Shown piece by piece: positions 1 through 64,000 of a stretch of DNA of 64,000 nt. The stretch lies in the IMG/VR virus record IMGVR_UViG_3300017991_000048, positions 124,001 to 188,000 of that record, one strand, 5' to 3'. Positions within the stretch are counted from its first letter, which is position 1. Every line of letters begins with the position of its first letter. The notes under the pieces are model-generated. The model had not been told where the DNA came from. It did not search any database and saw only the letters and a program-made list of their open reading frames with translations. The position numbers and the translations under genes were made by a program.

Positions 1-2
1 AC

Positions 3-485
3 ACTGTCAAGCTTTGTGAATCTATCAAGGAACTGGGTTTCAACCTTCGCCTCTCATTGAATATGTCGGACATCTATAACGAGGTAGCCCCGGAAAAGTT
101 TTTTGAGACCGCCAAAGAGCTTGACGCTGATCAGATAACATTCAGAGAGCTTTATGCTGCGGAGTCTGACTCAAAGCAAGCCGAGTGGGTAAAGGAACAT
201 TCTTATGCCCGGAACGCTTGCAAATACATGACAGTGAAAGAGCATGTTGAACGTTATGGTCGGAGGTTAGAACGGCTTTCTTTCGGCTCTGATCGGTATT
301 CACTGGACGGGCTATCGGTTGTTATTGACGATAACTGTATGGATAGGGAAAGGGCTAAACTTTTCTGGCCGGTACATCCTTTTCACGACTTTCCTTTCCC
401 CACCAAGACCTTACGTTATCTCATTCTCCGGGAAGACGGCAAACTCTACACAAAATGGGACGACAAAGGTTCCTTACTGTTTTAG
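3..485 (+). CDS. radical SAM-like protein, C-terminal part (5'-truncated by window edge)
   Basis: Frame is open from position 3 (TVKLCESIKELGFNLRLSLNM...). 'ADQITFRELY' and terminal 'YLILREDGKLYTKWD' resemble C-termini of phage radical SAM proteins; the CxxxCxxC motif is not in the window. Confidence 0.45.
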   Translation, partial: TVKLCESIKELGFNLRLSLNMSDIYNEVAPEKFFETAKELDADQITFRELYAAESDSKQAEWVKEHSYARNACKYMTVKEHVERYGRRLERLSFGSDRYSLDGLSVVIDDNCMDRERAKLFWPVHPFHDFPFPTKTLRYLILREDGKLYTKWDDKGSLLF

Positions 486-517
486 GATAGTTAATTCTGT
501 TGTATGTGCCGTAAGGT

Positions 518-916
518 ATGAGCTTACCTGAACGTATAGCCGAACGGTATCAAGCCGCCGCAGCCTCGAAATACGCCGTTATCCGTAAGGAAAAAGGCAA
601 ATACTGTGTCCGATCGCCCAACAACCCTGACTGGAATGGCGGATGTTTTGACTCAGAAGAAGAGGCCAAAAAACGGCTGCAACAGGTAGAGTTCTTCAAG
701 TCCAAAAAGGCATACTACTTAGAAGAAGACGATCCAGGCGATCCAAACGCTGATAAAGTCGAAATGGCACACGTCGTCGCACAAGCAGCCACCTCTTCCC
801 TAAAGAAACAAGTAGGGTACTTACGCGGTTTTCACATATCCCCTTCCGAACTTAGACGGTTTCAGAAAGTCATAGGGTCCGCTGTAGCCAAAGAGATTTG
901 GCGAATATGGCCTTAA
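518..916 (+). CDS. hypothetical protein with N-terminal RIAERY tag; putative internal virion protein
   Basis: N-terminus MSLPERIAERYQAAA followed by small domain IRKEKGKYCVRS...GCFDSEEEAKKRLQQVEFFK. Confidence 0.6.
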   Translation: MSLPERIAERYQAAAASKYAVIRKEKGKYCVRSPNNPDWNGGCFDSEEEAKKRLQQVEFFKSKKAYYLEEDDPGDPNADKVEMAHVVAQAATSSLKKQVGYLRGFHISPSELRRFQKVIGSAVAKEIWRIWP

Positions 917-1345
917 TCACTTCGGCCTCATTTTCACAACGCGCCTGATCTGAGACACCGTAAAGCCTTGAGGTTGCGGTTTGTTAACTTGATGCCAAGC
1001 GGAGAATGTGATCGGTTGTCCGGGCTGTGTCCATTGAACTGGTATGTAAGCCACGGTTTCAAAGTGCGGAACCTGGGGTTGAGCTTGTACTGTTGTTTTG
1101 TTCAGTTCTTCCAGTACGCGGCCCAACAAAAGCCAGAACTCCGTTTTGGCGGCATCCCCTTTGGTCTGATCTGGGTGGTACTCAAGAGCCAATCGTTTAT
1201 AGTTCCGGTGGGCTCTCGCCTTCAGGTCTTTTAGTAACGTTTTGGCCTCAGCTATTGGAACATTACGGATGGTGTCAAAGTCCGTTTGTGTAACCCCAAG
1301 AGCTTTCAGAGCTTTTTGGGACTGGTCTGGGGGAATTGCCGACAT
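917..1345 (-). CDS. J-domain (DnaJ-like) protein
   Basis: YKRLALEYHPDQTKGD: basic helix II plus HPD motif; GTGTA motif 6 nt upstream. Confidence 0.7.
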   Translation of the reverse strand: MSAIPPDQSQKALKALGVTQTDFDTIRNVPIAEAKTLLKDLKARAHRNYKRLALEYHPDQTKGDAAKTEFWLLLGRVLEELNKTTVQAQPQVPHFETVAYIPVQWTQPGQPITFSAWHQVNKPQPQGFTVSQIRRVVKMRPK

Positions 1346-1351
1346 CGGTGT

Positions 1352-1363
1352 ACTCTACACTTG
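1352..1363 (-). promoter_or_regulatory. putative phage promoter, GTGTA motif
   Basis: Minus strand CAAGTGTAGAGT, 6 nt before ATG 1345, no SD. Confidence 0.55.
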
Positions 1364-1391
1364 AAGATAACCCACACCAGGAGAATTACAA

Positions 1392-2111
1392 GTGCCGGTT
1401 ACGCCGTGCATTGGCGACGTTTGGGAGAATAAAGAAGTTGGTGTCGAGGGTATAGTAGTCAGTCTCAAAGGCACTCGTTTAACTCTCGTAAGCCTCACAG
1501 GGAATCGAGCGACCATCAACTATAATCCGGAAACACTGTTTGGAGCGGTATCAATTTGGTGCCGTAAGGAACAAGCACCTCTGTTCACAATGCCTTGCTC
1601 ACGGTTGACCTGCGATAACCCGGCATTTATCCAATACCGACGCCCTGACAGCACATTAGTTGAAGTGGTGTGCCCCTCTCACGTCCCTAAAAACATCGAA
1701 TCGTTTACAGGTATCCTTCCCGATGAAACAGAACGAAATCACTTTGGCGGCTCGAATTGCTGGACCCAAGGCTGTGGTCAGGATACCACAGAGGTCATTG
1801 GGGAGCTTCCATCCGGGGAAGGTTCCATGTGGAACTGCCAGACGTGCGGCAGTTGGTGGATTGTCAGAGTGCTTACTTTTGCAGAGTACGAGGATAGATT
1901 TGGGACACGCTCTCCGGACCGTATCTTAAAACCAAAGGCACTGGTAAGCGATCTTTCTGGGTATAAACTAATTGAAATAGAAGAAACTACGGATCTTCAA
2001 CGCCGTGAAATGCACTACAGAATCTCTATACAACCGAAAGGTAGCAAGCGTTTAAATGGTCCGCGCCCTCGTACCTTATATGATTACCTAAAGCTGCCCG
2101 ACGACTTTTAG
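1392..2111 (+). CDS. hypothetical Zn-finger-containing protein
   Basis: AGGAG SD before GTG; Cys pairs (CSRLTC..C.SH, CWTQGC, CQTC); C-terminal TLYDYL motif. Confidence 0.6.
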   Translation: MPVTPCIGDVWENKEVGVEGIVVSLKGTRLTLVSLTGNRATINYNPETLFGAVSIWCRKEQAPLFTMPCSRLTCDNPAFIQYRRPDSTLVEVVCPSHVPKNIESFTGILPDETERNHFGGSNCWTQGCGQDTTEVIGELPSGEGSMWNCQTCGSWWIVRVLTFAEYEDRFGTRSPDRILKPKALVSDLSGYKLIEIEETTDLQRREMHYRISIQPKGSKRLNGPRPRTLYDYLKLPDDF

Positions 2112-2143
2112 CCAGGATTTTCTTATGGGTGGCTTGTAATAAG

Positions 2144-3418
2144 ATGCCCACTGATCGCATGGCTAAGGTTGTAGTTTCTCGGTTCCTGGAAGCCCGTGCC
2201 ACCAAGAATTACGAGTTCCTGAACGGCCTCTTTAAGGATCTCAGAGAGGTCTGGCATAAACTTCCAAAAAGTAACTGGTGGGGTCCGGGCTATGCGAAGG
2301 TGTCTAAACCTGACTCCGAAATGTACGCGAAAGAGTTTGCCCGTGCGTCGGGTAAACTTCTCAAAGAACTTAAGTTTACAGCCGAAAACCCGTTCCTAGC
2401 CAAGGCGATAAAAAAGTACGAGGGTAAGCTTCGATTGCTCCGTAAGATGTTAAAAGCGTGGTCAGAGGCTAAAGATTATGAGGAACTTCAAGCGGTACTC
2501 GAAAGTCAGGGCACAAAGTCTAAGAATGCTTGGCAAAAATTCATTGAGTATGAAGATCGAGTGCTCGGTCTTATAAGAGGTCTTGACACTGAAGCTGAAA
2601 CCACCATCAACATGGGGCCATATCGAGTCACTTTGATGACCGCCCATCACGACGAGTGGGACGCGGAAAAAGTTAAGAGGCTACAATACGTTTTAGAAAA
2701 AGTAGACGGCACCTTATCCCGTATGGGCTTGAAGTCATTAGCCGGGGGTAAAGTGTTTGCTTTTCCATCCAAAAGAGTTCCAGGGAGTGGGGCTGCCTTG
2801 GCTACTTACCACACGCATCAAGGAGTATTTGAAATTGCCGCTGAAGGAAAAGTTGCTGACCTTATATCTGTTATGCTTCACGAGATGGGGCACAAGGCTT
2901 ATTACACTTTGGTTGAGGGGCGAGGGCGTACAGCGTGGTCAGACTTCTTTGAAGGCGGCTTGGGAACGCCTGACGTTGATTCCATTATCGAAACCTGGGA
3001 GCGTTCATTAGAAAAGATTGACAACGAACGCGATAGACATCGAGGGCGCTTTTTAGCTTACTATATGCAAGAGTTGATGCCAAAGGGTGATGAGGGGGAC
3101 GCCATGTGGCTGAACATGTTGGCCAGACAACTAGGTATCAAAGAAAAGTTCAATCCCTGGACCGGTGCAGTAAGTAAGAAGTCAGTTCCGGGTTTGGACC
3201 AACTCATAGCTAACCGACATAAGGCTAAAGTTTTCCTCTACCCTGTTACCGCGTACAGCGGCACCAACGCTTCAGAACTGTTTGCGGAGACGTTTATGGA
3301 TTATGCAACCGGAGGTGGTAGGCGTGTTCACCCTCTGGTCGCACATGCTTTCAGGATGACTTTGCCAAAGTTCAAAATGGCCCAGTTATTAAACGAGTTC
3401 CCATCCATTCGGGAATAA
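2144..3418 (+). CDS. zincin-like metallopeptidase-domain protein with N-terminal VVSRF tag
   Basis: MLHEMGH (HExxH) plus downstream YSGTNASELFAETF (third-ligand Glu motif); N-terminal KVVVSRFLEA; start ATG 2144 or GTG 2129. Confidence 0.65.
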   Translation: MPTDRMAKVVVSRFLEARATKNYEFLNGLFKDLREVWHKLPKSNWWGPGYAKVSKPDSEMYAKEFARASGKLLKELKFTAENPFLAKAIKKYEGKLRLLRKMLKAWSEAKDYEELQAVLESQGTKSKNAWQKFIEYEDRVLGLIRGLDTEAETTINMGPYRVTLMTAHHDEWDAEKVKRLQYVLEKVDGTLSRMGLKSLAGGKVFAFPSKRVPGSGAALATYHTHQGVFEIAAEGKVADLISVMLHEMGHKAYYTLVEGRGRTAWSDFFEGGLGTPDVDSIIETWERSLEKIDNERDRHRGRFLAYYMQELMPKGDEGDAMWLNMLARQLGIKEKFNPWTGAVSKKSVPGLDQLIANRHKAKVFLYPVTAYSGTNASELFAETFMDYATGGGRRVHPLVAHAFRMTLPKFKMAQLLNEFPSIRE

Positions 3419-3824
3419 AAAGTTCGGTTGTGAACCCAAACGACACCCAGTGACTGGGCTCTTCTGGAACCTGTGGCGGCTTGCCGACGAGTTTGATTTT
3501 GTTAAATAATAGACCACACTGTTTGGCTATTTTGGTTGGATCTGGCCATTTTTTGCACTCTTCAAAGATAACATCTGCAACTTTATTAAATTGTTCAACT
3601 ACCCAATCCTCATGGCCGCGAGGCGCAAAAAAGTAGACATGATCTTGCACTGTACCGAAAGTTAGGGCGGAAATGAGTACAGCTTCTAACAACTCAGAGT
3701 CTAAGGTTTGGTCTGAAACTCCCCGAAATTTTGGGAACTTTTCATAAAAGCTGAGTTGCTTTGGCGTGGCTTCCCTGCTCAATAAAATCTGATGCCTTTT
3801 GCGAATTGGTGTATTAGTTGCCAT
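3372..3824 (-). CDS. hypothetical protein
   Basis: About 150-aa ORF; GTGTA motif 6 nt before ATG 3824. Confidence 0.5.
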   Translation of the reverse strand: MATNTPIRKRHQILLSREATPKQLSFYEKFPKFRGVSDQTLDSELLEAVLISALTFGTVQDHVYFFAPRGHEDWVVEQFNKVADVIFEECKKWPDPTKIAKQCGLLFNKIKLVGKPPQVPEEPSHWVSFGFTTELFIPEWMGTRLITGPF

Positions 3825-3830
3825 GTTCAA

Positions 3831-3841
3831 ACCCTACACCA
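3831..3841 (-). promoter_or_regulatory. putative phage promoter, GTGTA motif
   Basis: Minus strand TGGTGTAGGGT, 6 nt before ATG 3824. Confidence 0.5.
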
Positions 3842-3955
3842 AATTGAAGTTCTTGTGATAATAAACCTCCAAAAACAGCAACTTTAACGTCAAGTGCTGA
3901 ACTTGAAAGGAGGGTGTGTTGATTCATGCACTGACGGTACAACATAGGAGACTAT

Positions 3956-4801
3956 ATGAGGTACTTAAACTTAATCCTGTTTTGTGTAATCGCGTGTTCC
4001 AGTTCCGTCGCTCAGGACGTGAACCCACCGGAGCCACGTCTAGTTAAAAGACAGGAACCGATATTGTTTGAACCCGAACCCGAACCTAAAGCACCCGAAC
4101 CTCGTAAATCAGTTAGAAAGAGCCAACTCGAACTTGAGTGGCTAACCAAGATTTGTGTAAGTGAGGGCGGCTTCAACTACGATGAATGTGAGAAGATTCT
4201 ACAGACGTTAGAAAACATGAAAGAAGAGCATGAGCGTTCTCTTTTATCTATCATGTATGCCCAGTCTTCCCGTGTCACTCGCCAGAAGCCATTTACAAGC
4301 ACCCGCCAAATTTGGGTAAGCCATCTGCCAATGCAAGGTAAGAAGCCACCAGAAAAGGGGTGGGTTGAGTGTAAAAAGAAAGGCGTTCCCAAAGGGTGTA
4401 CCGGCTCATGGTTCACCACATTGAAGAAATGGCTTCCGTTCCGGGATAAGGTTCGTGAGCTTTATTACAGCGAGATCGTTCCGGAGCCGATACCGGGCCG
4501 TCCCATTCAATGGGGTGGTAATATGGACTACTGGATCGGGGTTGGCCGTAATTTCTGTCCGTTGAACAAAGGTGGTCTGTGGAAAAATACTTACTGGGGG
4601 AACCCAGATGACCCTGCCAATGAGGGTAAATGCTTGCCTATTTGCCAAAAGAGGGTCAAAAGCAGTAGAGTGCTATCAGCGGCTATTGCCAGCGGGAGAG
4701 CCAAGCAAAAGCCTCGAATCCAACAGTTACTAAATGGTGATCCCTTTATCCAGGATCTCAATAAAGGAGGGGTTACTGATGACGGAACAAGAACTGACTG
4801 A
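3956..4801 (+). CDS. exported protein, possible SleB/Hydrolase_2-like cell-wall hydrolase
   Basis: AGGAG SD; hydrophobic signal peptide (LILFCVIACSSS); Pro/Glu linker; LTKICVSEGG resembles the L-x-x-I-x-x-E catalytic helix of SleB-like transglycosylases. Confidence 0.4.
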   Translation: MRYLNLILFCVIACSSSVAQDVNPPEPRLVKRQEPILFEPEPEPKAPEPRKSVRKSQLELEWLTKICVSEGGFNYDECEKILQTLENMKEEHERSLLSIMYAQSSRVTRQKPFTSTRQIWVSHLPMQGKKPPEKGWVECKKKGVPKGCTGSWFTTLKKWLPFRDKVRELYYSEIVPEPIPGRPIQWGGNMDYWIGVGRNFCPLNKGGLWKNTYWGNPDDPANEGKCLPICQKRVKSSRVLSAAIASGRAKQKPRIQQLLNGDPFIQDLNKGGVTDDGTRTD

Positions 4802-5240
4802 ACTCCAGGCTCGTTGTATCAGCGCCAGAGCATACGCACGTAAGATCGCCAACGCGGAATATTATGGTGCTGAGTTGGAGATGGAAACCGGACCGGTCCC
4901 ACCTCCGATTGGAAGCCCAAAGTATTCTGCCACCCATTTGCTTGTTCTTATAGACAGAGCTTTTAAGATCCGACAAGGCTTGGAGCAGAAGGCCCCAGAA
5001 CCTAAAGCTGAAAAGCCCAAGGCCAAACCCAAGCCTAAGAAAGCCCCGGAGAAAAAGGCTGCGGCTAAGAAAAAGCCCGAACCTAAGAAAAAAGCTGAAA
5101 AGAAGAAAGTAGCTGCCAAGGCTAAGAAAGCGGCTCCAGCTAAGAAGGCTGCGGCAAAAAAGAAGAAAGCTGCCAAGAAAGCGGCTCCAGCTAAGAAGAA
5201 AGCTGCACCTAAGAAGGCTGCCAAGAAGAAAAAGAAGTAA
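4779..5240 (+). CDS. histone H1-like Lys/Ala-rich DNA-binding protein
   Basis: AGGAGG SD before ATG 4779; C-terminal half is a K/A/P-rich tail (KKAAPAKKAAAKKKK), with a 24-nt direct repeat at 5124 and 5175. Confidence 0.75.
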   Translation: MTEQELTELQARCISARAYARKIANAEYYGAELEMETGPVPPPIGSPKYSATHLLVLIDRAFKIRQGLEQKAPEPKAEKPKAKPKPKKAPEKKAAAKKKPEPKKKAEKKKVAAKAKKAAPAKKAAAKKKKAAKKAAPAKKKAAPKKAAKKKKK

Positions 5241-5242
5241 CT

Positions 5243-5464
5243 TTAGTACCTATCGTAGTGGTACTCTTCCCACATTTCATCCCAGTGGGCATGATGCTCT
5301 GCGGCACATTCTCGGCAAAGTGGGATCGGGGCGTTGGGATCGGGTATCTTATCGTCATGGATAAGCGCCATCCAGAGAGTGTAAGGTTTCTGAGCATAGG
5401 CTGTGCGGGAATCTTCCAATCTAACATTTTTATCTGACCCGCATCCTCGACAAATCATCGTCAT
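5243..5464 (-). CDS. small Zn-finger protein
   Basis: CRGC...CREC...HH; ATGA overlap with upstream stop; contains TLWMAL. Confidence 0.55.
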   Translation of the reverse strand: MTMICRGCGSDKNVRLEDSRTAYAQKPYTLWMALIHDDKIPDPNAPIPLCRECAAEHHAHWDEMWEEYHYDRY

Positions 5465-5934
5465 TGCTGGCACCGGAGTCGAACCATCTCCATAGCAGCG
5501 GTGAGCGTTTCAATCAGAGAGTTGCCACCTGGAACCTGATATTTATTGGCGTAGTAACGTTGATACCTTACCTTTTCCGCATAATGAGGTGCCCCAAAGA
5601 CCACTTTTCCGGAGCGCTTCCAGGTTCCCCACTCGTCATTTGTGGTCAAACCCGGTAAGCTTTCCATGTTTCGAGGGAGCCAAAACAGTATACAACCCGC
5701 TTGGTCAAGAGCGGCCTCTTCCCATACTATTTGGGCTTCATAGTCCGTATCGCCCCAGTCCCCATCAGCCGGTTCAGGGATGAATACGTACCCGTCGTAC
5801 CCCATGCTTTTTAGTGCTTGGAGGGCATGTGGACGCCAGCTTTGGACACTTTCGTTACGGGGGGTGGGTCCAGCCAGGAATATGGACTTAACCGTCTCTG
5901 TCGGGAGAGGATCTTGGGCATAAACGGGGATCAT
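5461..5934 (-). CDS. nucleoside 2-deoxyribosyltransferase-like protein
   Basis: SIFLAGPTPR..SWR, QIVWEEAAL, ILFW, TTNDEWG motifs typical of the NDT/Rcl-like family. Confidence 0.75.
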   Translation of the reverse strand: MIPVYAQDPLPTETVKSIFLAGPTPRNESVQSWRPHALQALKSMGYDGYVFIPEPADGDWGDTDYEAQIVWEEAALDQAGCILFWLPRNMESLPGLTTNDEWGTWKRSGKVVFGAPHYAEKVRYQRYYANKYQVPGGNSLIETLTAAMEMVRLRCQQ

Positions 5935-5950
5935 AGGATTTCCTGTATAA

Positions 5951-5961
5951 ATATTACACCG
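5951..5961 (-). promoter_or_regulatory. putative phage promoter CGGTGTAATAT
   Basis: 16 nt before ATG 5934 with AGGA SD; divergent partner at 6015. Confidence 0.65.
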
Positions 5962-6014
5962 ATTGCTATAAAAGTGAGAAAAATAACGTGTTAGAATTGA
6001 GTTTTAAGGTTCTC

Positions 6015-6025
6015 CGGTGTAATAG
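6015..6025 (+). promoter_or_regulatory. putative phage promoter CGGTGTAATAG
   Basis: 17 nt before ATG 6043 with AGGAGG SD. Confidence 0.65.
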
Positions 6026-6042
6026 TTAGTAGGAGGTCAATT

Positions 6043-6993
6043 ATGCACGAAGTCGAAAATATGTTTTACTACAAGGAGGTGCCCTGGCACGGTTTGGGGA
6101 AGTCCCTGGACAATCCCCCATCCGTGGAAATGGGTATCCTTGAAGCGGGGCTGGACTGGGAAGTTGAGCGAATTCAGTTGGTTATGGAAGGAACAGACAT
6201 TCAGGTTCCAGCCTACGCCAATGTTCGGTCAACCGATCGTAAGGTGTTGGGTGTCGTTGGCCCCACCTACCGACCACTTCAGAACATCGATGCTTTTCAG
6301 TGGTTCCAGCCTTACCTGGATTCCGGTCAGGTTACCCTGGAGACAGCCGGTTCCCTCAGAGGCGGCAGGCACATCTGGGTTCTGGCACGAATTCAGCAAG
6401 ACCCGGTTGAGATTGTCAAGGGTGACCCGGTGGTTGCGTACATCCTGTTGTCAAACTCTCATAACGGGACTGCCAGCATTCGGGCCGGGTTTACCGGGAT
6501 TCGCGTGGTCTGTGCCAACACAGTGGAAGCGGCTCACAGTGCCGGTTCAAGCAAGCTGCTCAAGATTCGGCACACTGAAAACGCCAACGAAGCCCTGGTG
6601 AGCGTCCGTGAGTCCATGGACGTTGCCCGGAGGGAGTTTGTGGCTACCACCGAGAGTATGCAGCAGATGGCTCGTAAGGGCGTGACTGTTGATACCATAA
6701 AGGAATACGTCAAAGAGGTGTTCCAGCCCAAGTTGAGCCTTGCCAACGATGAAGAGGCTCAGGCCAAAATCGACCGTCAGGTTGACCGGCTTATGCCGCT
6801 GATCGAGTCCGGTCGAGGTGCCGATGTACCGGGTGTCAGAGGAACAATGTGGGGTGTCTACAACAGCGTAACCGAGTTTCTGACCTGGGAGCGCGGTCGC
6901 AGCACCGATACCCGCCTGGAAAGCCTCTGGCTCGGTGATGCCGGGAACATTGCTCGGAGAGCCTACGACGTAGCCGTCAGGATGGCTGCATAA
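6043..6993 (+). CDS. DUF932 / TIGR03299 phage-plasmid family protein
   Basis: PWHGLG, AGLDWEV, LGVVGPTYRPLQN, ETAGSLRGG, LLSNSHNG, RVVCANT, RHT, GTMWGVYNSVTEF. Confidence 0.9.
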   Translation: MHEVENMFYYKEVPWHGLGKSLDNPPSVEMGILEAGLDWEVERIQLVMEGTDIQVPAYANVRSTDRKVLGVVGPTYRPLQNIDAFQWFQPYLDSGQVTLETAGSLRGGRHIWVLARIQQDPVEIVKGDPVVAYILLSNSHNGTASIRAGFTGIRVVCANTVEAAHSAGSSKLLKIRHTENANEALVSVRESMDVARREFVATTESMQQMARKGVTVDTIKEYVKEVFQPKLSLANDEEAQAKIDRQVDRLMPLIESGRGADVPGVRGTMWGVYNSVTEFLTWERGRSTDTRLESLWLGDAGNIARRAYDVAVRMAA

Positions 6994-7005
6994 ACACCCA
7001 AAAAC

Positions 7006-7025
7006 CCCCCGTCTTCGGACGGGGG
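7006..7025. terminator. GC-rich hairpin with C(UUCG)G tetraloop
   Basis: CCCCCGTC-TTCG-GACGGGGG directly after the DUF932 stop; A-tract upstream (U-tail on minus strand), no U-tail on plus strand. Confidence 0.55.
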
Positions 7026-7041
7026 AGCAGGTTCAGGTTCC

Positions 7042-8460
7042 GTGAAAATCGATAATGTCAGATTCTGGTTTGCGTGTAACAGTAGCAGCGTCCATAGCGT
7101 TGTAAGGTATCCGACCGACTCCGAAATAACCGACGACCTCTGTGGCGGGGCTGACTATTTTGGGTGGGAGCCCTTTGTAGCCGCCTCAAACAGAACCAAA
7201 AGAAGCTACCTCAAAACTTTACTCTACGGTCGTATGTTACACCTGAGGGAAACCCTGGAGACAGCAACGGAGACTGCTCGTTTGGTTGCTGATCAGGTAT
7301 TCCCGGACACACCCACCGGACACATTGATCACCAGTCAGTGCCTTTGATTCCAAGAAAGTATGGCTCTCACGAGCCATGTTATGAATTTCTCCGCGAGAT
7401 GACCGACTACATTCTACAGGATGGAGTGGTCATTCATGGCGGTAATGATAACAATGACGGAGAGGATGACCCGGCATACCCCAAGGAATCTAATGTTGAC
7501 TGGTACAAAAACATCCCTCTCGACCAAACCGGTGCTAACTGGGTGTGTAGAAAAGAAGGGGATTGGTGGGTTTTGTTCAACCGAATGAGCGGCACCAAGG
7601 TCACCCTGTCCTTTAAAGATGATGCAGCGCCCCGCACAAGGGCTTCGGTCCCTGAACTGGTAGACCTCAAGATAACAGACTTCTGTCCATACGGGTGTGC
7701 TTGGTGTTACCAGGGAAGCACCCACCAGGGCCGTCATGCTGAGGGCACCCGTGAGTGGTTGAATCTACTTGCAGTTGCACAGGTGTTTGAAGTTGCTATT
7801 GGTGGTGGGGAGCCGACCTTGCACCCAGAGTTCAAGAATTTGTTAAGGACGGCACCCTCTGGTTTGAGTTTGAACTTCTCTACACGGAACCTCGATTGGG
7901 TTTGTTATAACGCCGATCTTATCCGAGAGAAGTGTGGGGGTTTTGCTGTCTCAATTAGTGGAAACTATGCTGAAACTGAGCGCGTCATCAAAGCCCTGGA
8001 TAAAGCGAACCTGCTAGAGAAGGCCACACTGCAATATGTAATGAGCACGGCAAGTGATTGGGACTTTGAGGAAACTGTCAAAACCTGCCACGACTCGCGG
8101 GTTCGCCTCACACTGCTTGGCTACAAGACCACAGGGCGTGGTAAAGCCGCAACAAACCGCTTTGAGACAGCCACTCAAGATCGAGACGGGTGGGTAGAAG
8201 TGATCAGTGACCACAGTTACTATATGGCCATTGACACAGCTTTAGCTGCACGGACACCAGAGGACGTGTTCGATGAAACTTTCTTGAGACGAACTGAAGG
8301 CACTCATAGCATGTATATAGATGCGGTGGCCTCAAAAGCCAGCATCAGCAGTTATTCAGACGCTGATATGGTATCTGTTGAGCCAAGCATGGAATCTTTG
8401 ATCAAGGTGTTCAATGGGTTTGGTGAAGCAGAGACTCTTTGGCGGCATCTAAAAGAGTAA
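7042..8460 (+). CDS. radical SAM protein with N-terminal NSSS domain
   Basis: ITDFCPYGCAWCYQ (CxxxCxxC), IGGGEPTLHP, N-terminal RFWFACNSSSVHS; C-terminal TLWRHL. Confidence 0.85.
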   Translation: MKIDNVRFWFACNSSSVHSVVRYPTDSEITDDLCGGADYFGWEPFVAASNRTKRSYLKTLLYGRMLHLRETLETATETARLVADQVFPDTPTGHIDHQSVPLIPRKYGSHEPCYEFLREMTDYILQDGVVIHGGNDNNDGEDDPAYPKESNVDWYKNIPLDQTGANWVCRKEGDWWVLFNRMSGTKVTLSFKDDAAPRTRASVPELVDLKITDFCPYGCAWCYQGSTHQGRHAEGTREWLNLLAVAQVFEVAIGGGEPTLHPEFKNLLRTAPSGLSLNFSTRNLDWVCYNADLIREKCGGFAVSISGNYAETERVIKALDKANLLEKATLQYVMSTASDWDFEETVKTCHDSRVRLTLLGYKTTGRGKAATNRFETATQDRDGWVEVISDHSYYMAIDTALAARTPEDVFDETFLRRTEGTHSMYIDAVASKASISSYSDADMVSVEPSMESLIKVFNGFGEAETLWRHLKE

Positions 8461-8471
8461 TGGAGATTAAA

Positions 8472-8638
8472 ATGAGTAGATAAGAGAGCTTCGGGGTCTT
8501 TGCGAAGCGTCTCGGATGACTATAAACAACGTTCACGATTACAAGTTGTCTCCGATGGATCGGGATCACATCAGCACAGCGCTCGCTCGTGCGGTAAAAA
8601 TTGCAGACAAGCTTTTGGAGGGTGAAGATGAAAAATGA
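8472..8638 (+). pseudogene. small ORF apparently broken by a 1-nt frameshift (or 40-aa ORF 8516..8638)
   Basis: GGAG SD + ATG AGT AGA TAA at 8472; the shifted frame continues IRELRGLCEASRMTINNVHDYKLSPMDRDHISTALARAVKIADKLLEGEDEK*. Confidence 0.3.
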
Positions 8639-8671
8639 TACGGCAACCAAGACCGACGTGAAGGCGATCCG

Positions 8672-8872
8672 ATGAAATGGGCCTTGGGTCTTTTTATACT
8701 TTTCGCCGTTGCTTGCCTCTGGGGAGCAGGCAGCGGATTAACTGTGACCGCTCAAGCAAAAATCAATGAGAATAGTTACCATCGACAAATGTTAAAAGCT
8801 GAGAAAGATCAAGCTAAAGCTCTCAAAGAGATAGCGGCGACTCTCAAAACCATTCAAAGGGAGTGCCGGTAA
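8672..8872 (+). CDS. small membrane/exported protein
   Basis: Hydrophobic N-terminus followed by a charged helix. Confidence 0.5.
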   Translation: MKWALGLFILFAVACLWGAGSGLTVTAQAKINENSYHRQMLKAEKDQAKALKEIAATLKTIQRECR

Positions 8873-8885
8873 GGAGAAATTCAAA

Positions 8886-9077
8886 ATGACCAAAACTGTG
8901 ACAACTACCAAAGACTTTACCGTAGCTCATCGTCAGGGTGGCGTGGTCATTACCAACGCCAAATTCAAATGCACCAAGTGCAAGAAATGGAAACCCGCTG
9001 CGGAGTTTGGGCTTCGCAAAATGGGGGATGGCAAGATCAGGAATCAGGCACAGTGTACTGTGTGTCGAGGTGAGTAA
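8886..9077 (+). CDS. small Zn-finger protein
   Basis: AGGAG SD; CTKC..KPAAEF...CTVC. Confidence 0.6.
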   Translation: MTKTVTTTKDFTVAHRQGGVVITNAKFKCTKCKKWKPAAEFGLRKMGDGKIRNQAQCTVCRGE

Positions 9078-9376
9078 TGGCGTTTGAAATGATCAGCTTC
9101 AAAATACCAAAGACAATCATTGTCTTTGGCGAAAAAGGGAAAGTTGTACCTCGTGGAGATCGTAACTGGACCATCGAACTCCCATTGAATAACACGGAGG
9201 TTTGTGTGCAACTTTCAGACCCTACGCTTGGTTGTGCTGGACAATATATCGCCAGCTTTGGCATGTGGCGTGGGTATAAATCTTCGTTTACCAAATCGGT
9301 ACGTGCTTTGGAAGCTCAGATGTTGAGGTCTTTCAAAATCCTCGGTGGTCTTATGGGATACGACGTGGAGGATTAG
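9077..9376 (+). CDS. hypothetical protein, paralog of 34197..34544
   Basis: Shares IPKTIxVxGxK, W-x-I, DPxxG and F...V..LE..M.R....LG with 34197..34544. Confidence 0.6.
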   Translation: MAFEMISFKIPKTIIVFGEKGKVVPRGDRNWTIELPLNNTEVCVQLSDPTLGCAGQYIASFGMWRGYKSSFTKSVRALEAQMLRSFKILGGLMGYDVED

Positions 9377-9991
9377 ATGACTTTTCCAAAAATGAGTGAA
9401 GTCCTGGCTGAGGGAACGAAAGGTGATGTGACAATAGAGCACTTCACGGTTTCTGATGAAGAATCTCAATTCACAGCTTTGCGTGGCGGAATGGGATACG
9501 TACCCGCTGGAGATTATGTCAGGCTACTCATTTCTGGTGCTGTAGTGATGAGTGACACTCGAATGGAACAGTTCACCAACTATGACGTGCTGCGTGAGTC
9601 CAAGGGGCGTGTGTTCATTGCCGGGTTGGGCCTGGGCATGATCTGTCACGGCATCGCGGCTAAACCTGAAGTGTCAAAGATTACTGTTCTCGAACTGAAT
9701 GAGAACGTAATCGATCTTGTGGCCCCGTCCCTGCCTGAGAAGGTAGAGGTCAATCAAGGGGATATTTTTGAGTACAAGCCCGGTCGGTGGGAGCAGTTTG
9801 ACACCATTTACTTTGATGTCTGGAATGATATCTGTACCGACAACCTTCCTCAAATGGGTAAGCTGTTTCGACGTTTTCGGAAACATTTGGCACCTAATGG
9901 TTGGATGGACTGCTGGTGCCGAGATTACCTGAAAAAACAACGTCGTAAGGAGCTACAGCAAGAACGTGAGTTGTCTGCTTGGAGACTGTGA
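9377..9991 (+). CDS. class I SAM-dependent methyltransferase / spermidine-synthase-like fold
   Basis: RVFIAGLGLG (motif I), VLELNENVIDLV, GDIF, FDTIYFDVW. Confidence 0.75.
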   Translation: MTFPKMSEVLAEGTKGDVTIEHFTVSDEESQFTALRGGMGYVPAGDYVRLLISGAVVMSDTRMEQFTNYDVLRESKGRVFIAGLGLGMICHGIAAKPEVSKITVLELNENVIDLVAPSLPEKVEVNQGDIFEYKPGRWEQFDTIYFDVWNDICTDNLPQMGKLFRRFRKHLAPNGWMDCWCRDYLKKQRRKELQQERELSAWRL

Positions 9992-9998
9992 TAAGTAA

Positions 9999-10442
9999 AT
10001 GACACAAGGAGTACCGCCATTAGAAGAAGTCTTGCAGCAAGACTTCGAGCAGCAAGAGGACAAGGATCTTTGGGATCACCTCGTAAATAGACACGACGGG
10101 TTTCTTTATCGGTACGAGGAAAGGCGCTATGTGGACCAGCCCATAGAAATCGAGCTACGGAAACTACGAGTGCTCAAACAAACGGCCAAAGGGATCTGGA
10201 TTCAAGATTGGTATCACAAAAAAGGAAAAAGGTTTGTACTGTTCAATTCTCGGAAGAAGTACGCTTGTCTAACAGAAGAGGAAGCGCTTGAGTCTTTCAA
10301 AGCACGTAAAAGCAGGCAGGTCAAAATATTACGAAAGCAGTTGAACTGTGCTGAGGTCGCATTAAGTATAGCCAAAGGCGAAACACCTAATGGACAGGCG
10401 TTCGCATTACCGCCCGTCTGTTTCCGGGAGGAAGAAACATGA
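9999..10442 (+). CDS. hypothetical protein
   Basis: AAGGAG-rich operon context; contains DLWDHL; ATGA overlap with next gene. Confidence 0.55.
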   Translation: MTQGVPPLEEVLQQDFEQQEDKDLWDHLVNRHDGFLYRYEERRYVDQPIEIELRKLRVLKQTAKGIWIQDWYHKKGKRFVLFNSRKKYACLTEEEALESFKARKSRQVKILRKQLNCAEVALSIAKGETPNGQAFALPPVCFREEET

Positions 10443-11578
10443 ATCAAAAGATACTGTTTGTAGGCGGCACATTCGATAAGACCGGCGGGAAGCCTTCCAA
10501 GATTGTTAGACAACTTGCATATGGCTTATACGAAACCGTCAATGGCGGGTCAGTCGCAGAACTGCGTGATCTGGTCAAGTCCTTTGATGACTATACACCC
10601 CCGACCTGCCACTGCCGTGCTCTCCGTCCTACTTATGATGCTATAATTTGGATGCCTAATATTTCCAACGATGAGGAAAAGCTGTTACCAAAGATTAAAA
10701 AGAAGTCGCCGCATACTGTTCTCATAAGTTCAAAGAGGAACACGCAAAACAAGTACTCCTATGTTGAGCTTGTTGACCGGGCGCTCAAATCCAAGTCACA
10801 GTTGCTTATAGAGATTTCCGACTCGGACAGTGGCTTGCGTTTCAGACTCGTCGATCCCTTGGGCAATGTGTCCAGGATCTTTTTCAAAGGGGAGCTACAA
10901 GATTTCAGAGACATGTTATATGAGAAGATTCAATTCTTATTAAGGATGAAACGAATTGGATCAGGGAATGATGCGGGATACTCTCATATTGATCCACCAG
11001 ACAAACCCCAGATCGATAGTAAGTTTTTGGAAGCCATCACGGGCTACGCTGACAAGTTCCATGATCTTATCCACGGAGAGAATGAAAACCCAAGGTTCAT
11101 GGGCAACGTTTCATTCCGTTGCACCAAAGGCGGTTTTCCTTCACAACGGAACGGAGATGCAATCTACGTCAGCAGGAGAAATGTTGACAAACGAAGCTTA
11201 GACGCTGAGAGCTTTGTAGCGGTAGCCCCCCATAAGATATGTGAGCGGTGGGGAGGTATTTTGTATTGGGGTGAGCATAAACCCTCTGTGGATACGCCGA
11301 TTCAGATTCAATTGTACGACGCTTTCCCCAAGATCAATTATATGCTTCACGCTCACGTTTATTACAAGGGTGCCACCATGACAAATCGATACGTGCCTTG
11401 TGGAGATACCCGTGAGGTGGCTGAAGTCGTGAACGTAGTGCCCAACCCCAAGGTTCGAGCGAAGTTTGCCGTAAACCTCAAAGGCCACGGGTGCTTGATC
11501 GCCAGTGCCAAGGTCAAGGATTTGCTCAACCTGGAAGATAAGTTCTACGCCAGACCGACACCGGAAGAGACATTATAA
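10439..11578 (+). CDS. class II aldolase/adducin-domain protein
   Basis: GNVSFR, KPSVDTPIQ, LHAH, NLKGHG metal-binding pattern. Confidence 0.75.
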   Translation: MNQKILFVGGTFDKTGGKPSKIVRQLAYGLYETVNGGSVAELRDLVKSFDDYTPPTCHCRALRPTYDAIIWMPNISNDEEKLLPKIKKKSPHTVLISSKRNTQNKYSYVELVDRALKSKSQLLIEISDSDSGLRFRLVDPLGNVSRIFFKGELQDFRDMLYEKIQFLLRMKRIGSGNDAGYSHIDPPDKPQIDSKFLEAITGYADKFHDLIHGENENPRFMGNVSFRCTKGGFPSQRNGDAIYVSRRNVDKRSLDAESFVAVAPHKICERWGGILYWGEHKPSVDTPIQIQLYDAFPKINYMLHAHVYYKGATMTNRYVPCGDTREVAEVVNVVPNPKVRAKFAVNLKGHGCLIASAKVKDLLNLEDKFYARPTPEETL

Positions 11579-11833
11579 ATGGCAAGCCTGGAAGCATACA
11601 AAGGCTTGTTAAAGCGTATCAAATGGCTGGCTGACGGGAACCCAGATCCAGATGAGTTCTTACAGTCTGTGCGGGGCGCTTTTGAGGATGATGAAAACGG
11701 AGTTTGGGAAGGTCTAATTGAACCGTCGCACAGAAATATAGTTCTGGAAGCGGCTATCGCTGAGATCAATTACCTAAAAGCTGAGATCGACCGGCTCAAA
11801 GAAAGATTAGCGGGAGTGCAATCTATAGACTAA
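11579..11833 (+). CDS. hypothetical protein
   Basis: Abuts upstream stop; coiled-coil C-terminus. Confidence 0.5.
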   Translation: MASLEAYKGLLKRIKWLADGNPDPDEFLQSVRGAFEDDENGVWEGLIEPSHRNIVLEAAIAEINYLKAEIDRLKERLAGVQSID

Positions 11834-12010
11834 TGTAGTTGTAAAAGGCCCACCGGTTGTTCTTACAAGAGTGTACCCATCGTTTTCTAGTTTCAGCTTC
11901 TTGCGCTCAGCTTTTTTAATACTCCCGGTATCATTCCAGTCCACCTTGACCAGTACTTCCTTAGCCGCTTGTTTCGCAAGAGCATTTTCAAACGCTTTTC
12001 TGGGATTCAT
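11807..12010 (-). CDS. small hypothetical protein
   Basis: GGAGG SD before ATG 12010. Confidence 0.5.
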   Translation of the reverse strand: MNPRKAFENALAKQAAKEVLVKVDWNDTGSIKKAERKKLKLENDGYTLVRTTGGPFTTTLVYRLHSR

Positions 12011-12021
12011 TTTGCCTCCAA

Positions 12022-12408
12022 TTACCGAAGCCGCCTCTTCAGTTCCTTTTTGATTTCCCTGGCTTCCGGACCTTTGAACCCACGGGCATTGGCTAGAAAA
12101 TAAGCCACAATCGAAGCGCCGGGGTCCATTCCATACATTGCATCATTTGGGTCCATTACGTTCAAGCTGTACATGGCTTGCAAGTAAGGCTTGGCACCGA
12201 AGTACACATTTCGCCAGAGGTCTGAAATCTCGTGGGCTATCTCAGAGAGGGTCATATGCCGGTAGTCCGATTGTGCTGTGCGAACGCGGTCAGCCAAAGC
12301 CATAAGCTTGGAAGCGATTTTTTCCCGACTGGGATGGGAGCTTTCAGCGTATCGGAGTAATGTTTGTAGCTCGTGAGCTAATTCTTCAGGTGTGGCTAGC
12401 TTTCTCAT
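12022..12408 (-). CDS. phage protein with shared 45-aa N-terminal leader
   Basis: Leader MRKLATPEELAHELQTLLRYA...LADRVRTA is homologous to the 12470 N-terminus; C-terminal domain EIAHEISDLWRNVYFGAKPYLQAM...YFLANA..FKG resembles a conserved small phage protein. Confidence 0.65.
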   Translation of the reverse strand: MRKLATPEELAHELQTLLRYAESSHPSREKIASKLMALADRVRTAQSDYRHMTLSEIAHEISDLWRNVYFGAKPYLQAMYSLNVMDPNDAMYGMDPGASIVAYFLANARGFKGPEAREIKKELKRRLR

Positions 12409-12469
12409 AGTCTGTTCCGTTCCTTTCACCAGCGTTTGTATCAAAAAAATACTTGTAAGCTGATAAGAT

Positions 12470-13183
12470 ATGGACAAAATTGCATCCCCCCGTGATTTGG
12501 CTTCAGAGCTAAAGAAACTTTTGGGTTACGCCGGTAGCCAATCTCCCAGTCGGGTCAAATTGGCAAACGATCTTCTGAGCTTAGCCAACCGTGTGGCTGT
12601 CGAAGGCCAGCACTGGAATTATTGGGATAAAAGCGCCCCTAGAACGCCGTGGGGGAGAGCGGATGCGGCTTACAATTTGGCAAGGGGCGTCACTTTTTAC
12701 GGTACGCCCTCCCACGGTGGTCTGAAAGTGTCAAGAGGGGCCGCAAGAAGTAAACTATCTCCAGCGGCAATAAAACAAGCGGATCAGTGGGGCGGAGCGT
12801 ATTGGTACGAAGAGGATGTGGCTATTGCGATCCCGTTATATGAAGTTCCCGAATGGAGGGAGCAGGCACGTCGAAAGATGGGCATGAAAAGTGAGTCAGA
12901 GCACAGTTTGGAACGAACAATCGAGAGATACTTTCCTGAATACTTCAAGCTCAAAGAAGAGAAGTACGAGTTGCCGCCTACCCCCAAAGTTGGCGAGATT
13001 TGGCAGTTTACCAAACCAGTTCAGTTCGGGTCTGGGTATGAGTTTGAAAAAGGCGACACCATTAGAATCTGGCGAGCTACTTCAGCAGGCGCTATCCAAT
13101 TCACGGCTGATCAGTACGGGCCAGTAAAGTTTAGACTGAGAGCATCGCAAGCCGACTACATCGAGCCATACAAGGGCAGGTAA
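12470..13183 (+). CDS. DUF7007-like protein with shared N-terminal leader
   Basis: Leader MDKIASPRDLASELKKLLGYA...LANRVA; core TPWG...GV.FYGTPSHGG..VS...WYEED. Confidence 0.6.
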   Translation: MDKIASPRDLASELKKLLGYAGSQSPSRVKLANDLLSLANRVAVEGQHWNYWDKSAPRTPWGRADAAYNLARGVTFYGTPSHGGLKVSRGAARSKLSPAAIKQADQWGGAYWYEEDVAIAIPLYEVPEWREQARRKMGMKSESEHSLERTIERYFPEYFKLKEEKYELPPTPKVGEIWQFTKPVQFGSGYEFEKGDTIRIWRATSAGAIQFTADQYGPVKFRLRASQADYIEPYKGR

Positions 13184-13217
13184 AGATCATCTAATCACCT
13201 CTCTTAGTACGGAGGGC

Positions 13218-13805
13218 GTGATTATGAGTGCCAGTTACGACAAACTCATGGCCGAAATGAAGGAGGAATTTCCTAAATTTCGGATTGTCGAGAAAAAAGA
13301 CAGCTTCCTGATGAAGGTCATCAACGTCTTTCTGAAAGTCATAACTTTCGGAAAAATGCGGACTTTTATGACCCGTTTCATTACCACTGTTCTCTATACG
13401 GTTTATGTGCCGCCCAACTGGGACGATACGGATAGGGTGGGCGTCCTCAAACATGAACGGGTACACATGAGGCAGATGCGTAAGTATGGCGTCATTTGGT
13501 TCGCTTTCTCTTATCTGTTTCTGTGGACGCCAGCCGTATTTGCTCGTTTCAGAAGAGTTTATGAGCAAGAGGCATATGAAGAAAGCATGAGACACGACGC
13601 GGCTGACCATGGAATCGAATCCATTGAGGAACCCGCGTATCGAAATCACACGATCAACCATTTCACTTCCGCTCAGTACTTCTGGACGTGGCCGTTTCGG
13701 AAGTCGATAGAGAAGTGGTACGACAGCACAGCACAACGAATCAGATTAGAGATGGGTCTTCCCCTTAAGGACAATAAACAACAGGAGCATAACAATGGCG
13801 GTTAA
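13218..13805 (+). CDS. HExxH zincin-like protein (DUF4157-like)
   Basis: VLKHERVHMRQ plus YEQEAY; GGAGG SD. Confidence 0.65.
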   Translation: MIMSASYDKLMAEMKEEFPKFRIVEKKDSFLMKVINVFLKVITFGKMRTFMTRFITTVLYTVYVPPNWDDTDRVGVLKHERVHMRQMRKYGVIWFAFSYLFLWTPAVFARFRRVYEQEAYEESMRHDAADHGIESIEEPAYRNHTINHFTSAQYFWTWPFRKSIEKWYDSTAQRIRLEMGLPLKDNKQQEHNNGG

Positions 13806-14082
13806 ACCCGGAACACCAGTATACATCATAATGAAAGCCAGAGGCGTTGCATCACCTAATGTGGTGTCAGCTTTGGCAAAAATACTAAAGGCAAGACGAG
13901 TAAAAGCCCATAAGAACATCTTAAATCTTGACCAGCCCAAAGAAAAACAGAGACAAATGATAAAGACTAGGTTTCAAACTATTGAGAAAAACCTAGAAAA
14001 ATGGTTGTTCGAAACCGGCTTTTCGTCTGCAAACGCAGAAACCATGATCAAGAGAGCAAAGGCCGAGTTGTCCCAGAAATAG
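13795..14082 (+). CDS. basic hypothetical protein
   Basis: AGGAG SD; 95 aa. Confidence 0.5.
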   Translation: MAVKPGTPVYIIMKARGVASPNVVSALAKILKARRVKAHKNILNLDQPKEKQRQMIKTRFQTIEKNLEKWLFETGFSSANAETMIKRAKAELSQK

Positions 14083-14093
14083 TGGTGTAATAG
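14083..14093 (+). promoter_or_regulatory. putative phage promoter TGGTGTAATAG
   Basis: 5 nt before ATG 14099. Confidence 0.6.
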
Positions 14094-14098
14094 ATGGA

Positions 14099-14764
14099 AT
14101 GCTTGGCATTCCCAACCATCTTATCCCTGATCGACTCGCTCGTGAGTTAGAAACCCACGACTTTATATGCGGATCAGACGAAGCCGGGTATGGAGCGTGG
14201 GCTGGACCTCTTGTGGTTTGCGCTGTAGTCGTACCTCGAACTTGGCTGTTAGAGGGCCTGACTGATTCTAAAAAGCTGTCCGCAACTGTGCGGGAACGTC
14301 TCTATGCCACTCTGGTCAAGACAGTTCCCCACTATATGGTAGAGGTGACTCCGGAAGAGATTGACGCGGAAGGAGTAGGGAAGGCTTGGCCCAAGGCTCA
14401 CGAAAAGGCTATTCAAGGGGCTCTGGACGCCCACAAAGGCGAGCAGCCCCTTGTCATCGTGGACGGGAACAGGAGCTTTTCAGGGGCCACTGCGCTGCCC
14501 AAAGCCGACTTACTGATTCCAGCGGTTTCCGCTGCTTCTGTCCTGGCCAAAGTCCACCGGGACCGAATTATGAGGGAAATGGACCTGGAATATCCGGGGT
14601 ACGCTTTCAAGAGCCATGTAGGCTATGGCACACAGAAACACAGAGCAGCATTGGAGCGTCTTGGTGTAACTCCGATCCATCGGAAAAGCTACTCCCCCAT
14701 TTCCAGTATGGTGGTAAACCCTGAAGCCCCAGACATTATGGAGTTGTTAGATAGCCTTGAATGA
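14099..14764 (+). CDS. rnhB: ribonuclease HII
   Basis: GSDEAGYGAWAGPLVV, LTDSKKL, IVDGN, KAD...SAASVLAKVHRD, HVGYGT..H, IHRKSY. Confidence 0.95.
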   Translation: MLGIPNHLIPDRLARELETHDFICGSDEAGYGAWAGPLVVCAVVVPRTWLLEGLTDSKKLSATVRERLYATLVKTVPHYMVEVTPEEIDAEGVGKAWPKAHEKAIQGALDAHKGEQPLVIVDGNRSFSGATALPKADLLIPAVSAASVLAKVHRDRIMREMDLEYPGYAFKSHVGYGTQKHRAALERLGVTPIHRKSYSPISSMVVNPEAPDIMELLDSLE

Positions 14765-15021
14765 TGACCCCGGAAGAAATCAAAGAAACGTTGGCCGAGT
14801 GTAATCCTGATGCTCTTCTGGCTGACGGATTCGACGATGCCTTGATAGGAATCGCCCAGAGGTGCGGACAGCCAGTTCTGGCTGTCTATGACATCGACAA
14901 GTGTGTTGACGTGCTAATGAAGCGTGATGCAATGACCTATGAAGAGGCGCGGGAATACCTGGAGTTCAATTCAATCGGGGCGTGGGTGGGGGAGCACACT
15001 CCCATATGGTTGGAGCGGTGA
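14761..15021 (+). CDS. conserved phage hypothetical protein
   Basis: ADGFDDALIG...VYD..K...MTYEEAREYLEFN..GAWVGEHTP. Confidence 0.7.
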   Translation: MMTPEEIKETLAECNPDALLADGFDDALIGIAQRCGQPVLAVYDIDKCVDVLMKRDAMTYEEAREYLEFNSIGAWVGEHTPIWLER

Positions 15022-15983
15022 AAGAGCGAACTTCACCCTTTCTCAAGTGGGTTGGGGGTAAGAGCCAACTGCTCCATGTTCTCTCCCGTCTCATAGCCAA
15101 AAAGAGCCTGACCTACTACGAGCCGTTCTTAGGCGGAGGGGCTATATTCTTCCATTTTGCCGACCGGCGTCGGTTCCGGAAAGCCGTTCTCAATGACAGC
15201 AACCCGGAGCTTATTAACTGTTATGAGGTCGTAAAAGACCGTCTCCCAGAGCTTCTCCAAAGGTTGGACACTTTCAAACAGGATTCCGATTGGAACACCA
15301 AACCTTACTTTGAACACATCCGGGCTCAGAGACTTTCTGATCCCGTGGAACAGGCTGCTCGTACTGTCTATTTGAACCGTACTTGCTTCAATGGCCTTTA
15401 TCGGACCAACCGGGCTGGTGAGTTCAACGCTCCTTTTGGGAAATACGACAACCCTCAACTTTACAATCTGGTAAACATTACAGCCTGTTCAGAGACTTTA
15501 CAACGCTTTGCCACATTACGGGTTGGAGACTTCTCTGAAGCTGTGGCAGACGCTCAAGCCGGTGACTTGGTTTACTTTGACCCTCCGTATGTTCCGTTGT
15601 CTAAGACCTCTAGCTTTACCTCGTACACAGGGGAGTTTGGGGTAGATCAACAAATATCCTTGGCCCAACTCTTCCAGGAACTGTTCGATCGCGGTGTTAT
15701 TGTCGTCCAGTCAAACTCCGATACCCCGTTCGTGCGGGAATTGTACGAGGCTTTTGACCTACATGTAGTAGAAGCCAAAAGGAGTGTGAACTCCAAAGGC
15801 GACAAGAGGGGAGAGGTCGATGAGCTTGTAATAGTAGGGCAGCCAAAGGATCTAAAAATCGACGTGGCTGCCGTATCATACGGCCCTGACGTTTTCCCTT
15901 TGGAGTGTGCTGACTGCGGGACTCTATACAGTTCCGCAGAAATTGTTTGTGTTGAATGTGGTTCGGCAGACGTTAAGGAATGA
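15018..15983 (+). CDS. dam: DNA adenine methyltransferase (Dam/D12 class) with C-terminal Zn ribbon
   Basis: FLKWVGGK, YYEPFLGGG, LNDSN, CFNGLYR.N, YFDPPY, SNS; terminal CADC/CVEC; GTGA overlap start. Confidence 0.92.
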   Translation: MKERTSPFLKWVGGKSQLLHVLSRLIAKKSLTYYEPFLGGGAIFFHFADRRRFRKAVLNDSNPELINCYEVVKDRLPELLQRLDTFKQDSDWNTKPYFEHIRAQRLSDPVEQAARTVYLNRTCFNGLYRTNRAGEFNAPFGKYDNPQLYNLVNITACSETLQRFATLRVGDFSEAVADAQAGDLVYFDPPYVPLSKTSSFTSYTGEFGVDQQISLAQLFQELFDRGVIVVQSNSDTPFVRELYEAFDLHVVEAKRSVNSKGDKRGEVDELVIVGQPKDLKIDVAAVSYGPDVFPLECADCGTLYSSAEIVCVECGSADVKE

Positions 15984-17699
15984 TCACGGAAACATCACTT
16001 CACACTCAAGCAACAGATCGGCACCTTTGTTGAAAGACTTAACCTTGGCTTTGAACCCGGACACTCCCCTGGTGTTCTTCTTTATGGAAGCTTCCATGAC
16101 CTTTTCAACAGCTTGACGGGCTTTACGAGCAGCGGTGGCGTCCTCAGAAGCTCCTTCGATGGTCAGATAAACAATGGGACCGGAGCCTGCTTTTGCGTCA
16201 GAGGAATAGCCCTCAACTTCAACTTTCTCAATTTCTTTTGCAAGGCTACGCATCCACTTTGCAAGCCACCCTTTATCTTTTTCCATTTCCGCCATTTGTG
16301 CCTCCAAATACCGATTGACAATCTGTTGGGCTGCGGTCTTTTTAGCCGCTGCTTTCGCTTGCCACCTCTGATAGTACTGCTTTTGTTGTGCCCACGGCAA
16401 CGACCGAACCTTGACCTGGGGAAACTGTTTCCGAGACTTTGGGTTGGGGTTCGGAACCATGCTATCCCCAACTTCACGAAGGAACCGCATCCGAGTTTTG
16501 TCTTTGTCAGGTTCTTTCTTCTTCGGCTCTTTCTCCGGTTCTGCCTTTTCCTTCGGCTTCTCTTTCTTTTTCTTGGGAGTCGCTCCTGTAGCTCTTTGGT
16601 GCGCCTCTTCATTCATGCTCTTCACAGCCGTGGCAATATCTCCCTCTTCCGGTTTCTTGGGCAAGCCGCTTAATGCATGACCGTATGAGGTAGGCTTATT
16701 TAGTTTATAAGGGGAAATAGCGTAAAGGATCTTATTGATCTCTTTTGTCGCTTTCTCTTTTTCATCTTCGGACATACCCGCGAGCTTGTTCATCAGGTCT
16801 TTGGCCTTGGCCCGAAGCTTACTGGCTTCTTCGGGCTTGTCGTGCGGCGGTCCTTTACGATAGTGGACGAAGTTATCGGGGGATGCTGATTGAATATCCT
16901 TCAGGGCCTCTTCATTTTTCTCGTACCAGTTAGAAATATCAAACTGGTCCACCATCCGTTTTCCCCGGACCTTGCCACGGGAAAGGTTAGATAGCTCCGT
17001 GTCAGCCTGTTCCGGGTGAAGGAAAATGACTGTAACCTCGTACCCGTTAGATTTGGCGTTATCGATCTGGCCTTTGAAGTCTTGAGCGTCAATATCTTCA
17101 CCAGCCGAGTCAACAATCAGTAAATCCTTGACCTTTTCTATCTTACTGCTAACCGACTCTTCAAACCGGTGACGGGCCTCATCTTTATAACGTTCTTTTG
17201 GTTTGCCCGTCTCTTCGTTCTTTTCTTTAGGATCATCATGCCAGCCACGCATGGACACATAGAAATCTTTGTTGGTTTTTCCGAAAAACTCATCGAAGTC
17301 ATCAGGGAAATCATCATGCCCTACGACTTTACTTAACTCTATACGCTCTCCGTCCTTGGTTTCATACCAGTGATCTGCCAACGCTTTCTTGAAAGTATCC
17401 TTGCCTTTTTCGTGGGCTTCTTTGAGAGCGTCAAAGTGTTTCTGAGCCTCTTCAAACTGGATAGCTCGCAAATGGTTATCTGACTCATCCTGCTCAGGAC
17501 GTTCTGGGATGTCCTCTTCTGTCAGTAAAGGGTTGCCTTCATCATCCACGAGCATCTGTGGCAACTTCCATCCGAACTTGGGTGGCGGCTCCCCTAAAAA
17601 GAAGCCTTTACCCGCTGCCGGTGGTCCCATCATTACCACCATTCGCTTCTTATCGCTTTTGGCGTTTAGATAACGAGCTATGATTCGCTGCCTATTCAT
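15984..17699 (-). CDS. P-loop kinase (zeta-toxin/AAA_33-like) multidomain protein with two RY tags
   Basis: VVMMGPPAAGKG, LIVDSAG, GYEVTVIFL, lid NLSRGKVRGKR; tags RIIARYLNA (N-terminal) and QIVNRYLEA (internal). Confidence 0.65.
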   Translation of the reverse strand: MNRQRIIARYLNAKSDKKRMVVMMGPPAAGKGFFLGEPPPKFGWKLPQMLVDDEGNPLLTEEDIPERPEQDESDNHLRAIQFEEAQKHFDALKEAHEKGKDTFKKALADHWYETKDGERIELSKVVGHDDFPDDFDEFFGKTNKDFYVSMRGWHDDPKEKNEETGKPKERYKDEARHRFEESVSSKIEKVKDLLIVDSAGEDIDAQDFKGQIDNAKSNGYEVTVIFLHPEQADTELSNLSRGKVRGKRMVDQFDISNWYEKNEEALKDIQSASPDNFVHYRKGPPHDKPEEASKLRAKAKDLMNKLAGMSEDEKEKATKEINKILYAISPYKLNKPTSYGHALSGLPKKPEEGDIATAVKSMNEEAHQRATGATPKKKKEKPKEKAEPEKEPKKKEPDKDKTRMRFLREVGDSMVPNPNPKSRKQFPQVKVRSLPWAQQKQYYQRWQAKAAAKKTAAQQIVNRYLEAQMAEMEKDKGWLAKWMRSLAKEIEKVEVEGYSSDAKAGSGPIVYLTIEGASEDATAARKARQAVEKVMEASIKKNTRGVSGFKAKVKSFNKGADLLLECEVMFP

Positions 17700-18351
17700 A
17701 TTGCTCCTTAAGTGCCTTTGCTCTCACCGCTCTATTAAGAACCTTACGAGTATCGTTGATGAGCTTATCAGGGTAATCAGGATCATCACCCATTTCAGCT
17801 TTCAGATCCTTGCCAAAAACTTCAACCTTCTTGGCAAGTGAACGAAGATGATCTCTTAAAGTGTTCTTCAATATTGGCTTTCCTTCGTCCCATGCCTTGA
17901 TTTGGGCTATTGTCCAGTCAATACCAAAAAACCCAGTCGTACCTTTGTCGAAATAGTGCCCCAAGTTAAATGATGTGAGCAAGGGGATAACCCGCTCTTC
18001 AAACTTTTCTAGTAGTTGACGAGTGTCTACTAATACAGCGGGGAGAGGTCCCATGTTAGCCTCTCCTTCGATCTTCAGTGTTGCCTTTACTTTAACAGAC
18101 CCGTCTCTATCCATGGTAAGAGACCCCTCTCCTGCAACTTTGCGCCCGTCTGTTGTGGCCATCTCAAGGGTAAAAGACCCTTTAGATTTCGGCTTGCACT
18201 TAATACTCCCTTTGGGTTCAGTGTTGTGCTTGTTCAATCTGAGCCACATGAGAATTTCATTACGAAAAGGCAAAAATTCATCGAATTCTATGCTGTCCTC
18301 TGTCGGCAGACCAGCGAAGCGTGTGACAACTCGATTTGTAATATCAGGCAT
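17692..18351 (-). CDS. hypothetical protein with N-terminal RVVTRF tag
   Basis: MPDITNRVVTRFAG; GAGGTG SD. Confidence 0.6.
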   Translation of the reverse strand: MPDITNRVVTRFAGLPTEDSIEFDEFLPFRNEILMWLRLNKHNTEPKGSIKCKPKSKGSFTLEMATTDGRKVAGEGSLTMDRDGSVKVKATLKIEGEANMGPLPAVLVDTRQLLEKFEERVIPLLTSFNLGHYFDKGTTGFFGIDWTIAQIKAWDEGKPILKNTLRDHLRSLAKKVEVFGKDLKAEMGDDPDYPDKLINDTRKVLNRAVRAKALKEQYE

Positions 18352-18354
18352 CGT

Positions 18355-21222
18355 TCACCTCTTTACATGAAACTTATCAATAATTGTTCCGTCTTTTAGG
18401 TAGCTACTTTCGAGTCCGGGAACAAGATATTGGGATTTTAATGTGCTGGCTTCATGCCCGACAGCTTTGGCTGTGTCCTCAAGAGCCTCTTTGAACTCAG
18501 CCTTGAGTTGGGTCTGACGTTCTTTACGGTCTGTGGGCAACTGTCCAGTTCTTACTTTCTTGAGCCTCTCTCGCATTTCATGGTTCGCGTGGAACCCCCT
18601 GATATCCTTGGCTGTGATTCCGAAAGGCTTCAGGTAAGCATTGACTTTCTCCGGTGTCACCCGACCGCTGTCCCACTGGAGAAGTCCCGCGCCGTTGTCT
18701 TTCATGGCATCATAAGCGTCCCGTAAGGCTTTTCGTATACTCTTGTCCGTGATTTTCTTCTCTTGTTTGACTCCTGACTTGCCCACGTACTTGATAAAGG
18801 CTGCGTCAGGCTGGAAACTCACGTGTTTACGTTTCCAGCCTGTGACGCCAAAATGACCGTCCTTGGCTGATAAGTCATTGCCCACTCGCTCATAGGTGTG
18901 ATCCATGAGAGCCACAGCGAGTGCTGTTCTTGCTATTTCCGGGTCTGAGGATCTAAGGTCTTTCTTAACTTTAGACCGGAGTTTCTTTATGGCTTGACCA
19001 AGCTTTTGGATACGTTCGGCTTTCTTACGGTTTCGATCGGCTACCTGACGTTCGGAGTAAACATATACCGTTGTCTTGCCCCCATCTTGAGAGGGAACCT
19101 GCTTCTTCTCTTTGTACTTGGCGGTCAGGTAGCGTTGAACAATTTGAGCAGCTATCAAAGTACGTCCTTTCAGACGGGCAAAAAGACGGTCCATCACAGG
19201 GCGAATCTCTGTATCAAAGCGTTCTTCTTCAACATAAGTGTCCGCGTCATAGCTCATTTGGGTAAGCCAGGGGTTAGAGATCCCGGCATCGATTAGCTTA
19301 TTATAAACGTACTGTTCGCACATACGCGCCCAGACTTCGGCGGTACTATGGTAATAGGTTAGCCTTCTATCATCGCCACCCATCATATTTTTGTACTGCT
19401 TTTGGACCTCTTCGTTTAATTCAGGTGGCAGTTCAGACCGGTACGCTGCCTCGTACATGGCATTATAGTAAGGGTGGTCCTTGGGTAAATCAAAATACTC
19501 CTTCCCCGTTAAGCTTTTGATCGCTTTTGGCATCGCCAAATCATAAGGTGAGCCGAGCTTGTCCTCCCACCTTTTGTAATCAGGCGTGGCTAATACAGCG
19601 TCAATAAATTCTACAAGCTCAGGAAATTCACTCTCATGTAGATAGTCTCGACGATACGCTAATGCCTCGCCTTCTCCAAGACGGCTCAACGGGACACCGG
19701 TCAGACCAAAGAGGTCACCAGGGCCACCTTTGATTCCCAACTCTTCTCGTTTCTTGGCTTGTTCAGGGTCTACTTGCTTTTGGATACGGTAAGCCAGTAA
19801 GTCTTCTAAGTAATGAGATAGCTCGTGGGCCAACAACCCCTCATAGTCATCACCAAATGTGACTCTGGGTTGCCACTCGCTTTTGTTATCCCAAACAAAA
19901 TAATGTGCCCTTGTCATGCCGCCTGAAAACTTATTGAATCGAAAGGCTAATTTTCTGTTATGTTTGCCGCAGAACCCTTTACCGAATACAGCTTCTAAAT
20001 CGGTTACGGCTCTAGACACGCGGCCAAGTATCTCTTTACGTTCCTCTTCTGTATAATCATGATCAAACTCTATATCGCCTGTGTCGTGCTTTACTTGAAA
20101 TTCCTCTTCAGTAACAGGTTCATATTGAAGCGGGACAAGAGGCTTCCCTTCTCGGACGGCTTTGTTTTTGGACGCTTGATCAATAATGGTATCAATGTCC
20201 TGGACCATCTCTCTCCCCACTATTTTACGTTCGACCGCTTCTTTAATGATCCGTTGCATTGTGGGAAAAGTTTTGGCTTTGCGTATAGAAGTAAGGAGTT
20301 TTTTCGTCTCACGGGGAAGTGTTTTGCGTGTTTTGTCAATACCTTCCCACCGCCCCACCTTGTTTATATATTCTTCGATCTTGAGGCGTGTAAATTCTGT
20401 GGGGCCGTCTGAATCAAGTTTAGCCTCACTGCGGAGTACCTTTTCAAGGGGAACTTCGTCCTTTCTTCTAATAATATTTAGGTTCGCACCGGCAATGTTT
20501 TGTACTTTTTGAAGACGTCTCGTGACATCTTTATAAGCTTCGAGACGTTCCTCTGGGTCGCTATCCTTATGTTTTTCCCAAACTTGATCTTGTTCAGCCT
20601 CAAGTTTATCAGCCAACTCTCTAAGGTTCTTTTTCTTGTCGGCTGGCATTTCGAACCAAGCGCCTGGATTGGCTGTCTCAGAGAGCGGGGCGTTTGGGGT
20701 CGGTAGCTTGATAACTTTACGGAATAAGGTTCGGAGTTTCGGAGGAATTGTTTTAACCTGGACAATAGTCTCCAGGAACTCTTTGACATCCCGCCCTTCT
20801 GTGCTGTCGAGGTTCCGGGCTATGTAGATGACTCTGAACAACTTGGGGTCGTCAATATCACGATAAGAGAGGTTTCTCAGCCCTCTGAAAGCAAGAGCCA
20901 ACTGCCGCAGAGCCTGTTGTTCCTGTCTTACATTCAAAGCGCCAATGGCTCGTAATGGTCTGATCGCAGGTTTTACAGCAGGGCCAAACCGCCCCTCTTC
21001 AAAAGCGTCTGCGAGGTCTAGACAGGCTTTGACAAAATCTGCATGAAAAGTTTTACGCAGTTGCAAATACTTTTTGATCTCGCTCTCATCGAAGAAAGGG
21101 TTGGTGACAATATAGTTTTGGGCCAACAGCATCGCGATACCGGCTGTTACGATTTCCAGGGTTTCTTCAGAATAAGCCGCTGTTAGATACCGGCCTACTA
21201 CGTTTTCAGAACGTGAAAGCAC
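18355..21222 (-). CDS. LPD1-like (HExxH) domain fused to DNA topoisomerase IB
   Basis: AHELSHYLED and YYHSTAEVWARMCEQY (LPD1-like). C-terminal ~250 aa carry topo IB catalytic residues: ERVGN, YVGKSG, VNAYLK..ITAKDIR, VGH, SQYL. Confidence 0.8.
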   Translation of the reverse strand: MLSRSENVVGRYLTAAYSEETLEIVTAGIAMLLAQNYIVTNPFFDESEIKKYLQLRKTFHADFVKACLDLADAFEEGRFGPAVKPAIRPLRAIGALNVRQEQQALRQLALAFRGLRNLSYRDIDDPKLFRVIYIARNLDSTEGRDVKEFLETIVQVKTIPPKLRTLFRKVIKLPTPNAPLSETANPGAWFEMPADKKKNLRELADKLEAEQDQVWEKHKDSDPEERLEAYKDVTRRLQKVQNIAGANLNIIRRKDEVPLEKVLRSEAKLDSDGPTEFTRLKIEEYINKVGRWEGIDKTRKTLPRETKKLLTSIRKAKTFPTMQRIIKEAVERKIVGREMVQDIDTIIDQASKNKAVREGKPLVPLQYEPVTEEEFQVKHDTGDIEFDHDYTEEERKEILGRVSRAVTDLEAVFGKGFCGKHNRKLAFRFNKFSGGMTRAHYFVWDNKSEWQPRVTFGDDYEGLLAHELSHYLEDLLAYRIQKQVDPEQAKKREELGIKGGPGDLFGLTGVPLSRLGEGEALAYRRDYLHESEFPELVEFIDAVLATPDYKRWEDKLGSPYDLAMPKAIKSLTGKEYFDLPKDHPYYNAMYEAAYRSELPPELNEEVQKQYKNMMGGDDRRLTYYHSTAEVWARMCEQYVYNKLIDAGISNPWLTQMSYDADTYVEEERFDTEIRPVMDRLFARLKGRTLIAAQIVQRYLTAKYKEKKQVPSQDGGKTTVYVYSERQVADRNRKKAERIQKLGQAIKKLRSKVKKDLRSSDPEIARTALAVALMDHTYERVGNDLSAKDGHFGVTGWKRKHVSFQPDAAFIKYVGKSGVKQEKKITDKSIRKALRDAYDAMKDNGAGLLQWDSGRVTPEKVNAYLKPFGITAKDIRGFHANHEMRERLKKVRTGQLPTDRKERQTQLKAEFKEALEDTAKAVGHEASTLKSQYLVPGLESSYLKDGTIIDKFHVKR

Positions 21223-21225
21223 TTG

Positions 21226-21501
21226 TTATTTCTTCTGCTCTTCCTTCTCGCGCCTTTTAGTTTCTTGCACATCCTCTGGAGACATTTTGCGGATTGTGTA
21301 AAGCCCCATGGTCCGATTCTTTTTACGTCCTTTGGGCACAGGCTCAATTTCTATGTAAGGGATACCCCTCTTGTCCAAGTATACCCTGACCACTTTGGCT
21401 CGTTTGTTCTTAAACTTGCCAAAAAGGACGTAATCCCCTGGTTTAAAATGTGCCGTCAGAAACCGGGCAGCTACCCGGTCAGATGAGACTTTTCGGTCCA
21501 T
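21226..21501 (-). CDS. small SH3/KOW-like protein with N-terminal RVAARF tag
   Basis: SSDRVAARFLTA followed by FKPGDYVLFGKFKNKRAKVVRV. Confidence 0.6.
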   Translation of the reverse strand: MDRKVSSDRVAARFLTAHFKPGDYVLFGKFKNKRAKVVRVYLDKRGIPYIEIEPVPKGRKKNRTMGLYTIRKMSPEDVQETKRREKEEQKK

Positions 21502-21526
21502 ACTACCTTGAGCTAATAAATATGGA

Positions 21527-22501
21527 TTAACCCTTCAGGGCTTGTTCATACTCGCTCAATAAACGCTGGAATTCGGAGTAGGGGTCATAAAAAGTCTTAC
21601 CCGGCTCGAACTTTACGGCAAACCCCGCAGCTTGAGTGTGACCACCGCCGCCCTTAGATTTGCAGAACTGGCCACAGTTAAAATCCGTATGGGAGCGGGT
21701 TGAAAAGCTCAGGGTGGCAAGCTCATTTGAGTCTACCCCAATGTACTCAAAACCTACTACTAAGTCGGCTTCATCGTGGAGAGCCTCAGCCGCATCGCTG
21801 CTGTATCTGGCTCCAGGGAAAAGGACGACTCTGGTGCCGAATGGGGTTGTGAACCTGTGAGCACCCTCAACAGCCTTTTCAACATCCCGTTCCAAGCGCT
21901 CTACAAGGATCTGCCCCACTGCCCGTCGATAGTCCCACCAGTCACAAAATTCCCGTGAAAATATCGGCTTTGAACCTGCTATAGTTAGCCACCCCTCTTC
22001 TGGGAAAAACCGTAATGTTTCAGAAAGGATGCAAGCCTTTTTCCAGTCCGGGCTCTGTCTCTGCCACGTGTCACGAATTCCTGTCAGATAGGCTAGCTCC
22101 CGTGCAAGGGAGCACTCATACCGGTTGTCCTGCAAAGGTAACCAAACTTCGTGGAAGGCCAAGACCGCCCCGCAGACCCCCGGCTGGAACAGTTCGTCTC
22201 CGAATACCCCATTCTCCCCGAACGCCTCAACAATCGGCTGTGCTGTCTTATGGTGGTCCAGGATCAGAGCGCCAGCTTCTATGAATTCCTTGTACCTGCT
22301 AGGGTGTGGGGAAAAGTCGCAGAATAACATACCCGGCTCTGGTTCCAACTCCAGGTGCTCCGGGGTATCGTATTGAATGAACCGGACCTCTACATGAGGC
22401 AGTGCGTTTTTACAGAATATGGCAGACGCAAGGCCATCAGCACATGAAGCATGTGAGACGACGATCTTGACTGCATTTAGTTTGTCCGTTGCTAAAGGCA
22501 T
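21527..22501 (-). CDS. DHH/DHHA1 family phosphoesterase
   Basis: HASCADG, FCDFS, LDHHKT, RDTW, STRS, GGGGHTQAAG. Confidence 0.88.
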   Translation of the reverse strand: MPLATDKLNAVKIVVSHASCADGLASAIFCKNALPHVEVRFIQYDTPEHLELEPEPGMLFCDFSPHPSRYKEFIEAGALILDHHKTAQPIVEAFGENGVFGDELFQPGVCGAVLAFHEVWLPLQDNRYECSLARELAYLTGIRDTWQRQSPDWKKACILSETLRFFPEEGWLTIAGSKPIFSREFCDWWDYRRAVGQILVERLERDVEKAVEGAHRFTTPFGTRVVLFPGARYSSDAAEALHDEADLVVGFEYIGVDSNELATLSFSTRSHTDFNCGQFCKSKGGGGHTQAAGFAVKFEPGKTFYDPYSEFQRLLSEYEQALKG

Positions 22502-22505
22502 GTCT

Positions 22506-22516
22506 ATATTACAGTT
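22506..22516 (-). promoter_or_regulatory. putative phage promoter variant AACTGTAATAT
   Basis: 4 nt before ATG 22501. Confidence 0.45.
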
Positions 22517-22531
22517 GAGCGCCCCGATCCT

Positions 22532-22759
22532 CTAGCCTATTAGATGATCCCAGAGAGTTTTTCTCGCGGCTCGCTTGAGAGGGATAATCAAAGTCGCTCC
22601 GTCAAGCATCTGATACAACAACTGTGTTTGTTCAGGATCAATCCAGGCACGATCAGCTTGACGAAGCGCCGTTAACCCTTCTGACGATACTCTTGACATA
22701 GGCACTGACATTTCAGGCTGATCGTGCCGGTCTTTAACTGTTTTCCATCCGGGCTTCAC
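22532..22759 (-). CDS. small hypothetical protein with C-terminal TLWDHL
   Basis: GTGA overlap; ends RKTLWDHLIG. Confidence 0.55.
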   Translation of the reverse strand: MKPGWKTVKDRHDQPEMSVPMSRVSSEGLTALRQADRAWIDPEQTQLLYQMLDGATLIIPLKRAARKTLWDHLIG

Positions 22760-23415
22760 AGGGCTTTCTTTTTCTCACGGATTCTATCCAGCAGTTCGTT
22801 TCGTAACTTCTGGCTCACGACCTGATCTCGCTGCTCTTTGGTCGAAGCATACCACTCATTCAGGGCTTCCAGGCTTTCAATGGATTCCAGTTCTTGTAAT
22901 AGCGACTGCTGAATGCCATCCTCCTGAAACTCAGCGGGTGGCTTTTTGAACTCCTGAGCCTCTTTGCCGGTCGCCGCTTCTGGCACCTCTTCCAGCTTAC
23001 TGGTAATTTCCGTGGCCTTTCTAGCCACGTCTATCGCCATTTCCAGGGCTTTCTGGGCCTTATCCTCTTGGGCCTTATCTTGTTCCATTATGGCGTTCAG
23101 AAGCAGCTTTAGGGCGTCCATGGCGGCAATAACAGCATTGTACTGGGCCTGTGTCTTTATTCCTGGTAACTGCTGGCGTAACAGGTTGACTATTGCATCT
23201 TCCGGTTCCGTCGATTTGGCTTCTGGTCCTTGTGCCACCTTCTTAAGTTCGCCCCAATCGAGCCACTCGTAATCTTTGGTCAACTCTCGCCAGAGGGCTT
23301 CATGTTCCGGACCGCCTACTTGAAGGGCGTGAATGGCCAGTCGTCTGACTTCCGCTTTCCACGCCTCTTCCCCTTTTGTTTCTCGGAACTGTCTCAGGTA
23401 TTGTGCAATTTCCAT
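22756..23415 (-). CDS. helical hypothetical protein
   Basis: 219-aa ORF in operon. Confidence 0.6.
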   Translation of the reverse strand: MEIAQYLRQFRETKGEEAWKAEVRRLAIHALQVGGPEHEALWRELTKDYEWLDWGELKKVAQGPEAKSTEPEDAIVNLLRQQLPGIKTQAQYNAVIAAMDALKLLLNAIMEQDKAQEDKAQKALEMAIDVARKATEITSKLEEVPEAATGKEAQEFKKPPAEFQEDGIQQSLLQELESIESLEALNEWYASTKEQRDQVVSQKLRNELLDRIREKKKAL

Positions 23416-23416
23416 A

Positions 23417-23704
23417 TTAGTGTAACTTTTCCTTGTCCTGTTTCAGGATCTCATAAAAGCGCTTCGACACACTCCGGATGTTAATCGGGGGTACACCGGC
23501 TGCCCTCAAGTGCATCTCGTAAAGTCCTTTGAGTAGCTGAGCGCCTGCCTCTCGGTCCTGCATAACCTTCAGGCAGGCGGAGCAGTAGTTCACTTCATCC
23601 GGGGCGCTATCCCCGATCGCTTTCTTTTCAGCGTCAGTCAGCGTGAAGGTTTCGCCAGTTGCATACGGCTTCTGGCATATGATACAAAGGATTTCTTCAG
23701 TCAC
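23417..23704 (-). CDS. Zn-finger hypothetical protein
   Basis: CIIC...YCSAC. Confidence 0.55.
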   Translation of the reverse strand: MTEEILCIICQKPYATGETFTLTDAEKKAIGDSAPDEVNYCSACLKVMQDREAGAQLLKGLYEMHLRAAGVPPINIRSVSKRFYEILKQDKEKLH

Positions 23705-24299
23705 TAAAACGATCTTTCATGTATTGGAAGCCCAGGTTTCCGACTTCCAAGGTTTCGGATTCCAAAGCTTCACTCAGAAGGATGGCCTCTGATAGAGGCA
23801 TGAGAACTTGTGCCGTTTCGAGACGTTCCAACTGATTTTGAAGGTTAATATTGAACTCTATGACGATCTCTGAGCCCTGTGTCAATCTTATGTTTTCGCT
23901 CAACTCATGGGGATGGCACAAAAGAGGATCGCCGGTTGAGAACGTAGCTCGACAATATAGCGGTCTTCTCTCGTATGCGACACACAACTTTTCTTCCAGC
24001 AGTGGGCATGGAATGTTGCTCAGTAGCCAAATGTCGAAGGACAACTTCAATGTTTTGTCCCGATCTGCTTTGAGCTTTTTCTGGAGAGAAGGCGTCCATT
24101 TACCACGCGCAGTCAAATGTCGATACAACAACAGCCCTTCAAGTATTGTGATGAGAAAAGGGTGGTGGCAGCAATAAGAGCAGCCTTTTGAACAGCTAAG
24201 AAGATTGGACCCCTGTCGCAACTGCTGCTCAAACTCTTGCCCCATCTGAGTTTGAAGAGCCTTGGTTTCGGCTAAAGCTTTCTCAAATGGAAGTTTCAT
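23697..24299 (-). CDS. YkgJ / CxxCxxCC Fe-S cluster family protein
   Basis: CSKGCSYCC and CPLL....C.AYERRPLYCR. Confidence 0.85.
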   Translation of the reverse strand: MKLPFEKALAETKALQTQMGQEFEQQLRQGSNLLSCSKGCSYCCHHPFLITILEGLLLYRHLTARGKWTPSLQKKLKADRDKTLKLSFDIWLLSNIPCPLLEEKLCVAYERRPLYCRATFSTGDPLLCHPHELSENIRLTQGSEIVIEFNINLQNQLERLETAQVLMPLSEAILLSEALESETLEVGNLGFQYMKDRFSD

Positions 24300-24793
24300 T
24301 CGTCTTCCAATAGATGGTCGTACAGGTTGGCGGAAGTCCTCTCCGGTGGCGGTCTTTCTCTCACTATCCTCTTCTGGCTCATTGGCTGAAAGTCTCTCGG
24401 TACTTTTATGGGAAAGTTCACCTCCCTGGTGAAAACCTGATACCGGAGAATAAGCTGATCACCGAAGCCCAACCGCAGTTCAGGGTTTAGGTAAAGCGTC
24501 CCGCCTATCTGGAATTCATCAATCTTGGCCCAGTCCAGGAGCCATTTTAAAATGACAACACCCCCAGAGGACGGCCTGTGGACTTCCAGCAACCGTCCTT
24601 TCCTTGGGGGTGTTGTAATAGCAGGCCAATCGCGGAGCGGGTTGCAGGGAATCGGGCAATCCGCTTCCACGCCTAGTATCTGTTTTTCTCTGTCCTGGGA
24701 TTCGATAAACGCCGTATCCGTAGCTGGATCTATTTTATGTACCAACCACAGCTTGGATTGTCGTTGTATCAAATCTCCAGTTTGGATTGCCAT
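24296..24793 (-). CDS. hypothetical protein with C-terminal NLYDHL
   Basis: Ends SANLYDHLLEDE; ATGA overlap. Confidence 0.55.
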   Translation of the reverse strand: MAIQTGDLIQRQSKLWLVHKIDPATDTAFIESQDREKQILGVEADCPIPCNPLRDWPAITTPPRKGRLLEVHRPSSGGVVILKWLLDWAKIDEFQIGGTLYLNPELRLGFGDQLILRYQVFTREVNFPIKVPRDFQPMSQKRIVRERPPPERTSANLYDHLLEDE

Positions 24794-24796
24794 TGC

Positions 24797-25741
24797 CTAA
24801 GAAGAAGGAATGCCAAGATCCTTAGGGTCCATGCCCAACTCAGAAAACATATCATCAGCCGGGGTTGAGCCAACGTCTATGGGTTCTGAAGAAGCGACAA
24901 CGGGTTCCTCCGTAGTAGTCGTCTCTGGTTCAGAAGTTTGAGCTTCTGGAGCTTCTGGTTCCGAAGGCGTGACTGTCTGCTCTGGGGCGGTCTTTACCTC
25001 AGTTGGAGTCGTCTCCTTGACAGTCTCTGGAGCCGTCTCCTTACGCTCTTTTGGGGATTTTGTCCCTTTCCGTACCCAGTCAGCAACCTTGAACCGACCA
25101 CGATCAACCGTTACGAAAATCTTGGCCTTTACAGGGTTACCGTTCTTGTCCTTGACAGTCTTACCTTTGTCGTCCACCTCGTTCGGGGCATCCTTACCAC
25201 CTCGCGCCCCACTGAAAATTGAACTCATGTAAGCTGGAAGATTGTTGCTTGGCGGAGCTTCACCTCTCTCTTCGAGAGCCGCTGCTATATCACGAGCGCC
25301 CATGACCTTTGCTCCCATTATGCGAATAATAGTCTCCGTCAAAGTTAGGCCACCCTTACGGGCGTTTGCGCCTTTCTTTTTCGCGTTGGTCTTGGTGCTC
25401 TTCTTTTTGCTATTACCGCCTGTCTTACGTGCTGACACAGCTTTACGTGCCGCTGGAGCCTTGGCAGGTGGTTTCGGTTCTGGCTTCTTCTCACCGATCA
25501 GCAGCGTTTCAGCTTCCTGCTTGACCTCCGCATATTCAGCGGCGGCTGCATCATACTCAGACTGCGCTACAGCGAGAGCTTTATCAGCTACATCCAGGCG
25601 TCCCTTTGCCTCTTTGAGAGCGGCTTGGACGATGCCCTTAAATTGGCCCTGTAATGTCAGGACCGCTTTTCGTAGCTGGTCTTTGGCTGTGGCGGGTTTC
25701 TTCTTTGCCGGTGCAGCCTTTTTACGTCTTCTATTTCCCAT
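24797..25741 (-). CDS. coiled-coil + winged-HTH-like putative DNA-binding protein
   Basis: AGGAG SD before ATG 25741 (MGNRRRK); basic linker; LTLTETIIRIM...MGARDIAAALEERG...F..VDRGRF; acidic tail. Confidence 0.55.
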   Translation of the reverse strand: MGNRRRKKAAPAKKKPATAKDQLRKAVLTLQGQFKGIVQAALKEAKGRLDVADKALAVAQSEYDAAAAEYAEVKQEAETLLIGEKKPEPKPPAKAPAARKAVSARKTGGNSKKKSTKTNAKKKGANARKGGLTLTETIIRIMGAKVMGARDIAAALEERGEAPPSNNLPAYMSSIFSGARGGKDAPNEVDDKGKTVKDKNGNPVKAKIFVTVDRGRFKVADWVRKGTKSPKERKETAPETVKETTPTEVKTAPEQTVTPSEPEAPEAQTSEPETTTTEEPVVASSEPIDVGSTPADDMFSELGMDPKDLGIPSS

Positions 25742-25903
25742 TTTATTTGGTTCTCCTTTTCCATTTGATACTAGGCTTCTGCCCGTCCCTTTTACATATA
25801 CACCTTTAATCGGTGTTTTGAATCTAACTTCTTTTAAAGTTACACGCAATTAAATTAGGTAAGATTCTGAATTTAGGTCTTAGCGTGTAAATAGTTAGAA
25901 TCG

Positions 25904-26149
25904 TTATGATTCTTTGGTGTTAGGAAATTCCCGGTCCAAATCTACCTCATGGATAATGCCGAGTCTCCGGAGGTGCTGCTCTACCTGATTCGAACTTAAG
26001 GCTTTGCGTAATCCCTCAACTCTCCGGTCTTGACTCTTCTCGGCCCTCAGGATTGCTTGGCGTAATAACTTCTTCCAGCCGTCCTGACGGGTCGGCGGCT
26101 GAATCTGACGTTGAGATCTCTGCGGTTTCTGAATTAGGTGTACGGGCAT
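25904..26149 (-). CDS. hypothetical protein
   Basis: GAGG SD; overlaps the 3' end of 26016..26474 by 134 nt. Confidence 0.45.
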   Translation of the reverse strand: MPVHLIQKPQRSQRQIQPPTRQDGWKKLLRQAILRAEKSQDRRVEGLRKALSSNQVEQHLRRLGIIHEVDLDREFPNTKES

Positions 26150-26474
26150 TTTCTACCTCATTCAATAATCGGGCTTCTATCGAAAGAACCTGATCTAAGG
26201 GGATATCCATCCCGGTTGCAAACAGCCGTAAAAAGACTTGGCGTTGTGTTTCCAGCATGTTCCGTAAGGCTGTGTTCTCAGCTTCGGCCTTTTGTAACGC
26301 TTCGTTTGCAGCTTCCAACTGGATCATCAATTGGTCAATCTTTTCAAGCTCTGGCTTGATCCGTTGAGCCAGTTCAACGACCTCTTGGAGAGGTCCAAGT
26401 GCCGAAAGAATCTGGGTCAACTCTTTTGGTACAGGCTTTTTCTTCTCTTTCGCTCTACGGGTAGCTCGATTCAT
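26016..26474 (-). CDS. coiled-coil hypothetical protein
   Basis: GAGGA SD; MNRATRR start; heptad pattern. Confidence 0.55.
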   Translation of the reverse strand: MNRATRRAKEKKKPVPKELTQILSALGPLQEVVELAQRIKPELEKIDQLMIQLEAANEALQKAEAENTALRNMLETQRQVFLRLFATGMDIPLDQVLSIEARLLNEVENARTPNSETAEISTSDSAADPSGRLEEVITPSNPEGREESRPES

Positions 26475-26480
26475 TATTCC

Positions 26481-26879
26481 TCATTGAGAGAAAGGCGGCT
26501 GCCCACGAAAGACTGCATAGAACGGGATTGAGCCAGGATTGTTAGGCTGATTGAATTGTGCCTGTTCTGCGTCCATCCGCTCCACTACCGGGAGCCGTGG
26601 GGTGGTCCTGGCCAGTTCTAACAGGTGAGGGTCGGAGGTAATTCTTATCAGGTCTTGACGGGCTTTCTCGTCACGCTGGAGAATGTATATAATCTGACAA
26701 TCTTCCAGAGTATCAAGCATACAGACCCCTGGAGCATCCCCATCGGAAGGGCCGTCACCTCTTTCCACCCAAACATTGTCCGAGCCGGGAACGTACAAAT
26801 CACATCGGCTGGTGGGTGCTTCACATTCAGGCAGTTCAGGGCAGACACACGGGGAAGTTTGACAGCTAACACAAGACAT
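26481..26879 (-). CDS. Cys-rich hypothetical protein
   Basis: GAGGTG SD; N-terminal CVSC..PCVC. Confidence 0.55.
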   Translation of the reverse strand: MSCVSCQTSPCVCPELPECEAPTSRCDLYVPGSDNVWVERGDGPSDGDAPGVCMLDTLEDCQIIYILQRDEKARQDLIRITSDPHLLELARTTPRLPVVERMDAEQAQFNQPNNPGSIPFYAVFRGQPPFSQ

Positions 26880-26905
26880 TTTTCACCTCTTAACTAAGCC
26901 GATTC

Positions 26906-27163
26906 TTAGGAGGATAACCAATCTGCCCGGAATATGATAGTGTGGGAGTGCTCTTTTTGACATTGGAGGTCCATCCGCGCATAAAGAAACGGCACTCTAC
27001 GCCTCAGAGCGTGAGCGAAGACTTCGATTTCCTTCTCACATTCAGGGCAGCGAGCATCACGCAGACGCTTTAGCATAGCGTCTACATTAGCTACTGCAAT
27101 GGCTGACTCGACCTCTTCGTCGGTTAGATCTTCTGAATCATCTTCAAGTTCTGGAATAAACAT
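26906..27163 (-). CDS. small Zn-finger protein
   Basis: CPEC...CQKEH. Confidence 0.5.
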   Translation of the reverse strand: MFIPELEDDSEDLTDEEVESAIAVANVDAMLKRLRDARCPECEKEIEVFAHALRRRVPFLYARMDLQCQKEHSHTIIFRADWLSS

Positions 27164-27984
27164 TATGTCGTATCACGTCTTTCGGGGGATAGCTTTTCAT
27201 CCCCGGCATAACAATAGGAACAGTTGTAAGCACATGCTTCATTGATTGTAAAAGGATCAACCATTTTGACACAGCCGCATTCTTCAGTAAGTAAAGGCTT
27301 AGTATCTGTCACGTGATCCCAAAGGTTTCGGTTTATAAAATCAGTTTCCGGGACACAAACCCCCGTCGAGAATAAACCATTCGCTTCTACTAAATCTTGA
27401 TCGTCAGCGCACAGAAAAAGCTGTATCTTACACTTCACAGCCTGTTCTGTCATTTTGTTCAGTATCTCTATTTTCTCTTCGGTAGAACGTGTCTCTGGCA
27501 CCCGGTCATTTTCCTGGAGAAAAGACACATACACGCTCTTTATCCCGGCTCTAACAGCGTAGGAAAGAAGGTCATAGAATCGCGAAAGTACGCTATGAAA
27601 TGGCAACAAGGGAACGGGGCTGAACCGCCAATAGACTTTCTCAAATGTTTCAGAGGCTTGAGACATTAGAATCCCGGCTTGTGTGCTATTTGGTGGGCCG
27701 TCCTCCGCTTCCGTCCATCCGGTAGCGGTCATTTGCACGACCACATTGTAAGGTTCCAGAAGTTTACTACTTTTAATCAAATTCGTAGGATCTTTGGTCC
27801 AGAAAACAAGCCCTAATGTATCTTTGGGGTCCAGGGACCAGATCTCAGGTACGGCTGTTTGAGGGTCAAAAGCCGTCATTTTCCCGGCCAATAGGCGGTC
27901 TATAAACCAGTCCCATTTCCCGGCACAAACATCAGTCCACCGGGAAAGGCTATATGGAAGCCGGGATATGACACCACTCCGCAT
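27163..27984 (-). CDS. DUF1848-like (radical SAM-related) protein
   Basis: SLSRWTD, VFWTKDP, WRFSPV, LCAD, CGC and terminal CAYNCSYCYA. Confidence 0.8.
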   Translation of the reverse strand: MRSGVISRLPYSLSRWTDVCAGKWDWFIDRLLAGKMTAFDPQTAVPEIWSLDPKDTLGLVFWTKDPTNLIKSSKLLEPYNVVVQMTATGWTEAEDGPPNSTQAGILMSQASETFEKVYWRFSPVPLLPFHSVLSRFYDLLSYAVRAGIKSVYVSFLQENDRVPETRSTEEKIEILNKMTEQAVKCKIQLFLCADDQDLVEANGLFSTGVCVPETDFINRNLWDHVTDTKPLLTEECGCVKMVDPFTINEACAYNCSYCYAGDEKLSPERRDTT

Positions 27985-27990
27985 ACCCTA

Positions 27991-28001
27991 GTATTACACC
28001 G
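27991..28001 (-). promoter_or_regulatory. putative phage promoter CGGTGTAATAC
   Basis: 6 nt before ATG 27984. Confidence 0.65.
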
Positions 28002-28021
28002 ATTCGAAGCTAAATCCAGAA

Positions 28022-28480
28022 CTATCTGAGAGGAAACTTCTTAGGTTTACGGACTTTCCTGAAACGGGTCTGCCGAACTTTGGGCCTGTACCCTCTTGAA
28101 ATTGGCTCCACGGTCATATCGAACTTCTTAGCAACCTGGGCCAACTCCGCCAAAGCCGTCCTCTCTGCTGTATCAACAGAGCCACCCTCGTCTACCGGGA
28201 CTTGCAGGTCCACCCGTGTTTCTGTGCGTAGGCCCTTTTCCTCATCAATCCGTGTCAGAAGACCCGATGATTGATGTCCGGTTACTTTCAAAAATATATC
28301 GTGGATCTCTCCGTCGTCGCCTATCACTGGCACAATGGTGCGATTGATAGCCCGAATAACATCGATGTTGAAAGGAATGAGCTTGCGCCCTTCCGCAAAT
28401 AAGACGCTCATCCTATCTACAGCATAGCTGAAGCCAGCAGTTTTGAGATAACGAGAAACAATCTGTTCTGCTGTTTTCAT
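28022..28480 (-). CDS. hypothetical protein with N-terminal QIVSRY tag
   Basis: GAGGA SD before ATG 28480: MKTAEQIVSRYLKTA. Confidence 0.6.
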   Translation of the reverse strand: MKTAEQIVSRYLKTAGFSYAVDRMSVLFAEGRKLIPFNIDVIRAINRTIVPVIGDDGEIHDIFLKVTGHQSSGLLTRIDEEKGLRTETRVDLQVPVDEGGSVDTAERTALAELAQVAKKFDMTVEPISRGYRPKVRQTRFRKVRKPKKFPLR

Positions 28481-28487
28481 AGTATCC

Positions 28488-29303
28488 TCAACGCCACACT
28501 GAGAAATGAGTGTCATATCCGATCTTGTTTTTCTTCAGCCACTCGTCAAACTTGGACCAACTCACATTTTTAAGAACTGTAGGATCGGCGTTTACTATTT
28601 TATAGAGCTTACGGGCTGCTGTTGGCGATGTTGACCCGTAATAAGTATAGTGAGGATCGGCCTGTTGGAAATCGGAACTAGGGCTATACGCTTTGAAGCC
28701 GGTCCACTTGGACATAAAGCTAAAGTCTTTGCCCTCAACTTCTATGGGATCTACATCCTCTGGGACTATGTTAAGATAAAACTCTGTTCTTTCGTGCCAA
28801 TCTTCTTTGCGAAGCCACTCTACATTTTCCTCTGAAACCCCTTTCTCAACACATCTGTCAGCCGCTTTTTCATAAGCGTCCAAAATCTTCTTTTTGATCC
28901 TTTCGTAGTTATCAGAGGAACTCAACTTTGCATCTCGAAGTATGTTTGAAGCGATGAAAGGATCAAACTCACCCATACCTCGACTACTGGGGTTCATCAA
29001 ATCCGCTACTTTGAGCTTTTTCTTACCTTTCTGGGGGAGTTCTTCTAAGAGCCATGTAGTTCTGCTCCAACGTAAGCGAGCATCACGACCCATAAACTTG
29101 CCATCCCAGTCATCCCAACGTCCAGTTCTCCCCTGGAAACGGGCCACAACTCGTTCAGCAGCCTCTTTGAACCGGTCCTTGTTCTTCTGATGCTCTTCGC
29201 GCCACTTCTTGGCGTCTTCAGGACTCATGTTTTCAGTGGGATCAGCGGGTTTACCCTCTTCAAACCGTGAAACTACATCTTCGCTTCGTTGCTCCGTCGC
29301 CAT
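28488..29303 (-). CDS. hypothetical protein with two RF tags
   Basis: AGGAG SD; SEDVVSRFEE and AERVVARFQG. Confidence 0.6.
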   Translation of the reverse strand: MATEQRSEDVVSRFEEGKPADPTENMSPEDAKKWREEHQKNKDRFKEAAERVVARFQGRTGRWDDWDGKFMGRDARLRWSRTTWLLEELPQKGKKKLKVADLMNPSSRGMGEFDPFIASNILRDAKLSSSDNYERIKKKILDAYEKAADRCVEKGVSEENVEWLRKEDWHERTEFYLNIVPEDVDPIEVEGKDFSFMSKWTGFKAYSPSSDFQQADPHYTYYGSTSPTAARKLYKIVNADPTVLKNVSWSKFDEWLKKNKIGYDTHFSVWR

Positions 29304-29316
29304 TATTGACTCCTAT

Positions 29317-30732
29317 CTAAGGCTGTCCCAAAAGTCCTTCAACCATCTTTACTGTTTTTTGATGCCGTCGTTTATCCCAATCTGAGAACTCTTCCGCAGA
29401 GAACTGCTTATCCGGATCAACGATAAACCAGTCAGGATGTATTTCCAGACCACCGGGTTGAGCATCAGCATCCCACCCCTTGGGAAGCAAGTCTCCCACT
29501 TCCCTGGCAATCTGGTTTAGAATAGAAGGGCTGGCTCCTTCGACTTCGATAAACGATCCGGGCCACTCTGAGCCAGCAGGGGTAAAAAGTGTGTCTCTCT
29601 TTATAACACCCCAAACCTTCGTGCTGTACGCAGCCTGACTGAAATCCTTGGTAAGCTGTTCCAGTTTCTTGGTAACAGCGGGAGTCCTACCCAAGCCCCT
29701 GGAAGCTTCACTCATTAGATCACACAAGGTTTCGAGGCTCTTGTACGCTTTGCCTGTATCTTTGGCATTTGTGGCTTTGAGCAGATCCTTTGCGTGACCG
29801 GGCATGTTCCTGGCAGCAAAAGACACAAGGTTCCAAACGACCTCTTTTGCGGTCTTCTGTTGCTCTTCATATCTCCTAACAACTGAAACAGCGGTGGTCA
29901 TATTCGCCTTCTTACTTACAGAACGCATAAGTTCTGACACAAGTTTAGCCTGCTCTGGCGCGTGTTTATGAAAACCTTTGGCGTCTCCTGTAAGTAACTC
30001 CACAAACGCTTCTGCAAATTGCTCACTGTGGTTCCCGGCAGGGTACATTGAAGCTGCGGGTTGATCGAAGCCCCACCCGTCCTTGTGCATCCAACCTTCC
30101 GGTGCCTTTTCTTCCAGGGCATGTCCAATTTCATGCAATAAGACCATCTCATTAGCGTATTCAGGCTCTCGCACCTGGATCTTTTTGAGCTTTGAGTTGT
30201 AGTCGGCTGTCCCTCTGGTTTCGCTCTTGTCGGTGGAAACAATGCCCTTGATGAGCTTTGCGTCTATCAAACCTTGCACCACTGGAAACTTCTTAGCCAG
30301 CCCTCCGAGAAGTTTCCCTATAGGTTCCAAGCCCTTACTGGTTTCGACGGGACTCTTGGCAGCGGGTTTGACTTGTAGCTCCTCACCCGCATGTAGAGCG
30401 CCTTTAAAAGCCAGACTCTTTTCCTTTTCCCACTCCTTTTTGGAACGTTCTCGCTCTTTTTCTTTCTGGCCACGGGTGATCTCGGCTTTGAGTTGATCAG
30501 CTTGATCAGGGCTAAGCTCAAAGCTTTTCATATATTCTCGCCACTTCTCAGGGCTGACTGAAACAGCCACATCCTCATACATCTGGAGCGACGTTTTATT
30601 CTCTACCCTTTTCCGCCACTCGCTCAGAAGGGTGCCCTTTTCCCGCTTTTGCTTGACCGTGTGCTTCTTGGGGTCAGCTTTGGGGTGCTCTTTGAAGTAC
30701 TCCCTCCGAGCCTCTTCTGACGGGAACTCCAT
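29317..30732 (-). CDS. zincin-like metallopeptidase-domain multidomain protein with internal RY tag
   Basis: LLHEIGHALE plus NHSEQFAEAF; internal KKANMTTAVSVVRRYEEQQKTA. Confidence 0.65.
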   Translation of the reverse strand: MEFPSEEARREYFKEHPKADPKKHTVKQKREKGTLLSEWRKRVENKTSLQMYEDVAVSVSPEKWREYMKSFELSPDQADQLKAEITRGQKEKERERSKKEWEKEKSLAFKGALHAGEELQVKPAAKSPVETSKGLEPIGKLLGGLAKKFPVVQGLIDAKLIKGIVSTDKSETRGTADYNSKLKKIQVREPEYANEMVLLHEIGHALEEKAPEGWMHKDGWGFDQPAASMYPAGNHSEQFAEAFVELLTGDAKGFHKHAPEQAKLVSELMRSVSKKANMTTAVSVVRRYEEQQKTAKEVVWNLVSFAARNMPGHAKDLLKATNAKDTGKAYKSLETLCDLMSEASRGLGRTPAVTKKLEQLTKDFSQAAYSTKVWGVIKRDTLFTPAGSEWPGSFIEVEGASPSILNQIAREVGDLLPKGWDADAQPGGLEIHPDWFIVDPDKQFSAEEFSDWDKRRHQKTVKMVEGLLGQP

Positions 30733-30735
30733 ACG

Positions 30736-31155
30736 TTACCCGAATATAGCTGTGATGTCGTACTTGTCTAAAGGATCGTCCACCGAACCGGCACCCGCCG
30801 CTGTGATCGTCCCGTAGATGGTGTCAGGACGTCCTCTTTGGTTAGTAAAAGGTATCTCAAATGTCCAGGTTTTGCTTGTGGGCATCTGTTGGCGATGATA
30901 GGGACCAGGGGCGTATTCCCGTGGGATTATATACTCTTCGTCGGTTAGCGTGAAAGGGATACCCTCTTTACGAAGTACATCAAAAATGCGATTAATCCCT
31001 ACCCAACTCTGGTCACTGTAAATGCCACGTGTGTACCTTTGGGTGAGCTTGTAAAGGTAATTGGTAGCCTTTTGTTTCCGCATCCCATCTAATGGGTTTG
31101 GAAGCTCCAGAGCAGCTTTATAACGAGTTACGATTCGGTCAGTTCTTGTGCCCAT
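30736..31155 (-). CDS. hypothetical protein with N-terminal RIVTRY tag
   Basis: MGTRTDRIVTRYKAA from ATG 31155. Confidence 0.6.
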   Translation of the reverse strand: MGTRTDRIVTRYKAALELPNPLDGMRKQKATNYLYKLTQRYTRGIYSDQSWVGINRIFDVLRKEGIPFTLTDEEYIIPREYAPGPYHRQQMPTSKTWTFEIPFTNQRGRPDTIYGTITAAGAGSVDDPLDKYDITAIFG

Positions 31156-31178
31156 GCCTTTATGAAAACACAAAAACT

Positions 31179-32432
31179 CTAGGCATTGCCCTCTGTCGCT
31201 CTCAGTACCAGAGCAGAGCCAGGATTTGTCACCGCTTCTGGTGTAATCTGGATAGTAGAAATATCTGAATTGTCTGGAGCTTCATAGGTGTACGGCTTCA
31301 GTACCTCTTCCATGATGGAACGTAGCGCCCTGGCACCAGTAAGCCGTTCCTTTGCCTTCTTTGCTATGGCCCGTAACGCTTCTGGGTCAAACTGTAGGTC
31401 GATACCATCAAGAGAAAACAGAGCCCGGAACTGCTTACAAATGGCATTCTTGGGCTCAATCAAGATCTGAACAAGCTCATCTTCACTTAGCTCATAAGTG
31501 GACGTAAGAATCGGGAGTCTGCCTACAATCTCAGGAATCAGCCCAAATTCCTCCACGTCCTCAGATGTAATGTTGGAGTAAATGTCCGTCTTATCCCGCT
31601 TGCTAGGTGCGGTTCGGCCAAAGCCCATACCAGTTGACTTATTGAGCCGCCCGTCAACTATTTCCTCAATACCAGCAAACGAACCGGCTGCTATAAACAG
31701 GATGTTTGTCGTATCGATTATGTCTGAGGAGGTCAGACCTGAGACAGCCTTTGTTCCCATGCCCCGTGGAACTGGAACCTTGTGCCCTTCTATGAGCTTG
31801 AGCAGCGCCTGTTGCACACCTTCGCCTGTTACATCCCGATACCCGGAAGGGCTGCGACCGGACTTACGTGCCAGCTTGTCGAACTCATCTAAGAAGATAA
31901 TGCCCCACTCGGCCCGTTCTATATTCTGTTGAGCATCTGCGAACAAACCCTGGAGTATAGCTTCTGGATCATCTCCAACATACCCGGCCTGAGTCAGTCT
32001 GTTACAATCAGCGACATAAAAAGGTACATCTAACATTCTGGCGATTGCTTTAGCAATCAAGGTCTTGCCAGAACCTGAAGGACCGGGGAGTAAGATGTTA
32101 GATTTCTCGATCTCAACTCTCTCGCCCTCTAACATTACACCCCCGCTTTTGCTCACCTCTCTACGCCTGTAATGTTTGTAAATAGCTATGGCCATATCTC
32201 TCTTGGCGTTCTCTTGGCCTATAACGATTTCGTTCAGTAAATCTGTGATTTCACGAGGTTTTTTGAGCGGGACTTCTGTCGCTTCCTGCTTCCGTTCAGT
32301 CTCTTCGATAGCTCTGGAAGTCTCTTCAATACAGCCATTACAGATATGAGTGCCGTCTTTAGCCCCTACAAGGTGCTTGACTTCATTACGGGGTCTTCCG
32401 CAAAAGTTACACTTTCGTGGTTCTTTAGACAT
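31179..32432 (-). CDS. clpX: ATP-dependent Clp protease ATP-binding subunit ClpX
   Basis: C4 Zn finger (CNFC..ICNGC), KSNILLPGPSGSGKT, GYVG pore loop, IIFLDEFDK, RDVTGEGVQQALLK, MGF loop, GARALR. Confidence 0.95.
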   Translation of the reverse strand: MSKEPRKCNFCGRPRNEVKHLVGAKDGTHICNGCIEETSRAIEETERKQEATEVPLKKPREITDLLNEIVIGQENAKRDMAIAIYKHYRRREVSKSGGVMLEGERVEIEKSNILLPGPSGSGKTLIAKAIARMLDVPFYVADCNRLTQAGYVGDDPEAILQGLFADAQQNIERAEWGIIFLDEFDKLARKSGRSPSGYRDVTGEGVQQALLKLIEGHKVPVPRGMGTKAVSGLTSSDIIDTTNILFIAAGSFAGIEEIVDGRLNKSTGMGFGRTAPSKRDKTDIYSNITSEDVEEFGLIPEIVGRLPILTSTYELSEDELVQILIEPKNAICKQFRALFSLDGIDLQFDPEALRAIAKKAKERLTGARALRSIMEEVLKPYTYEAPDNSDISTIQITPEAVTNPGSALVLRATEGNA

Positions 32433-32441
32433 GACCCTAAT

Positions 32442-32452
32442 ATATTACACCG
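32442..32452 (-). promoter_or_regulatory. putative phage promoter CGGTGTAATAT
   Basis: 9 nt before clpX ATG; embedded in inverted repeat ACACCG-N7-CGGTGT (32447-32465). Confidence 0.65.
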
Positions 32453-32488
32453 AAAAAGCCGGTGTCAAGATCATTACATCCGCTTTTA

Positions 32489-33265
32489 TTACACTTCCCC
32501 GAAAACTATACAGTCTTGATCCCAACGTAGTCCTTCGCTCTGCACACGGGCATCAGGGTATATGATACATATCCCGCCGTCTCCAAAGTCGTTGTTAGCT
32601 TCTTTGCCGTATCGGTTAGATACTATGAGCGTCGTGTCGTTCTCTTCCACAAATTCCATCCAAGCAGTAGCTGGAAAAGCACCCCTTCCCCAATTTGTAG
32701 ATAAGGCCACAACATCAGCGTCACCTTTTTCGTAAAAGTCTTTCCAGTCGCTGTTCTTCTTGTCTCGAATATCCCGGCAAAGTAATAAACCAACCTTATA
32801 CTCCTTACCGTCAACCACAATCTTTCTGATTGGAGGGTTGGCTCTGCCAGGAGTGCCCCATAAGAAGTCATTACCAAAGAAATTGATTTTACGAACAAAA
32901 TCAAAAGTACCGTCCGGACAAAGCATTACTTGGGTGTTATAAAGGTTTCCGGTGCCCTGGTCTTTTTCAACCAACCCCCAAACGATGTGCATGTTCCATT
33001 TGGCAGCCAGGACGTAAAAGACGTCCATACTCGAAAGCGTTGTTTTGAGGGGCTTCAGGTTCTTTGGATCGAACTCCGTAAGAACTTCTGACAGGGGCTC
33101 CGCTTCTTCTACATTCATAATTGAGTAGCCGGTGGTGGCAAGCTCTGGCAACACCACGAGCTTAGCTCCCAAATCAGCGGCTTGGTTGATTAAACTGATC
33201 ATCATCGTCAAGTTACCTTTACGGTACTTGAAATGCGGACGGAACTGGATAGCAGCTACTTTCAC
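32489..33265 (-). CDS. carbon-nitrogen hydrolase (nitrilase superfamily)
   Basis: VAAIQF, VVLPELATTGY (Glu), LYNT, RK (Lys), GLLLCRD (Cys), SNRYG. Confidence 0.9.
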   Translation of the reverse strand: MKVAAIQFRPHFKYRKGNLTMMISLINQAADLGAKLVVLPELATTGYSIMNVEEAEPLSEVLTEFDPKNLKPLKTTLSSMDVFYVLAAKWNMHIVWGLVEKDQGTGNLYNTQVMLCPDGTFDFVRKINFFGNDFLWGTPGRANPPIRKIVVDGKEYKVGLLLCRDIRDKKNSDWKDFYEKGDADVVALSTNWGRGAFPATAWMEFVEENDTTLIVSNRYGKEANNDFGDGGICIIYPDARVQSEGLRWDQDCIVFGEV

Positions 33266-33274
33266 AACGCCTCC

Positions 33275-33946
33275 TTACAAGGCTGCTTTCATAGGTGAAA
33301 GTTTAGCTTGTTCCTCTTTGAACTGGAATTTCCAGCGTTTGATCCGGGTTCCAGCGAAGGTTTGCCCCAAACCCATTCTAGGCGTGGCGCACATGGAGGA
33401 TGTTGAGTACTTGCCGCTTCGACCGGGTAACTGGGCTATATAAGCATCCCTTTCCTGGACGATGTGTGCTCGCCATGGTCCCTCCATCAACATGTAACCG
33501 ATTACTGCCTGAATGTCTTCTATGTCAGAACGAAAACGTACAAAAGACGTAGCTCCGATGGAGGGTAAATCCAAGACCTGGAGTTTACGAAACAGAACCC
33601 CGGTTCTTTCAGCAGCTTCCGTAACCAGATAAGCTACGTCTTTATAGTTCTCACCTCTCAAAAGCTGAATGCCGAAATAGGTGCCTAATTTAACATTCGC
33701 TTTTGATCGAATCGGGCTTTGTTTTGGAGGTGGGGGAAAGACAGGTATTGGAGTTTGAGGGATGTTGATGGACGCCATTTTTCTCGGTTTTGGTGGGATA
33801 ATTTCGTTGTTTTTAGGTTCTGACCTACGCAGTCGCCAAATGGTCTTTCTGCTAACGCCAAACTCTTGAGAGAGCTTAGTGTCAGAAGGTTCTTCCGGTA
33901 TCTTAGAAAGAATGCCTTGACGCAATTCGTTACTTAACTTTTGCAT
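33275..33946 (-). CDS. HTH-domain protein
   Basis: N-terminal DTKLSQEFGVSRKTIWRLRR. Confidence 0.6.
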   Translation of the reverse strand: MQKLSNELRQGILSKIPEEPSDTKLSQEFGVSRKTIWRLRRSEPKNNEIIPPKPRKMASINIPQTPIPVFPPPPKQSPIRSKANVKLGTYFGIQLLRGENYKDVAYLVTEAAERTGVLFRKLQVLDLPSIGATSFVRFRSDIEDIQAVIGYMLMEGPWRAHIVQERDAYIAQLPGRSGKYSTSSMCATPRMGLGQTFAGTRIKRWKFQFKEEQAKLSPMKAAL

Positions 33947-33972
33947 CTTTTGGAAAGGGAAACATAAGTAAG

Positions 33973-34176
33973 TTACTTTCCAGTATGCGCCTCAGAACCA
34001 TCAAGTCTGTTCAACGCATCTATACGAATTCCATCTGATTTCAACTGGTTTTTGAAGGTACTAATATCATCCGTTAGAACGGTAAAAACATTAATCCCTG
34101 GCTCAATGAAAATTACATTCGGTTCCTTGTATTGAACCGAAACTTTCGAGAAAGCGCAGATCGAGTAGTAAGGCAT
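33973..34176 (-). CDS. small hypothetical protein
   Basis: 67-aa ORF in operon orientation. Confidence 0.4.
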   Translation of the reverse strand: MPYYSICAFSKVSVQYKEPNVIFIEPGINVFTVLTDDISTFKNQLKSDGIRIDALNRLDGSEAHTGK

Positions 34177-34196
34177 CTACTTACTCACTTTCATAT

Positions 34197-34544
34197 TTAA
34201 ATCAAACGGCCTAGCGTTTCACCTAGATGTTGCCACAGTCGTTGCATTTCTTTTTCCAGGTCTTTAACAGCGCCCCGGAAATTCTTTGACTCCCCGCTTA
34301 TTCCTAAATAGGTCGCTTCAAAATACCCCGTCTTTTTCTCCACCACTATATCATCCATCCTGCCGACCTCTGGATCAGCATAGCCATAAAACACATTCAC
34401 ATCTTTGTCTTTCATCAGGCTGGTACGGACTGGTATGTGCCATAGAGGGTAGTTTGGGTTATCGGACCCTCTTTCCACTCTCAGTTTTTTACCACCGACC
34501 GTAATGGTCTTTGGGATATAACCCCATCGAGTATTCTTTTTCAT
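34197..34544 (-). CDS. hypothetical protein, paralog of 9077..9376
   Basis: IPKTITVGGKK...F.GAVKDLEKEMQRLWQHLG; ATGA overlap. Confidence 0.6.
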   Translation of the reverse strand: MKKNTRWGYIPKTITVGGKKLRVERGSDNPNYPLWHIPVRTSLMKDKDVNVFYGYADPEVGRMDDIVVEKKTGYFEATYLGISGESKNFRGAVKDLEKEMQRLWQHLGETLGRLI

Positions 34545-35689
34545 ATCACTTCTGCCACAAGCTCTGGCCCCGGTACGTCCTTAAGGTTATACACCGAAAG
34601 GGCGATGGGCCTGACATAAAGCGTATACTCAAACTCAGCCGCTACTTCCCATCGGCTCAAGAGTTCACGGGACTGGCAATCATAAGAGTGAGGGTGGACG
34701 TGGATACATGCTACCGGCTTCAGCCAGCTATGGAGTAACACTGTCTTAATGTCTTGTATTGGCAGGACTCTTTGGGATGTGAGGGCCATAGCCACATTCG
34801 GCTCAGCTAACCAAAAGCTATTGGGTAAACTATCCAAGATCGAAGCGTCGATTTGTTCACACCTGGAACACGCCTCTTCCGCCATGATTCGACCAATGCT
34901 CCTGGCCCACTGAGCGGTGATCTGTTGCTTGAGCAATGTGTAAGGATCGTGTCGAAGATTGGATGAGAGAGCGTCTGTAATTGGGGTGGCTACAGTGGCT
35001 CTGTTTTTGAACGTCCCGCATTTTTCATAATCGGTACATTCAGGCAACTCAGGTGTGCAAAAAAGGAACAGGTCAAAGAAGTCCCTCACTATACCGGTTT
35101 CAGGCGGAATGAGTTGATCCAGCTCATCACGCAGCATTTCGACTATCTTTTTACGACCGGAACGTGTCGCTCTCAGGAGCCGGTTATCACCCTCCTGGAT
35201 TTGTAGCTCAGATTGGGGTAGGCGCTCTGCCAGCTTTTGGACAATCTGTTCATCTCGTTTCTTCTCGTGCTGCCACTGGACGATGGTTCCTTCCAAGTGA
35301 GGCTTCAGACGTGGTAGTGGTTGGGCCAGATTCCCGGATTCACGCAGCACAGGCTCAGGCTGGTACATATCGTCGTCTGTGATCTCACAGATAGCCATGC
35401 CTGTTTCACGTGAAACAAGCAATATCTTGTCTCCGTGCTGCATGAATTCATCGGCCAGATACAGGGCCGTTTCCCAAAGGTTCTCAGTCTCTATTACATA
35501 CTCTGGCAGACGCACGTGTAATGCATCCGCCAGTTTTTCTGAGGGCCAACCTTCGGCTTTAGCCTGTTGGAATAGCTTTTGAAGTTCCGGACGAACTCGA
35601 ATGGCTGTCCGGGCAGCCATTAAAGAGTCAGAGGTAGGCTTCGCGAGAGAGTCTACCTCTACCTCAATACGGGCGAGTTCATCGGACAT
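34541..35689 (-). CDS. hypothetical protein
   Basis: 382-aa ORF directly after the AAA gene. Confidence 0.6.
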   Translation of the reverse strand: MSDELARIEVEVDSLAKPTSDSLMAARTAIRVRPELQKLFQQAKAEGWPSEKLADALHVRLPEYVIETENLWETALYLADEFMQHGDKILLVSRETGMAICEITDDDMYQPEPVLRESGNLAQPLPRLKPHLEGTIVQWQHEKKRDEQIVQKLAERLPQSELQIQEGDNRLLRATRSGRKKIVEMLRDELDQLIPPETGIVRDFFDLFLFCTPELPECTDYEKCGTFKNRATVATPITDALSSNLRHDPYTLLKQQITAQWARSIGRIMAEEACSRCEQIDASILDSLPNSFWLAEPNVAMALTSQRVLPIQDIKTVLLHSWLKPVACIHVHPHSYDCQSRELLSRWEVAAEFEYTLYVRPIALSVYNLKDVPGPELVAEVI

Positions 35690-35690
35690 G

Positions 35691-37253
35691 TCATCCTACA
35701 GAGAATTTACGGTCTGACCCATTTGGATCAGCGGCGTATCTGGCTCGTACTCCGTCATCGGCATCAGGATCAAATCCAACCCAATCAAGAGTTTCCTTGA
35801 TTTCATCCTGCATGGTATGAACGATGCGAGGCTTACGTTCCAGTGCTTTCAGGAAAATATCTTCCCCTACGCAATCCAAACCGTCTTCAAAGCTCTCTGT
35901 CATAGACGACTTCAGGCACTGCTCTATCTCCCGGCCCACCATACTTTTGGCAGCTTCCGACAGTTGAGCGAGATTATAATCGGCGGGTTTTTGCCCTCGT
36001 TTCTTCAGATGGATCTTGATAATGTCAATCCTATCTTCAACAGAAGGCAGATCAAAGAACCAACGCTCATCGGCTCTGTTCACCAACTCAACGGGTAACG
36101 TCTTCAGAGAATTAGCGGTCATCGCCAAACAAACAGGTGCTTTGGTTTCCTGCAACCATGTGGACAGGATACCGATCATGCGACTTGTGGTTCCAGCGTC
36201 GGTATGAGACGATGAGTGACCGCCTGCAAAGCTCTTTTCGGCTTCATCAGTCCACACCACACAAGGTGCCACGGACTCAATGATCTTGAGAGCATGATAG
36301 ACGTTGGACTCAGAATCCCCGACTCCTGACTGGCGTAAACTGCCCAGGTCGAACTGAATCAAGGGTAGACCCCAAGCATTACCCAGAGCCTTGATAGACA
36401 ACGATTTACCGGTGCCCCAAACACCAACCGCCAAAACACCACGAGGTGGCTCCAGACCGAACTCACGTCCTTCTGGGCTCCAGGCGGCAGCGGTACGCTG
36501 TGCCCAGGTTTTGAAACGTCCCGCCCCACCGATTTGGTCAAATGTGAAATCTGCGGTATCGATGTATCGGACAAGGGTGGTTTTTTTAAGTTGTTTGAAA
36601 CGGTACTGGGTGAGTACCTTCGGATCGGCGTGTCCTTGGGTTTTCTTGTAGGTTTGAATGAGGGCCGACTGGACTTCAAACGAGGTCAGACCTCTAAAGT
36701 GCGACTCCGGGTTTTCCGGAGCGTCCATTTTCAGGTTTGAACAGGTTTCGTTCACGACCTCTTCGATTTCTTCGACGGTAAGGCCGGTGTCATGGACAAC
36801 TTCAGTGTAACGGGCCAGCTTCTGTGGGACATACTGCATACTGCCCACGCAGATCAGAACCTTAACGGTTCCCACATCATTGTGGACTTGGTGCAGGATA
36901 TTCAGTATACGCCTTTGAACATGGGCATCTTTTAACCACCGCTCCGGGTCAGTGATTACATAAAATTGCCGCTCTTTCGGCGTTTGATCCTTGTAGATAG
37001 TGATCAGGGCATCATGGATACCCTGAGTCTTACCGTCCGTCGAATGCCCCTTGGACTTCCAATCTGATATAAGGTCGGAAAGTGGCACAAGCCCAAAAGC
37101 AGCATTGTAGACTTTGACAAAGGTTACTTTATCCTTCATCGCAGCCTGAAGCTGGACCAGAAAACGATCCTCTTCTTCAGTCACAAAGTAAATCAACCTT
37201 GTGACTGCCCGGAGGTGAAATGCAAGTTCAGGAAACATTATGCCATATGCCAC
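35691..37253 (-). CDS. Ycf46-like AAA+ ATPase
   Basis: N-terminal TEEEDR domain, IGGAGRFKTW, PPRGVLAVGVWGTGKS, VGDSE, APCVVWTDEAEK, TWLQE, MTAN, R.DE.WFFDLP. Confidence 0.88.
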   Translation of the reverse strand: MAYGIMFPELAFHLRAVTRLIYFVTEEEDRFLVQLQAAMKDKVTFVKVYNAAFGLVPLSDLISDWKSKGHSTDGKTQGIHDALITIYKDQTPKERQFYVITDPERWLKDAHVQRRILNILHQVHNDVGTVKVLICVGSMQYVPQKLARYTEVVHDTGLTVEEIEEVVNETCSNLKMDAPENPESHFRGLTSFEVQSALIQTYKKTQGHADPKVLTQYRFKQLKKTTLVRYIDTADFTFDQIGGAGRFKTWAQRTAAAWSPEGREFGLEPPRGVLAVGVWGTGKSLSIKALGNAWGLPLIQFDLGSLRQSGVGDSESNVYHALKIIESVAPCVVWTDEAEKSFAGGHSSSHTDAGTTSRMIGILSTWLQETKAPVCLAMTANSLKTLPVELVNRADERWFFDLPSVEDRIDIIKIHLKKRGQKPADYNLAQLSEAAKSMVGREIEQCLKSSMTESFEDGLDCVGEDIFLKALERKPRIVHTMQDEIKETLDWVGFDPDADDGVRARYAADPNGSDRKFSVG

Positions 37254-37564
37254 ATCAGAACGATGCTACCCTCTTCGTCGGTGGTTTCTTCATCGATCAC
37301 TGTGCCGGTCTTCAGGAACTCTGCCTTGACCTTGGCCGAACTGTAGTGCTGACGCAGAACGCCGAACCTATCCTGCTTGTGTCCATAGTCACTGTCGCCC
37401 TCGATGTTTCCGGTGCTCAGATCCAGGGAAGCGTTTTTGAAGTCACCGGAACTCATGTAAATCATGTTTCCCCGAACTTCGTGCATAATCCCCGCCTGAT
37501 TCAGAGCCTGGATTGCCAGATCCTTGTCAGTGATATCTGTGGTTTGGTGTATTCGCCGTGACAT
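37238..37564 (-). CDS. DUF1257 / Ycf35-like protein
   Basis: MS..I..TTDITDKDLAIQAL..., LRQHY, G.V.DEET.EEGSIVL; canonical neighbour of Ycf46-type AAA. Confidence 0.65.
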   Translation of the reverse strand: MSRRIHQTTDITDKDLAIQALNQAGIMHEVRGNMIYMSSGDFKNASLDLSTGNIEGDSDYGHKQDRFGVLRQHYSSAKVKAEFLKTGTVIDEETTDEEGSIVLMWHMA

Positions 37565-37582
37565 TAGTAGTTGTCCCTTTCT

Positions 37583-37756
37583 CTAGTTAAGAGTAGTTTC
37601 GTGAACGTCGTCGCAATCAGGACCGGTGACCTCTTCATCAACGGTCTTCCCAACATTGGATGTTACCTTATGAACATCCTTACAGTCTTGCCCTTCACGG
37701 TCAAGAACCTCTGTTACAATCTTTCCATCCTTCTTAATAATGGTTTTACCTTTCAT
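37583..37756 (-). CDS. DUF2997-like small protein (57 aa; absent from ORF track)
   Basis: AGGAGG SD; MKGKTIIKKDGKIVTEVLDREGQDCKDVHKVTSNVGKTVDEEVTGPDCDDVHETTLN; I..DG.I..EV....G..C pattern. Confidence 0.7.
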   Translation of the reverse strand: MKGKTIIKKDGKIVTEVLDREGQDCKDVHKVTSNVGKTVDEEVTGPDCDDVHETTLN

Positions 37757-37772
37757 GGTAACCTCCTGTCTG

Positions 37773-37783
37773 TTATTACACCG
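37773..37783 (-). promoter_or_regulatory. putative phage promoter CGGTGTAATAA
   Basis: 16 nt before ATG 37756 with AGGAGG SD. Confidence 0.65.
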
Positions 37784-37785
37784 TT

Positions 37786-38358
37786 TTACCCTATTTTGAT
37801 TTTTTCTCCAGGTTTTATTACACGGGCATTGGTATCAATAGGGGCCGCAGGAGCGTCCCAGGCATCTTTTTGAGGTTTACTTTTCGCCCCGGAAATCATC
37901 TGGCCTTGTTTTGTCGGAGTGTTAGAATAGGCTAAATCACGGGATAATTGCCCTTTTTCTTGAGGCGGAGGTGGCGGGGGTGGGTCCAGAATCTTAGGGG
38001 GTGTCTCTTCAGGAAGGGGCTCAGACTTAGATTCAATTTTTGTTTCAATTTTAGGTTCTGGAACCGGGGCAGGCAGATCTTTAGGCTCCGTCCAGTCAGA
38101 ATTTACGGCAACGGGCTCTTCAGCAGGCATAAACTTCTGGGCTGCAATCTTCTCATAGTTAGGATCATCGGGGTCCATCTTAGGGACTTCTGAGAATAAC
38201 CGCTCATACCAACTGCCTGTGCGAATCTCAAATTTAGACTTCCCGAAGAAGCTCCGGGTACACCTGGGGCTCACGCAACGCATACAACACTCCGCCGTGA
38301 ACTCATCCACCGGAATGTTATCCATATTACATTCGCCGTATTGGTCTGTCCGTTCCAT
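37786..38358 (-). CDS. hypothetical protein, Cys-cluster N-terminus and Pro-rich tail
   Basis: ECN...CCMRCVSPRC; poly-Pro segment. Confidence 0.55.
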   Translation of the reverse strand: MERTDQYGECNMDNIPVDEFTAECCMRCVSPRCTRSFFGKSKFEIRTGSWYERLFSEVPKMDPDDPNYEKIAAQKFMPAEEPVAVNSDWTEPKDLPAPVPEPKIETKIESKSEPLPEETPPKILDPPPPPPPQEKGQLSRDLAYSNTPTKQGQMISGAKSKPQKDAWDAPAAPIDTNARVIKPGEKIKIG

Positions 38359-38367
38359 CTGAGTTCT

Positions 38368-41304
38368 CTAAGGAATTAGGTTATGCTCCTGAAGGTGAGC
38401 CATTAGCTTTTCTTTGTTGACCTTAAACTCAAGCGTCATATCTGGCGACAAAGGTAAAGATGACGGAACAAGGGTGGTTCCCACAATATCAGTTAAATGC
38501 AAGGGAACTCCCTCAGTCATTAGACTATCCATTATGGCATCAAATACCTGTTGTACGGTTTGTTCATTGAGTTGGTTAATACTTAATACCAGAGTTTCAG
38601 CCTCTGCGACAGGCTTTTCCACCTCAGTCTTAGACTCAATCTGAGGTTTCGCCTCAATCTTAGATTCCGTCTTAGGTTCTGTTGTATTCTTAGACTCGAC
38701 CTCAGGTTCTGGCTTCATCTCAAGTTTCGGTGTCTCAGGTGTCTCAGAAACTATATTAGATACACTCCCCGGCTTGTGTCCCATCAACCACGGAGCATCC
38801 ACAATCCGGAATACCTTCCCGTCCTGGACCTCATTCTGATCCAGAGGCTCTACAACGTCGCCCTTATCATTAACACGTGGTTGTCGAACGGTACTGTACA
38901 CGAAACCATTAAGAACAACCTCATTGCCCTTGGGCTTGTAATCTTTAGGGACTCGCCTCGCGTCGTAGCCAGAACCCCAGTTGAACCCAATCAAGGGCTC
39001 CACTACCAGGGGAACCTTCCATGGCGGCGTAGTAGGCATCCTCCAAGGCATCTCCATCTTACTGACAATTATCGGAACAGCCTCAGCCACGAGGTCGTGT
39101 CGGACCTCGAATACAACTTCATCGTGTACTGTAAGAAGCATCCGGATTGAATCGTCTCCGCCGTTCTTGAGCCATCCTTTTTCATGGAAAATCTTGTGTA
39201 ACCTGATCATGGCAATCTTCATTATATCAGCCCCGGAACCCTGAATCACGTAATTGACAGAGTAACGCTCACAGGCTGCTCTAACCTTATTTTCATCGCT
39301 GTTGGCATCTGGAATGGGAAGCCATCTGCCAAACGCTGTATAAACCCCCAACTCCTTTTTGACACGCTTATGCTGACTTTTGATCCAGCTAGCAAAGGTG
39401 GGCACGGCTTTATCAAACGCCTGTTTACGGCGTCGGGCCTCAACCTCACTACAGCCGGTCGCTCTTACTATGGTCCTTGGGCCACCCCCGTAAAGCAGAG
39501 AAAAGTTCGCTGTTTTCCCCGCACTGCGTTCCTTCTTGGTGATATCCTTCTTTCCGAACAGGGCTCTGGCAGTGATTGAATGAAGGTCGCCGCTGCCCTG
39601 TAGAAACTCGTGAATCCAGACGCTTTCCCCGGAAACGTTGGCCGCGATACGCAACTCTTCCCCGGCATAATCAGCCTTTATCATTGTGTAGCCGGGTCGG
39701 GCTATGAACACTCTTCTGACATCTGAACCGTTGGGAATACCATGTACCGGGATGCCTGAATAGCCGTGCTCAGGGTTTCCAGCCGGGGCAGAAAACCTCC
39801 CGCTGGCAGCGCCGGTCTGTTTGAAGCTAACTCTCAACTCATCGTTTTCATCCGGGTTGTTGGCCAAACCTAACAAGTAAGTCCCTATGAACTTCTCAAC
39901 TTCTCGGAATTTAACAATGTCCTTTAGGATGGGGGGAGCGCTTTCAGCTTTTGCCAACCTCTCTAAGGTGTCTGCATCTGTCTTATACTGACCGCTGGCA
40001 ATGTTCTTGTCGGGCTTGGGAGAGATATCTAAGCCTTTGGGAGCAGGACCGAAAAGGAATGATGAAAGCTGCTTTGGGGAGTTGGGGTCCAGTTCTTCAG
40101 AGCGTCCGTTAGCCTTGGCGAACTTCTGAATCTTCCCATAAATCTGCTCACGCTTCTTTTCTTGTTCAGCTAACGTTTCACGGACCGCTTCTCGTTCGAT
40201 CCGGACGCGGTTCCTCTCCATAACCCGGACCACACAAGTGGTCTGCTTCTCAATCTTATACGTTACTGCGTGTTTGGCGTGACACCGAGGCACCAAATCT
40301 GGAATAGTGCATAACTTGTACGTGCAGATGGCGTCCGACCCTGTGTAGCGCAGCACTCCCGGCTCATCCGGAGCCAAGGTCTGGAATCTAATGTTCTTGG
40401 TCTTACCGAAGAATAACTCCTTCAACTCGATCATCTCATAGGGGTTGCCGTCTGGATCGTGAAGCAACTCCTTGGATTTAGCTTTCAGACCAAACCGCTT
40501 GGCTCCTGCAAAAACTGTAAAAGCGGCAAGCATTCCATCTTCAAAAGAATCAGGATGCCACCAGTCGATACCCGTCACCGGGTAAAGGAACTCCTGGTCA
40601 AACTGAGCATTCCAAAATGCTATGACAAGGTTAGGGTTTTCTGCGGGGCGCTCGACTTTGTAAGAAAGCGGGTCTTTTTTGATAGCTTCCGGAGTCCCTT
40701 CCGGAATCGCGGCATGGCAAAGCCGTGAAATGGCTTCATCTACTTCCTTGACGCTGACATTGAGATTAGGCCCACCGTCAGCCGGTTGGTGACGAACGGG
40801 GATATAAAACCCCTCTTCCCCATCATAAGATATACAGTACCCTACGATTTTGTGTACCGTTTCGGGCTTGCCGTCTTTGTAAATGATTCGATTATCGAGC
40901 CCTTCACATTCCAAGTCCAGCGAGCAAAACTTTCGCTTGATACATTCATCTACGATTTGATTGACTTGTGCTACAGATTCTACCCTGGTGAATGTGTGGT
41001 GCTTCATCCAGGGGTACATGATATCTGGCACTTCCCGATCCCGTTCGAGCCCGGAGTTGTCCATAAAAACCGAAAGGGCATCCAGGTTTTCTTCGGACTT
41101 TTCTTCAGGTTTCAACTCGACTTTGGGTTTCTGAGAACCGCCCAGATCAATGGCATCGAGCACCTCTTCCACACTGGCGTCAAGGTCAATAATCTCCTGC
41201 TCCGAGACAGGTGTTTTAACGTCCTCTTTCTTTGGCTCAGGTTCTTGTTTGGGCTTCTGGCCATTGAGGAATTCATCGAGAAAGTCATTAATATCATCAG
41301 GCAT
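38368..41304 (-). CDS. polA: family A DNA polymerase with 3'-5' exonuclease domain
   Basis: Exo I DLECEG, Exo II NAQFD, Exo III YTGSDA; TGAASGRFS; motif A KADYAGEELR; motif B RSAGKTANFSLLYG; motif C LTVHDE. Confidence 0.95.
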   Translation of the reverse strand: MPDDINDFLDEFLNGQKPKQEPEPKKEDVKTPVSEQEIIDLDASVEEVLDAIDLGGSQKPKVELKPEEKSEENLDALSVFMDNSGLERDREVPDIMYPWMKHHTFTRVESVAQVNQIVDECIKRKFCSLDLECEGLDNRIIYKDGKPETVHKIVGYCISYDGEEGFYIPVRHQPADGGPNLNVSVKEVDEAISRLCHAAIPEGTPEAIKKDPLSYKVERPAENPNLVIAFWNAQFDQEFLYPVTGIDWWHPDSFEDGMLAAFTVFAGAKRFGLKAKSKELLHDPDGNPYEMIELKELFFGKTKNIRFQTLAPDEPGVLRYTGSDAICTYKLCTIPDLVPRCHAKHAVTYKIEKQTTCVVRVMERNRVRIEREAVRETLAEQEKKREQIYGKIQKFAKANGRSEELDPNSPKQLSSFLFGPAPKGLDISPKPDKNIASGQYKTDADTLERLAKAESAPPILKDIVKFREVEKFIGTYLLGLANNPDENDELRVSFKQTGAASGRFSAPAGNPEHGYSGIPVHGIPNGSDVRRVFIARPGYTMIKADYAGEELRIAANVSGESVWIHEFLQGSGDLHSITARALFGKKDITKKERSAGKTANFSLLYGGGPRTIVRATGCSEVEARRRKQAFDKAVPTFASWIKSQHKRVKKELGVYTAFGRWLPIPDANSDENKVRAACERYSVNYVIQGSGADIMKIAMIRLHKIFHEKGWLKNGGDDSIRMLLTVHDEVVFEVRHDLVAEAVPIIVSKMEMPWRMPTTPPWKVPLVVEPLIGFNWGSGYDARRVPKDYKPKGNEVVLNGFVYSTVRQPRVNDKGDVVEPLDQNEVQDGKVFRIVDAPWLMGHKPGSVSNIVSETPETPKLEMKPEPEVESKNTTEPKTESKIEAKPQIESKTEVEKPVAEAETLVLSINQLNEQTVQQVFDAIMDSLMTEGVPLHLTDIVGTTLVPSSLPLSPDMTLEFKVNKEKLMAHLQEHNLIP

Positions 41305-41719
41305 CGGGACAGGGCTCCTGTACTGTCACTACATACACCTCTTGACGCCATAATTTGATGATATCGGCAGCGAGACTTCCGGGCACAATCCCATCTGGCT
41401 CAAAACACCACGGCATCTTGGAAAAAAGAACGCCACATCGACGCGGCATATAAAAAGGACAGGGGTCTTCATGGGCACATCTTTGAGCTTGTTTCGACAG
41501 CTTACGCAGCATTCCTTTGGGCGGTGGTCCCAAGTTGTCTACAAGAGGGCGAGTCCACCCTCGTAAGGCGTGATCCATTGTCTCTTTGGCCACTGACGGG
41601 ATATCCATCACTCCTTGTAAAGGCTGCCACGTTTCTTCCCACGTCCCGCCTACGTCATAGATAAGGTACAGTTCAACCTCCCCCATCTCAGCGGTAGACA
41701 GTTTCAATCGCCTTGGCAT
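41297..41719 (-). CDS. hypothetical protein with Cys cluster
   Basis: CAHEDPCPFY..RRC......PWCF. Confidence 0.55.
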   Translation of the reverse strand: MPRRLKLSTAEMGEVELYLIYDVGGTWEETWQPLQGVMDIPSVAKETMDHALRGWTRPLVDNLGPPPKGMLRKLSKQAQRCAHEDPCPFYMPRRCGVLFSKMPWCFEPDGIVPGSLAADIIKLWRQEVYVVTVQEPCPDA

Positions 41720-42342
41720 TTCTTATTCCGTACCTTTTCTCCTATCTTATTTAACACCTGTTCCAGATTCTTTTTAATCGCCTCTAAGGGAAGAGCTTCA
41801 TTGTCTGAAACATAATGAAGCTGGTCCAAAATTGCCCCCAGTTTCAAATGAGCTTCCATCTCAAAGTACTCCCGCTCTTCTCTTAAGCGGTTTTCACAAG
41901 CTTCAAACAAAGAAGCGACCTCATCCTTAAGAGGGTTATATTCATCTTCGATATGAATAGAAGACTGCGGTTCCGGGACCGGAAGCCCAAAAGCTTTCTC
42001 TATTTGGAACAGCAACTCTGAAAACTTGACTTCTCCGTTAAACTTTTGCCACAACCGGATGGCATCCCATTGTTCACGACAAACAAAACACCAGACGGCA
42101 GAAATTCCGTTCTTATTCTGAGGGTAATAACGCGCACTGGGTTTCGCGTCATCACCATGAAAAGGACATGAAAACTGCTCTTCTTGGGCTCCGCTTTTGT
42201 GGAGCGTGATTCCGTGTCGGCCAAGAACGTCTGCCGCTGTGATGTTGCTGTGGATGTTTGCCACCCGTTCTTTTATCCACTGTCGGATGGCCACGCCGCG
42301 TTCATGTTCCGCGTAGGCTTCCTGTTGGTAGTTTCGAGCCAT
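41704..42342 (-). CDS. stand-alone primase-type CHC2 zinc-binding domain protein
   Basis: CPFHGDDAKPSA...WCFVC...WDAI; no TOPRIM domain. Confidence 0.8.
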   Translation of the reverse strand: MARNYQQEAYAEHERGVAIRQWIKERVANIHSNITAADVLGRHGITLHKSGAQEEQFSCPFHGDDAKPSARYYPQNKNGISAVWCFVCREQWDAIRLWQKFNGEVKFSELLFQIEKAFGLPVPEPQSSIHIEDEYNPLKDEVASLFEACENRLREEREYFEMEAHLKLGAILDQLHYVSDNEALPLEAIKKNLEQVLNKIGEKVRNKKCQGD

Positions 42343-43823
42343 TAGACATCCATAGCTTCGATGTACTCATTGTACTCATCAAGGGTTTCAACGGAGATCC
42401 CTTTAGGTTCCACCTTTTGGGGCGAGAGGATACGACGGCAAGGGAATAATATATGCGCCTCAAAGGGGTCAAAAAGCGGGTTGTCTCGATTTTTAAGGTT
42501 TGTGAACTTTGTCCGTCCTGCTGTCCTCAAGGCATCGTTCAAATAAGTTGTCGTGATAACATCAGCGCTTTTCTCAGCGGCGTTGGCATAAGTAAGTGCT
42601 TTGATCTTATAAACCCCCTCGTTTTTATCGGCATCGTCTTTTCCTTGTCGGTTGATCTGGAAAAGCATAAGCACTGGGACGCCATTATTATGATCAAAAT
42701 GCAATGCGAATTGCTTGGCATCGTTTATAACGGAGTTAAGTTCGATCGTGTAGTCTTTATTTCGACGGCTTTTCCGGGCCTCGATCCATTGCCCGTGGTC
42801 CAATATAACCATACCCACTTCGAACTCTTTGTGTAATAATTCGATTTGAGCCGCCACATCTTCCATATCCCACGGACGGTCAGGAGTCACCACCTCATAG
42901 GTAGTGTAGTTGGGGTTACTTTCCCAGTCCGGTTTTACGTGGTTAAAGTAAAAGTCCTTTTCTTCCGTGGTAAGCTTCCCGTCACGGATACCTTCATAAT
43001 CTAGAGGCTTGAACCCTTTCAAAGCAAACTTGGCATTCGCACTATGAACCGTAAAAATGTTACGGCGGATCTGAGCGTAGGGCATCTCAAAGGAAACATA
43101 GACCACATTTTTCTTGAATCTGGTAACAGCCTCGTAGCCCCAGTTCACTGCAAAGGTGGTTTTAAGTTCTGAAGGAAAGGCCGCGTGTATCCATAACTCA
43201 CCCTTCTTGACTCCTTTACAAGCGTCGTCTATTTCATTGATCCCTGAAAGCACCCCATAAACACGACTCTTGTCGCTTTCAGCAGCTTCATACTCTTCCA
43301 CCATCTCCTGGCCGTCTTTACGGACATCCCCATGAACTCTCACATTCGTGTCTACAACCCGGATCTCCTGAGAGCGTTTGGTAAAATGCAGGATGGCGTC
43401 TTCCAATCCCTTACGGACCGTTTTCTTTTTCTTGTCCTCAACGCCTTTGATGAGAATATCATGTGTCTCTTTGAGGAGAGCTACAGCTTTAACTTTGGCT
43501 TGGCTCTCCTGTAATGTACGCAACAGGTGAACAAAGTTTGTACGAGCGTAAGGGCGGTAGGTTTGGACATCTTTTAAGCGCTCAACAGCCTCTACTCCGC
43601 TGTTTTCCACAAAGTAGTCGAGGACGGTTTGAGCAGACGGCATCTCAAAATGCTGAATGAAGAAACCTAATATGTATTTGAAAATCTGGTCATCTTCCGG
43701 ACGGCTCCATTCAAATTGCCCTATATCAACCGCTTTACGAAGAAGTTGAAAATTGCGAACGAGGTTTTCCGGGGAAACCTCTTTGTCAAACTCTATAACA
43801 GATCGTAATAATCGTGTGGGCAT
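42342..43823 (-). CDS. DnaB-like replicative helicase
   Basis: SGINEIDDACKG.KKGEL, AAFPSELKTT (variant Walker A), YVSFEM, VILDH, LFQINRQG, AEKSADVI, LKNRD. Confidence 0.85.
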   Translation of the reverse strand: MPTRLLRSVIEFDKEVSPENLVRNFQLLRKAVDIGQFEWSRPEDDQIFKYILGFFIQHFEMPSAQTVLDYFVENSGVEAVERLKDVQTYRPYARTNFVHLLRTLQESQAKVKAVALLKETHDILIKGVEDKKKKTVRKGLEDAILHFTKRSQEIRVVDTNVRVHGDVRKDGQEMVEEYEAAESDKSRVYGVLSGINEIDDACKGVKKGELWIHAAFPSELKTTFAVNWGYEAVTRFKKNVVYVSFEMPYAQIRRNIFTVHSANAKFALKGFKPLDYEGIRDGKLTTEEKDFYFNHVKPDWESNPNYTTYEVVTPDRPWDMEDVAAQIELLHKEFEVGMVILDHGQWIEARKSRRNKDYTIELNSVINDAKQFALHFDHNNGVPVLMLFQINRQGKDDADKNEGVYKIKALTYANAAEKSADVITTTYLNDALRTAGRTKFTNLKNRDNPLFDPFEAHILFPCRRILSPQKVEPKGISVETLDEYNEYIEAMDV

Positions 43824-44674
43824 TATACGTCCGGTAAACCATTCTTACGCTTTTTATACTGCTCGTAGGGCTTACGCTGCTTTTCAGGGATTTCGATAGT
43901 GTCTGCATCCAACATACGAGATCCCTTTTCCAAAGTTTCACTCTTGGTTACTTCTATCCCAGGCCCCATGGCAATTTCATTGTCAAAAGCCTCTTGCGCC
44001 TCAACCTTCTTTATCTCCCGTAGCTCTTCTACGTTCCCACCCAAATCAATAATGTCGAAGTTCTCGCCTATATAACTGTTTACTTTCTCACTATATGTAG
44101 CGCTATCATGCGAAAACCCGTCATCTCCTGCAATGATCCAGGTAGCTTTACGGCGGCGTCTACGAATTGTAAGGGCTTCATATAATACATCTGGCATCGC
44201 TCTATTTCGTTTTACTGCTCCCAGGTACAAAATTACCAAATCAGGGTCGGAAAGTAAGTCGGAAAGACAGTTATTGGTTTCAATAACGTTTCGAACCCCC
44301 GATGGTCTAAGGTCGTATCTCTCTTTGCCAAGCCAAACATTGAGCAGACGATCATCATCCATAATTTTGAAAGCAAATTCGGGAGAGTATAAATACTTGC
44401 CCGACAATACCCAACGAAGGTGTCGGCAAACGATTTCCCATGTTCCTTTGAGAAATAAGTCGTCCGTTGTTCTATCTACTGGGTCGTTTTCACTGGGAGC
44501 ATAGAGCGGAGACTTTTTTACCCATTTAGCATTATAAACATCAGAGTTACCGATGTACTCTTGAAATAGTTTCTTCTCCAAGCACTTACAGCGCTTAGGA
44601 ACAACCACTTCATCCTTGCACTCGTAAAGCCACTGTTTTCCTTTACACAGTGGGCAAGTTTTTTCTTTAGTCAC
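43823..44674 (-). CDS. DnaC/IstB-like helicase loader, degenerate ATPase
   Basis: N-terminal CPLCKG..W...CKC; DLVILYLG and RRRRKATWI match the DnaC layout, but Walker A/B are lost; directly upstream of DnaB. Confidence 0.55.
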   Translation of the reverse strand: MTKEKTCPLCKGKQWLYECKDEVVVPKRCKCLEKKLFQEYIGNSDVYNAKWVKKSPLYAPSENDPVDRTTDDLFLKGTWEIVCRHLRWVLSGKYLYSPEFAFKIMDDDRLLNVWLGKERYDLRPSGVRNVIETNNCLSDLLSDPDLVILYLGAVKRNRAMPDVLYEALTIRRRRRKATWIIAGDDGFSHDSATYSEKVNSYIGENFDIIDLGGNVEELREIKKVEAQEAFDNEIAMGPGIEVTKSETLEKGSRMLDADTIEIPEKQRKPYEQYKKRKNGLPDV

Positions 44675-46445
44675 GGGTACTTTCTACACCAGAACGCAAG
44701 CGTTTAATTAGCTGCTTGGCGAAGCTGCCCTCCTCTTCGAAGTCAAGAGCGCCGACAGCGGACTCGCCTAAAACCTTGTCTATCAAGGCTTTCTTGCGTT
44801 GGAGAATCTCCAATGTGTAGTGGTCGATAGTTTTCTTCGGGTTTCCGGGACGTTCCGCAACAAGATGGATGGCAACTACGTGCTGATGGGGAGAGCCTAT
44901 TCGAATCGGACGCCCTAATAACTGGACATAATTTCCCCATGACCACGGGGCGTTATAGGCGATCAGAACCTTGGCGGCTTGGAGATTGATAGACTCTGAG
45001 CCAGCATCAGAGATAAAGATAACCCGAACCTTTGATTTCAAGTCCTGGAAGGCTTCCATGGCTTTTTGTCGGGCCGGGTTTTTCTTGGTGTCTACAACCT
45101 TTCCAGTGATAGCGGTGGACTCGATCCCGGCCTTTTTGCAAAGCTGTTGAAGTCTCGGAACCAGAGAGGCAAAGCGTGTATACACAATTACCTTCTCTTC
45201 ATCGAACTCGCCTGTCAGAAGGTCCATGAGCGCCTGTTCCTTTGAACTAAGCTCAGTGACTTTCGCCTGCTCATCATGGTACATATCAACATCGATAAGA
45301 TCCCCCTCTTCATAACGAAGCAAATGCAAGGAATCCACAGTCTGCTGACAATAGATAAGGGCTACGAGTTTCTTATGTTCTTCATAATCCCTGACCTCAC
45401 CGTCGCCAAGTTCCAAAATACCAGTCAGAGCCTCATCGTACTTGGCGTCTTCGGCGGCTGTTAGCTCAATCAGCACCTCTCTTGTGATAAGCTTTGGCAA
45501 CTCGTTAGAAATGAGATGCTTGGCGCGGCCCAAAAAGAACGGGTCAATACGTTTACGGAAAAGTTCCAGGTTTTTGTAACCGGTAATAATCGGAATCTGG
45601 CGTCGTGTTCCAGTCTTTGTGACTACCGGCTGCATCCTTGTGGTGCAGAACTGGCCCATGAACTTTGTCTTGGTGGTGAAGACACCAGGGTAGATACACT
45701 TATAAATGGCGAAGCCTTCGATCAGGTTGTTTTTCAGAAGGGTTGCCGTCATCCCATAACAGCGATTGGAACGATCCGCCAACTCCCAACACACTTGCCA
45801 AGTCTTGGTCCTCTCGTTCTTGAACGCAGTGCATTCATCATAAGTAATGCTAAGGGCCGGTATGCCTTTGGTGATCCCGTCCAGCAAACCAGGAGTAGCT
45901 GGAGCTTTCATATCCGGTTGTCCGTTTGCTTTTAACGGTCTTTTGGCTCCTTTGCCCCAGTCCCGGACCAGTGAAGCATAACCTATGACCATAATGGCTT
46001 TTTCGTCTCCACTGTGGGCTGCAAAAGCCTTATATGTTGCTTTTCGTTCCTCTGCGGTCCCTTCTACTAGATAAACCTTGATCCCTGTTGTAAACCTGTA
46101 AATCTCGGCTCTCCACTGTCTGAGAGCACTTTTAGGGGCTACCACTATGACTTTATTCTCTGGTTCCTTCTGCCACGCATAACAATGAGAGGCGATTGCG
46201 ATTATGGTTTTACCGGTCCCGGTGTCGTCTCCCAGAACAAACCGCTTCATTGAGATCAGGTGGAAAACCGCCTGAACTTGATAATACCGGAGCTTGAAAG
46301 GCTTCTCGTCTCCGTTCAAATCGACAAACTCTGACCGGAGCATTGAGGTCGGCTTCAGAGAAACCTTCGTACTGGCGCGAACCTTTTGGAGAAGTTCATA
46401 AACCTTCGCGTGTTTAGCCAGTAAGTCTTCTTTTTTGGAGGCCAT
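44667..46445 (-). CDS. SNF2-family helicase/ATPase
   Basis: LRYYQ, LGDDTGTGKT, VVAPKS..QW..E, YDEC, MTATLLKN, SKEQAL, DAGSESINLQAA, QLLGRPIRIG. Confidence 0.9.
   Translation of the reverse strand: MASKKEDLLAKHAKVYELLQKVRASTKVSLKPTSMLRSEFVDLNGDEKPFKLRYYQVQAVFHLISMKRFVLGDDTGTGKTIIAIASHCYAWQKEPENKVIVVAPKSALRQWRAEIYRFTTGIKVYLVEGTAEERKATYKAFAAHSGDEKAIMVIGYASLVRDWGKGAKRPLKANGQPDMKAPATPGLLDGITKGIPALSITYDECTAFKNERTKTWQVCWELADRSNRCYGMTATLLKNNLIEGFAIYKCIYPGVFTTKTKFMGQFCTTRMQPVVTKTGTRRQIPIITGYKNLELFRKRIDPFFLGRAKHLISNELPKLITREVLIELTAAEDAKYDEALTGILELGDGEVRDYEEHKKLVALIYCQQTVDSLHLLRYEEGDLIDVDMYHDEQAKVTELSSKEQALMDLLTGEFDEEKVIVYTRFASLVPRLQQLCKKAGIESTAITGKVVDTKKNPARQKAMEAFQDLKSKVRVIFISDAGSESINLQAAKVLIAYNAPWSWGNYVQLLGRPIRIGSPHQHVVAIHLVAERPGNPKKTIDHYTLEILQRKKALIDKVLGESAVGALDFEEEGSFAKQLIKRLRSGVESTRD
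44681..44691 (-). promoter_or_regulatory. putative phage promoter TGGTGTAGAAA
   Basis: 6 nt before GTG 44674, inside the 3' end of the SNF2 gene. Confidence 0.45.
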
Positions 46446-46453
46446 ATCGGTGG

Positions 46454-46464
46454 ATCTTACACCG
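46454..46464 (-). promoter_or_regulatory. putative phage promoter CGGTGTAAGAT
   Basis: 8 nt before ATG 46445, at the head of the replication operon. Confidence 0.6.
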
Positions 46465-46478
46465 ACAATCGGATAAGT

Positions 46479-47519
46479 CTATCTCATCTGGGCTTCAGCG
46501 GCTTTCAGAATCTCAACAGCGTCTTCCGGTAGGTCTTTCATATACTCTACCAGCCAGCCGATGATCTTCTTCCCGTTTCTAATCCGGGTGAGCATCTTCT
46601 TAGACCCTCTGTAGTGGTAACGGCCAAAAATGAGTCGCAGAAGTTCCTGACCTCCGAAACGGGCACGGTTGAACTTATCGTAATCTCTGTCGGAAAGCGT
46701 GTATGCGCGGCCATTCAAAATAAGGTCCAACTCTGGCTTGTCATAACTACCACCGATTTCCAGTTGGACAGTTTGCTTACGTCCAGCAACAGAGGGGTCC
46801 GTTCCTGAGACTTGACCGCTGTTTACGAGCCAGTGTTTGATAGACGTGGGCGAACCAGAAGGCTCTCGCTCTCCGAGTCTCCACCCTTTGGCGTCCAACA
46901 CCTTGGAATTGAACCGGCCTTTGAATCCCAGAGCCTTGAGAGCCTTGACTACATTACCATACAACCATCTCGGCTGTACCCCTTCATCCTTTTTAATAGG
47001 TATTTCTATGGACTTCACGGTCCATATGTTCTCATCGTGAGTACCACCTATGAAATAGTCGTGCCTTGTGTAATGACGTGCGGCCACAAAAACGTGCTCT
47101 CTGTCCGTTCTGCCGTAGGCTACAAAGTTAGAATCTCCCTGACTGGACTCGTCTGAACTCCAGCGAGGACCGTACTGTCTTGGAGTGACAAAAAACCACT
47201 CGACCCCGCCTGGAATCCCTGCTCTGGATTCCGCTTGGTCAAATGTAACCTCCGTCTTCTTCGGGGGTTCCCATTTCCTTACCGGGGTATCTCGTCTGTC
47301 ATAACTGGGACGGGCTTTACCCTCCAAGATGTCCTTGGCAACGTTAACTTCTTCCATCTCTCTGTCAGTCCCGCCTACATCCGGGTGTAGCTTTAGCGCT
47401 TTTTGACGGTAAGCCTCTTTAATCTCTCTGGGGCTTGGATCACTGTCAGGCGGAAAGCCAAGCTTTTCCTTGGCTTCGGACATTGACATGGCGGCTAATA
47501 AGAAGGCGTAACGGTCCAT
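46479..47519 (-). CDS. J-domain (DnaJ-like) protein with large C-terminal domain
   Basis: EAKEKLGF...EIKEAYRQKALKLHPDVGG...MEEVNVAKDIL; probable start ATG 47519. Confidence 0.8.
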   Translation of the reverse strand: MDRYAFLLAAMSMSEAKEKLGFPPDSDPSPREIKEAYRQKALKLHPDVGGTDREMEEVNVAKDILEGKARPSYDRRDTPVRKWEPPKKTEVTFDQAESRAGIPGGVEWFFVTPRQYGPRWSSDESSQGDSNFVAYGRTDREHVFVAARHYTRHDYFIGGTHDENIWTVKSIEIPIKKDEGVQPRWLYGNVVKALKALGFKGRFNSKVLDAKGWRLGEREPSGSPTSIKHWLVNSGQVSGTDPSVAGRKQTVQLEIGGSYDKPELDLILNGRAYTLSDRDYDKFNRARFGGQELLRLIFGRYHYRGSKKMLTRIRNGKKIIGWLVEYMKDLPEDAVEILKAAEAQMR

Positions 47520-47523
47520 ATTA

Positions 47524-47964
47524 CTAACTGCAAATAATAAGAGACTTAACTTTGGGCGGCTGGCGCTTTTTCCGCTCCATAATGGTAACACTGGCAGTTC
47601 TGATACCCATCCGACCTTTGACCGTATCAATGGCTTCTTCAGGGTCATACTTCCCACAGGAAAATATGTCCATACTAAAGAACGACTGAAGAGGCCATGC
47701 GTGGAGACTGATATGGCTTTTCGTAATAACACAAAAAGCTGTCAAGCCACCTTCGTCATGGAACTCGCCAGTTTCTTCCGATTTACGTAATATCTCCGGA
47801 TCGATTGGGACTTCATAAAAACGTGGGCGAGCCAAGAACTCCGATTTCAGAATCTGGACCAGATCATCGAAAAGGATGTATAAAGTATCCTCATTAAAGA
47901 CATCAACATCTCTCACAAAGGCGTCAATTGTGACATGCGTTCCCGCGCTCTCGATCATCTTCAA
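47524..47964 (-). CDS. speD: S-adenosylmethionine decarboxylase proenzyme (class 1b fold)
   Basis: GTHVTID, GGLTAFCVITKSHISLHAWP...MDIFSCG. Confidence 0.8.
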   Translation of the reverse strand: MKMIESAGTHVTIDAFVRDVDVFNEDTLYILFDDLVQILKSEFLARPRFYEVPIDPEILRKSEETGEFHDEGGLTAFCVITKSHISLHAWPLQSFFSMDIFSCGKYDPEEAIDTVKGRMGIRTASVTIMERKKRQPPKVKSLIICS

Positions 47965-48115
47965 ATCTCTTACGTCTGTAATCTAGGTATTCACAGGTGC
48001 AGGCATAAGTGAATCCACACACCCAGAAAACGGCGAAACAAGTGAGTATTACCCACGCTGTTATATTAAGGATCTCTACCACTATGGCCTCAGAAAGCGA
48101 AGTAAACCGCCACAA
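47924..48115 (-). CDS. small single-TM protein
   Basis: Hydrophobic ITAWVILTCFAVFWVCGF; start uncertain. Confidence 0.35.
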   Translation of the reverse strand: MWRFTSLSEAIVVEILNITAWVILTCFAVFWVCGFTYACTCEYLDYRRKRFEDDRERGNACHN

Positions 48116-48743
48116 AGGGATTAGAGCGCCATGCGGTCCAGGTAAGGCTATACCCGGCGTACAGGCCGAAGTTGGTGGTCAGATCAGCAGCCAGACCAGC
48201 CCCTAAGGACCTGACTCCGACATAGGCATTCAGGTTTGCCCAATGGAAGTAGAACAACTCCATCAGAAGTCCACCATCTAATACTTCCTGGAACTCCTTG
48301 GCCTGGAAAGCATCGGCCACTAGAAAGCCAAATACAGCCTTTATCCTGAGTCGGAAACCGGCTTTTGGTTCCACACGTTGTGCTACTTGTAGTTCTATGT
48401 CGGATTTGGCTGTGATTTGGTAATTGCACCAATTTATCTGCAACTCATAAGGCTTCGGGCCAGACCCGGAACCGTAGACCCGCCCTTTTCGGTCAACCAT
48501 GATCTTGACGGAATCGGACGTGACTTTAGGAGCTTCATCCATCCGACATTTGTGTTGCTTCAAGAGCTTGAGGAACAAGTCCAAATCTTCAGTTTTTACA
48601 CAGGTGCCGCCTGGACAAGATGCCGGTCCTGTGGATGCCATAGGTGGTTCCACGGTCACTGTAGACTCTTCCACAGTTGGAACGGGCTTGGCATTCGCAG
48701 TGGTGGTCACGAAAAGCAATAGAAATGGCAAAAACAGACGCAT
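48090..48743 (-). CDS. exported protein with C-terminal beta-strands (outer-membrane-like); possible lysis accessory
   Basis: Signal peptide ..TTTANA; alternating hydrophobic strands ending VAVYFAF. Confidence 0.5.
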   Translation of the reverse strand: MRLFLPFLLLFVTTTANAKPVPTVEESTVTVEPPMASTGPASCPGGTCVKTEDLDLFLKLLKQHKCRMDEAPKVTSDSVKIMVDRKGRVYGSGSGPKPYELQINWCNYQITAKSDIELQVAQRVEPKAGFRLRIKAVFGFLVADAFQAKEFQEVLDGGLLMELFYFHWANLNAYVGVRSLGAGLAADLTTNFGLYAGYSLTWTAWRSNPFVAVYFAF

Positions 48744-48758
48744 TATGTTCCTTGAGTC

Positions 48759-49412
48759 TTACGGCATATCATTAAATTTTTGCTTGTACTCTTGCCTGAT
48801 CTCGTCAGTTATCTCATCAAACTCGCTATTAGTAGCCTTGGTCAGATTTCTAAGTAGATCTATTACCTTAGTCCCACGACTACAAACGTTAGACATATCT
48901 GACAGTATATCGTCCTCACCCTTTACAACCTGCTGTAAAGTATCCACATTGACAGACAACACTGCTAGACCATTGGAAAGCTCATGCACAATTAGACGAG
49001 TCAGTTCTTTACATATATCTACACGTTTTATCTGTTCCTGTTGGGCAAAAATCATCTTCTCAGCTTCGACCAAAGCCTTGTCGGAGGTAATATCTCTAGC
49101 CAAGATCAGTACTTTGCCATCACCCAGAGAACTGACAGTGCTTTGGTATATTCGCTTCTTTCCTTCCGCATCAACCCTGGAAGTTTCGTATTTGGTAATA
49201 GACCCGTTTTTGGCTTGTCGAATAGAGGTACTCATTATACCTCTATGCTCATCTTCCATCCAATCCATAGCGGATGTACCAATCACTTCTTCCCTGGTCG
49301 TATTTATTCCCTCTTCAAGAAGATTGATGTACTCAATCTTCCCGTCGTTGTCTGTTATTATTACCATCTCAGGGATGCTGTCTAAGACACGTTCCCAGTT
49401 TTCGTCAGACAT
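48759..49412 (-). CDS. PAS + HisKA-like protein lacking the HATPase domain
   Basis: VLDSIPEMVIITDNDGKIEYIN...EEVIG...RDITS.K..E (PAS), then LIVHELSNGLAVL (H-box), then stop. Confidence 0.75.
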   Translation of the reverse strand: MSDENWERVLDSIPEMVIITDNDGKIEYINLLEEGINTTREEVIGTSAMDWMEDEHRGIMSTSIRQAKNGSITKYETSRVDAEGKKRIYQSTVSSLGDGKVLILARDITSDKALVEAEKMIFAQQEQIKRVDICKELTRLIVHELSNGLAVLSVNVDTLQQVVKGEDDILSDMSNVCSRGTKVIDLLRNLTKATNSEFDEITDEIRQEYKQKFNDMP

Positions 49413-49420
49413 TATAAACC

Positions 49421-49993
49421 TTAATTATATTTGTTGAGCAAGGCGTCGATCTCTTCGGCTTCGATACCGGAAGTGTCTTTGACCGTAACGGCAAATTTCT
49501 TGGGCTTTACCACTATAACTTTGTCAACATCCTTGGCTTTTACACCGGTAGGTAGTTTGACCTTTACAGACTTATCTTCACCAGGAGGGGTGAACTCAAC
49601 CACGTCAGGATTCGAGAAAATGCCCGGTTTCTTAATCGGCACAACCACAGCCTGAGTGTTTCCCTCAGAATCAGCTTCACCCGGTTTGATAATCTTGCCA
49701 TCTTTGTCTACCCGGTCCTCAGGCACCGTATTGGCTGTATCTATTGCATTGTCGTCAGGGTCTTTTTTACCGAACAACCGCCCCAGGATTCCACCTACCT
49801 GTATGTTTTTGAACCCAAATATTATCAGAAGGACGGCTACCGCTACTACAATTAAAGCCACGCCAGGGGCCACAAAAACCTTAGCCAACCACTTGCCGAT
49901 ATCTATGGTTTTAGCCTTTACCGTCTGCCAGAACGTAGGTTTCTCCTCTGGCTTCGGTAGCGGAGGTGGCTCCGCTTTAGGTGTGTCGCACAT
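49421..49993 (-). CDS. single-TM membrane protein (spanin-like position)
   Basis: One long TM (GVALIVVAVAVLLIIFGF) followed by a soluble domain; follows the holin-like gene. Confidence 0.5.
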   Translation of the reverse strand: MCDTPKAEPPPLPKPEEKPTFWQTVKAKTIDIGKWLAKVFVAPGVALIVVAVAVLLIIFGFKNIQVGGILGRLFGKKDPDDNAIDTANTVPEDRVDKDGKIIKPGEADSEGNTQAVVVPIKKPGIFSNPDVVEFTPPGEDKSVKVKLPTGVKAKDVDKVIVVKPKKFAVTVKDTSGIEAEEIDALLNKYN

Positions 49994-50394
49994 TAGTCAT
50001 TACCGTTGGGCGTAAGATCCTTGGGATCAACACCAAGCTTCTTAGCAAAACCCATGCGTAACCCCTTGTAAAGCATGCCGCTGAACCAGCCGATAACGCT
50101 GCCAAAAAGACAACGAGCCGCTGTCGTTTTGAGGTCTTCCCCAAAAATGAACGGCATATCGATCAGCCCTGACAGCGCTCCAGTGACCACGGGGATAAGG
50201 TAAAGGATGAACTTGTTCCACCATCTGGCGAACGGAGTCTCATAGGTTGCATCCTTATGATTTTCGTCAGCTTTTTTCGCCAGAGAAGGTCTGGCTGTCT
50301 CTACGGCTCGACGGATAAACCATGTCACGATGTAACACGCCAGTGCCAGAATCACCGCACCGGTTGATATAAACTGTTGTACTATTTCATCCAT
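49993..50394 (-). CDS. putative holin
   Basis: 133 aa, three hydrophobic segments, charged C-terminus; follows the virion gene block. Confidence 0.5.
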   Translation of the reverse strand: MDEIVQQFISTGAVILALACYIVTWFIRRAVETARPSLAKKADENHKDATYETPFARWWNKFILYLIPVVTGALSGLIDMPFIFGEDLKTTAARCLFGSVIGWFSGMLYKGLRMGFAKKLGVDPKDLTPNGND

Positions 50395-50396
50395 CT

Positions 50397-50678
50397 TTAA
50401 CTCCCCTCGATTGTTGCTTTAGTCAGTTCTTTCACCTTTTCAATAAGCGCTGGATTCACCGCTTCTGAGACAGGCGGTAGCTTCCCGAAAGAAGGACGTT
50501 CAGCAGCCCCTCTTTCCCACAGGTCTATCTTTTTGAGTTGGTTGTGAAGCTGTTGAATCTGTTCAGGCGCAAGATCGGGGTTTGATAAAGACGCCTGAAT
50601 GCGATCCTTGACAGCTTTCGCGCCTTTCTTCCGTTGTTCCGGAGAAAGATCTAAATAACTCATGCGAATAACCGACAT
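50397..50678 (-). CDS. hypothetical protein
   Basis: 93-aa ORF in operon. Confidence 0.5.
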   Translation of the reverse strand: MSVIRMSYLDLSPEQRKKGAKAVKDRIQASLSNPDLAPEQIQQLHNQLKKIDLWERGAAERPSFGKLPPVSEAVNPALIEKVKELTKATIEGS

Positions 50679-50682
50679 AAAA

Positions 50683-53600
50683 CTAAACCTTTCTAGCTAA
50701 CTGGATCGTGGACGGATCGATAAGCATCTTGACATTATTACTTACCATCGGGTGTCCCTCGATACGGTACAGATCCGCTGCTGAGTATCCTTCACCATCA
50801 CCATTGGTTCCGATGAGAATGGTGGAAGGGTCATTCGCAACTGAAGGAGGTCGCGTTACATTTGTTATCACCAACAACATTAGCTCATCGCCAGCCGATA
50901 CCTCATTGGAACCGACATTCGTAACAGTGTTACGGACTAACATGGCTCTACCTTGTATTGCGTTTACATTGGTTGAAACCACGTTACTCATTGCGTTTTG
51001 CAATGAAACAGAGCCGCCAGGATGAGGCCCAGAAGCTGTAAACACAGAGCCGCCCCGGAGCACACGGAAGTTGGTTAGCAGCGAGTAGTTGCCCTGCTCC
51101 CCGTCCACATGAACCAGAACATCACCAGGATCTCCGATCCCTGAAGACGCTGTGCTCAGATTGACTTCATCTTGCTCTATTTGGCTATCAGCCGCCAATC
51201 CTGTCGAGCTACCGCTTCCCACAACATCCTCAAGTACCAGTGTTGCAGGCATCAAAGACGAGTGGATTTTACCGCGAAAATCTTTGTCACGCCAAAGCGC
51301 TCCCAAAGGTAGCCGTTCAGAACAGCCAAGATACTCCGTTCCGATGTTAAGAGCGTCACCAGAAACAAAGTTCTTGGGCAGCGACTTGGGCCTGTCAGCA
51401 ATTGCTGTGCTTGGCGGGTAGACCGTGGGGTCTTCATAAGCCACATTGGTGAAGGTGCCCAACTCTCCAGGCAGTGCAGCGTAGGAAGCATCCCCGGAAT
51501 ACCGTCCGGTGCCAAGGGTTGTGGAAAACCCTACAGACGCCAGTATTTCTAACACCTTCTCATTGGGCCGCGTGAGGGTATCATAATCCAAGTCTGTAGA
51601 ATCAATCTCATACGCTGTGCCTGACGTTAACGGCCCCGGCGCATAAGGTATGTCAATGTAACTCGTCTGACTGCCCCAAGCGTCTCCTTGGTACGGAGTC
51701 CGAGAGTAATTGATCAGGATCTGATCCGATTGCTCAGCAGGCCCCGGCAAAACACAAGTAGGCAACGGAACCACCTTATTAATGTTATCTTCGCGGTTCG
51801 GGTTGGTCTGAGGATCAGTGCCGTCTCCAACAAGATTCCAACCATTGAGATTTCCCGGACGGGTCATCACCAAACGAAATTCTGAGTCTAGGTCAAACGA
51901 GCCACGATCAAACCCAAAGATCACCGCTTCGACAACATATTCTCCCGACTGGAAATCAGCGATCGGCACGGGAGATTTTGTAATATCGATTGCATTCGCA
52001 TTAAGAATGAACGTCGAGTCTCCGTCGTCATCGATTTCAACCCATAAAGGTGGACCGTCCGACTGAGGCACTGATTGGCGAAGTAAATTTACAGCCGTAC
52101 CCGTGCCGCCCGTGTCACGTTGTAAAGTAAATGGGCTGTCATTGGTTGTGTAATCAGAGGCTTCATACACGCCGAAAATCCGAGCGACCCCATAAAACGG
52201 CGGGAACTCCAACCCCTCCCGATCATAACCTCGCGTGTCGGTAAAGAATCGAATACCACACCAATCGTTACCCCCGATGCCAGTCCCGATAGTATTATAT
52301 GGAATAGGCGTGGAAGCATTGTCCACCTGACTGAAGATAGAATACTCTCTTGTGCCGCCTGCATTTCCGTTAAAATAAGCAGCATATGTAAACTGTTCAG
52401 CCGTTGGCGTACCGGGAAGACTTCTGATCATAAAGTCGATGCCACTTGCAAACGTTGTAGTTCCAACGGTACGAATTGGAACCTGTACTTCTCCCCACCC
52501 CGGCATTAGATGACGAGGTAAGGACACATAAATGTTCTTCTGTGTCGCGATGCTGTGAGTTTCACCACAGAACAAGCCCAAAGGATCAGTAGTTGCCCAC
52601 TTTGGAGTTACGCCATCCGGTTCGAAGAGAGGCATAACTCCTTGCGCGTCGTGGACTGTATACGAAACAGCAACCCCTGCTTGAGCGCGGATAGGACGAT
52701 CCAACGTGTAAGCCGTTGGAGCCACAGATAGAATTGTATACCGACCGGCACCCGGCCCTGACGGAATAACTAAAGCGTCTCCCCCGGCAGCGGGGGCTGT
52801 CCCACTACCGTCATTCAGGATGGGATCATTGAGTCCGTTAGTAACTCCTGTAGCGCTGGTCTTTTTCGCAGTTGGGACAGGGTTCGCAGCGTCTCCATCA
52901 ACTGTTAACGGACCTGTGAAATCCAAACGGCGGAAAGGAGTGACTAAAACAGTCTTGCTTCCAAGGTCTGCGTACATCTCAGAAGTCACAGGAAGCAGGT
53001 TGTTGAATGTGGCCGAGCGGTACTTGCTCCATAAAGGAGCCCAGGCCACTCTTGCCCCTAAATTACTAGAAGGAGCACCCCACTGTTGGGTGAGTATGTC
53101 TGCTCCTGGATTAAGATATGAAATCGAATGCAGCGAATCAGGTCGGCGGGACAAGCCGCGTCCCGGACCATACACCGCGTGAACCTTAATATGCAAATAA
53201 GTTGGGGCGGCAGTTGTCGTGGTTTGTGTTGGAAAGTCTGGACCCAATGTAATGGTCAAATCATCATTTGGACCTGGAACTGCGGGGGTTACCGTGTACA
53301 TCGAAGGCGGCAAATCGCCTGTCTCACCGTCAAGCCGAAGAGACACAGACCCAGACAAACTGTCATATAGCCATCGTACCTGATCTGTTGCTCCAGCCTG
53401 AAACCCCGTCTTGAGCTGGTTTACGGGGATTACAATTATGTCACCGCTTTGAAAGGCGTTAGCCGCCTGTTGGTTTATCGTTTGAACTGTCAAACCAAGG
53501 GACCAATTTACGTCAATGTCAACACCGGGACCAGGAGGTACGATACCGGTACTTGGTTCAACCACGCACTCAATAGGCTGAAGAGTAGCCGCGTCTGAAA

Positions 53601-55038
53601 ACACCATACGAATGTTGTCCGGTGCATCTAACTGAGTGACGCCCAGAGACACCGCAGCCGACTGAATCGCATCTTGATAATGGACAAAAGAGCCTTGAGG
53701 ACCAGCACCAGTGCGCTTCCAGTTAGCTCTAAGCTGCCCACGCAGAAGCTTGTCGAGGTTGTTTCTAAGAAGCGCCGTATAATCCATACCGTTAGGATTA
53801 ACCAAATGCCTAAGGTCTAAGATATCCGTATTGGCAACCTGATCTGCATACAACCCATCTGGACGACCTGACACCACTGTAATCACGGACCCTGCCGTAT
53901 GTGCTTCCGCGAGAGTTCCGTTAGCACCACGAGTTATGCCACTTATAGTGGTTCCCGTGATTGAGGTATAGGTCATAATCTCGTCGTTGATCTTGATCGT
54001 AACCGCTGTTGCGGGTGTGGTGGGCAACGGTATATCGGTTGCCGACACAAGGGTTGCCGACGTGTCAGAATCCGTCATCGCGGCGTCTAACGTAGGAACT
54101 GTCGAAAAAGTGGCGACCCCTGTGCGATCGACCGCTGTAGGATTTCGGTCAAAACTGCCATTAAGATTCTGAGAAGGGGTGCCATTCCATACGACTGTAT
54201 TACGACGGAAAACAACACAGATAGGAACGGCGTAAGAATAACCATCCACAGTGCCCAGATCATTCTGACTACCATCACCGGCTCTCCATAGCCCTGGATC
54301 ACCAAGTGTCTCTCTCATGTTCTCAAAAACATAAGCGGTAGGAGCAGAAGCCGCACCCTGAGCCTTAACAACAACAGGATCAAACCCATCGGGATTTGTT
54401 GTCAACCCTACTAACCCTTTGACAACACGAATGCGATATTGAATCTGAACTCTTTGCTCAGTCTCAAACCCCAACGCCGGGTCAATAAGGTCGTCAGATA
54501 GGAAGCTGTAACCACCTTCGACATTCCCATACTTATAAATAGCGCTCGCAGATGGCTTATTAGTAGTAGACGGGTCAGGTTGAATCCGAGCTTTCCAAAC
54601 TTCCAGGAAAGCAAAGTCGATACGGAAATCCCCTGAATTCTCCGGAGGTGGGTCCAGAGCTATGACATTAGTCGTATCGGTATCATCAGGTGACCCCGGA
54701 GGTGTTCCCGTCCGAGTCCCTGTAACCGGAATAAGCCATCCATTGACGTTAGCCCACATGATGGACTTCTGCTCGCCGGTTCTTTGTGGGCCAAACTTAA
54801 ACCAATTTGACCAGATGGAACTTGTAAGAAAGTCGGCCTGCGGGTTGGTTTCATTACCCAAGAATCCTGAAGGCATGTCACGCAAAAGAGCCGCCTGTAC
54901 GGACCTACCCGCCAACTGTTGCATTAGATTCAATGCTGCGTCAGTCGGTGGCTTCCCTTCTTGCCAAATAGCGAGTTGGTACGCCGTTTCATCAGCCAAA
55001 AGAACTCTGGATACCCCGGAACCAAAATTGTCTGTCAT
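50683..55038 (-). CDS. large virion structural protein (tail/baseplate-associated)
   Basis: 1451 aa, G/T/P/D-rich beta-type composition; N-terminal WQEGKPP.DA.LN..Q and DFAFLEVW pattern, plus TIKINDEIMTY..RGANGT.A.AH.AG module seen in tail proteins. Confidence 0.65.
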   Translation of the reverse strand: MTDNFGSGVSRVLLADETAYQLAIWQEGKPPTDAALNLMQQLAGRSVQAALLRDMPSGFLGNETNPQADFLTSSIWSNWFKFGPQRTGEQKSIMWANVNGWLIPVTGTRTGTPPGSPDDTDTTNVIALDPPPENSGDFRIDFAFLEVWKARIQPDPSTTNKPSASAIYKYGNVEGGYSFLSDDLIDPALGFETEQRVQIQYRIRVVKGLVGLTTNPDGFDPVVVKAQGAASAPTAYVFENMRETLGDPGLWRAGDGSQNDLGTVDGYSYAVPICVVFRRNTVVWNGTPSQNLNGSFDRNPTAVDRTGVATFSTVPTLDAAMTDSDTSATLVSATDIPLPTTPATAVTIKINDEIMTYTSITGTTISGITRGANGTLAEAHTAGSVITVVSGRPDGLYADQVANTDILDLRHLVNPNGMDYTALLRNNLDKLLRGQLRANWKRTGAGPQGSFVHYQDAIQSAAVSLGVTQLDAPDNIRMVFSDAATLQPIECVVEPSTGIVPPGPGVDIDVNWSLGLTVQTINQQAANAFQSGDIIVIPVNQLKTGFQAGATDQVRWLYDSLSGSVSLRLDGETGDLPPSMYTVTPAVPGPNDDLTITLGPDFPTQTTTTAAPTYLHIKVHAVYGPGRGLSRRPDSLHSISYLNPGADILTQQWGAPSSNLGARVAWAPLWSKYRSATFNNLLPVTSEMYADLGSKTVLVTPFRRLDFTGPLTVDGDAANPVPTAKKTSATGVTNGLNDPILNDGSGTAPAAGGDALVIPSGPGAGRYTILSVAPTAYTLDRPIRAQAGVAVSYTVHDAQGVMPLFEPDGVTPKWATTDPLGLFCGETHSIATQKNIYVSLPRHLMPGWGEVQVPIRTVGTTTFASGIDFMIRSLPGTPTAEQFTYAAYFNGNAGGTREYSIFSQVDNASTPIPYNTIGTGIGGNDWCGIRFFTDTRGYDREGLEFPPFYGVARIFGVYEASDYTTNDSPFTLQRDTGGTGTAVNLLRQSVPQSDGPPLWVEIDDDGDSTFILNANAIDITKSPVPIADFQSGEYVVEAVIFGFDRGSFDLDSEFRLVMTRPGNLNGWNLVGDGTDPQTNPNREDNINKVVPLPTCVLPGPAEQSDQILINYSRTPYQGDAWGSQTSYIDIPYAPGPLTSGTAYEIDSTDLDYDTLTRPNEKVLEILASVGFSTTLGTGRYSGDASYAALPGELGTFTNVAYEDPTVYPPSTAIADRPKSLPKNFVSGDALNIGTEYLGCSERLPLGALWRDKDFRGKIHSSLMPATLVLEDVVGSGSSTGLAADSQIEQDEVNLSTASSGIGDPGDVLVHVDGEQGNYSLLTNFRVLRGGSVFTASGPHPGGSVSLQNAMSNVVSTNVNAIQGRAMLVRNTVTNVGSNEVSAGDELMLLVITNVTRPPSVANDPSTILIGTNGDGEGYSAADLYRIEGHPMVSNNVKMLIDPSTIQLARKV

Positions 55039-55185
55039 ATCTTTTACCTTCTGATTTAATCCTGACGAAAGCCTGTCGAAAGGGTTAAATTATAGGGACT
55101 TTCGCAATAGGGGTTGTGCTCCTGGTACACCAACCTCAAAAGTGTTATTTAAAAAGGGGGAAATTCTAGAGTTTTTACCCCTCTC

Positions 55186-55196
55186 AAGTGTAATAT
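55186..55196 (+). promoter_or_regulatory. putative phage promoter AAGTGTAATAT
   Basis: 4 nt before ATG 55201, no SD. Confidence 0.55.
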
Positions 55197-55200
55197 CTTC

Positions 55201-57540
55201 ATGGAAAGATTTTTTCTCGTTTTTACCCTAATCGTGGCGACAGCCTGCGGGACTAGCGCCACCCCTCCCTCTGGGTCAAAATCTGGCGATCCGACGTCTG
55301 TTACAAGCGGTGAAACCGACGATGCTGAAAAGCCAGACGACACCTCTACTCAAGATGCTGGAGTGTTGGATAGTGCTTCTGAGGTATTGGACAGTGGCTC
55401 TGAGCCCTTAGATTCCAGTGTTGATGCTAGTATAGAAGACTCAGGCACTGGTGCTTCAGACACTGGTATAGGAGACTCAGGCACTGATAGCGGGGCAATT
55501 GACGCTGGCTCCGATACGGCTACAGACACTTCTGTCCCAGATTGCACCACAGGAACTAAGTGCGTCGATCTTAAGGTCTTTGCCTGTGTTAGCGGCTCCT
55601 GGGTAGAGCAGAGCACCTGTCCCTACGTGTGTGACAACGGAGCTTGCACTGGGGTCTGCACCCCCTCTGACAAGCGGTGCAACGATAAGAATTTAGAGGT
55701 TTGCGATCTAAACGGGCAATGGGAAATCTCCACTACATGCCCCTACATTTGTTCAGGTACTGCCTGTGCTGGAAGTTGTGTTCCAGACGACAAAGACTGC
55801 TCAGGAACTACGTCCCGGACCTGTAACAACTCTGGCGAATGGGTCAATGGTTCGGCCTGTCCTTATGTATGTTCAGACGGAGACTGTACAGGTGTGTGTG
55901 TCCCAACTACTCGTCAATGCGATGGATTAAAATCTCAGACCTGTAGTGCTCAGGGGCAATGGGAAACAGACCAAACCTGTCCTTACGTTTGCTCAGGTAA
56001 TGGAAACTGTACAGGCGAGTGTGTTCCTACCACTAAACAGTGTGATGGCTCTACGCCTCAAGTATGTGACGGTGACGGCTTTTGGGCTTCTGGATCAGCT
56101 TGTGGCTATGTATGCTCACAGGGGGATTGTACGGGGGTCTGTGTCCCAGAAACTGATCGATGCGAGGGCAAGAAGTCTCAGACTTGTAACGCTCAAGGTC
56201 AATGGGCGACAAATCAAACCTGTCCCTATGTCTGCACAGGGGCCGGGAACTGTACCGGTGAGTGTGTCCCTGAGAGTGAGGACTGTCAGGGAGATACCCC
56301 ACGGTCTTGTAATGCTCAAGGTCAATGGATAAGCGGCTCAGAGTGCCCGTTTGTGTGCTTAGATGGCGATTGTACCGGTGTCTGTGAGCCTGAAGATACC
56401 CAGTGCTCTGACGAACAAATTCAGGACTGCAACGCTCTAGGCCAATGGAACACGCCTGTTGATTGTGAGGCTGTTGACGGAGCCGAGTCCTACTGTGAAA
56501 CAGGTGAATGCACCTATGCTTGTAAGCTAGATTTTGATGATTGTGACAGCAATCCTAACAACGGTTGCGAAGCCGATCTAAATGCCGATCCTGATAACTG
56601 TGGCTATTGTGGGCATTGGTGTTGTGGCGGAGCTTGCGGGGATGGAACATGCGAAGTTTACACTTCAGGTATCTACCCTTCGTTAGGTCCGTGGCCCCAG
56701 ATAGACAGTTACGATGTAAGTCAAACGGACATCTACTGGACTACTGGCACTGATCTCAAAAAACAGTCTCGCTCAGGTGGGGGAACCACAACGCTTGTTT
56801 CCGGAGAAACCAACCTCCGGGCTGTAACAGTTTATGAGTCGGAAGTGTTTTGGACTTCCGATAGCCCTTCTACTCGTATATATTCTCTCACCACTCCGGA
56901 AGGCATCAGCACCTTTACCAGCATCGCCAATCAACTCGTCGTGACTTCTACCGATATTTTTTATGCTGTTGGCAACCGAAGTGTTATAAATTACGTCCTA
57001 CGTTCTAATAATCACGTTGATAGCGTAATGAGTGGCGGTTTAACCAACGCATACGCAGAGCCAATCGTAACAGATGGCACTTATGTATATGCCGCCCGTC
57101 AGATGTACTCTTCAAACCAAACCCCTATTGTAAGAGCCCCAATCCATGGTGATACGGAAGCGGTCTTTGTCGATTACTCACCAACAATACCAACCGCAGC
57201 ATACAGTTTCAGGCATCTGGCAATAGACGACGCTAACTTATATTATGTCTTCTATATAGGCGCTGAGCCTGCTTCAAACGGTATTTACAAAAAGCCGCTT
57301 GCAGGCGGGGATGCAGTGCAACTTCTATCTAGCTCTACCTCGTATGCGCTTGCTACCGATGGTCTGAACATCTACTACGCCAACTCTCCTCCTGGTCCCG
57401 ACTCAATTCAGAAAATCAGTGTAGATGGAGGATCAGCGACAACCTTACACACGGGCGACAACTTCCGAGATATAAAAGTTGTAGACCAATGTGTGTACTT
57501 TTATGGCAATGGAGTCCAAGCCATTGCAGTGGAGCCCTAG
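55201..57540 (+). CDS. myxobacterial-type Cys-rich repeat lipoprotein with C-terminal beta-propeller (DUF5050-like)
   Basis: Lipobox VATAC; DAG/DSG linker; 7+ Cys repeats; NGCEADLNADPDNCGYCG module; blades LAIDDANLYY, LATDGLNIYYAN, IVTDGTYVY. Confidence 0.8.
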   Translation: MERFFLVFTLIVATACGTSATPPSGSKSGDPTSVTSGETDDAEKPDDTSTQDAGVLDSASEVLDSGSEPLDSSVDASIEDSGTGASDTGIGDSGTDSGAIDAGSDTATDTSVPDCTTGTKCVDLKVFACVSGSWVEQSTCPYVCDNGACTGVCTPSDKRCNDKNLEVCDLNGQWEISTTCPYICSGTACAGSCVPDDKDCSGTTSRTCNNSGEWVNGSACPYVCSDGDCTGVCVPTTRQCDGLKSQTCSAQGQWETDQTCPYVCSGNGNCTGECVPTTKQCDGSTPQVCDGDGFWASGSACGYVCSQGDCTGVCVPETDRCEGKKSQTCNAQGQWATNQTCPYVCTGAGNCTGECVPESEDCQGDTPRSCNAQGQWISGSECPFVCLDGDCTGVCEPEDTQCSDEQIQDCNALGQWNTPVDCEAVDGAESYCETGECTYACKLDFDDCDSNPNNGCEADLNADPDNCGYCGHWCCGGACGDGTCEVYTSGIYPSLGPWPQIDSYDVSQTDIYWTTGTDLKKQSRSGGGTTTLVSGETNLRAVTVYESEVFWTSDSPSTRIYSLTTPEGISTFTSIANQLVVTSTDIFYAVGNRSVINYVLRSNNHVDSVMSGGLTNAYAEPIVTDGTYVYAARQMYSSNQTPIVRAPIHGDTEAVFVDYSPTIPTAAYSFRHLAIDDANLYYVFYIGAEPASNGIYKKPLAGGDAVQLLSSSTSYALATDGLNIYYANSPPGPDSIQKISVDGGSATTLHTGDNFRDIKVVDQCVYFYGNGVQAIAVEP
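55543..56466 (+). repeat. tandem ~40-aa six-Cys repeats (7 full + 1 partial)
   Basis: C.P....C.G.....C...G.W.....CPYVC..G.C.G.; units alternate (GDCTGV / GNCTGE), giving a higher-order ~81-aa repeat. Confidence 0.85.
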
Positions 57541-57541
57541 A

Positions 57542-57775
57542 ATGCCTGGAACACCATCTATTGCGTCCCGACGAGTAATCTTGCTCATCGACGACAATAA
57601 GGACACCGAAAGAGCCAGAAGCCTGCTCAAAAACCGGCGTATCAAGTTTTCTGAAGTAAGTGACGCCACTATCCGTGGGCCAAAACCACCTTATCCGCGC
57701 CCATCACTGATAGCTGGCGGAGTGGTCTACAAAGGCTTGAACGAAATCAGATTTGGCGTCAACTTTGTTCTATAG
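57542..57775 (+). CDS. small glutaredoxin-like protein lacking CxxC
   Basis: GGAG SD; VILL......ERARSLLKNRRIKFSEV...PSLIAGGVVYKGLNEI. Confidence 0.4.
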   Translation: MPGTPSIASRRVILLIDDNKDTERARSLLKNRRIKFSEVSDATIRGPKPPYPRPSLIAGGVVYKGLNEIRFGVNFVL

Positions 57776-58024
57776 TGATTTAATTATCCATACAGCCAAC
57801 GCTATAAGAACCGGGATAGCCCCACCCATCAGACCCCAGACGTGAGATTTAACCTTTAGAACACCGATCTCGACCTTAATGTCCGTCTGGTCACTTTGGA
57901 TCTTCTCTACCGTCTGATTTATTCTCTTAATCTCCTTGAGCACGTGAATAGTGTACTCGCTAACGTCTCTCTGAGAGCTAGGAGTGCGCGGAGGTGTGAG
58001 GCTATCATCATCATAGATTCCCAT
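57770..58024 (-). CDS. small coiled-coil + C-terminal TM protein (holin/XhlA-like)
   Basis: Heptad helix followed by WGLMGGAIPVLIALAVWII. Confidence 0.5.
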   Translation of the reverse strand: MGIYDDDSLTPPRTPSSQRDVSEYTIHVLKEIKRINQTVEKIQSDQTDIKVEIGVLKVKSHVWGLMGGAIPVLIALAVWIIKSL

Positions 58025-58226
58025 CTAAGTTTCTTTCTCGTGCTATAATCCTAGTCGCAAGCTTTTCTATTTCTTCCAGTTCCCCGTTCTGGCCATTTCC
58101 CCCATTCACACGTTCCTCTTCCTCTATTACACCGTTTTTCTTTTGAACCTCCATCGCGTAAACAACGCCCACGCTGGCTATAACTGAGATGCAAACAGTG
58201 AGCATGATTAAAAACGCGGTTTCCAT
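58011..58226 (-). CDS. small N-terminal TM protein
   Basis: AGGAGG SD; hydrophobic N-terminus. Confidence 0.5.
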   Translation of the reverse strand: METAFLIMLTVCISVIASVGVVYAMEVQKKNGVIEEEERVNGGNGQNGELEEIEKLATRIIARERNLDGNL

Positions 58227-58315
58227 CTTAACACACCTCCTAGAGGCTAAACGGCTTCTTACTATATAATAACAGTAATAATAAGATCTTCATTCCTATT
58301 TTACAGTTTTTCCAA

Positions 58316-59167
58316 CTAAGCTCTTTCCTCCAAATAAACGCTAAGAGCCTCTTCCCAAGGAATTAAACGGTCCAACCCTATCGTTTTCAAACCCTTATTT
58401 TCCAAAACCGAGTAAGAAGGCCGAGTAGCCTTGGCTCCAGACTCCGCTGTTGTTTGTGGGCTCACGTCAGGTTCGAGCCCTTTTTGCCTGAAGATTTCCA
58501 GGGCAAACTCGTACCAGGAGCACTGACCCTGACATGTAGCATGGTAAAGCCCGTAACTCTCTGTCCGAATCAGAACTCCTATTTGCTGTGCCAAGCCTTT
58601 AGTTGAGGTAGGCGTTAAAACCTGATCGTCAACCACTTTTATAGGCTTTCCTGATTCAGCCAATCTTAACATTGTTTCAACAAAGTTACCCCCTTTGCCA
58701 GATGAGCCTGCTAACCCGTACAGCCCACTGGTCCTGACAATGAAATGCCTGTGCCACGAAAGCTGAATGTCAAGTTCCCCTGCTACCTTGCTAGACCCAT
58801 ATACATTCACTGGGTCTACTTCATCCGCCTCTATGTATGGTTCGCCTTTCTTCCCTGAGAAGACATAATCTGTGCTCAGATGTACCAGAGCGGCGTTCAA
58901 GTTGTTGCATACTCTCGCAAGATTAGAAGCTCCATCAGCATTCACTTTAGTGGCCAAATCAGGATGCTCTTCGGCTTCATCAACTCGGTGGTATGCCGCT
59001 GTGTTTATTACGACTTCTGGCTCTAGAGGCTCTAATACGGTCTTAACGGACTCATATTGACTCACCTCTATGTCTCTGTGAGTGAGCTTGGAAACCGTGT
59101 CCTCGTTCAATGTCAGAATGAGGTCGTGAGCCAGTTGCCCGTTTGCCCCAATCAAAGCAATCCGCAC
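58316..59167 (-). CDS. rmlD: dTDP-4-dehydrorhamnose reductase
   Basis: GANGQL, INTAAY, STDYVF.G, YGSSK..GE, GNFV.TM, VV.DQ..TPT, SWYEFA, RP.YSVL. Confidence 0.95.
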   Translation of the reverse strand: MRIALIGANGQLAHDLILTLNEDTVSKLTHRDIEVSQYESVKTVLEPLEPEVVINTAAYHRVDEAEEHPDLATKVNADGASNLARVCNNLNAALVHLSTDYVFSGKKGEPYIEADEVDPVNVYGSSKVAGELDIQLSWHRHFIVRTSGLYGLAGSSGKGGNFVETMLRLAESGKPIKVVDDQVLTPTSTKGLAQQIGVLIRTESYGLYHATCQGQCSWYEFALEIFRQKGLEPDVSPQTTAESGAKATRPSYSVLENKGLKTIGLDRLIPWEEALSVYLEERA

Positions 59168-59168
59168 G

Positions 59169-60206
59169 TCAAAAAACCGATCCAGTCACCTTGATAACGC
59201 CACTAGCCTCTTCCAAAAGCCTCATCCAATTAATATTATAGTATCGAGGGTTCTCAAAATCCATATAATTATATTCTTTGATCTTCTCGACTATAGTCAC
59301 AACGGATTCCTCGATCGTAACCTTTGGTTTGATGCCCAAAACTTTTTCCATCTTGGTGGTTTCAACTCTGTAACTCCGTACTCCTTTGTAGGAGTATACC
59401 GGTTCGATATCTACCTGTATGTTCAACTGAGACAGTGCCTCTTTCGTTCTAAGAGCCAGTTCAGATATACGCATGTTTTCAGATGAGATATTAAAGATCT
59501 CACCCCTAACTTTTTCAGCCGGTGCTTCGATGCTGGCTATATAGGCTCTGGCTACATCTCGTACACTAATCAAGGGACGCCACATTTCCCCGCCATAATG
59601 TAAAACCAACTTGCCCTTTGTCAGAGCATCTTTGACAAAGGTGTTGACTACCAAGTCGTAACGCATCCTGGGCGAGAAACCAAATATAGTACCTTTACGT
59701 AAAAGCACAGGACAGAAATCTCCATCCACCATCTCAAGCAAGAGCTTTTCGGCTTCCAGTTTGGAACTTGAGTAAGCTGAACGAGAAACTACGTCAGCCT
59801 CTTCATCCTGAAGCATGTCTTGTTCATCATCCCCAACTCCTTTGTCGTAGATCGAACAAGTGGACGCAAGGACGTACCTCTGCACCCCGGCTTCTTTACA
59901 CAGTCGTGCCAATGTTACCGTGGCGTCCGTGTTCATCTCGTGGTTGGCTTTTGGATTGAACTCAGCAGTCGGATCGTTTGAAAGACCGCCAATATTTATA
60001 ACAGCGCTTACCCCCTCAAAAGCTTCAGGGCCGACTGAACGCATATCTTCAACGATGAGTTCAACTCTGTCCCGAAATTCGCGTAAACCGTAATCCCCAA
60101 AGTAAAGCCTGTCCACAATCTTTACAGAGTAGCCTCGCTCCAATAGCTCTTCTGTCAAGACGGACCCAACATACCCCGCTCCGCCAACAAGTAGGACTTT
60201 CTTCAC
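59169..60206 (-). CDS. NAD-dependent sugar epimerase/dehydratase (extended SDR)
   Basis: GGAGYVGS, LSNDP, ASTCSIY, YSSSK, SPRMRYDLVVN, WRP. Confidence 0.92.
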   Translation of the reverse strand: MKKVLLVGGAGYVGSVLTEELLERGYSVKIVDRLYFGDYGLREFRDRVELIVEDMRSVGPEAFEGVSAVINIGGLSNDPTAEFNPKANHEMNTDATVTLARLCKEAGVQRYVLASTCSIYDKGVGDDEQDMLQDEEADVVSRSAYSSSKLEAEKLLLEMVDGDFCPVLLRKGTIFGFSPRMRYDLVVNTFVKDALTKGKLVLHYGGEMWRPLISVRDVARAYIASIEAPAEKVRGEIFNISSENMRISELALRTKEALSQLNIQVDIEPVYSYKGVRSYRVETTKMEKVLGIKPKVTIEESVVTIVEKIKEYNYMDFENPRYYNINWMRLLEEASGVIKVTGSVF

Positions 60207-60668
60207 TTACTTGCCTTTCACCGTCCAAAGGCCGCCATAAAAGTTCGGCGGAATCCGAACTTCGTCGGGCTGCTCAGGATTGTAACAATGGCTGGCTACG
60301 CTGATCATCTGAGTATCGTCCTCAAGAGACATCCAGCCGTGGTATACACCGGGGGGTACAACAACCAGCCGGGGCCTTCTGGAACTGGCAATGATTGTCA
60401 TCTTTTCGTCCTTGGTAGGCCCTTCACGATCATCGACAAGCACAAATTTGGCGGTGCCGTGGCTGATAAAGAACCAGTCCCAAAGCTCTTCATGTTTATG
60501 AAACGCCCGAATGGTCCCGCGTACAGGGTCGCCTACCAAATAAACTTGGCCGAACTTATGAACCACACCATGCGGCATGGAGTCTTCGGCATGACGGACG
60601 ATTTCAATGAGATAACCTCTGTCGTCCTCGTGGCAAGTTAGATCTATTATTTTCACATCTGTAATCAT
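60207..60668 (-). CDS. rmlC: dTDP-4-dehydrorhamnose 3,5-epimerase-like (cupin)
   Basis: HEDDRG.L.E, GTIRAFHKH, LVDDRE, VPPGVYHG, YNPEQPDE.R. Confidence 0.85.
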   Translation of the reverse strand: MITDVKIIDLTCHEDDRGYLIEIVRHAEDSMPHGVVHKFGQVYLVGDPVRGTIRAFHKHEELWDWFFISHGTAKFVLVDDREGPTKDEKMTIIASSRRPRLVVVPPGVYHGWMSLEDDTQMISVASHCYNPEQPDEVRIPPNFYGGLWTVKGK

Positions 60669-61355
60669 CTATATATCCTCATTAGGTAAATCAAACTCTG
60701 CGAAGAGAGATGCGACATACACATTCTCAACAGAATAATTATCAGTAATTTGAACTTCCAAGCGATAAGGGTGGGGGAACATATGTGAAAAGAATGTGTC
60801 TGAGAAAATGTTTCCTACCGACTTGGCCGGTACGTGATCTTCGGCTGTTAGTACAACCTCATTACCGTCCTCACCTACCAACAAACAGTCCACGGTATGA
60901 TCAACCGGATCGTTGTTAAACAGAACAAAACTAGCGCCACAAGGGTAGAAACTTGTTACCGGGACTTGCCACATCTTTCCTGGAGGCGGCGCGGCTACCA
61001 CGGTTCGTCCGGGACCAATACGAACTCTTGGGCTGACACAAGACTTGTCTACGTGAATCTTATCTGGGGTAAAAACCAGATCGTCTTTTTCTGTTTGTAA
61101 TATGATTTTTTCATTTGCCACAAGACCGAACGTAGCGGAAGCTGGATTAGGGGACGGCACATTCGCAGATTCATCTTTCCCCAAAACCCCATCAGCTAAT
61201 GCCAATTCATTGCCGTGAGTATCGATATACAAGATCTTATATTCAACCGGATCACTGCCTTTGTTGTGTATAGCCCCGACATTGACCGCCTCGCCTACAT
61301 TACAGACAATCCTGATCTCATCCTCAGCCCCTTCAACGAGCACACGGTTTACCAT
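60669..61355 (-). CDS. hypothetical beta-rich protein
   Basis: 228-aa ORF within the sugar cluster; two similar halves (HNKGSDPV / NNDPVDH). Confidence 0.55.
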   Translation of the reverse strand: MVNRVLVEGAEDEIRIVCNVGEAVNVGAIHNKGSDPVEYKILYIDTHGNELALADGVLGKDESANVPSPNPASATFGLVANEKIILQTEKDDLVFTPDKIHVDKSCVSPRVRIGPGRTVVAAPPPGKMWQVPVTSFYPCGASFVLFNNDPVDHTVDCLLVGEDGNEVVLTAEDHVPAKSVGNIFSDTFFSHMFPHPYRLEVQITDNYSVENVYVASLFAEFDLPNEDI

Positions 61356-61993
61356 TTAACTAGATCCTCAAACTGTAAAAACGCTGGTTTTTTTGGATAC
61401 CCTTCTTTGGTGGCGTCTTCAACTAACATGGGAAGCCCTGGAGAAACGAGGCCAGTAGAAGCCACATTTGTTCTTGGGTACGGAATGCGTTTCCCTAAAA
61501 ACTTAGCCAAGTCCTCCATCTTGGTAGTTGATTCCAACGGAAGAACAAGAAGTTGTTTCGTTCCAGCAAAATAATCTCGTACTCCTTCTTCATGTTCTAA
61601 AAAGACACGCTTGAAATGAGCCTCATGGTATCCCTCGATATTACAAGGACACCCGAAGATTTTGGATGAACGCCAATCGAGAAGCTTTTGTAATCTCGGT
61701 GGCCAGACGGTCTTCATGTGCTTCTGTATTGACACTAACCACTTGTCCACATTCCGTGTGGTCAGTATGAATTTACTGTCAGGGTACGTCTTATCACACA
61801 ACTCGTATTCGACCTCATTCATATTACTGATTGAATCCCAAGGTCTGGCGTCCCAGTAAACATCTCCGGTTTCCTGAAGATGTTCCGCATATTTCAACGG
61901 GAAGTGTATATCGACCAGCCCCATCATTCGTACAGCAAACGAGTAAGAAGTTGTTCCGGTTTTGAAATGGCCTATGGCAAAAATCTTAGACAT
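61349..61993 (-). CDS. sulfotransferase family protein
   Basis: KIFAIGHFKTGTTS (PAPS loop), YPDSKFILTTR..KW..S, H...V.DYF. Confidence 0.85.
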   Translation of the reverse strand: MSKIFAIGHFKTGTTSYSFAVRMMGLVDIHFPLKYAEHLQETGDVYWDARPWDSISNMNEVEYELCDKTYPDSKFILTTRNVDKWLVSIQKHMKTVWPPRLQKLLDWRSSKIFGCPCNIEGYHEAHFKRVFLEHEEGVRDYFAGTKQLLVLPLESTTKMEDLAKFLGKRIPYPRTNVASTGLVSPGLPMLVEDATKEGYPKKPAFLQFEDLVKW

Positions 61994-62747
61994 CGAAATA
62001 AGTTTCTATAAGTTTGTCCACAGCATTTTCCTTAATCACATCTTTCGGAATGTGACGTCCTGGCCATGTTTTCTCAAGCTCGATCAAATCTTCGTATAGA
62101 GGGAAGTAATCTACACCATTATTTTCCTCGGCCAATTCCTTACACGCTGTTACCAATATAGCTTTCGATTCGGGTGTGGTTGCAGTGTTCACTGGAGCAA
62201 GAGGGGATACCATCAATATGAACGATGTATCGGCTTTCACTGATCGGAGGGTGTTTATTGAATCTTGTATATAACTTTTGCATTCTGGCACCGATAACAT
62301 TTTCGCTGTGGTATTGGCTTTCTTAAACCCTCTAGCTGGCACTTGCCAAAAACAATCATCAGCGTCTTGCCAAACTTCTGCCATACCGAAAATGAATATT
62401 ATGTTTTGAGCATCAAACATATGCCGCAAAACATTATTGTAAAGCCATCGCCTACGGTCAAAGAAATGCTCTTTTGTGAACGGCATGAGGCCAGCTAATT
62501 GTATATCAATATACTGCCCCAAGTAGCTGCGGCAAAACTTTTCATAATCTTCATCGTGAACGACTCCGCCTCGATGATAAATTTTCGTCGCTATCTCTAT
62601 TTCACAGTAAATACCGGGCGGAGAATATTTATTGAAGTCGCCTGGGGTTTTCACTACTTTGAGAACCCCATCTAAATGGTTTTCCATCTGTCTTGCTATA
62701 CAACTCCCGAACAAAAATAGCTTTGTGTCTTGAAAATCAGTAGCCAT
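61986..62747 (-). CDS. GSCFA-domain protein
   Basis: FGSCIA, IFIFGMAEVW, ILMVSP, SKAIL, YFP.YE, RH. Confidence 0.8.
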   Translation of the reverse strand: MATDFQDTKLFLFGSCIARQMENHLDGVLKVVKTPGDFNKYSPPGIYCEIEIATKIYHRGGVVHDEDYEKFCRSYLGQYIDIQLAGLMPFTKEHFFDRRRWLYNNVLRHMFDAQNIIFIFGMAEVWQDADDCFWQVPARGFKKANTTAKMLSVPECKSYIQDSINTLRSVKADTSFILMVSPLAPVNTATTPESKAILVTACKELAEENNGVDYFPLYEDLIELEKTWPGRHIPKDVIKENAVDKLIETYFDV

Positions 62748-63435
62748 ACTTCTTCGCCAGTGTTTTCAGGCCCTCTTGTAGTGGCGCACTCAGACCGCTC
62801 AAACTCAGCCCCTCAACAGTGTTTTTCAGATCAGGGTCTGAGTGCCACCATCCTATATTTACAGTGGTCGGGGTACTATCTAATGCTTTCCTTGCGTCAT
62901 CCAATGATCTATGGTGCCCTACCAAATCAGCTATCTTTGTCAGTTTTTCAGCACTAAGAGTTTCTAATTGGTATCTAAAATGTGCGTGGTCTTCTATTTG
63001 TTTGTTCCAATCCAGCCAAAACGCGACGGATTTAGATACCTCGTCAGTGTAGTTATGAACACCAAGCGCGTACTCTTCAATCACATCGATGTACCCCTTA
63101 TTTCGTGGGTTCCCGGTAAATAGTTCTCTGCCTACCAGCGACTTTAAAGCTGCCATTGGGTGTCGCACTTGGTGGATAACGATCACGTCTTTCGGAAGTA
63201 CGGGTAGAAAAGGAACGGCGAGCCAAGACGAATCTCCAAGGGTATCAGGCAGAGAAAGGTCCGCACCGGCCTCTAAAGAACCTCTGAACCGCCCTCGTGC
63301 CTCTCCAAGCCCAAACACCGACTCATGCCCACAAGGTATACCAAGATTTGTGAGAAGTTTTGCTATATATCCTGTGCCGCTTCTAGGCACAGCGCATATC
63401 AGAAACCGTTTCATCCGACTGGACAGATCGCGCAA
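62737..63435 (-). CDS. sulfotransferase-like protein
   Basis: ICAVPRSGTGY, CGHE, IHQVRHP...LKS. Confidence 0.75.
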   Translation of the reverse strand: MRDLSSRMKRFLICAVPRSGTGYIAKLLTNLGIPCGHESVFGLGEARGRFRGSLEAGADLSLPDTLGDSSWLAVPFLPVLPKDVIVIHQVRHPMAALKSLVGRELFTGNPRNKGYIDVIEEYALGVHNYTDEVSKSVAFWLDWNKQIEDHAHFRYQLETLSAEKLTKIADLVGHHRSLDDARKALDSTPTTVNIGWWHSDPDLKNTVEGLSLSGLSAPLQEGLKTLAKKYGY

Positions 63436-63998
63436 TAAGGGTACTTTTTCCGACCACCGGGTTTCCCTAAAGTTAGTATTATCTCCTGGTGCTTTTCGCT
63501 ATACCACAAATCTTCTACTGAAGTGTCTGAGACACTGCCCAAATCAAACTCGCCAAGAGGGTCTTGACAGCACAATCGCATCTTGCCGTCAAATCCGATG
63601 ATCATGTTTTGCCGACATCCAGCAAAGCAAGGCTTCGAACTTTGACGCCTGATCGCCTCATTCAAAGTCTCTCTGGGGTCATAATGAGTCAGATGATGTA
63701 CACTTCTAAAGGCTACTTTAGCCGACTTGAACAGGCCACCAATGTATTTTCTACGCTTAAAAGCTGCTTGGTCATTTAAAGAGATATTCAATTGATGGAA
63801 ATATGGGTCAATACTCTCCGCTATTTCTGGAGTCAGAATATCTCCATTGCTACATGCTACCACCGGGTCAAAGCCCTTTTCCATTGCATACTTTGCGAAA
63901 TCTGGAAGACGTTTATCAAACAATGGCTCATTGAAGAACTGTAGGACAACCATCTTCCGGTGTCCCATGTCCCAAGCCTGATCTAAGATGTCATACAC
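63411..63998 (-). CDS. radical SAM/SPASM protein (5'-truncated by window edge)
   Basis: FFNEPLFD, SNGDIL, PC....NMIIGFDG.MRLCC.D....LG.V...SVEDLW, C..CP. Confidence 0.8.
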   Translation of the reverse strand: MYDILDQAWDMGHRKMVVLQFFNEPLFDKRLPDFAKYAMEKGFDPVVACSNGDILTPEIAESIDPYFHQLNISLNDQAAFKRRKYIGGLFKSAKVAFRSVHHLTHYDPRETLNEAIRRQSSKPCFAGCRQNMIIGFDGKMRLCCQDPLGEFDLGSVSDTSVEDLWYSEKHQEIILTLGKPGGRKKYPYCAICPVG

Positions 63999-64000
63999 CA

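Follow-up and report, generated by a model that had tools for sequence, protein, structure and literature searches.

The internal proteins of phage T4 are diverse and share only a capsid-targeting sequence (CTS) (PMC3012670). The T4 CTS, a strictly N-terminal stretch of 10–20 aa, is cut off by gp21 behind (L/I)-x-E, and head cleavage of both the T4 and the phiKZ type occurs after Glu (PMC5694885). In phage P1, capsid targeting requires no more than the first 30 residues of DarB, and DdrB, which bears a zincin, helps DarB loading (PMC9024508). For polyvalent proteins, Iyer et al. (2017) predicted packaging and injection, the MPTase serving as hub and processor (PMC5512222). Against this background we describe a short peptide tag carried by many proteins of one uncultured huge phage, of which we found no earlier description in the literature.

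The DNA analysed (64,000 nucleotides, hereafter the window) comes from a huge-phage contig of 398 kb. A preliminary description had listed 13 copies of a shared peptide in this window, and all of them were found in the genes to which they had been assigned. The tag is about 13 aa long with the consensus [LI]-A-x-R-[VI]-[VA]-x-R-[YF]-L-x-A, and the strict regular expression [IV][VAI].R[YF] returned exactly these 13 matches among 83 ORF products, above the chance level of 1.94 ± 1.43 (maximum 8) in 2000 per-protein shuffles. A six-frame control gave 13 matches in 20.8k coding residues, while the remaining frames, 107k residues in all, had 12. Nine of the 13 lie within the first 25 residues (binomial p = 4.7e-7), in agreement with the N-terminal clustering noted earlier for nine copies. 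Because the Arg, Val and Leu codons vary synonymously and freely among the 13 DNA copies, selection acts at the peptide level and the tag is not a DNA repeat. A 13-column PSSM retrieved 18 sites at 19.4–29.2 bits, followed by the next real peptide at 9.9 bits, with shuffle maxima averaging 11.5 bits. When the PSSM was built from the sites of other genomes only, the same 18 sites came out on top (11.9–26.1 bits; next 6.9), a test not fully independent because its training sites had been chosen with the window-derived PSSM. Three copies were weak on leave-one-out scoring, namely VVTRFAG (8.1 bits), VVRRYEE (8.3 bits) and VVSRFEE (11.7 bits). Five further tags lie on the contig just beyond the window borders, and in the 101 kb of contig read all 18 tags fall within one 46-kb island at contig positions 109–155 kb.

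At least 15 unrelated proteins of this phage bear the tag, at N-termini, extreme C-termini or module junctions. The 955-aa polyvalent protein encoded on the minus strand at 18355..21222 comprises, in order, an N-terminal tag (21175-21207), a helical N-domain, a zincin with HExxH at residue 466, LPD1 (residues 620-685; Pfam E 1.4e-7), a junction tag (19117-19149) and a topoisomerase IB (TopoIB) of the poxvirus type (Pfam Topoisom_I; Foldseek match to 3igc, E 6e-10). Its AF2 model had a mean pLDDT of 91.3, and pLDDT fell below 50 only at residues 1-6, 9-14, 692-701 and 953-955; apart from the final three residues these segments correspond to the two tags, which therefore look exposed in the model, outside the folds. 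Both were modelled as short helices at low confidence, and the hydrophobic moment of the tag peaked at 80–90 degrees and again at 170, a periodicity that we read as helical. Judged from the model, the tag looks like one amphipathic helix, about 13 residues long and exposed.

The genes flanking this carrier on the same strand are also tagged. The 571-aa protein (15984..17699) runs from an N-terminal tag (17658-17690) through a zeta-toxin-type P-loop kinase (Pfam Zeta_toxin, E 6.4e-6) and a Lys/Glu/Pro-rich linker to an internal tag (16296-16328), after which a C-terminal module of about 100 aa follows. The 219-aa protein (17692..18351) has the weak N-terminal tag NRVVTRFAG at 18304-18336 (8.1 bits, leave-one-out), and the 91-aa protein (21226..21501) joins the N-terminal tag DRVAARFLTAH (21448-21480) to a small KOW/SH3-like domain whose Pfam KOW match was below cut-off. 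A second cluster, likewise on the minus strand, begins with a protein of about 152 aa (28022..28480) that starts MKTAEQIVSRYLKTA, carries its tag at 28436-28468 and has as its domain the C-terminal module of fused multi-tag proteins in relatives. The neighbouring 271-aa protein (28488..29303) opens with a tag-like 'SRFEEGKPADPT...' unit (start at 29250-29282), followed by the true tag ERVVARFQG (29124-29156) and a 220-aa domain that is a separate tag-first gene in the relative L021. The 471-aa protein (29317..30732) has a degenerate unit at its N-terminus, an HExxH zincin (residue 200) and the weak internal tag VVRRYEEQQKTA at 29857-29889 (8.3 bits, leave-one-out), with a C-terminal module after it, and the protein of about 139 aa (30736..31155) starts MGTRTDRIVTRYKAA and has a tag at 31108-31140 that its homologue in relatives retains. 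On the plus strand, the 132-aa protein (518-916) carries ERIAERYQAAA at residue 7 (530..562; PSSM 22.5 bits), and a HExxH zincin protein (2129/2144-3418) carries KVVVSRFLEAR near its N-terminus (2165..2197), which brings the tagged HExxH zincins of the window to three with the 955-aa and 471-aa proteins. The true ORF starts are probably downstream of those of the longest ORFs at MKTAEQIV (28480), where GAGGA, a Shine-Dalgarno sequence, precedes the ATG, at MGTRTDRIV (31155) and at MPTDRMAKV (2144), where the JGI gene call begins, so that these tags would lie even nearer the N-terminus. By sequence, the tag-bearing proteins are parts of polyvalent proteins (zincin plus LPD1, poxvirus-type TopoIB, zeta-type kinase). 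Neither the regular expression nor the PSSM found the tag in the DNA polymerase, primase, helicases, methylases, RNase HII, sugar enzymes or the tail-fibre-like 1451-aa protein, which bears out its reported absence from replication and metabolic enzymes.

The flanks of the tags show L-x-A and K-T-A. KTA occurred five times within 15 aa of tags, versus about 0.16 expected, and was 6.5-fold enriched at unit ends in a related repeat family, making a processing site near the tags plausible. The weak copy VVSRFEE is the start of another repeat, the 'SRFEEGKPADPT' unit, which in the wider family begins KESRFEEG. No conserved Glu was found at a fixed offset from the tags, and no Glu-type prohead cleavage motif was present. 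Like the C-terminal and junction copies, this speaks against a cleaved N-terminal propeptide of the T4 or phiKZ type, which the preliminary description had cited as known.

The tag was found again in hundreds of metagenomic huge-phage proteins, and it stayed with its module when genes were fused or split in relatives, so the earlier picture of a portable peptide-level label on unrelated domains, conserved in relatives, stood. The 88 homologues of the zincin–LPD1 core occur alone, with TopoIB on the N- or C-terminal side, or with GNAT, NUDIX or 2H modules, and most have a tag-like peptide right before the stop or at the TopoIB junction, scoring at least 13 bits at the C-terminus in 21 of the 88 and degenerate in many others. 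Most cores encoded on their own, and many TopoIB homologues, have the tag at their very C-terminal end, and it also lies between modules, often as tandem copies at junctions where a core C-terminal tag meets a TopoIB N-terminal tag (e.g. P0129 and L016). It was present on 73 of 120 TopoIB homologues, many in the Topo-start form RVAARYKxKKK, so that the figure is not a count of independent free-standing tags. Eight of 87 non-redundant sites were C-terminal and 31 internal. We regard the modularity of the tag and its terminal or junction position as shown. A HAD-like phosphatase and many proteins of unassigned kind are among the tagged modules of this phage clade, and the distant 485-kb phage LR745208.1 has eight sites of at least 15 bits (0.5 expected), with a 2H phosphoesterase among the carriers.

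The tagged genes do cluster as first noted, but the 'two compact operons' sit inside one long co-directional array with ClpX, a DHH phosphoesterase, DNA polymerase and similar genes, and are not demonstrated operons. The neighbours in the window are anti-defence-like, early-like or DNA-metabolism and replication genes rather than head genes. The core and TopoIB loci of five other huge-phage contigs likewise lack a head-gene setting, and three further huge phages have TopoIB next to genes for Dam methylase and RNase HII; only in LR745208.1 does the TopoIB gene lie between portal and head protease. A suspected capsid gene beside a scaffold-like 'unit' protein was rejected, as it encodes a SWIM zinc-finger protein. 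Five nucleotides upstream of the second tagged cluster is a complete phage-encoded ClpX (31179..32432, minus strand; Pfam zf-C4_ClpX, AAA_2 and ClpB_D2-small; PDB ClpX 8e91, E 1.9e-104) with a zinc-finger N-domain, the GYVG pore loop and the MGF ClpP-docking loop, and this synteny is conserved in close relatives.

Among described systems, the T4 CTS (IPI–III, Alt) is likewise a short portable peptide common to unrelated anti-defence proteins (PMC3012670, PMC5694885), but the tag also occurs at C-termini and junctions and has another consensus without a conserved Glu. The P1 Dar system resembles it in bringing anti-restriction proteins of the polyvalent type into the head by protein–protein steps, with a zincin polyvalent helper (PMC9024508, PMC5512222); however, the Dar proteins have no common consensus signal (PMC9024508), whereas here one consensus is on at least 15 proteins, and no sequence homology was detected between the tagged and the Dar proteins. 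The searched parts of Iyer et al. (2017) describe the same zincin MPTase–LPD1 core with shuffled TopoIB, GNAT, NUDIX, 2H and kinase modules and yielded no common module-end tag with KTA punctuation (PMC5512222). In the present phage, unlike in those polyvalent proteins, many modules are separate genes, and a common helical tag with KTA punctuation marks module ends. Encapsulin cargo-loading peptides, which bind the inner face of an HK97-fold shell, are also short terminal peptides found at either end of diverse cargo enzymes on a flexible linker. The tags studied here are likewise short, terminal, common to unrelated proteins and flexibly attached, with AF2 pLDDT below 50 at both tags of the 955-aa protein. 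The consensus differs, though, the present case is a tailed phage with DNA inside, and any binding to a shell would be by analogy.

The explanation we favour, tentatively, is a portable docking peptide: the tag would bring effector modules together on a common partner, most likely for head loading, with the T4 CTS, the P1 Dar proteins and encapsulin cargo as known analogues. Each module (the zincin–LPD1 core, TopoIB, zeta-type kinase, HAD-like phosphatase and others) has its own copy, so whether encoded alone or fused it would still be recruited to the same partner, which may be a procapsid-interior component or a packaged hub such as the zincin–LPD1 core. The effectors thus collected would be co-packaged and co-injected with the DNA, and the KTA and L-x-A tripeptides beside the tags could act as protease punctuation that later releases the modules. 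We infer the identity of the partner, the packaging and the cleavage. Of the earlier proposal of a portable label for head loading, portability stood, the tag moving with its module, while the C-terminal and internal copies are unlike the N-terminal signals of T4 and P1; with tags at C-termini and junctions, a T4-type removable N-terminal propeptide is the wrong model. In weighing head loading, we counted for it the enrichment, N-terminal bias, retention of the tag through fission and fusion, exposure in AF2, KTA enrichment and the portal and protease neighbours in LR745208.1, and against it the non-head neighbours here and in the five contigs, the C-terminal and internal copies and the missing Glu-type motif. 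A bolder version, which we hold to be doubtful, is a sorting code in this huge-phage clade, in which the helical address peptide and KTA-type punctuation build a re-assortable, non-covalent 'polyvalent' anti-defence cargo that is head-loaded and injected with the DNA. If so, a foreign protein would need only the tag to be loaded, and 13 added residues would let a new effector join the cargo.

It is rather unlikely, though deserving of weight, that the tag is instead a cytoplasmic assembly or processing handle, a recognition or docking helix of the zincin–LPD1 core with no involvement of the capsid. Tag–tag or tag–core contacts would hold split modules together as a non-covalent 'polyvalent protein', and/or the tags would mark zincin cut sites in fusions. 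The tag is most conserved at the C-terminal end of the core family, straight after LPD1; tandem copies at junctions are frequent, three tagged window proteins are zincins, tags coincide with natural gene boundaries alongside KTA, and the neighbourhood is anti-defence or early-like. Iyer et al. (2017) also proposed the MPTase as a hub and autoprocessing domain (PMC5512222). However, AF2 leaves the tag unpacked on the core, a helix of 13 residues is rather short to self-associate stably, and single-domain proteins with N-terminal tags require no cleavage. If the core itself is packaged, this explanation overlaps in part with docking for head loading.

The adjacent ClpX raises another option, absent from the preliminary description and in our view unlikely: the tag as a ClpX tether or degron that binds the zinc-finger N-domain of phage or host ClpX, so that effectors undergo timed unfolding or degradation, or serve as adaptors. 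ClpX signals, like the tags, sit near either terminus, and the frequent tag start A-L-R-V-[VA] resembles the 'ALRVV'-like core of the SspB XB tail RGGRPALRVVK, a ClpX N-domain binder (PMC3983244). The resemblance spans just 4–5 residues, however, and the tag is longer, with an invariant R-[YF]. Its periodicity is helical, whereas the SspB tail adopts an extended strand on binding. Moreover, LR745208.1 is tagged but no ClpX was found in it by tblastn, the more distant ClpX-bearing contig L024 has no tags within 10 kb of ClpX, and the core/TopoIB loci of other genomes have no full-length ClpX nearby, the L045 locus offering only a ClpX-type zinc finger in a protein of 118 aa.

Localisation elsewhere, to a replication compartment, incoming DNA, the membrane or export, is improbable: the tag is terminal, exposed, portable and on many enzymes, several acting on DNA or nucleotides (TopoIB; the 2H phosphoesterase of LR745208.1), but it is missing from replication enzymes, polar sequence follows every tag with neither the hydrophobic stretch of a Sec signal nor the twin-arginine pair of Tat, and no compartment genes were found in the 101 kb of contig read. 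Chance, composition or a nucleotide-level feature has nothing beyond the three weak copies in its favour and is refuted by the shuffles, the six-frame control, codon variation, conservation in relatives and the cross-genome PSSM.

The helical tag and its KTA punctuation can serve in practice to locate where modules begin and end in these giant proteins. Were the tag an address label, it would be a compact either-end tag for protein loading into large capsids, and would account for polyvalent proteins splitting into genes without loss of co-delivery. A simple sequence scan would then reveal the delivered or co-assembled effectors, mostly ORFan and anti-defence-like, of many uncultured huge phages. 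Should the tag lead instead to ClpX or to a hub in the cytoplasm, one short linear motif on at least 15 proteins of one phage and on hundreds of metagenomic homologues is still an unusual organising principle.

All 13 copies of the peptide tag listed in the preliminary description are present where it had placed them. The pattern [IV][VAI]xR[YF] matches exactly these 13 peptides in the 83 ORF products of the window, against 1.94 ± 1.43 matches (maximum 8) in shuffled products, and only 12 matches were found in the other five reading frames, which hold five times more sequence. The reported bias towards N-termini was also borne out, with 9 of the 13 copies in the first 25 residues (p = 4.7e-7), and better-supported start codons put the first hydrophobic residue of the tag at position 5–10. 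The codons for Arg, Val and Leu vary synonymously from copy to copy, indicating that conservation acts at the peptide level and ruling out a repeat or regulatory element of the DNA itself. A 13-column matrix retrieved 18 sites at 19–29 bits, the next best scoring 9.9, and the same 18 sites ranked first with a matrix trained on sites from other genomes only, a cross-genome test that is not fully independent since those sites had been chosen via the window-derived matrix. Three of the 13 listed copies, VVTRFAG, VVRRYEE and VVSRFEE, score weakly when left out of the training.

A consensus was derived from 87 non-redundant sites in the window phage, its relatives, the distant huge phage LR745208.1 and homologues of the tagged topoisomerase IB (TopoIB). 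It reads hydrophobic (−4), A/S/T (−3), x, R (−1), [VI], [AV], x, R, [YF], [L/K/Q], x, [A/K], the later columns being biased because TopoIB homologues dominate the set. The sites are N-terminal in 48 cases, internal in 31 and C-terminal in 8. Their hydrophobic positions share one helix face, and the hydrophobic moment is maximal at 80–90 degrees and rises again, less strongly, at 170, which favours a helix, a strand being still compatible. AlphaFold2 modelled the 955-aa carrier (18355–21222, − strand) with a mean pLDDT of 91.3 from a 143-sequence alignment, and pLDDT fell below 50 only at residues 1–6, 9–14 and 692–701 and in the last three residues. Both tags of this protein fall in the 1–6/9–14 and 692–701 stretches and were modelled as short helices. 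Because low pLDDT is confined to the tags and the last three residues, the tag is, in this model, an exposed, partner-dependent element outside any fold. The motif is very probably a docking peptide, portable and exposed, by which the ends of polyvalent-type effector modules are marked.

The 955-aa protein is itself a polyvalent protein, comprising an N-domain, an HExxH zincin, LPD1 (Pfam) and a poxvirus-type TopoIB (Pfam E 6e-26; Foldseek match to variola TopoIB, E 6e-10). Among the other carriers, the 571-aa protein includes a kinase of zeta-toxin type and two more have HExxH zincins, while the remainder fell into no family. PHROGs and Pfam gave almost no matches for most tagged proteins, or for those of LR745208.1 and their neighbours, and the ESM Atlas was uninformative for the 152-aa and 415-aa proteins. 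Internal tags coincide exactly with the boundaries of modules; one, for instance, separates LPD1 (residues 620–685) from TopoIB (from residue 703). Close relatives have the same modules differently split or fused, with the tag kept on each. In the relative L021, the 220-aa domain that belongs to the 271-aa protein in the window has a gene of its own, which starts with the tag, and the window's 152-aa protein reappears as the C-terminal module in multi-tag proteins of 472–959 aa in L021 and two further relatives (L022 and L023).

A search with the zincin-LPD1 region returned 88 proteins of 42–100% identity, many from contigs of at least 100 kb (up to 570 kb). The homologues are either cores of ~700 aa or cores fused to TopoIB on either side, and some family members add GNAT, NUDIX or 2H phosphoesterase modules. 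Most stand-alone cores end in ...F[AS][RK]LK[GDE]-R-x-L-L-A-(x)-R-[VI]-[VIA]-x-R-[FY]-L, followed by 3–8 residues and the stop; a tag of at least 13 bits lies within 30 residues of the stop in 21 of the 88, and many others have it in degenerate form. In the fused forms this C-terminal peptide becomes the junction, often in tandem with TopoIB's own N-terminal tag. Some cores also start with a tag, and others open directly at the folded domain. Among 120 TopoIB homologues, 73 have a tag that scores 12 bits or more. It is found at the N-terminus, where it runs into the beginning of the enzyme (RVAARYKxKKK), or at the very C-terminal end, as in TSRVVARFLHASS at residue 270 of 279. In the whole LR745208.1 genome (485 kb, 647 ORFs), 8 sites reach 15 bits against 0.5 expected; among them are N-terminal copies in tandem and the tags at two junctions of a 2H/Acb1-like phosphoesterase. 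Its occurrence in the relatives, in the core and TopoIB families and in LR745208.1 makes the tag old and widespread in the clade. It is best conserved in the core and TopoIB families, and in the lineage of the window it has spread to 15 proteins or more.

There are 14 copies of the tripeptide KTA where 7.9 would be expected, and 5 of them lie within 15 residues of a tag, where ~0.16 would be expected. EDVVSRFEE, which had been counted as a tag copy, proved to open a separate unit of ~45 aa, SRFEEGKPADPTxNMSPEDAKKW...KDKFK(TA), found at 29154–29303 (−) in the window, at 12387–14024 in L021 and in the metagenomic homologues P0209–P0358. An exhaustive profile search detected this unit in 516 representative metagenomic proteins, usually in 2–5 copies each, where it begins KESRFEEG and is therefore not the tag. 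KTA is 6.5-fold enriched in unit-bearing proteins and marks the unit ends. This double enrichment, beside tags and at unit ends, makes KTA (and the L-x-A after the tag) a plausible candidate processing site, in line with the earlier guess. A second short element, MEF[PD][ST]E..[RK]..Y..[KE]H..(K)ADP/KPGT, recurs at module starts, namely at residues 1–25 of the protein encoded at 29317–30732 (−) and past the junction tag of the homologue P0143; it looks like a diverged SRFEEGKPADP unit. The repeat-unit proteins were also considered as a scaffold ahead of a capsid gene, which was rejected since the conserved downstream gene encodes not a capsid protein but a SWIM-type zinc-finger protein (CSCPAW...CKH, with a Pro/Gly-rich N-terminus; 2374–3621 in contig L043, 385539–387104 in LR745208.1, and homologues P0359–P0478). 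This family is widespread in huge phages, its gene lying beside those of repeat-unit proteins, and matches no Pfam or PHROG family.

The window covers positions 124001–188000 of the 398,071-bp metagenomic contig Ga0180434_10000003 (IMGVR_UViG_3300017991_000048) and has high gene density and the standard code. Megablast found no near-identical cultured phage and no closely matching deposited one; the nearest annotated record is LR745208.1 (DNA polymerase identity 33%), and contigs of 200–416 kb are relatives with polymerases 53–68% identical. The window belongs to a huge phage. It encodes a PolA-type DNA polymerase, a primase, DnaB and a second helicase, together with Dam methylase, RNase HII, DUF932, radical SAM and DHH phosphoesterase proteins and two AAA+ proteins. 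Two J-domain proteins (46479–47732 and 917–1345, both −), the latter with only a faint match and directly after the tagged gene 518–916, suggest a recruitment of host Hsp70. A large cluster for rhamnose or sugar modification runs from 58316 to 64000 and on to contig position 196.7 kb (L047), with RmlD-like and epimerase genes, a dTDP-sugar isomerase, a sulfotransferase, GSCFA, two glycosyltransferases, radical SAM/SPASM and AdoMet decarboxylase. An untagged 1451-aa protein (50683–55038, −), with weak tail/tail-fibre PHROG matches at residues 305–391, and the adjoining untagged 779-aa protein (55201–57540, +), with a C-terminal beta-propeller-like DUF5050, may be the sole virion genes here. Capsid, portal and terminase genes are absent from the window, and no head genes were met in contig 95.4–196.7 kb.

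Leftward along the contig, five more tags lie within 15 kb outside the window: on a 151-aa protein beginning MDSKRVAARFLTAS, a 428-aa HAD-like protein beginning MRTRIVQRYLEAS and a 294-aa protein (HRVALRYLQS), and internally in proteins of 448 and 268 aa. Tags are absent from contig 95.4–105.4 kb and 155–196.7 kb, so that all 18 known tags fall within one 46-kb island, which they share with AcrVA2-like, patatin, NADAR, PolX and DUF932 genes. The surroundings of the extra tagged genes (contig 105–124 kb, L028) form an anti-defence-like neighbourhood, with AcrVA2-like, patatin, NADAR, PolX-type polymerase, Metallophos, KH-domain and amidase genes.

As to where the tag leads, we tentatively suggest that it serves loading into the head. 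Loading might be direct or might proceed by way of a packaged hub, for instance the zincin-LPD1 core. Polyvalent proteins are predicted to enter the particle and to be injected, the zincin acting as their hub and processor (PMC5512222); T4 internal proteins, with diverse anti-defence roles, have only the capsid targeting sequence in common (PMC3012670, PMC5694885); and in P1 the first 30 residues of DarB are enough for capsid targeting, its loading being helped by the zincin protein DdrB (PMC9024508). In LR745208.1, a TopoIB gene fused to a HAD-like N-domain (404201–405727; 19473–20999 in its segment L025) lies between portal and head maturation protease with the large terminase near, which likewise counts for head loading, as does poxvirus TopoIB, which has the closest fold and is an enzyme of the virion. 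The LR745208.1 head module is interrupted by homing endonucleases and a transposase. TopoIB as a head-module gene holds in LR745208.1 only, the gene lying beside Dam methylase and RNase HII in three other contigs, as in the window.

Against head loading, the tagged genes lie away from structural genes and share one long run of co-directional genes with ClpX, DHH phosphoesterase and the replication proteins, and in five other huge-phage contigs the core/TopoIB genes stand beside Dam methylase, RNase HII, NAD-salvage and Acb1-like genes. A T4-type removable N-terminal propeptide does not fit the C-terminal and junction copies, and known giant-phage proteases cleave after Glu (PMC5694885), but the tags have no conserved Glu. 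A purely cytoplasmic role in assembly or processing around the core zincin is a rather unlikely alternative. A tether or degron for ClpX is improbable. A complete phage ClpX (31179–32432, −; ~50% identical to E. coli ClpX) with a zinc-finger N-domain, GYVG pore loop and MGF (IGF-type) ClpP-docking loop is encoded 5 nt upstream of the second tagged cluster (28022–31155, −), and many tags open A-L-R-V-[VA], which resembles RGGRPALRVVK, the tail of SspB to which the ClpX N-domain binds (PMC3983244). However, LR745208.1 has tags and no ClpX, no tags lie near the gene in a more distant contig that encodes ClpX, and co-occurrence of tag and ClpX is unsupported outside close relatives. No ClpP was seen in 101 kb of contig. 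Another huge phage (L045, 1042–1398, −) encodes a 118-aa protein with Pfam matches to both Acb5 and the ClpX-type zinc finger, adjoining a Dam methylase and RNase HII pair. Some other localisation signal is very unlikely, and a chance origin, rejected by the shuffles, the matrix scan and the six-frame control, is practically out of the question.

In the papers searched, neither the tag nor a link of it to a phage ClpX had been described before.

What the first reader, a model, noticed from the sequence alone, without database searches (positions are those of the whole stretch)
1352..55196. Recurrent (C/T)GGTGTAATA promoter-like motif with bimodal spacing that implies many leaderless mRNAs
Seen: 12 copies, always oriented with and just upstream of a start codon (1345, 3824, 5934, 6043, 14099, 22501, 27984, 32432, 37756, 44674, 46445, 55201), including a back-to-back pair at 5951/6015. 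After GTG-TAnnnn the distance to the start is 4-9 nt with no convincing SD in nine cases, and 16-17 nt with AGGA(GG) in three. It heads replication, ClpX, AAA and metabolic genes and never the RY/RF-tagged units. It does not fit the sigma70 TGn extended -10. Inference: an early/middle promoter read by a phage sigma factor or RNAP, producing largely leaderless transcripts.
Basis: partly seen in the sequence, partly recalled or inferred. Interest (0 to 1): 0.62.

Follow-up and report, generated by a model that had tools for sequence, protein, structure and literature searches.

The report
Phage promoter motif giving leaderless mRNAs
A short DNA word (CGGTGTA) sits 14-18 bases before the start codon of dozens of non-structural genes in this 398-kb uncultured phage and its relatives. 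It is most likely a one-piece promoter read by a phage-encoded sigma factor, so that the messages begin at or next to the AUG.

Summary
All 12 copies are at the stated places, and the 4-9 versus 16-17 nt spacing reproduces exactly. YGGTGTAATA occurs 7 times in the window against 0.05 expected. Across the 398-kb genome, GGTGTA is the most enriched hexamer in non-coding DNA, points at gene starts, and peaks 14-16 nt before first-in-frame ATGs.

Close-spaced copies lack a Shine-Dalgarno (SD) sequence; distant copies often have one. The conserved core is CGGTGTA, not the 10-mer. Two of the 12 copies belong to a second class that adds an upstream TAGAGTTT box.

The core-to-ATG architecture is conserved in at least five related huge-phage genomes of 43-64% GC (41-101 copies against 4-10 controls). 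There, divergent genes can lie about 34 bp apart with abutting motifs.

I found no phage RNA polymerase. A conserved 329-aa protein outside the window has a sigma domain-2 fold and sequence signal, and it occurs in every strongly motif-enriched relative.

Best reading: a single-element promoter read by host core polymerase plus this phage sigma, giving leaderless or near-leaderless mRNAs. It resembles phiEco32 gp36 promoters combined with phiYS40-style leaderless expression.

No RNA data exist, so transcription start sites and timing are inferred.

The parts
1355..1361 (-). Degenerate class-A copy AGTGTAG, 15 nt before ATG 1345 (142-aa DnaJ-domain protein, 917-1345)
3834..3840 (-). Class-A copy GGTGTAG, 15 nt before ATG 3824 (150-aa ORF 3372-3824); no SD
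5952..5961 (-). Class-A copy CGGTGTAATA, 25 nt before ATG 5934 (nucleoside 2-deoxyribosyltransferase-like); AGGA in the leader; divergent partner of the 6015 copy
6015..6024 (+). Class-A copy CGGTGTAATA, 26 nt before ATG 6043 (DUF932 protein); AGGAGG would lie at the predicted 5' end of the transcript
14083..14092 (+). Class-A copy TGGTGTAATA, 14 nt before ATG 14099 (RNase HII); no SD
22506..22534 (-). Class-B composite TAGAG-N15-CTGTAATAT, 13 nt from the position before TGTA to ATG 22501 (324-aa protein with a weak DHHA1 match)
27992..28001 (-). Class-A copy CGGTGTAATA, 15 nt before ATG 27984 (DUF1848 protein); no SD
32443..32452 (-). Class-A copy CGGTGTAATA, 18 nt before ATG 32432 (ClpX-like AAA+ ATPase); no SD
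37774..37783 (-). Class-A copy CGGTGTAATA, 25 nt before ATG 37756 (57-aa ORF); AGGAGG in the leader
44684..44690 (-). Class-A copy GGTGTAG, 15 nt before GTG 44674 (283-aa ORF 43823-44674); lies inside the 3' end of the helicase gene
46455..46463 (-). Class-A copy GGTGTAAGA, 17 nt before ATG 46445 (SNF2-family helicase); GGTGTA precedes the ortholog's ATG at 14-19 nt in all 20 related loci except L029, where a motif-ATG site lies about 1.6 kb upstream of the partial match
55167..55196 (+). Class-B composite TAGAGTTT-N13-GTGTAATAT, 13 nt before ATG 55201 (779-aa DUF5050-containing protein)
58125..58134 (-).

Best explanation
CGGTGTA(R) is a single-element, -10-type promoter with no -35 box. It drives a large share of the non-structural genes of this 398-kb phage and its clade.

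Host core RNA polymerase is probably directed to it by a phage-encoded, very divergent sigma70-family protein. That protein is 329 aa and lies at genome 396078-397067(-), outside the window. Its own gene appears to be transcribed from a host-type TTGAC(A/T/G) promoter with a long leader.

Initiation 6-8 bp after the element would place +1 on or within a few nt of the A of the AUG, which lies 13-18 nt from the G of GTGTA. The mRNAs would then be leaderless or nearly so and would be translated without SD pairing. Where the element lies farther away (21-60 nt), a normal SD-led mRNA results.

Shown: motif statistics, orientation, spacing, SD exclusion, the -1 pyrimidine, clade-wide conservation, and the sigma-like fold with its co-occurrence.
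For: Enrichment and direction:
- Searches show the enrichment over chance.
- Density is 3.5 per kb in non-coding DNA against 0.19 per kb per strand in coding DNA.
- In '--' gaps, 30 copies are minus-oriented and 5 plus-oriented. In '++' gaps the split is 10 to 3. Convergent gaps hold only 4.

Spacing and start-codon context:
- First-in-frame starts peak at 14-16 nt (35 sites), with a minor SD-bearing group at 21-27 nt.
- At 13-18 nt there are 48 sites; 39 use ATG and 2 have an SD-like core.
- Among unambiguous starts, SD occurs in 0/17 with the motif against 56/142 without, p=7e-4.
- A pyrimidine at -1 is enriched, as in the Y-1/R+1 start rule: p=1.6e-5 in G000 and 1.4e-3 in G005.
- Pfam Metallophos domains begin at residue 1 of two motif-led proteins, which confirms those starts.

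No room for anything else:
- Divergent genes carry TACACC-N0-36-GGTGTA. In G005 the two motifs can abut, leaving about 34 bp between CAT and ATG. That leaves no space for a -35 box or a leader.

Conservation:
- GGTGTA-N8-10-ATG against its reversed-pattern control: 49 vs 7 (G000), 49 vs 6, 41 vs 10, 75 vs 4, 48 vs 6 and 101 vs 7 in five relatives.
- It heads the helicase ortholog in genomes of 43-68% GC.

Canonical promoters are not the answer:
- Two-hexamer sigma70 promoters are not enriched: 14 against 18.2 +/- 4.

Candidate reader:
- The family has 48 members, and 22 of 47 individually hit Pfam Sigma70_r2, best E 1.1e-5.
- The AF2 model has pLDDT 85.
- About 18 of the top 25 structural matches are sigma domain-2 chains, at Z 5.8-7.5 and rmsd 2.4-3.5 A over 70-88 residues. 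They include the T4 gp55 complex and a phiEco32 gp79/gp36 complex.
- The gene is present in G001-G005 and absent from the motif-less Tunturi_5.
- It has no GGTGTA upstream, but TTGAC(A/T/G) lies upstream in 4 of 5 genomes.

Precedent:
- phiEco32 gp36 reads the single element tAATGTAtA, with the start site 6-8 bp downstream (PMC8948821).
Against: - No RNA run holds this phage, so no start site is mapped.
- Sigma assignment rests on weak sequence scores (E 0.05 for this member; profile against PDB E 0.5), a non-significant Foldseek search and middling Z values.
- Co-occurrence of gene and motif lies within one clade, so it is not independent evidence.
- LR745208.1 shows mild motif enrichment (25 vs 10) with no detectable homolog.
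- The host is unknown, so a host sigma with this specificity is not excluded.
- The 13-18 nt spread means some transcripts must carry 1-5 nt leaders, or the start sites must vary.
- SD use is low overall (39%), so lack of SD is only moderately discriminating.
- Class B (TAGAGTTT box) is unexplained and specific to this genome.
Confidence: 0.6

Rival explanations
1. The motif is read directly by the host's own primary sigma factor, as an unusual extended -10-like promoter of an unknown host lineage. Leaderless expression would then be a host habit, as in Deinococcus-Thermus. The phage sigma-like protein would serve other promoters, for example late ones.
For: A -10 element adjacent to ORFs is a known host expression mode (PMC12340547). 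P23-45 middle and late promoters are -35-less extended -10 promoters read by host sigma A (PMC3950348). T(-12)A(-11) of a -10 hexamer can be aligned with the TA of GGTGTA. LR745208.1 has mild enrichment without the sigma-like gene.
Against: TG abuts TA instead of TGn, and the -7 T is not conserved in the 60% GC relative. The same 7-mer is kept across phages of 43-68% GC, whose hosts presumably differ. The one bacterial MAG that carries a related contig shows no genome-wide enrichment, 23 vs 17. The sigma-like gene co-occurs with the motif.
Confidence: 0.2
2. The motif is the promoter of an unrecognised phage-encoded RNA polymerase, either single-subunit or a very divergent two-barrel enzyme.
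For: A short promoter close to the start site, followed by G-rich bases just before the ATG, recalls phage polymerase promoters. Several large ORFs have no annotation, including 1724 aa and 1428 aa.
Against: There is no PF00940, Rpb2_6 or Rpb1_2 signal. No DFDGD-type catalytic motif occurs in a plausible ORF. The largest ORFs are tail fibre or helicase, or carry no polymerase signal. The PF00940 control rang in no genome, so that particular negative is weak.
Confidence: 0.07
3. The motif acts at the RNA level inside longer transcripts. It could be a non-SD ribosome-recruitment or termination-reinitiation signal, or a processing site that trims mRNAs to near-leaderless forms.
For: The distance to the AUG is fixed. 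GGUG can pair with the CACC of the 16S 3' tail. In G005, 26 of 105 motif TAR triplets double as the stop codon of the upstream gene.
Against: Divergent gene pairs with abutting or near-abutting motifs have no upstream transcript to act on (7 divergent gaps with both orientations). Spacing of GGTG to the AUG is 12 nt, which is too long for SD-type pairing, and the following TA does not match GGUGAUC. Copies at 25-26 nt sit upstream of a true AGGAGG. The -1 pyrimidine fits a start-site rule.
Confidence: 0.08

Closest known systems
phiEco32 gp36 sigma-dependent middle/late promoters (tAATGTAtA)
   Same: Both are single conserved elements of about 8-9 bp containing TGTA, with no -35 box. In phiEco32 the element is read by host core polymerase plus a divergent phage sigma, with the start site 6-8 bp downstream (PMC8948821). 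The same offset from CGGTGTAAT would land on the AUG here. A phiEco32 gp79/gp36 complex chain is among the structural matches of the sigma-like protein.
   Different: The sequence differs (CGGTGTA against AATGTATA). There are 40-100 copies per genome instead of six. The element is positioned to give leaderless mRNAs. The candidate sigma is 329 aa with an insertion of about 130 aa inside domain 2 and an uncharacterised C-terminal domain. No biochemical proof exists.
Thermus phage phiYS40 leaderless middle/late mRNAs
   Same: This is a large phage in which most middle and late transcripts lack a leader and are still translated (PMC3594737).
   Different: From my memory of Sevostyanova 2007, which was not readable here, phiYS40 uses host sigma A at -10-type promoters. 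The present motif is not TAnnnT-like in GC-rich relatives. No IF1 or IF3 homolog is encoded here.
Deinococcus-Thermus '-10 motif adjacent to ORF' (TANNNT)
   Same: A promoter -10 element lies a few bp upstream of the ORF, with a strict spacing requirement, and gives leaderless mRNAs alongside a separate class of SD genes (PMC12340547).
   Different: That is a host-genome feature read by host sigma A. Here the element is GGTGTA with no conserved -7 T. It is phage-specific and is conserved across phages of very different GC content.
T4 late promoters (TATAAATA) read by gp55
   Same: An 8-bp -10-only element is read by a minimal phage sigma that has only a domain-2-like part. The gp55 complex (7d7d_F) matches the model at Z 6.6, rmsd 2.5 A.
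   Different: T4 late promoters serve late structural genes and need gp33 and the sliding clamp (from my own knowledge). Here the motif avoids the structural block and heads replication and metabolism genes.
Extended -10 (TGnTATAAT) promoters, e.g. P23-45 middle/late
   Same: They are independent of a -35 box, with a TG-containing extension upstream of TA (PMC3950348).
   Different: Here TG abuts TA with no spacer base, and the rest of the hexamer is not conserved.

Membership tests
Single-element promoter read by a phage-encoded sigma (phiEco32 gp36 type) | One conserved element near -10 and no conserved -35 element | tested here: met
   Class-A alignments show information only at (t)tyGGTGTAr. 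Divergent motifs abut within about 34-60 bp gaps.
Single-element promoter read by a phage-encoded sigma (phiEco32 gp36 type) | The phage encodes a sigma70-family protein | tested here: met
   The 329-aa ORF family: 22/47 members hit Sigma70_r2, and sigma domain-2 structures dominate the VIA matches at Z 5.8-7.5. Support is moderate and not decisive.
Single-element promoter read by a phage-encoded sigma (phiEco32 gp36 type) | Transcription starts 6-8 bp downstream of the element | not testable with these tools
   No RNA run holds the phage. The geometry and the -1 pyrimidine are consistent.
Single-element promoter read by a phage-encoded sigma (phiEco32 gp36 type) | Host core polymerase plus phage sigma initiates specifically at the element | not testable with these tools
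   This needs in vitro transcription.
Single-element promoter read by a phage-encoded sigma (phiEco32 gp36 type) | The sigma lacks a DNA-reading region 4 | tested here: inconclusive
   C-terminal residues 247-328 are helical with no sigma-4 sequence or fold match. Separate tandem sigma-4-like proteins exist elsewhere in the genome.
Extended -10 sigma70 promoter (TGnTATAAT) | TG lies one base upstream of a TAnnnT hexamer | tested here: not met
   TG abuts TA. In G005, T at the would-be -7 position occurs in 11/105 sites.
Leaderless mRNA genes | The promoter element lies so close to the start codon that no SD-bearing leader fits, SD is absent, and AUG is preferred | tested here: met
   48 sites at 13-18 nt, 39 ATG, 2 SD-like; SD 0/17 against 56/142.
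Leaderless mRNA genes | A mapped primary 5' end at or within a few nt of the AUG | not testable with these tools
   Only DNA metagenome runs hold the sequence.
Promoters of phage-encoded RNA polymerases (T7-like, phiKZ/AR9-like) | The phage genome encodes a recognisable single- or multi-subunit RNA polymerase | tested here: not met
   PF00940, PF00562 and PF00623 give no hits; there is no catalytic DFDGD-type motif; the large ORFs are not polymerases. The PF00940 control rang nowhere, so that negative is weaker.
Shine-Dalgarno / ribosome-binding site | Complementarity to the 16S 3' tail at 5-10 nt from the start | tested here: not met
   Only GGTG could pair, and it lies 12 nt from the AUG. 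True AGGAGG occurs downstream of the motif in the long-spacing copies.

The most novel reading that the evidence does not exclude
A clade of uncultured huge phages (about 400-530 kb, 43-68% GC) carries its own previously undescribed sigma family, whose domain 2 is split by an insertion of about 130 aa. This sigma reads the 7-bp word CGGTGTA and places the transcription start on the AUG of 40-100 genes per genome. The result would be a phage-sigma-driven, genome-wide leaderless expression programme, compact enough for two divergent promoters to abut. It could give the phage a translation channel separate from SD-dependent host mRNAs.
Probability: 0.45. Interest if true: 0.7.

Novelty: new variant of a known kind. 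Interest (0 to 1): 0.6.

Why it matters
Transcription signals of uncultured huge phages are essentially unknown. This work supplies a simple, testable promoter word, a candidate sigma factor to express, and a rule (motif at 13-18 nt means the next ATG is the start) that would improve start-codon and operon annotation across a whole clade.

If confirmed, it would be the largest leaderless regulon driven by a phage-encoded sigma. It would also give a minimal portable promoter/sigma pair, and a handle on how huge phages separate their translation from the host's.

Tried and rejected
- RNA evidence: the look-up of sequencing runs found only four DNA metagenome runs (sediment, seawater) and no RNA. 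Read laying was therefore not used, because contigs cannot show 5' ends.
- Literature by sequence: a search for GGTGTAATA returned only unrelated primer hits.
- Host identification: the helicase search of genome contigs gave one 2.7-kb contig in a Parcubacteria MAG. It is probably a mis-binned phage fragment, and the MAG as a whole is not motif-enriched. NCBI copies of the sigma-like protein sit in uncultured-phage assemblies.
- Nearest cultured relative: Tunturiibacter phage Tunturi_5 has neither the motif nor the sigma-like gene.
- Canonical sigma: there is no region-2 hit above threshold. The strong Sigma70_r4 hits are tandem HTH proteins without region 2.
- Phage RNA polymerase: negative.
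- Foldseek against PDB for the sigma-like model gave no significant match; sigma E ranked first at E 0.5. The VIA wide search was more informative.
- Class B in relatives: absent from five genomes.
- Phage IF3 or IF1 that might favour leaderless translation: none.
- Reading the element as TAATAT at -12 to -7 was rejected as the general model, because GC-rich relatives lose everything after GGTGTA and class B would leave only 4 nt to the ATG.
- The phiYS40 primary paper (PMC1885378) is not held.
Full report
**Context**

The window is bases 124001-188000 of a single 398,071-bp virus record with direct terminal repeats, estimated complete, at 48.4% GC. The nearest GenBank records are an uncultured 485-kb phage (LR745208.1) and, more distantly, the Acidobacteria jumbo phage Tunturi_5. 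Twenty IMG/VR contigs of up to 529 kb and 43-68% GC carry a helicase ortholog at 51-76% identity. The sequence occurs only in DNA metagenomes from sediment and seawater.

**Observation**

- Measured from the G of GTGTA, the start lies at 13-18 nt in nine cases and at 25-26 nt in three.
- Those three (5934, 6043, 37756) carry AGGA or AGGAGG.
- YGGTGTAATA occurs 7 times in the window against 0.05 expected.

**Genome-wide statistics**

- GGTGTAATA occurs 31 times against about 3.4 expected.
- An unbiased hexamer count ranks GGTGTA first for enrichment in non-coding DNA, with 76 of 217 copies in 5.4% of the genome. CTAGAG and the SD-like TAGGAG also rank high.
- Density is 3.5 per kb in non-coding DNA against 0.19 per kb per strand in coding DNA.
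- Orientation follows the downstream gene. Gaps between minus-strand genes hold 30 minus-oriented and 5 plus-oriented copies. Gaps between plus-strand genes hold 10 and 3. Convergent gaps hold 4. Divergent gaps hold 30, and seven gaps carry both orientations.
- The distance to first-in-frame start codons of ORFs of at least 45 aa has a sharp peak at 14-16 nt (35 sites) and a low shoulder at 21-27 nt.

**Anatomy**

Class A has the consensus t-t-y-G-GTGTA-r-T-a and no conserved -35 region.

A second class of about 28 sites, mostly in genome 1-114 kb, reads TAGAGTTT-N6-cGCTGAr-nTGTAATAT-N4-ATG. The window copies at 22501 and 55201 belong to it. Class B is absent from five relatives and remains unexplained.

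**Link to translation signals**

- Of 48 catalogued sites at 13-18 nt, 39 use ATG and only 2 have an SD-like core. At 21 nt or more, about half have one.
- Among ORFs whose start is unambiguous, SD-like cores occur in 0/17 with the motif against 56/142 without (Fisher p=7e-4).
- Many of the SD-less remainder are stop-start coupled genes.
- The base before the ATG is a pyrimidine in 26/31 motif-led starts against 159/366 others (p=1.6e-5). In relative G005 the figures are 29/39 against 189/398 (p=1.4e-3). This is the Y(-1)R(+1) signature expected if transcription begins at the A of the AUG (the start rule is from my own knowledge).
- Pfam Metallophos domains begin at residue 1 of two motif-led proteins, which confirms those starts.
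- In the 26-nt copy at 6015, initiation at the usual offset would put AGGAGG at the very 5' end of the mRNA.

**Conservation**

- In the 20 related loci, GGTGTA is followed by the ATG of a long ORF at 14-18 nt in 57 cases, against 0-8 per position elsewhere. It precedes the helicase ortholog in 19 of the 20 loci.
- Whole-genome counts of GGTGTA-N8-10-ATG against the reversed-pattern control are 49/7 (this genome), 49/6, 41/10, 75/4, 48/6 and 101/7.
- In the 59.5% GC relative G005 the consensus shrinks to cCGGTGTA. Nothing after the A is conserved, and T at a would-be -7 position occurs in 11/105 sites. Spacing peaks at 14 nt.
- In G005, divergent gene pairs show CAT-N11-TACACCGGTGTA-N11-ATG, with 12 pairs at 0-32 nt between motifs. 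This genome has eight such pairs.
- Divergent genes cannot share a transcript. A gap of about 34 bp leaves no room for a -35 box or a leader. This is the strongest sequence argument that the word is a promoter and that the mRNAs are leaderless or nearly so.
- In G005, 26 of 105 motif TAR triplets also serve as the upstream gene's stop codon. This shows how tightly the element is packed.

**Genes served**

The motif heads a DnaJ-domain protein, a nucleoside deoxyribosyltransferase-like protein, DUF932, RNase HII, DUF1848, ClpX and an SNF2 helicase in the window. Elsewhere it heads metallophosphoesterases, a SpoU methylase, an NAD-dependent DNA ligase, a Pol X-like polymerase, a SmaI-like endonuclease and an HNH protein.

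Copies are sparse in the roughly 188-340 kb minus-strand block that holds tail-fibre and other large virion genes. G005 shows the same gap at about 273-424 kb. This fits a non-late class, but timing is inferred.

**Who reads it**

No T7-like or multisubunit RNA polymerase was found.
- Pfam screens were negative. The PF00940 control rang in no genome, so that negative is weaker.
- No DFDGD-type motif lies in a plausible ORF.
- The largest ORFs are tail fibre or helicase, or are unannotated without polymerase signal.
- Canonical two-hexamer sigma70 promoters are not enriched: 14 against 18.2 +/- 4.
- No ORF has a clear sigma region 2. The strong Sigma70_r4 hits are proteins made of two or three tandem HTH domains.

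One weak region-2 hit led to a candidate: a 329-aa ORF at genome 396078-397067(-).
- It has 48 full-length homologs (38-75% identity) in huge-phage-like contigs. JGI labels one of them a sigma-24 family protein.
- 22 of 47 members individually hit Pfam Sigma70_r2 (best E 1.1e-5). The next family is hit by 7 members.
- The family profile's best PDB hit is S. aureus sigma B over regions 2.1-2.2, at a non-significant E of 0.5.
- The AlphaFold model has pLDDT 85.
- Foldseek gave nothing significant, though sigma E ranked first.
- The exhaustive VIA search returned sigma domain-2 chains in about 18 of the top 25 rows, at Z 5.8-7.5 and rmsd 2.4-3.5 A over 70-88 residues. They include sigma B, RpoE, SigK, sigma E region 2, sigma 28, the SigC Pribnow-box domain, the T4 gp55 complex and a phiEco32 gp79/gp36 complex.
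- The matched residues are about 8-65 plus 196-225. This implies a sigma-2 domain interrupted by an insertion of about 130 aa.
- The gene is present in G001-G005. It is not detected in Tunturi_5, which shows no motif enrichment (5 vs 3), nor in LR745208.1, which shows weak enrichment (25 vs 10).
- Its own upstream region lacks GGTGTA. It carries TTGAC(A/T/G) about 70-110 nt upstream in four of five genomes. That is what one expects of an early gene read by host holoenzyme.

**Comparison with known systems**

- The closest functional analogue is phiEco32. Its sigma gp36 reads the single element tAATGTAtA with the start site 6-8 bp downstream and no -35 box (PMC8948821). The same offset from CGGTGTAAT lands on positions 13-15, where the ATG lies here.
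- Leaderless phage messages are known from phiYS40 (PMC3594737).
- A -10 element next to the ORF is a host habit in Deinococcus-Thermus (PMC12340547).
- -35-independent extended -10 phage promoters are known from P23-45 (PMC3950348).
- The jumbo phages AR9 and phiKZ use their own polymerases and have no leaderless mRNAs (PMC5312081, PMC8244752).

The present case differs in three ways: the recognised word, its scale (40-100 copies per genome over a whole clade), and the unusual sigma-like protein.

**Verdict**

I rate the case as a new variant of a known kind (a phage-sigma single-element promoter combined with leaderless expression), with interest 0.6.

Noticed in passing
window 22506-22534(-) and 55167-55196(+); about 26 further copies, mostly genome 1-114 kb (e.g. 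L053:14093-14125): A second, longer promoter-like class, TAGAGTTT-N6-cGCTGAr-nTGTAATAT-N4-ATG, places the ATG only 13 nt from the position before TGTA. It is specific to this genome and absent from five relatives. Its reader is unknown.
   Followed up: partly
genome 326201-326845(-) = L003:1174-1818:- ; genome 38118-39308(+) = L004:757-1947:+: Two proteins are built of two and three tandem sigma70 region-4-like HTH domains, without region 2. The 214-aa one is 64% identical to its homolog in relative G005, which is more conserved than the helicase. It could be a transcription factor or a trans-acting sigma-4 partner of the sigma-2-like protein.
   Followed up: partly
genome 239848, 256324, 277146, 307408 (minus strand; outside the window): A few structural-block genes are preceded by TTAGATC-N5-AAATGTAAA followed by a long leader with AGGAG. 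This may be a late-promoter word that also contains TGTA. There are too few copies for statistics.
   Followed up: no
L066:6619-19832 and L067:3529-7773 (genome about 366.6-387.8 kb, minus strand): A cluster of 37 tRNA genes is interspersed with small ORFs, several of which start 14-17 nt after a GGTGTA that immediately follows a tRNA 3' end.
   Followed up: partly
L052 (JBAZMT010000161.1, 2.7 kb) and contigs C21, C158 of the same MAG: A Parcubacteria-group MAG contains short contigs with the clade's helicase (55% identity) and local GGTGTA-ATG pairs. These are probably mis-binned phage fragments, not host evidence.
   Followed up: partly
G005 (L032-L051), e.g. around 101010, 58199, 102891: Divergent genes lie only about 31-40 bp apart with the two motifs abutting (TACACCGGTGTA). 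In 26 of 105 sites the motif's TAR is the stop codon of the upstream gene.
   Followed up: yes
window 32443-32475(-): The ClpX copy is preceded by TTGACA 15 nt upstream of the TA and by a small inverted repeat CACCG-N7-CGGTG that includes the motif. A similar TTGACT arrangement occurs at genome 354802(-).
   Followed up: no
L030 (Tunturi_5, PP885688.1): In this distant cultured relative, the most common pentamers 5-24 nt upstream of starts overlap to give GTAGGTTGA-like words rather than GGTGTA. This may be its own start-proximal signal.
   Followed up: no
L066:18415-19134:- (genome 378415-379134): A SmaI-type restriction endonuclease homolog (Pfam E 2e-50) is led by a class-A motif inside the tRNA region.
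   Followed up: no

What the first reader, a model, noticed from the sequence alone, without database searches (positions are those of the whole stretch)
2073..27330. Second short linear motif [TND]-L-[WY]-[DR]-[HY]-L, mostly C-terminal, in a non-overlapping set of proteins
Seen at C-termini: RTLYDYLKLPDDF* (1392+), ETLWRHLKE* (radical SAM 7042+), KTLWDHLIG* (22532-), ANLYDHLLEDE* (24296-). Also seen: KDLWDHLV (N-terminal, 9999+), RNLWDHV (apparent loop in DUF1848-like 27163-), and weaker YTLWMAL (5243-). None of these proteins carries the RY/RF tag. Inference: a docking motif, appended to unrelated proteins, for a common hub such as a clamp, polymerase, ClpX/AAA adaptor or compartment import factor. 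The phage may therefore use two orthogonal peptide address codes.
Basis: partly seen in the sequence, partly recalled or inferred. Interest (0 to 1): 0.68.

Follow-up and report, generated by a model that had tools for sequence, protein, structure and literature searches.

The report
Shared C-terminal peptide tag in huge phage
About fifty mostly unrelated small proteins of this 398-kb phage end in the same six-residue peptide (T-L-W-D-H-L), which looks like a portable docking label copied from the conserved tail of one phage protein family, though the partner it binds is still unknown.

Summary
All six strong instances are at the stated coordinates. The seventh, YTLWMAL, is not a member.

- **Scale.** The window is the edge of a genome-wide pattern. 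The 398,071-bp phage has 51 ORFs ending in [KR]-[TDN]-L-W-[DE]-H-[LV]-[KRS]-[ED]-x(0-6)-stop, mostly at 22-105 kb. Gene calls give 49 motifs against 0.8 in shuffled proteins, and 40 C-terminal against 0.03.
- **Level of selection.** Synonymous codons vary freely, so selection acts on the peptide.
- **Carriers.** They fall into 38 BLAST clusters and are nearly all ORFans.
- **Portability.** The tag is appended to a radical SAM enzyme only in this phage, inserted as an 11-residue loop in DUF1848 only here, and N-terminal in another protein.
- **Relatives.** A sister phage (85% portal identity) has about 54 tagged proteins, but only 11 bodies are shared. More distant relatives keep the tag on about 5 core proteins.
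- **Prototype.** One core carrier (window 24296-24793) belongs to a family of 172 metagenomic clusters. Most end in T-x-[YF]-D-[RH]-L-L plus acidic residues.

Docking to one common receptor is inferred. The receptor is unidentified. The phage's own ClpX, with its zinc-finger docking domain and no ClpP, is the leading named candidate (about 25%).

The parts
2073..2090 (+). Tag TLYDYL followed by KLPDDF-stop, at the C-terminus of core protein C (ORF 1392-2111, 239 aa, no family match)
   Evidence: Orthologs keep it as TLFDYLKMDDF (G001) and NLFDHLRRGDDDDI (G003).
8434..8451 (+). Tag TLWRHL followed by KE-stop, appended to the radical SAM enzyme (ORF 7042-8460, 472 aa)
   Evidence: Orthologs in G001 and G003 end about 12 residues earlier without it.
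10065..10082 (+). N-terminal copy DLWDHL (residues 23-28 of ORF 9999-10442, 147 aa)
   Evidence: Conserved as KTLWDHLL in the G003 ortholog.
22541..22558 (-). Tag TLWDHL followed by IG-stop, at the C-terminus of the 75-aa ORF 22532-22759
24296..24793 (-). Core protein B (165 aa): Tudor/KOW-like barrel, Ig-like sandwich, and tail NLYDHLLEDE (motif at 24311-24328). Proposed prototype of the tag.
27310..27327 (-). NLWDHV inside an 11-residue loop insertion of the DUF1848 protein (ORF 27163-27984)
   Evidence: The insertion is absent from the G001, G002 and G003 orthologs.
34197..34544 (-). Weak variant RLWQHL followed by GETLGRLI-stop, in a 115-aa ORF (genome 158197-158544)
   Evidence: Borderline member.
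31179..32432 (-). Phage ClpX (417 aa) with N-terminal C4 zinc finger, GYVG pore loop and MGF (IGF-like) loop. Candidate receptor; binding not shown.
   Evidence: No ClpP in the genome.
35691..37253 (-). Classic-clade AAA ATPase (520 aa) with an uncharacterised 230-aa N-terminal region. Alternative candidate receptor; untested.
23697..24299 (-). CxxCxxCC-domain protein, conserved immediate downstream neighbour of B
   Evidence: The same gene pair occurs on unrelated contigs L183, L191 and L192.

Best explanation
The motif is a portable short linear peptide tag with consensus [KR]-[TDN]-L-W-[DE]-H-[LV]-[KRS]-[ED]. It usually sits 1-8 residues from the C-terminus, behind a Pro/Glu/Lys-rich linker.

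**Shown**
- It is selected as a peptide.
- It occurs on about 50 mostly unrelated, mostly soluble, fast-turning-over accessory proteins of this phage and its sister phage.
- It can be gained by appending, by loop insertion, or at an N-terminus.
- It matches, position for position, the conserved C-terminal tail of a widespread uncultured-phage protein family (protein B, window 24296-24793). That family tail reads [PRK]-[TSN]-hydrophobic-[YF]-D-[RH]-L-[LM] followed by acidic residues.

**Inferred**
- The tail is a two-turn amphipathic helix that docks into a groove on one common receptor, the natural partner of B's tail.
- In the G000/G001 lineage a Trp version of that tail was copied onto dozens of accessory proteins, so they all reach the same receptor.

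**Guess (about 25%)**
- The receptor is the N-terminal zinc-finger domain of the phage's own ClpX. In cellular ClpX this module binds short peptides at the end of flexible tails, as with the SspB XB tail.
- Tagged proteins would then be tethered to ClpX, working with host ClpP through its MGF loop or working alone as an unfoldase.
- The outcome would be timed unfolding or degradation of the tagged proteins, or their use as adaptors that bring bound host proteins to ClpX.

The confidence figure is for the docking-tag reading. The identity of the receptor is much less certain.
For: - **Enrichment and terminal bias.** 49 motifs against 0.8 expected, and 40 C-terminal against 0.03; the sister phage has 46 against 0.7.
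- **Peptide-level selection.** Codons are free: GAT 22 / GAC 17, CAT 28 / CAC 19, and all six Leu codons are used.
- **Unrelated carriers.** 38 BLAST clusters from 51 carriers. Only the radical SAM enzyme has a significant Pfam hit among 49 scanned.
- **Linker and tail composition.** The linker is enriched in P, E and K; the tail is enriched in E and D.
- **Solubility.** 47 of 51 carriers lack a TM-like segment.
- **Gain on orthologs.** Radical SAM and DUF1848 loop insertion. An N-terminal copy is conserved in G003.
- **Turnover.** Only 11 of 49 tagged G000 proteins have a body homolog among 54 tagged G001 proteins. Bodies average 47% identity while the tag cores stay near-identical.
- **Core carriers in distant relatives.** LWDHLQEEEF, LFDHLTDDF, LFDHLLDDED and others.
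- **B family.** 172 representative clusters. 113 of the 150 listed carry the tail, in the same register as the tag.
- **B model.** pLDDT 94.5, with residues 157-162 modelled as a helix.
- **ClpX.** NCBIfam equivalog score 465.7 bits against a cut-off of 359; zf-C4_ClpX 43.1 bits; 2e-104 to a solved ClpX chain.
- **Co-occurrence.** ClpX is present in every long contig that carries B, in one syntenic block. ClpX and B are both absent from the motif-less relatives LR745208.1 and Tunturi_5.
Against: - No binding has been shown for any partner. The one complex prediction (ClpX zinc-finger dimer plus a tagged tail) returned 'no answer'.
- The co-occurrence of ClpX with the tag is shared by about 120 other core genes, so it is not specific.
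- Phage G has ClpX and ClpP but neither B nor this tag.
- From my own knowledge of the field, not tested here: known ClpX-docking peptides and degrons (SspB XB LRVVK, ssrA LAA, MuA RRKKAI) do not resemble the tag.
- In the deep-alignment model B's tail is predicted with fairly high confidence. It may therefore pack on B itself, which would make B's body, not ClpX, the receptor.
- Part of the count (11 members) is one paralog family that inherited the tag by descent.
Confidence: 0.6

Rival explanations
1. SSB-style acidic tail. The ancestral tail (aromatic and Leu core followed by D/E residues, often ending in F, I or V) docks on a basic or DNA-binding surface of a replisome protein such as the phage family A DNA polymerase or the DnaB-like helicase. 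T7 gp2.5 and gp4 tails and the bacterial SSB tip work this way. Tagged accessory proteins would be recruited to, or compete at, replication sites.
For: - Core carriers and the B family end in runs of D/E, often with a late Phe: TDDF, EEEF, LPDDF, DDDF, and YDRLL-DD-F-DD.
- Several core carriers lie beside the replication block of PolA, DnaB-like helicase, SNF2 helicase and topoisomerase IB.
- No recognisable SSB family is encoded, so an unrecognised SSB may be among the carriers.
Against: - In the expanded set the tail is short and about neutral: net charge is 0 or basic in 28 of 51 carriers, and the terminal residue is not fixed.
- B's fold is a Tudor/KOW-like barrel plus an Ig-like sandwich, not an OB fold.
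- Fifty ORFan accessory proteins are an odd clientele for a replisome.
Confidence: 0.13
2. The receptor is a conserved host protein, for example host ClpX, RNA polymerase, a chaperone or a division protein. The tag would let many phage effectors plug into one host hub.
For: - The B-family tail is kept across homologs whose bodies are only 22-45% identical. That fits a slowly evolving partner.
- B's N-terminal barrel resembles the RNAP-binding Tudor domains of UvrD/PcrA and CarD, at a generic Z of about 7.
Against: - The host is unknown, so nothing could be tested.
- The fold match is at background level by the tool's own guidance.
- From my own knowledge: the motif matches no known bacterial hub motif, including the clamp QL[SD]LF, the SSB tip and the FtsZ C-terminal peptide.
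Confidence: 0.15
3. Capsid-loading or ejection signal. The tag binds the inner face of the procapsid or a scaffold, as encapsulin cargo-loading peptides do. The carriers would be packaged and injected as early effectors.
For: - The architecture (domain, flexible linker, short C-terminal peptide) matches encapsulin cargo peptides; this comparison rests on my own knowledge.
- The carriers are a fast-evolving, effector-like set.
- Huge capsids are known to package many proteins (abstracts listed).
Against: - All carriers lie in the accessory arms, and none lies between 158 kb and 387 kb, where the structural genes sit.
- Many carriers sit behind the GGTGTAATA promoter-like motif, which is rare in the structural block.
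- Metabolic enzymes such as radical SAM and DUF1848 carry the tag.
- N-terminal and loop copies exist.
Confidence: 0.08
4. No common function. The shared ending is only inherited from one expanded gene family whose bodies have diverged beyond recognition.
For: - An 11-member and a 3-member paralog family exist among the carriers.
- Phage G shows that a tandem paralog family can share a long C-terminal helix, YWKENDRYLAKIL.
Against: - The radical SAM and DUF1848 proteins belong to well-defined unrelated families and gained the tag only in this phage.
- The tag stays nearly invariant while everything upstream is unalignable. That requires strong purifying selection on the peptide itself.
- N-terminal and loop copies exist.
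Confidence: 0.03
5. A nucleic-acid signal rather than a peptide. TGG-GAT-CAC-CT equals the 3' end of 16S rRNA, so it could pair with downstream Shine-Dalgarno sequences for translational coupling.
For: A minority of copies read GGATCACCT, and the motif lies just upstream of the next gene.
Against: - Third positions vary freely: GAT/GAC 22/17, CAT/CAC 28/19, six Leu codons, and E replacing D.
- The reading frame relative to the stop codon is always the same.
- The reversed-pattern control gives 0-1 hits.
Confidence: 0.01

Closest known systems
SspB XB tail and the ClpX zinc-binding domain (adaptor tethering)
   Same: A folded domain, a flexible linker and a short C-terminal docking peptide. A ClpX with that N-terminal domain is encoded by the phage.
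   Different: The sequence is unrelated to LRVVK. One peptide is shared by about 50 different proteins instead of one adaptor. Binding is not shown.
SSB C-terminal tip, and the T7 gp2.5 and gp4 acidic tails
   Same: A conserved hydrophobic or aromatic residue plus an acidic C-terminal tail after a linker, used as a docking handle. The B-family tail looks like this.
   Different: The direction is reversed: many proteins carry the tail and presumably one protein reads it. The expanded copies have lost most of the acidity. No OB fold.
Clamp-binding motifs (QL[SD]LF, PIP box)
   Same: A short motif, often C-terminal, shared by many unrelated proteins that dock on one hub.
   Different: A different consensus. 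The phage encodes no beta clamp. The clientele here is ORFan accessory proteins rather than DNA enzymes.
Encapsulin cargo-loading peptides and the T4 capsid-targeting sequence
   Same: A short terminal peptide on unrelated cargo that serves as an address label in an HK97-fold shell system.
   Different: A different consensus. The carriers are not linked to the structural genes. Internal and N-terminal copies occur.
Poxvirus ankyrin/PRANC (F-box-like) proteins
   Same: A large, fast-evolving viral protein repertoire that shares a small C-terminal module to plug into one cellular machine.
   Different: PRANC is a folded domain of about 40 residues that binds the host SCF complex. Here the module is a 6-9 residue peptide in a bacteriophage, and the partner is unknown.
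Phage G tandem family ending in YWKENDRYLAKIL
   Same: Many proteins of a related huge phage share a C-terminal helix.
   Different: Those are about 20 clear paralogs in one tandem array, conserved by descent over 15-20 residues. They are not unrelated proteins.

Membership tests
ClpX (candidate receptor, window 31179-32432) | Whole-protein score above the curated equivalog cut-off | tested here: met
   NF003745 scores 465.7 bits against a cut-off of 359. TIGR00382 scores 424.8 bits against 370.75.
ClpX (candidate receptor, window 31179-32432) | N-terminal C4 zinc finger (the adaptor and substrate docking domain) | tested here: met
   PF06689 scores 43.1 bits against a cut-off of 27, over residues 7-44. 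Cys8, Cys11, Cys31 and Cys34 are invariant in five phage homologs.
ClpX (candidate receptor, window 31179-32432) | GYVG pore-1 loop and an IGF-type ClpP-docking loop | tested here: met
   GYVG and MGF are seen in the translation, aligned to the same loops of a solved ClpX chain.
ClpX (candidate receptor, window 31179-32432) | RKH loop (ssrA carboxylate recognition) and a cognate ClpP gene | tested here: not met
   The RKH position reads MGTKA in the alignment. No ClpP was found by Pfam search or by tblastn with phage G ClpP.
SspB-type ClpX-tethering tail | Short C-terminal peptide behind a flexible linker | tested here: met
   The motif lies 1-8 residues from the stop. The linker is enriched in P, E and K.
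SspB-type ClpX-tethering tail | Binds the ClpX zinc-binding domain | tested here: inconclusive
   The complex prediction scored 0.00 with the verdict 'no answer'. This is neither support nor evidence against.
ssrA-like C-terminal degron | Fixed non-polar residues at the very C-terminus next to the free carboxylate | tested here: not met
   Tail length is variable (1-12 residues), the ends are charged or polar, and internal and N-terminal copies exist.
Beta-clamp-binding motif | QL[SD]LF-like consensus and a clamp to bind | tested here: not met
   The consensus is [TDN]LW[DE]H[LV]. There is no DNA_pol3_beta match in the complete genome.
SSB-type acidic C-terminal tip | Acidic run ending in a hydrophobic residue, on an OB-fold ssDNA-binding protein | tested here: not met
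   The acidic run is present in the B family and the core carriers, but B is a Tudor/KOW barrel plus an Ig-like sandwich. The expanded tags are about neutral. No PF00436, PF10991 or PF08804 match.
Chimallivirus nucleus import | Chimallin shell, PhuZ and PicA present | tested here: not met
   tblastn with phiKZ gp54, gp39, gp69, gp55 and gp74 finds nothing better than E 0.16 in G000, G001 and G003. BLAST sensitivity is limited.
Encapsulin-like cargo-loading peptide | Cargo genes linked to the shell or structural genes; tag strictly terminal | tested here: not met
   No carrier lies between 158 and 387 kb, where the structural genes sit. Loop and N-terminal copies exist. Binding to the capsid cannot be tested here.
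Single paralogous family sharing a C-terminal domain | Carriers homologous along their bodies | tested here: not met
   38 BLAST clusters from 51 carriers. Mean column identity is 7% in a joint alignment. The radical SAM and DUF1848 proteins are members of other families.

The most novel reading that the evidence does not exclude
A huge phage runs a proteome-wide address system. A six-residue tag, copied from the tail of a conserved phage protein, routes about 50 rapidly evolving accessory proteins to the phage's own ClpX unfoldase. The carriers would either be destroyed on schedule or, more strikingly, act as a library of SspB-like adaptors that hand bound host proteins, such as defence proteins, to ClpX and host ClpP. 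That would be a viral targeted-degradation toolkit in bacteria.
Probability: 0.15. Interest if true: 0.92.

Novelty: new variant of a known kind. Interest (0 to 1): 0.8.

Why it matters
Short docking peptides shared by many proteins are well known for cellular hubs such as clamps, SSB and ClpX adaptors. I found no report of a phage in which roughly one protein in twelve carries the same terminal hexapeptide. The string LWDHL gave no relevant paper, and the wider motif and phage searches found nothing comparable.

If the tag is an address label, it offers three things:
- A ready-made handle to find the function of about 100 ORFan proteins in two huge phages, through one pull-down.
- A natural example of how a virus wires new genes into an existing machine by adding six residues.
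- A compact peptide and receptor pair that could be reused as a tool.

It also defines a widespread, unannotated phage protein family (B) with a conserved tail, whose partner is worth finding.

Tried and rejected
- **Complex prediction.** ClpX residues 1-62 (two copies) plus Zn plus the last 37 residues of a tagged protein scored 0.00 with the verdict 'no answer'. This is not evidence either way.
- **Family scans of carriers.** Pfam and PHROGs scans of the tagged and core proteins found nothing apart from the radical SAM and DUF1848 families.
- **Other searches with proteins B and C.** A word-based homolog search for B found only itself and G001. An Atlas look-alike search for C gave no usable lead. 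A PDB sequence search for C found nothing. tblastn of B, C and two remote B homologs against GenBank phages gave no match.
- **Phyletic profiling for the receptor.** 95 untagged genes are shared only by the two tag-rich phages. 120 core genes are absent from the two tag-less relatives. That is too many to point at one gene. The best-conserved ones are enzymes: exoribonuclease, epimerase, Pol X, patatin, PS decarboxylase and SpoU.
- **Direct-coupling analysis.** The B family alignment (144 sequences) was dominated by gap artefacts and was discarded.
- **Context search.** Most remote B homologs sit on contigs of 1-3 kb, so their neighbourhoods are uninformative.
- **IMG/VR DNA-pattern scan.** Multi-copy contigs were found only in the known sister lineage. 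Single hits elsewhere are internal and look like chance.
- **Ideas rejected on the evidence.** Anti-Shine-Dalgarno or RNA element. Chimallivirus import. Clamp binding. Membrane-targeting helix, because the tag is too short and acidic and 47 of 51 carriers are soluble.

Full report
**Setting**

The window is bases 124,001-188,000 of a single 398,071-bp contig with 48.4% G+C. IMG/VR classes the contig as complete, with direct terminal repeats. It is a tailed phage. It encodes a portal, a prohead protease, GroEL, an NAD-dependent ligase and ribonucleotide reductase. The window also holds a family A DNA polymerase, a DnaB-like helicase, an SNF2 helicase, a topoisomerase IB-like protein, ClpX, a second AAA ATPase and a J-domain protein.

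Portal searches give these relatives:

| Relative | Size | Portal identity | Label |
|---|---|---|---|
| IMG/VR contig | 416 kb | 85% | G001 |
| IMG/VR fragment | 323 kb | 81% | G002 |
| IMG/VR complete genome | 411 kb | 62% | G003 |
| LR745208.1 | 485 kb | 50% | W01 |
| Tunturiibacter phage Tunturi_5 | 309 kb | 36% | W02 |
| Bacillus phage G | 498 kb | 26% | W03 |

Yes. Six of the seven listed instances are at the stated places. YTLWMAL is an internal, non-matching string.

In the window alone, 5 matches to L[WY][DE][HY][LIV] compare with 0.11 in shuffled proteins.

A six-frame scan of the whole genome finds 51 ORFs with the motif within 12 residues of the stop. Nearly all lie at 22-105 kb. 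A few lie at 125-158 kb, which is the window, and at the two genome ends.

With my own gene calls, the phage has 49 motifs against 0.8 expected, and 40 C-terminal against 0.03 expected.

The anchored consensus is [KR]-[TDN]-L-W-[DE]-H-[LV]-[KRS]-[ED], followed by 0-6 more residues. It is preceded by a stretch enriched in Pro, Glu and Lys.

**Peptide or nucleic acid?**

I first suspected an RNA signal, because TGG-GAT-CAC-CT is the 3' end of 16S rRNA. The codons rule this out:
- Asp is GAT 22 times and GAC 17 times.
- His is CAT 28 times and CAC 19 times.
- All six Leu codons are used at both Leu positions.
- Glu often replaces Asp.

Selection is therefore on the peptide.

**One family or many?**

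After removing the tag, the 51 carriers fall into 38 BLAST clusters. One family has 11 members in tandem at 53-69 kb, one has three members, one has two, and 35 are singletons.

A joint alignment has 7% mean column identity, and the tag supplies its only conserved block. Pfam recognises only the radical SAM enzyme among the 49 scanned. PHROGs recognises none of the ten carriers scanned. 47 of 51 carriers have no TM-like segment.

**Portability**

This is the strongest argument for a functional tag.
- The radical SAM enzyme (window 7042-8460) ends in ...GEAETLWRHLKE. Its orthologs in G001 (58% identical) and G003 (47% identical) stop about 12 residues earlier with unrelated ends.
- In the DUF1848 protein (window 27163-27984) the motif sits in an 11-residue insertion that is missing from the G001, G002 and G003 orthologs.
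- In ORF 9999-10442 the motif is N-terminal, and it is kept there in the G003 ortholog.

The same peptide has thus been appended, inserted into a loop, and placed at an N-terminus.

**Comparative picture**

- The DNA pattern for L-W-D-H-[LIV] occurs 45 times in G001, against 1 for a reversed control. It occurs 2 times in G003, once in G002 and 0 times in LR745208.1.
- De novo scans of C-terminal tripeptides find the signal only in G000 and G001.
- G001 has about 54 tagged proteins. Only 11 of the 49 tagged G000 proteins have a body homolog among them. Those bodies average 47% identity, while the tag cores are nearly identical.
- 28 of 43 tagged G000 genes have no homolog of any kind in G001. 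The repertoire turns over fast and the label is constant.
- In G003 and G002 a looser form survives on a handful of core proteins: LWDHLQEEEF, LWDCLTEEED, LFDHLTDDF, LFDHLRRGDDDDI, LFDHLLDDED, LYSHLLTDDDT.
- An IMG/VR scan with a tag-coding DNA pattern finds multi-copy contigs only in the G001 lineage.

**The prototype**

One core carrier, protein B (window 24296-24793, 165 aa, tail NLYDHLLEDE), was used for a profile search of 1.8 billion representative proteins.
- It has 172 homologs. All are about 160-175 aa.
- Of the 150 listed, 113 have an aromatic-x-x-hydrophobic core followed by at least two acidic residues within their last 24 residues. 54 have [YF]-D-[RH]-L outright.
- The family tail logo is [PRK]-[TSN]-[AVLI]-[YF]-D-[RH]-L-[LM]-[DEG]-D-D-(D/F)....
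- This is the same register as the tag: basic, Thr, hydrophobic, aromatic, Asp, His/Arg, Leu, x, acidic.
- One remote member ends in NLWDHLDE.

With an 85-sequence alignment, AlphaFold2 models B at pLDDT 94.5 and pTM 0.83. The model has an N-terminal Tudor/KOW/SH3-like barrel (residues 1-50), an Ig-like sandwich (55-134) and a helix at residues 157-162, which is the motif. Structure searches give only generic matches at Z of about 7.

The family is absent from PHROGs, from GenBank phages, and from LR745208.1, Tunturi_5 and phage G.

I conclude that the tag is a Trp-bearing copy of the ancient B-family tail, spread in one lineage onto dozens of other proteins.

**What reads the tag?**

This is inference. 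The anatomy is that of a docking peptide: a short amphipathic motif on a flexible linker that works at several positions in a protein. Because it copies B's tail, its receptor should be B's natural partner.

- **Not a clamp.** The phage encodes none.
- **Not a chimallivirus-type nucleus.** No chimallin, PhuZ, PicA or phiKZ-type RNAP was found by tblastn.
- **Phage ClpX, the leading named candidate.**
  - It is a bona fide ClpX: equivalog score 465.7 bits, 2e-104 to a solved ClpX chain, GYVG pore loop, and an IGF-like MGF loop.
  - It has the N-terminal C4 zinc finger. In cellular ClpX this domain binds short peptides at the ends of flexible tails; that point is established knowledge and was not tested here.
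  - It lacks the RKH loop, and the phage has no ClpP. It would have to use host ClpP or act as an unfoldase.
  - ClpX and B lie in one conserved block in all six long contigs that carry B. The block reads CN-hydrolase, ClpX..., DUF1848..., B, CxxCxxCC..., topoisomerase.
  - The two tag-less relatives lack both ClpX and B.
- **Weaknesses of the ClpX case.**
  - About 120 other core genes share that phyletic pattern.
  - Phage G has ClpXP without B or the tag.
  - The only complex prediction allowed returned 'no answer'.
- **Other live candidates.**
  - The 520-aa classic AAA ATPase with an unknown N-terminal domain.
  - B's own body, since the tail is modelled with fairly high confidence.
  - A replisome protein, by analogy with acidic SSB-type tails.
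  - A conserved host protein.
  - The procapsid. This is disfavoured, because no carrier lies in the structural region and many carriers sit behind the promoter-like motif typical of the non-structural arms.

**Verdict**

The 'docking tag on unrelated proteins' reading is well supported by sequence evidence. The hub is unknown. The 'two orthogonal codes' idea is not supported by a simple terminal-dipeptide count.

I know of no described phage with such a proteome-wide terminal tag, and literature searches found none. I rate it a new variant of a known kind, that kind being short docking motifs and terminal tags. It is of high interest and directly testable with a peptide pull-down.

Noticed in passing
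Genome-wide; in the window e.g. 5959 (-), 6016 (+), 14084 (+), 27999 (-), 32450 (-), 37781 (-): A strongly enriched intergenic motif, (T)TCGGTGTA[AG]TA, is about 10-fold over-represented in intergenic DNA. An ATG follows 7-8 nt after it in 19 of 68 copies. This looks like a -10-type promoter that would give leaderless or near-leaderless mRNAs. A second class reads TAGAG-N(12-20)-[AT]GTGTAATA. Both are common at 0-180 kb and 345-398 kb and rare in the structural block at 190-340 kb. ClpX and many tagged genes sit behind the first class.
   Followed up: partly
Window 31179-32432 (-), 35691-37253 (-), 46479-47519 (-); genome 350965-352551 (-): The phage carries a proteostasis set: ClpX without ClpP, a Cdc48/PAN-like single-domain AAA ATPase, a J-domain protein and GroEL. 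ClpX has MGF in place of IGF and lacks the RKH loop.
   Followed up: partly
Bacillus phage G (NC_023719.1), 353-368 kb plus 26-33 kb; loci L158 and L174-L175: About 20 tandem paralogs of about 200 aa end in a conserved helix, ...YWKENDRYLAKIL... This is a different phenomenon, one family sharing an ending by descent, but it is superficially similar.
   Followed up: partly
Genome 53-69 kb (loci L004 and L005): An 11-member tandem paralog family of tagged proteins shares a helix, [LI]-D-x-[VL]-W-[DE]-x-[FWY]-Q, just before the linker and tag. Several other small carriers have FCS/TRASH-like Cys pairs right before the linker (FCSDGC, YCSLAC, FCGKKC, YCTPAC, WCSDKC).
   Followed up: partly
Window 23697-24793 (-); loci L183, L191, L192: Protein B is always followed by a CxxCxxCC-domain (PF03692) protein, even on unrelated short contigs. 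This is a conserved gene pair of unknown function.
   Followed up: partly
Genome-wide; window 5243-5473 (-) ends in YDRY: Only 5 of 546 called proteins end in R-[YFW]: KYRF twice, DRY, GGRF and KRW. That is close to what composition predicts (about 3, my own estimate), so a terminal RY/RF dipeptide is not obviously enriched.
   Followed up: partly
Window 50683-55038 (-): A 1451-aa core protein, 62-78% identical in the relatives, has no Pfam match.
   Followed up: no
Genome 106681-107652, 108332-109210, 380799-381878, 69181-69744: Genes shared only by the two tag-rich phages include a family X (Pol beta-like) polymerase, a patatin-like phospholipase, a phosphatidylserine decarboxylase and an Rv2179c-like 3'-5' exoribonuclease.
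   Followed up: no
Genome 119066-119497 (-) and 120606-121166 (+): Two further core proteins carry looser tails. The first ends in TIFEHLTNDNDILQ (DLFAHLDDDIV in G001). The second ends in GLWAALTEDDVGILD (GLWGAVLDDDF in G001). The true set of tail-bearing proteins is therefore wider than the strict motif.
   Followed up: partly
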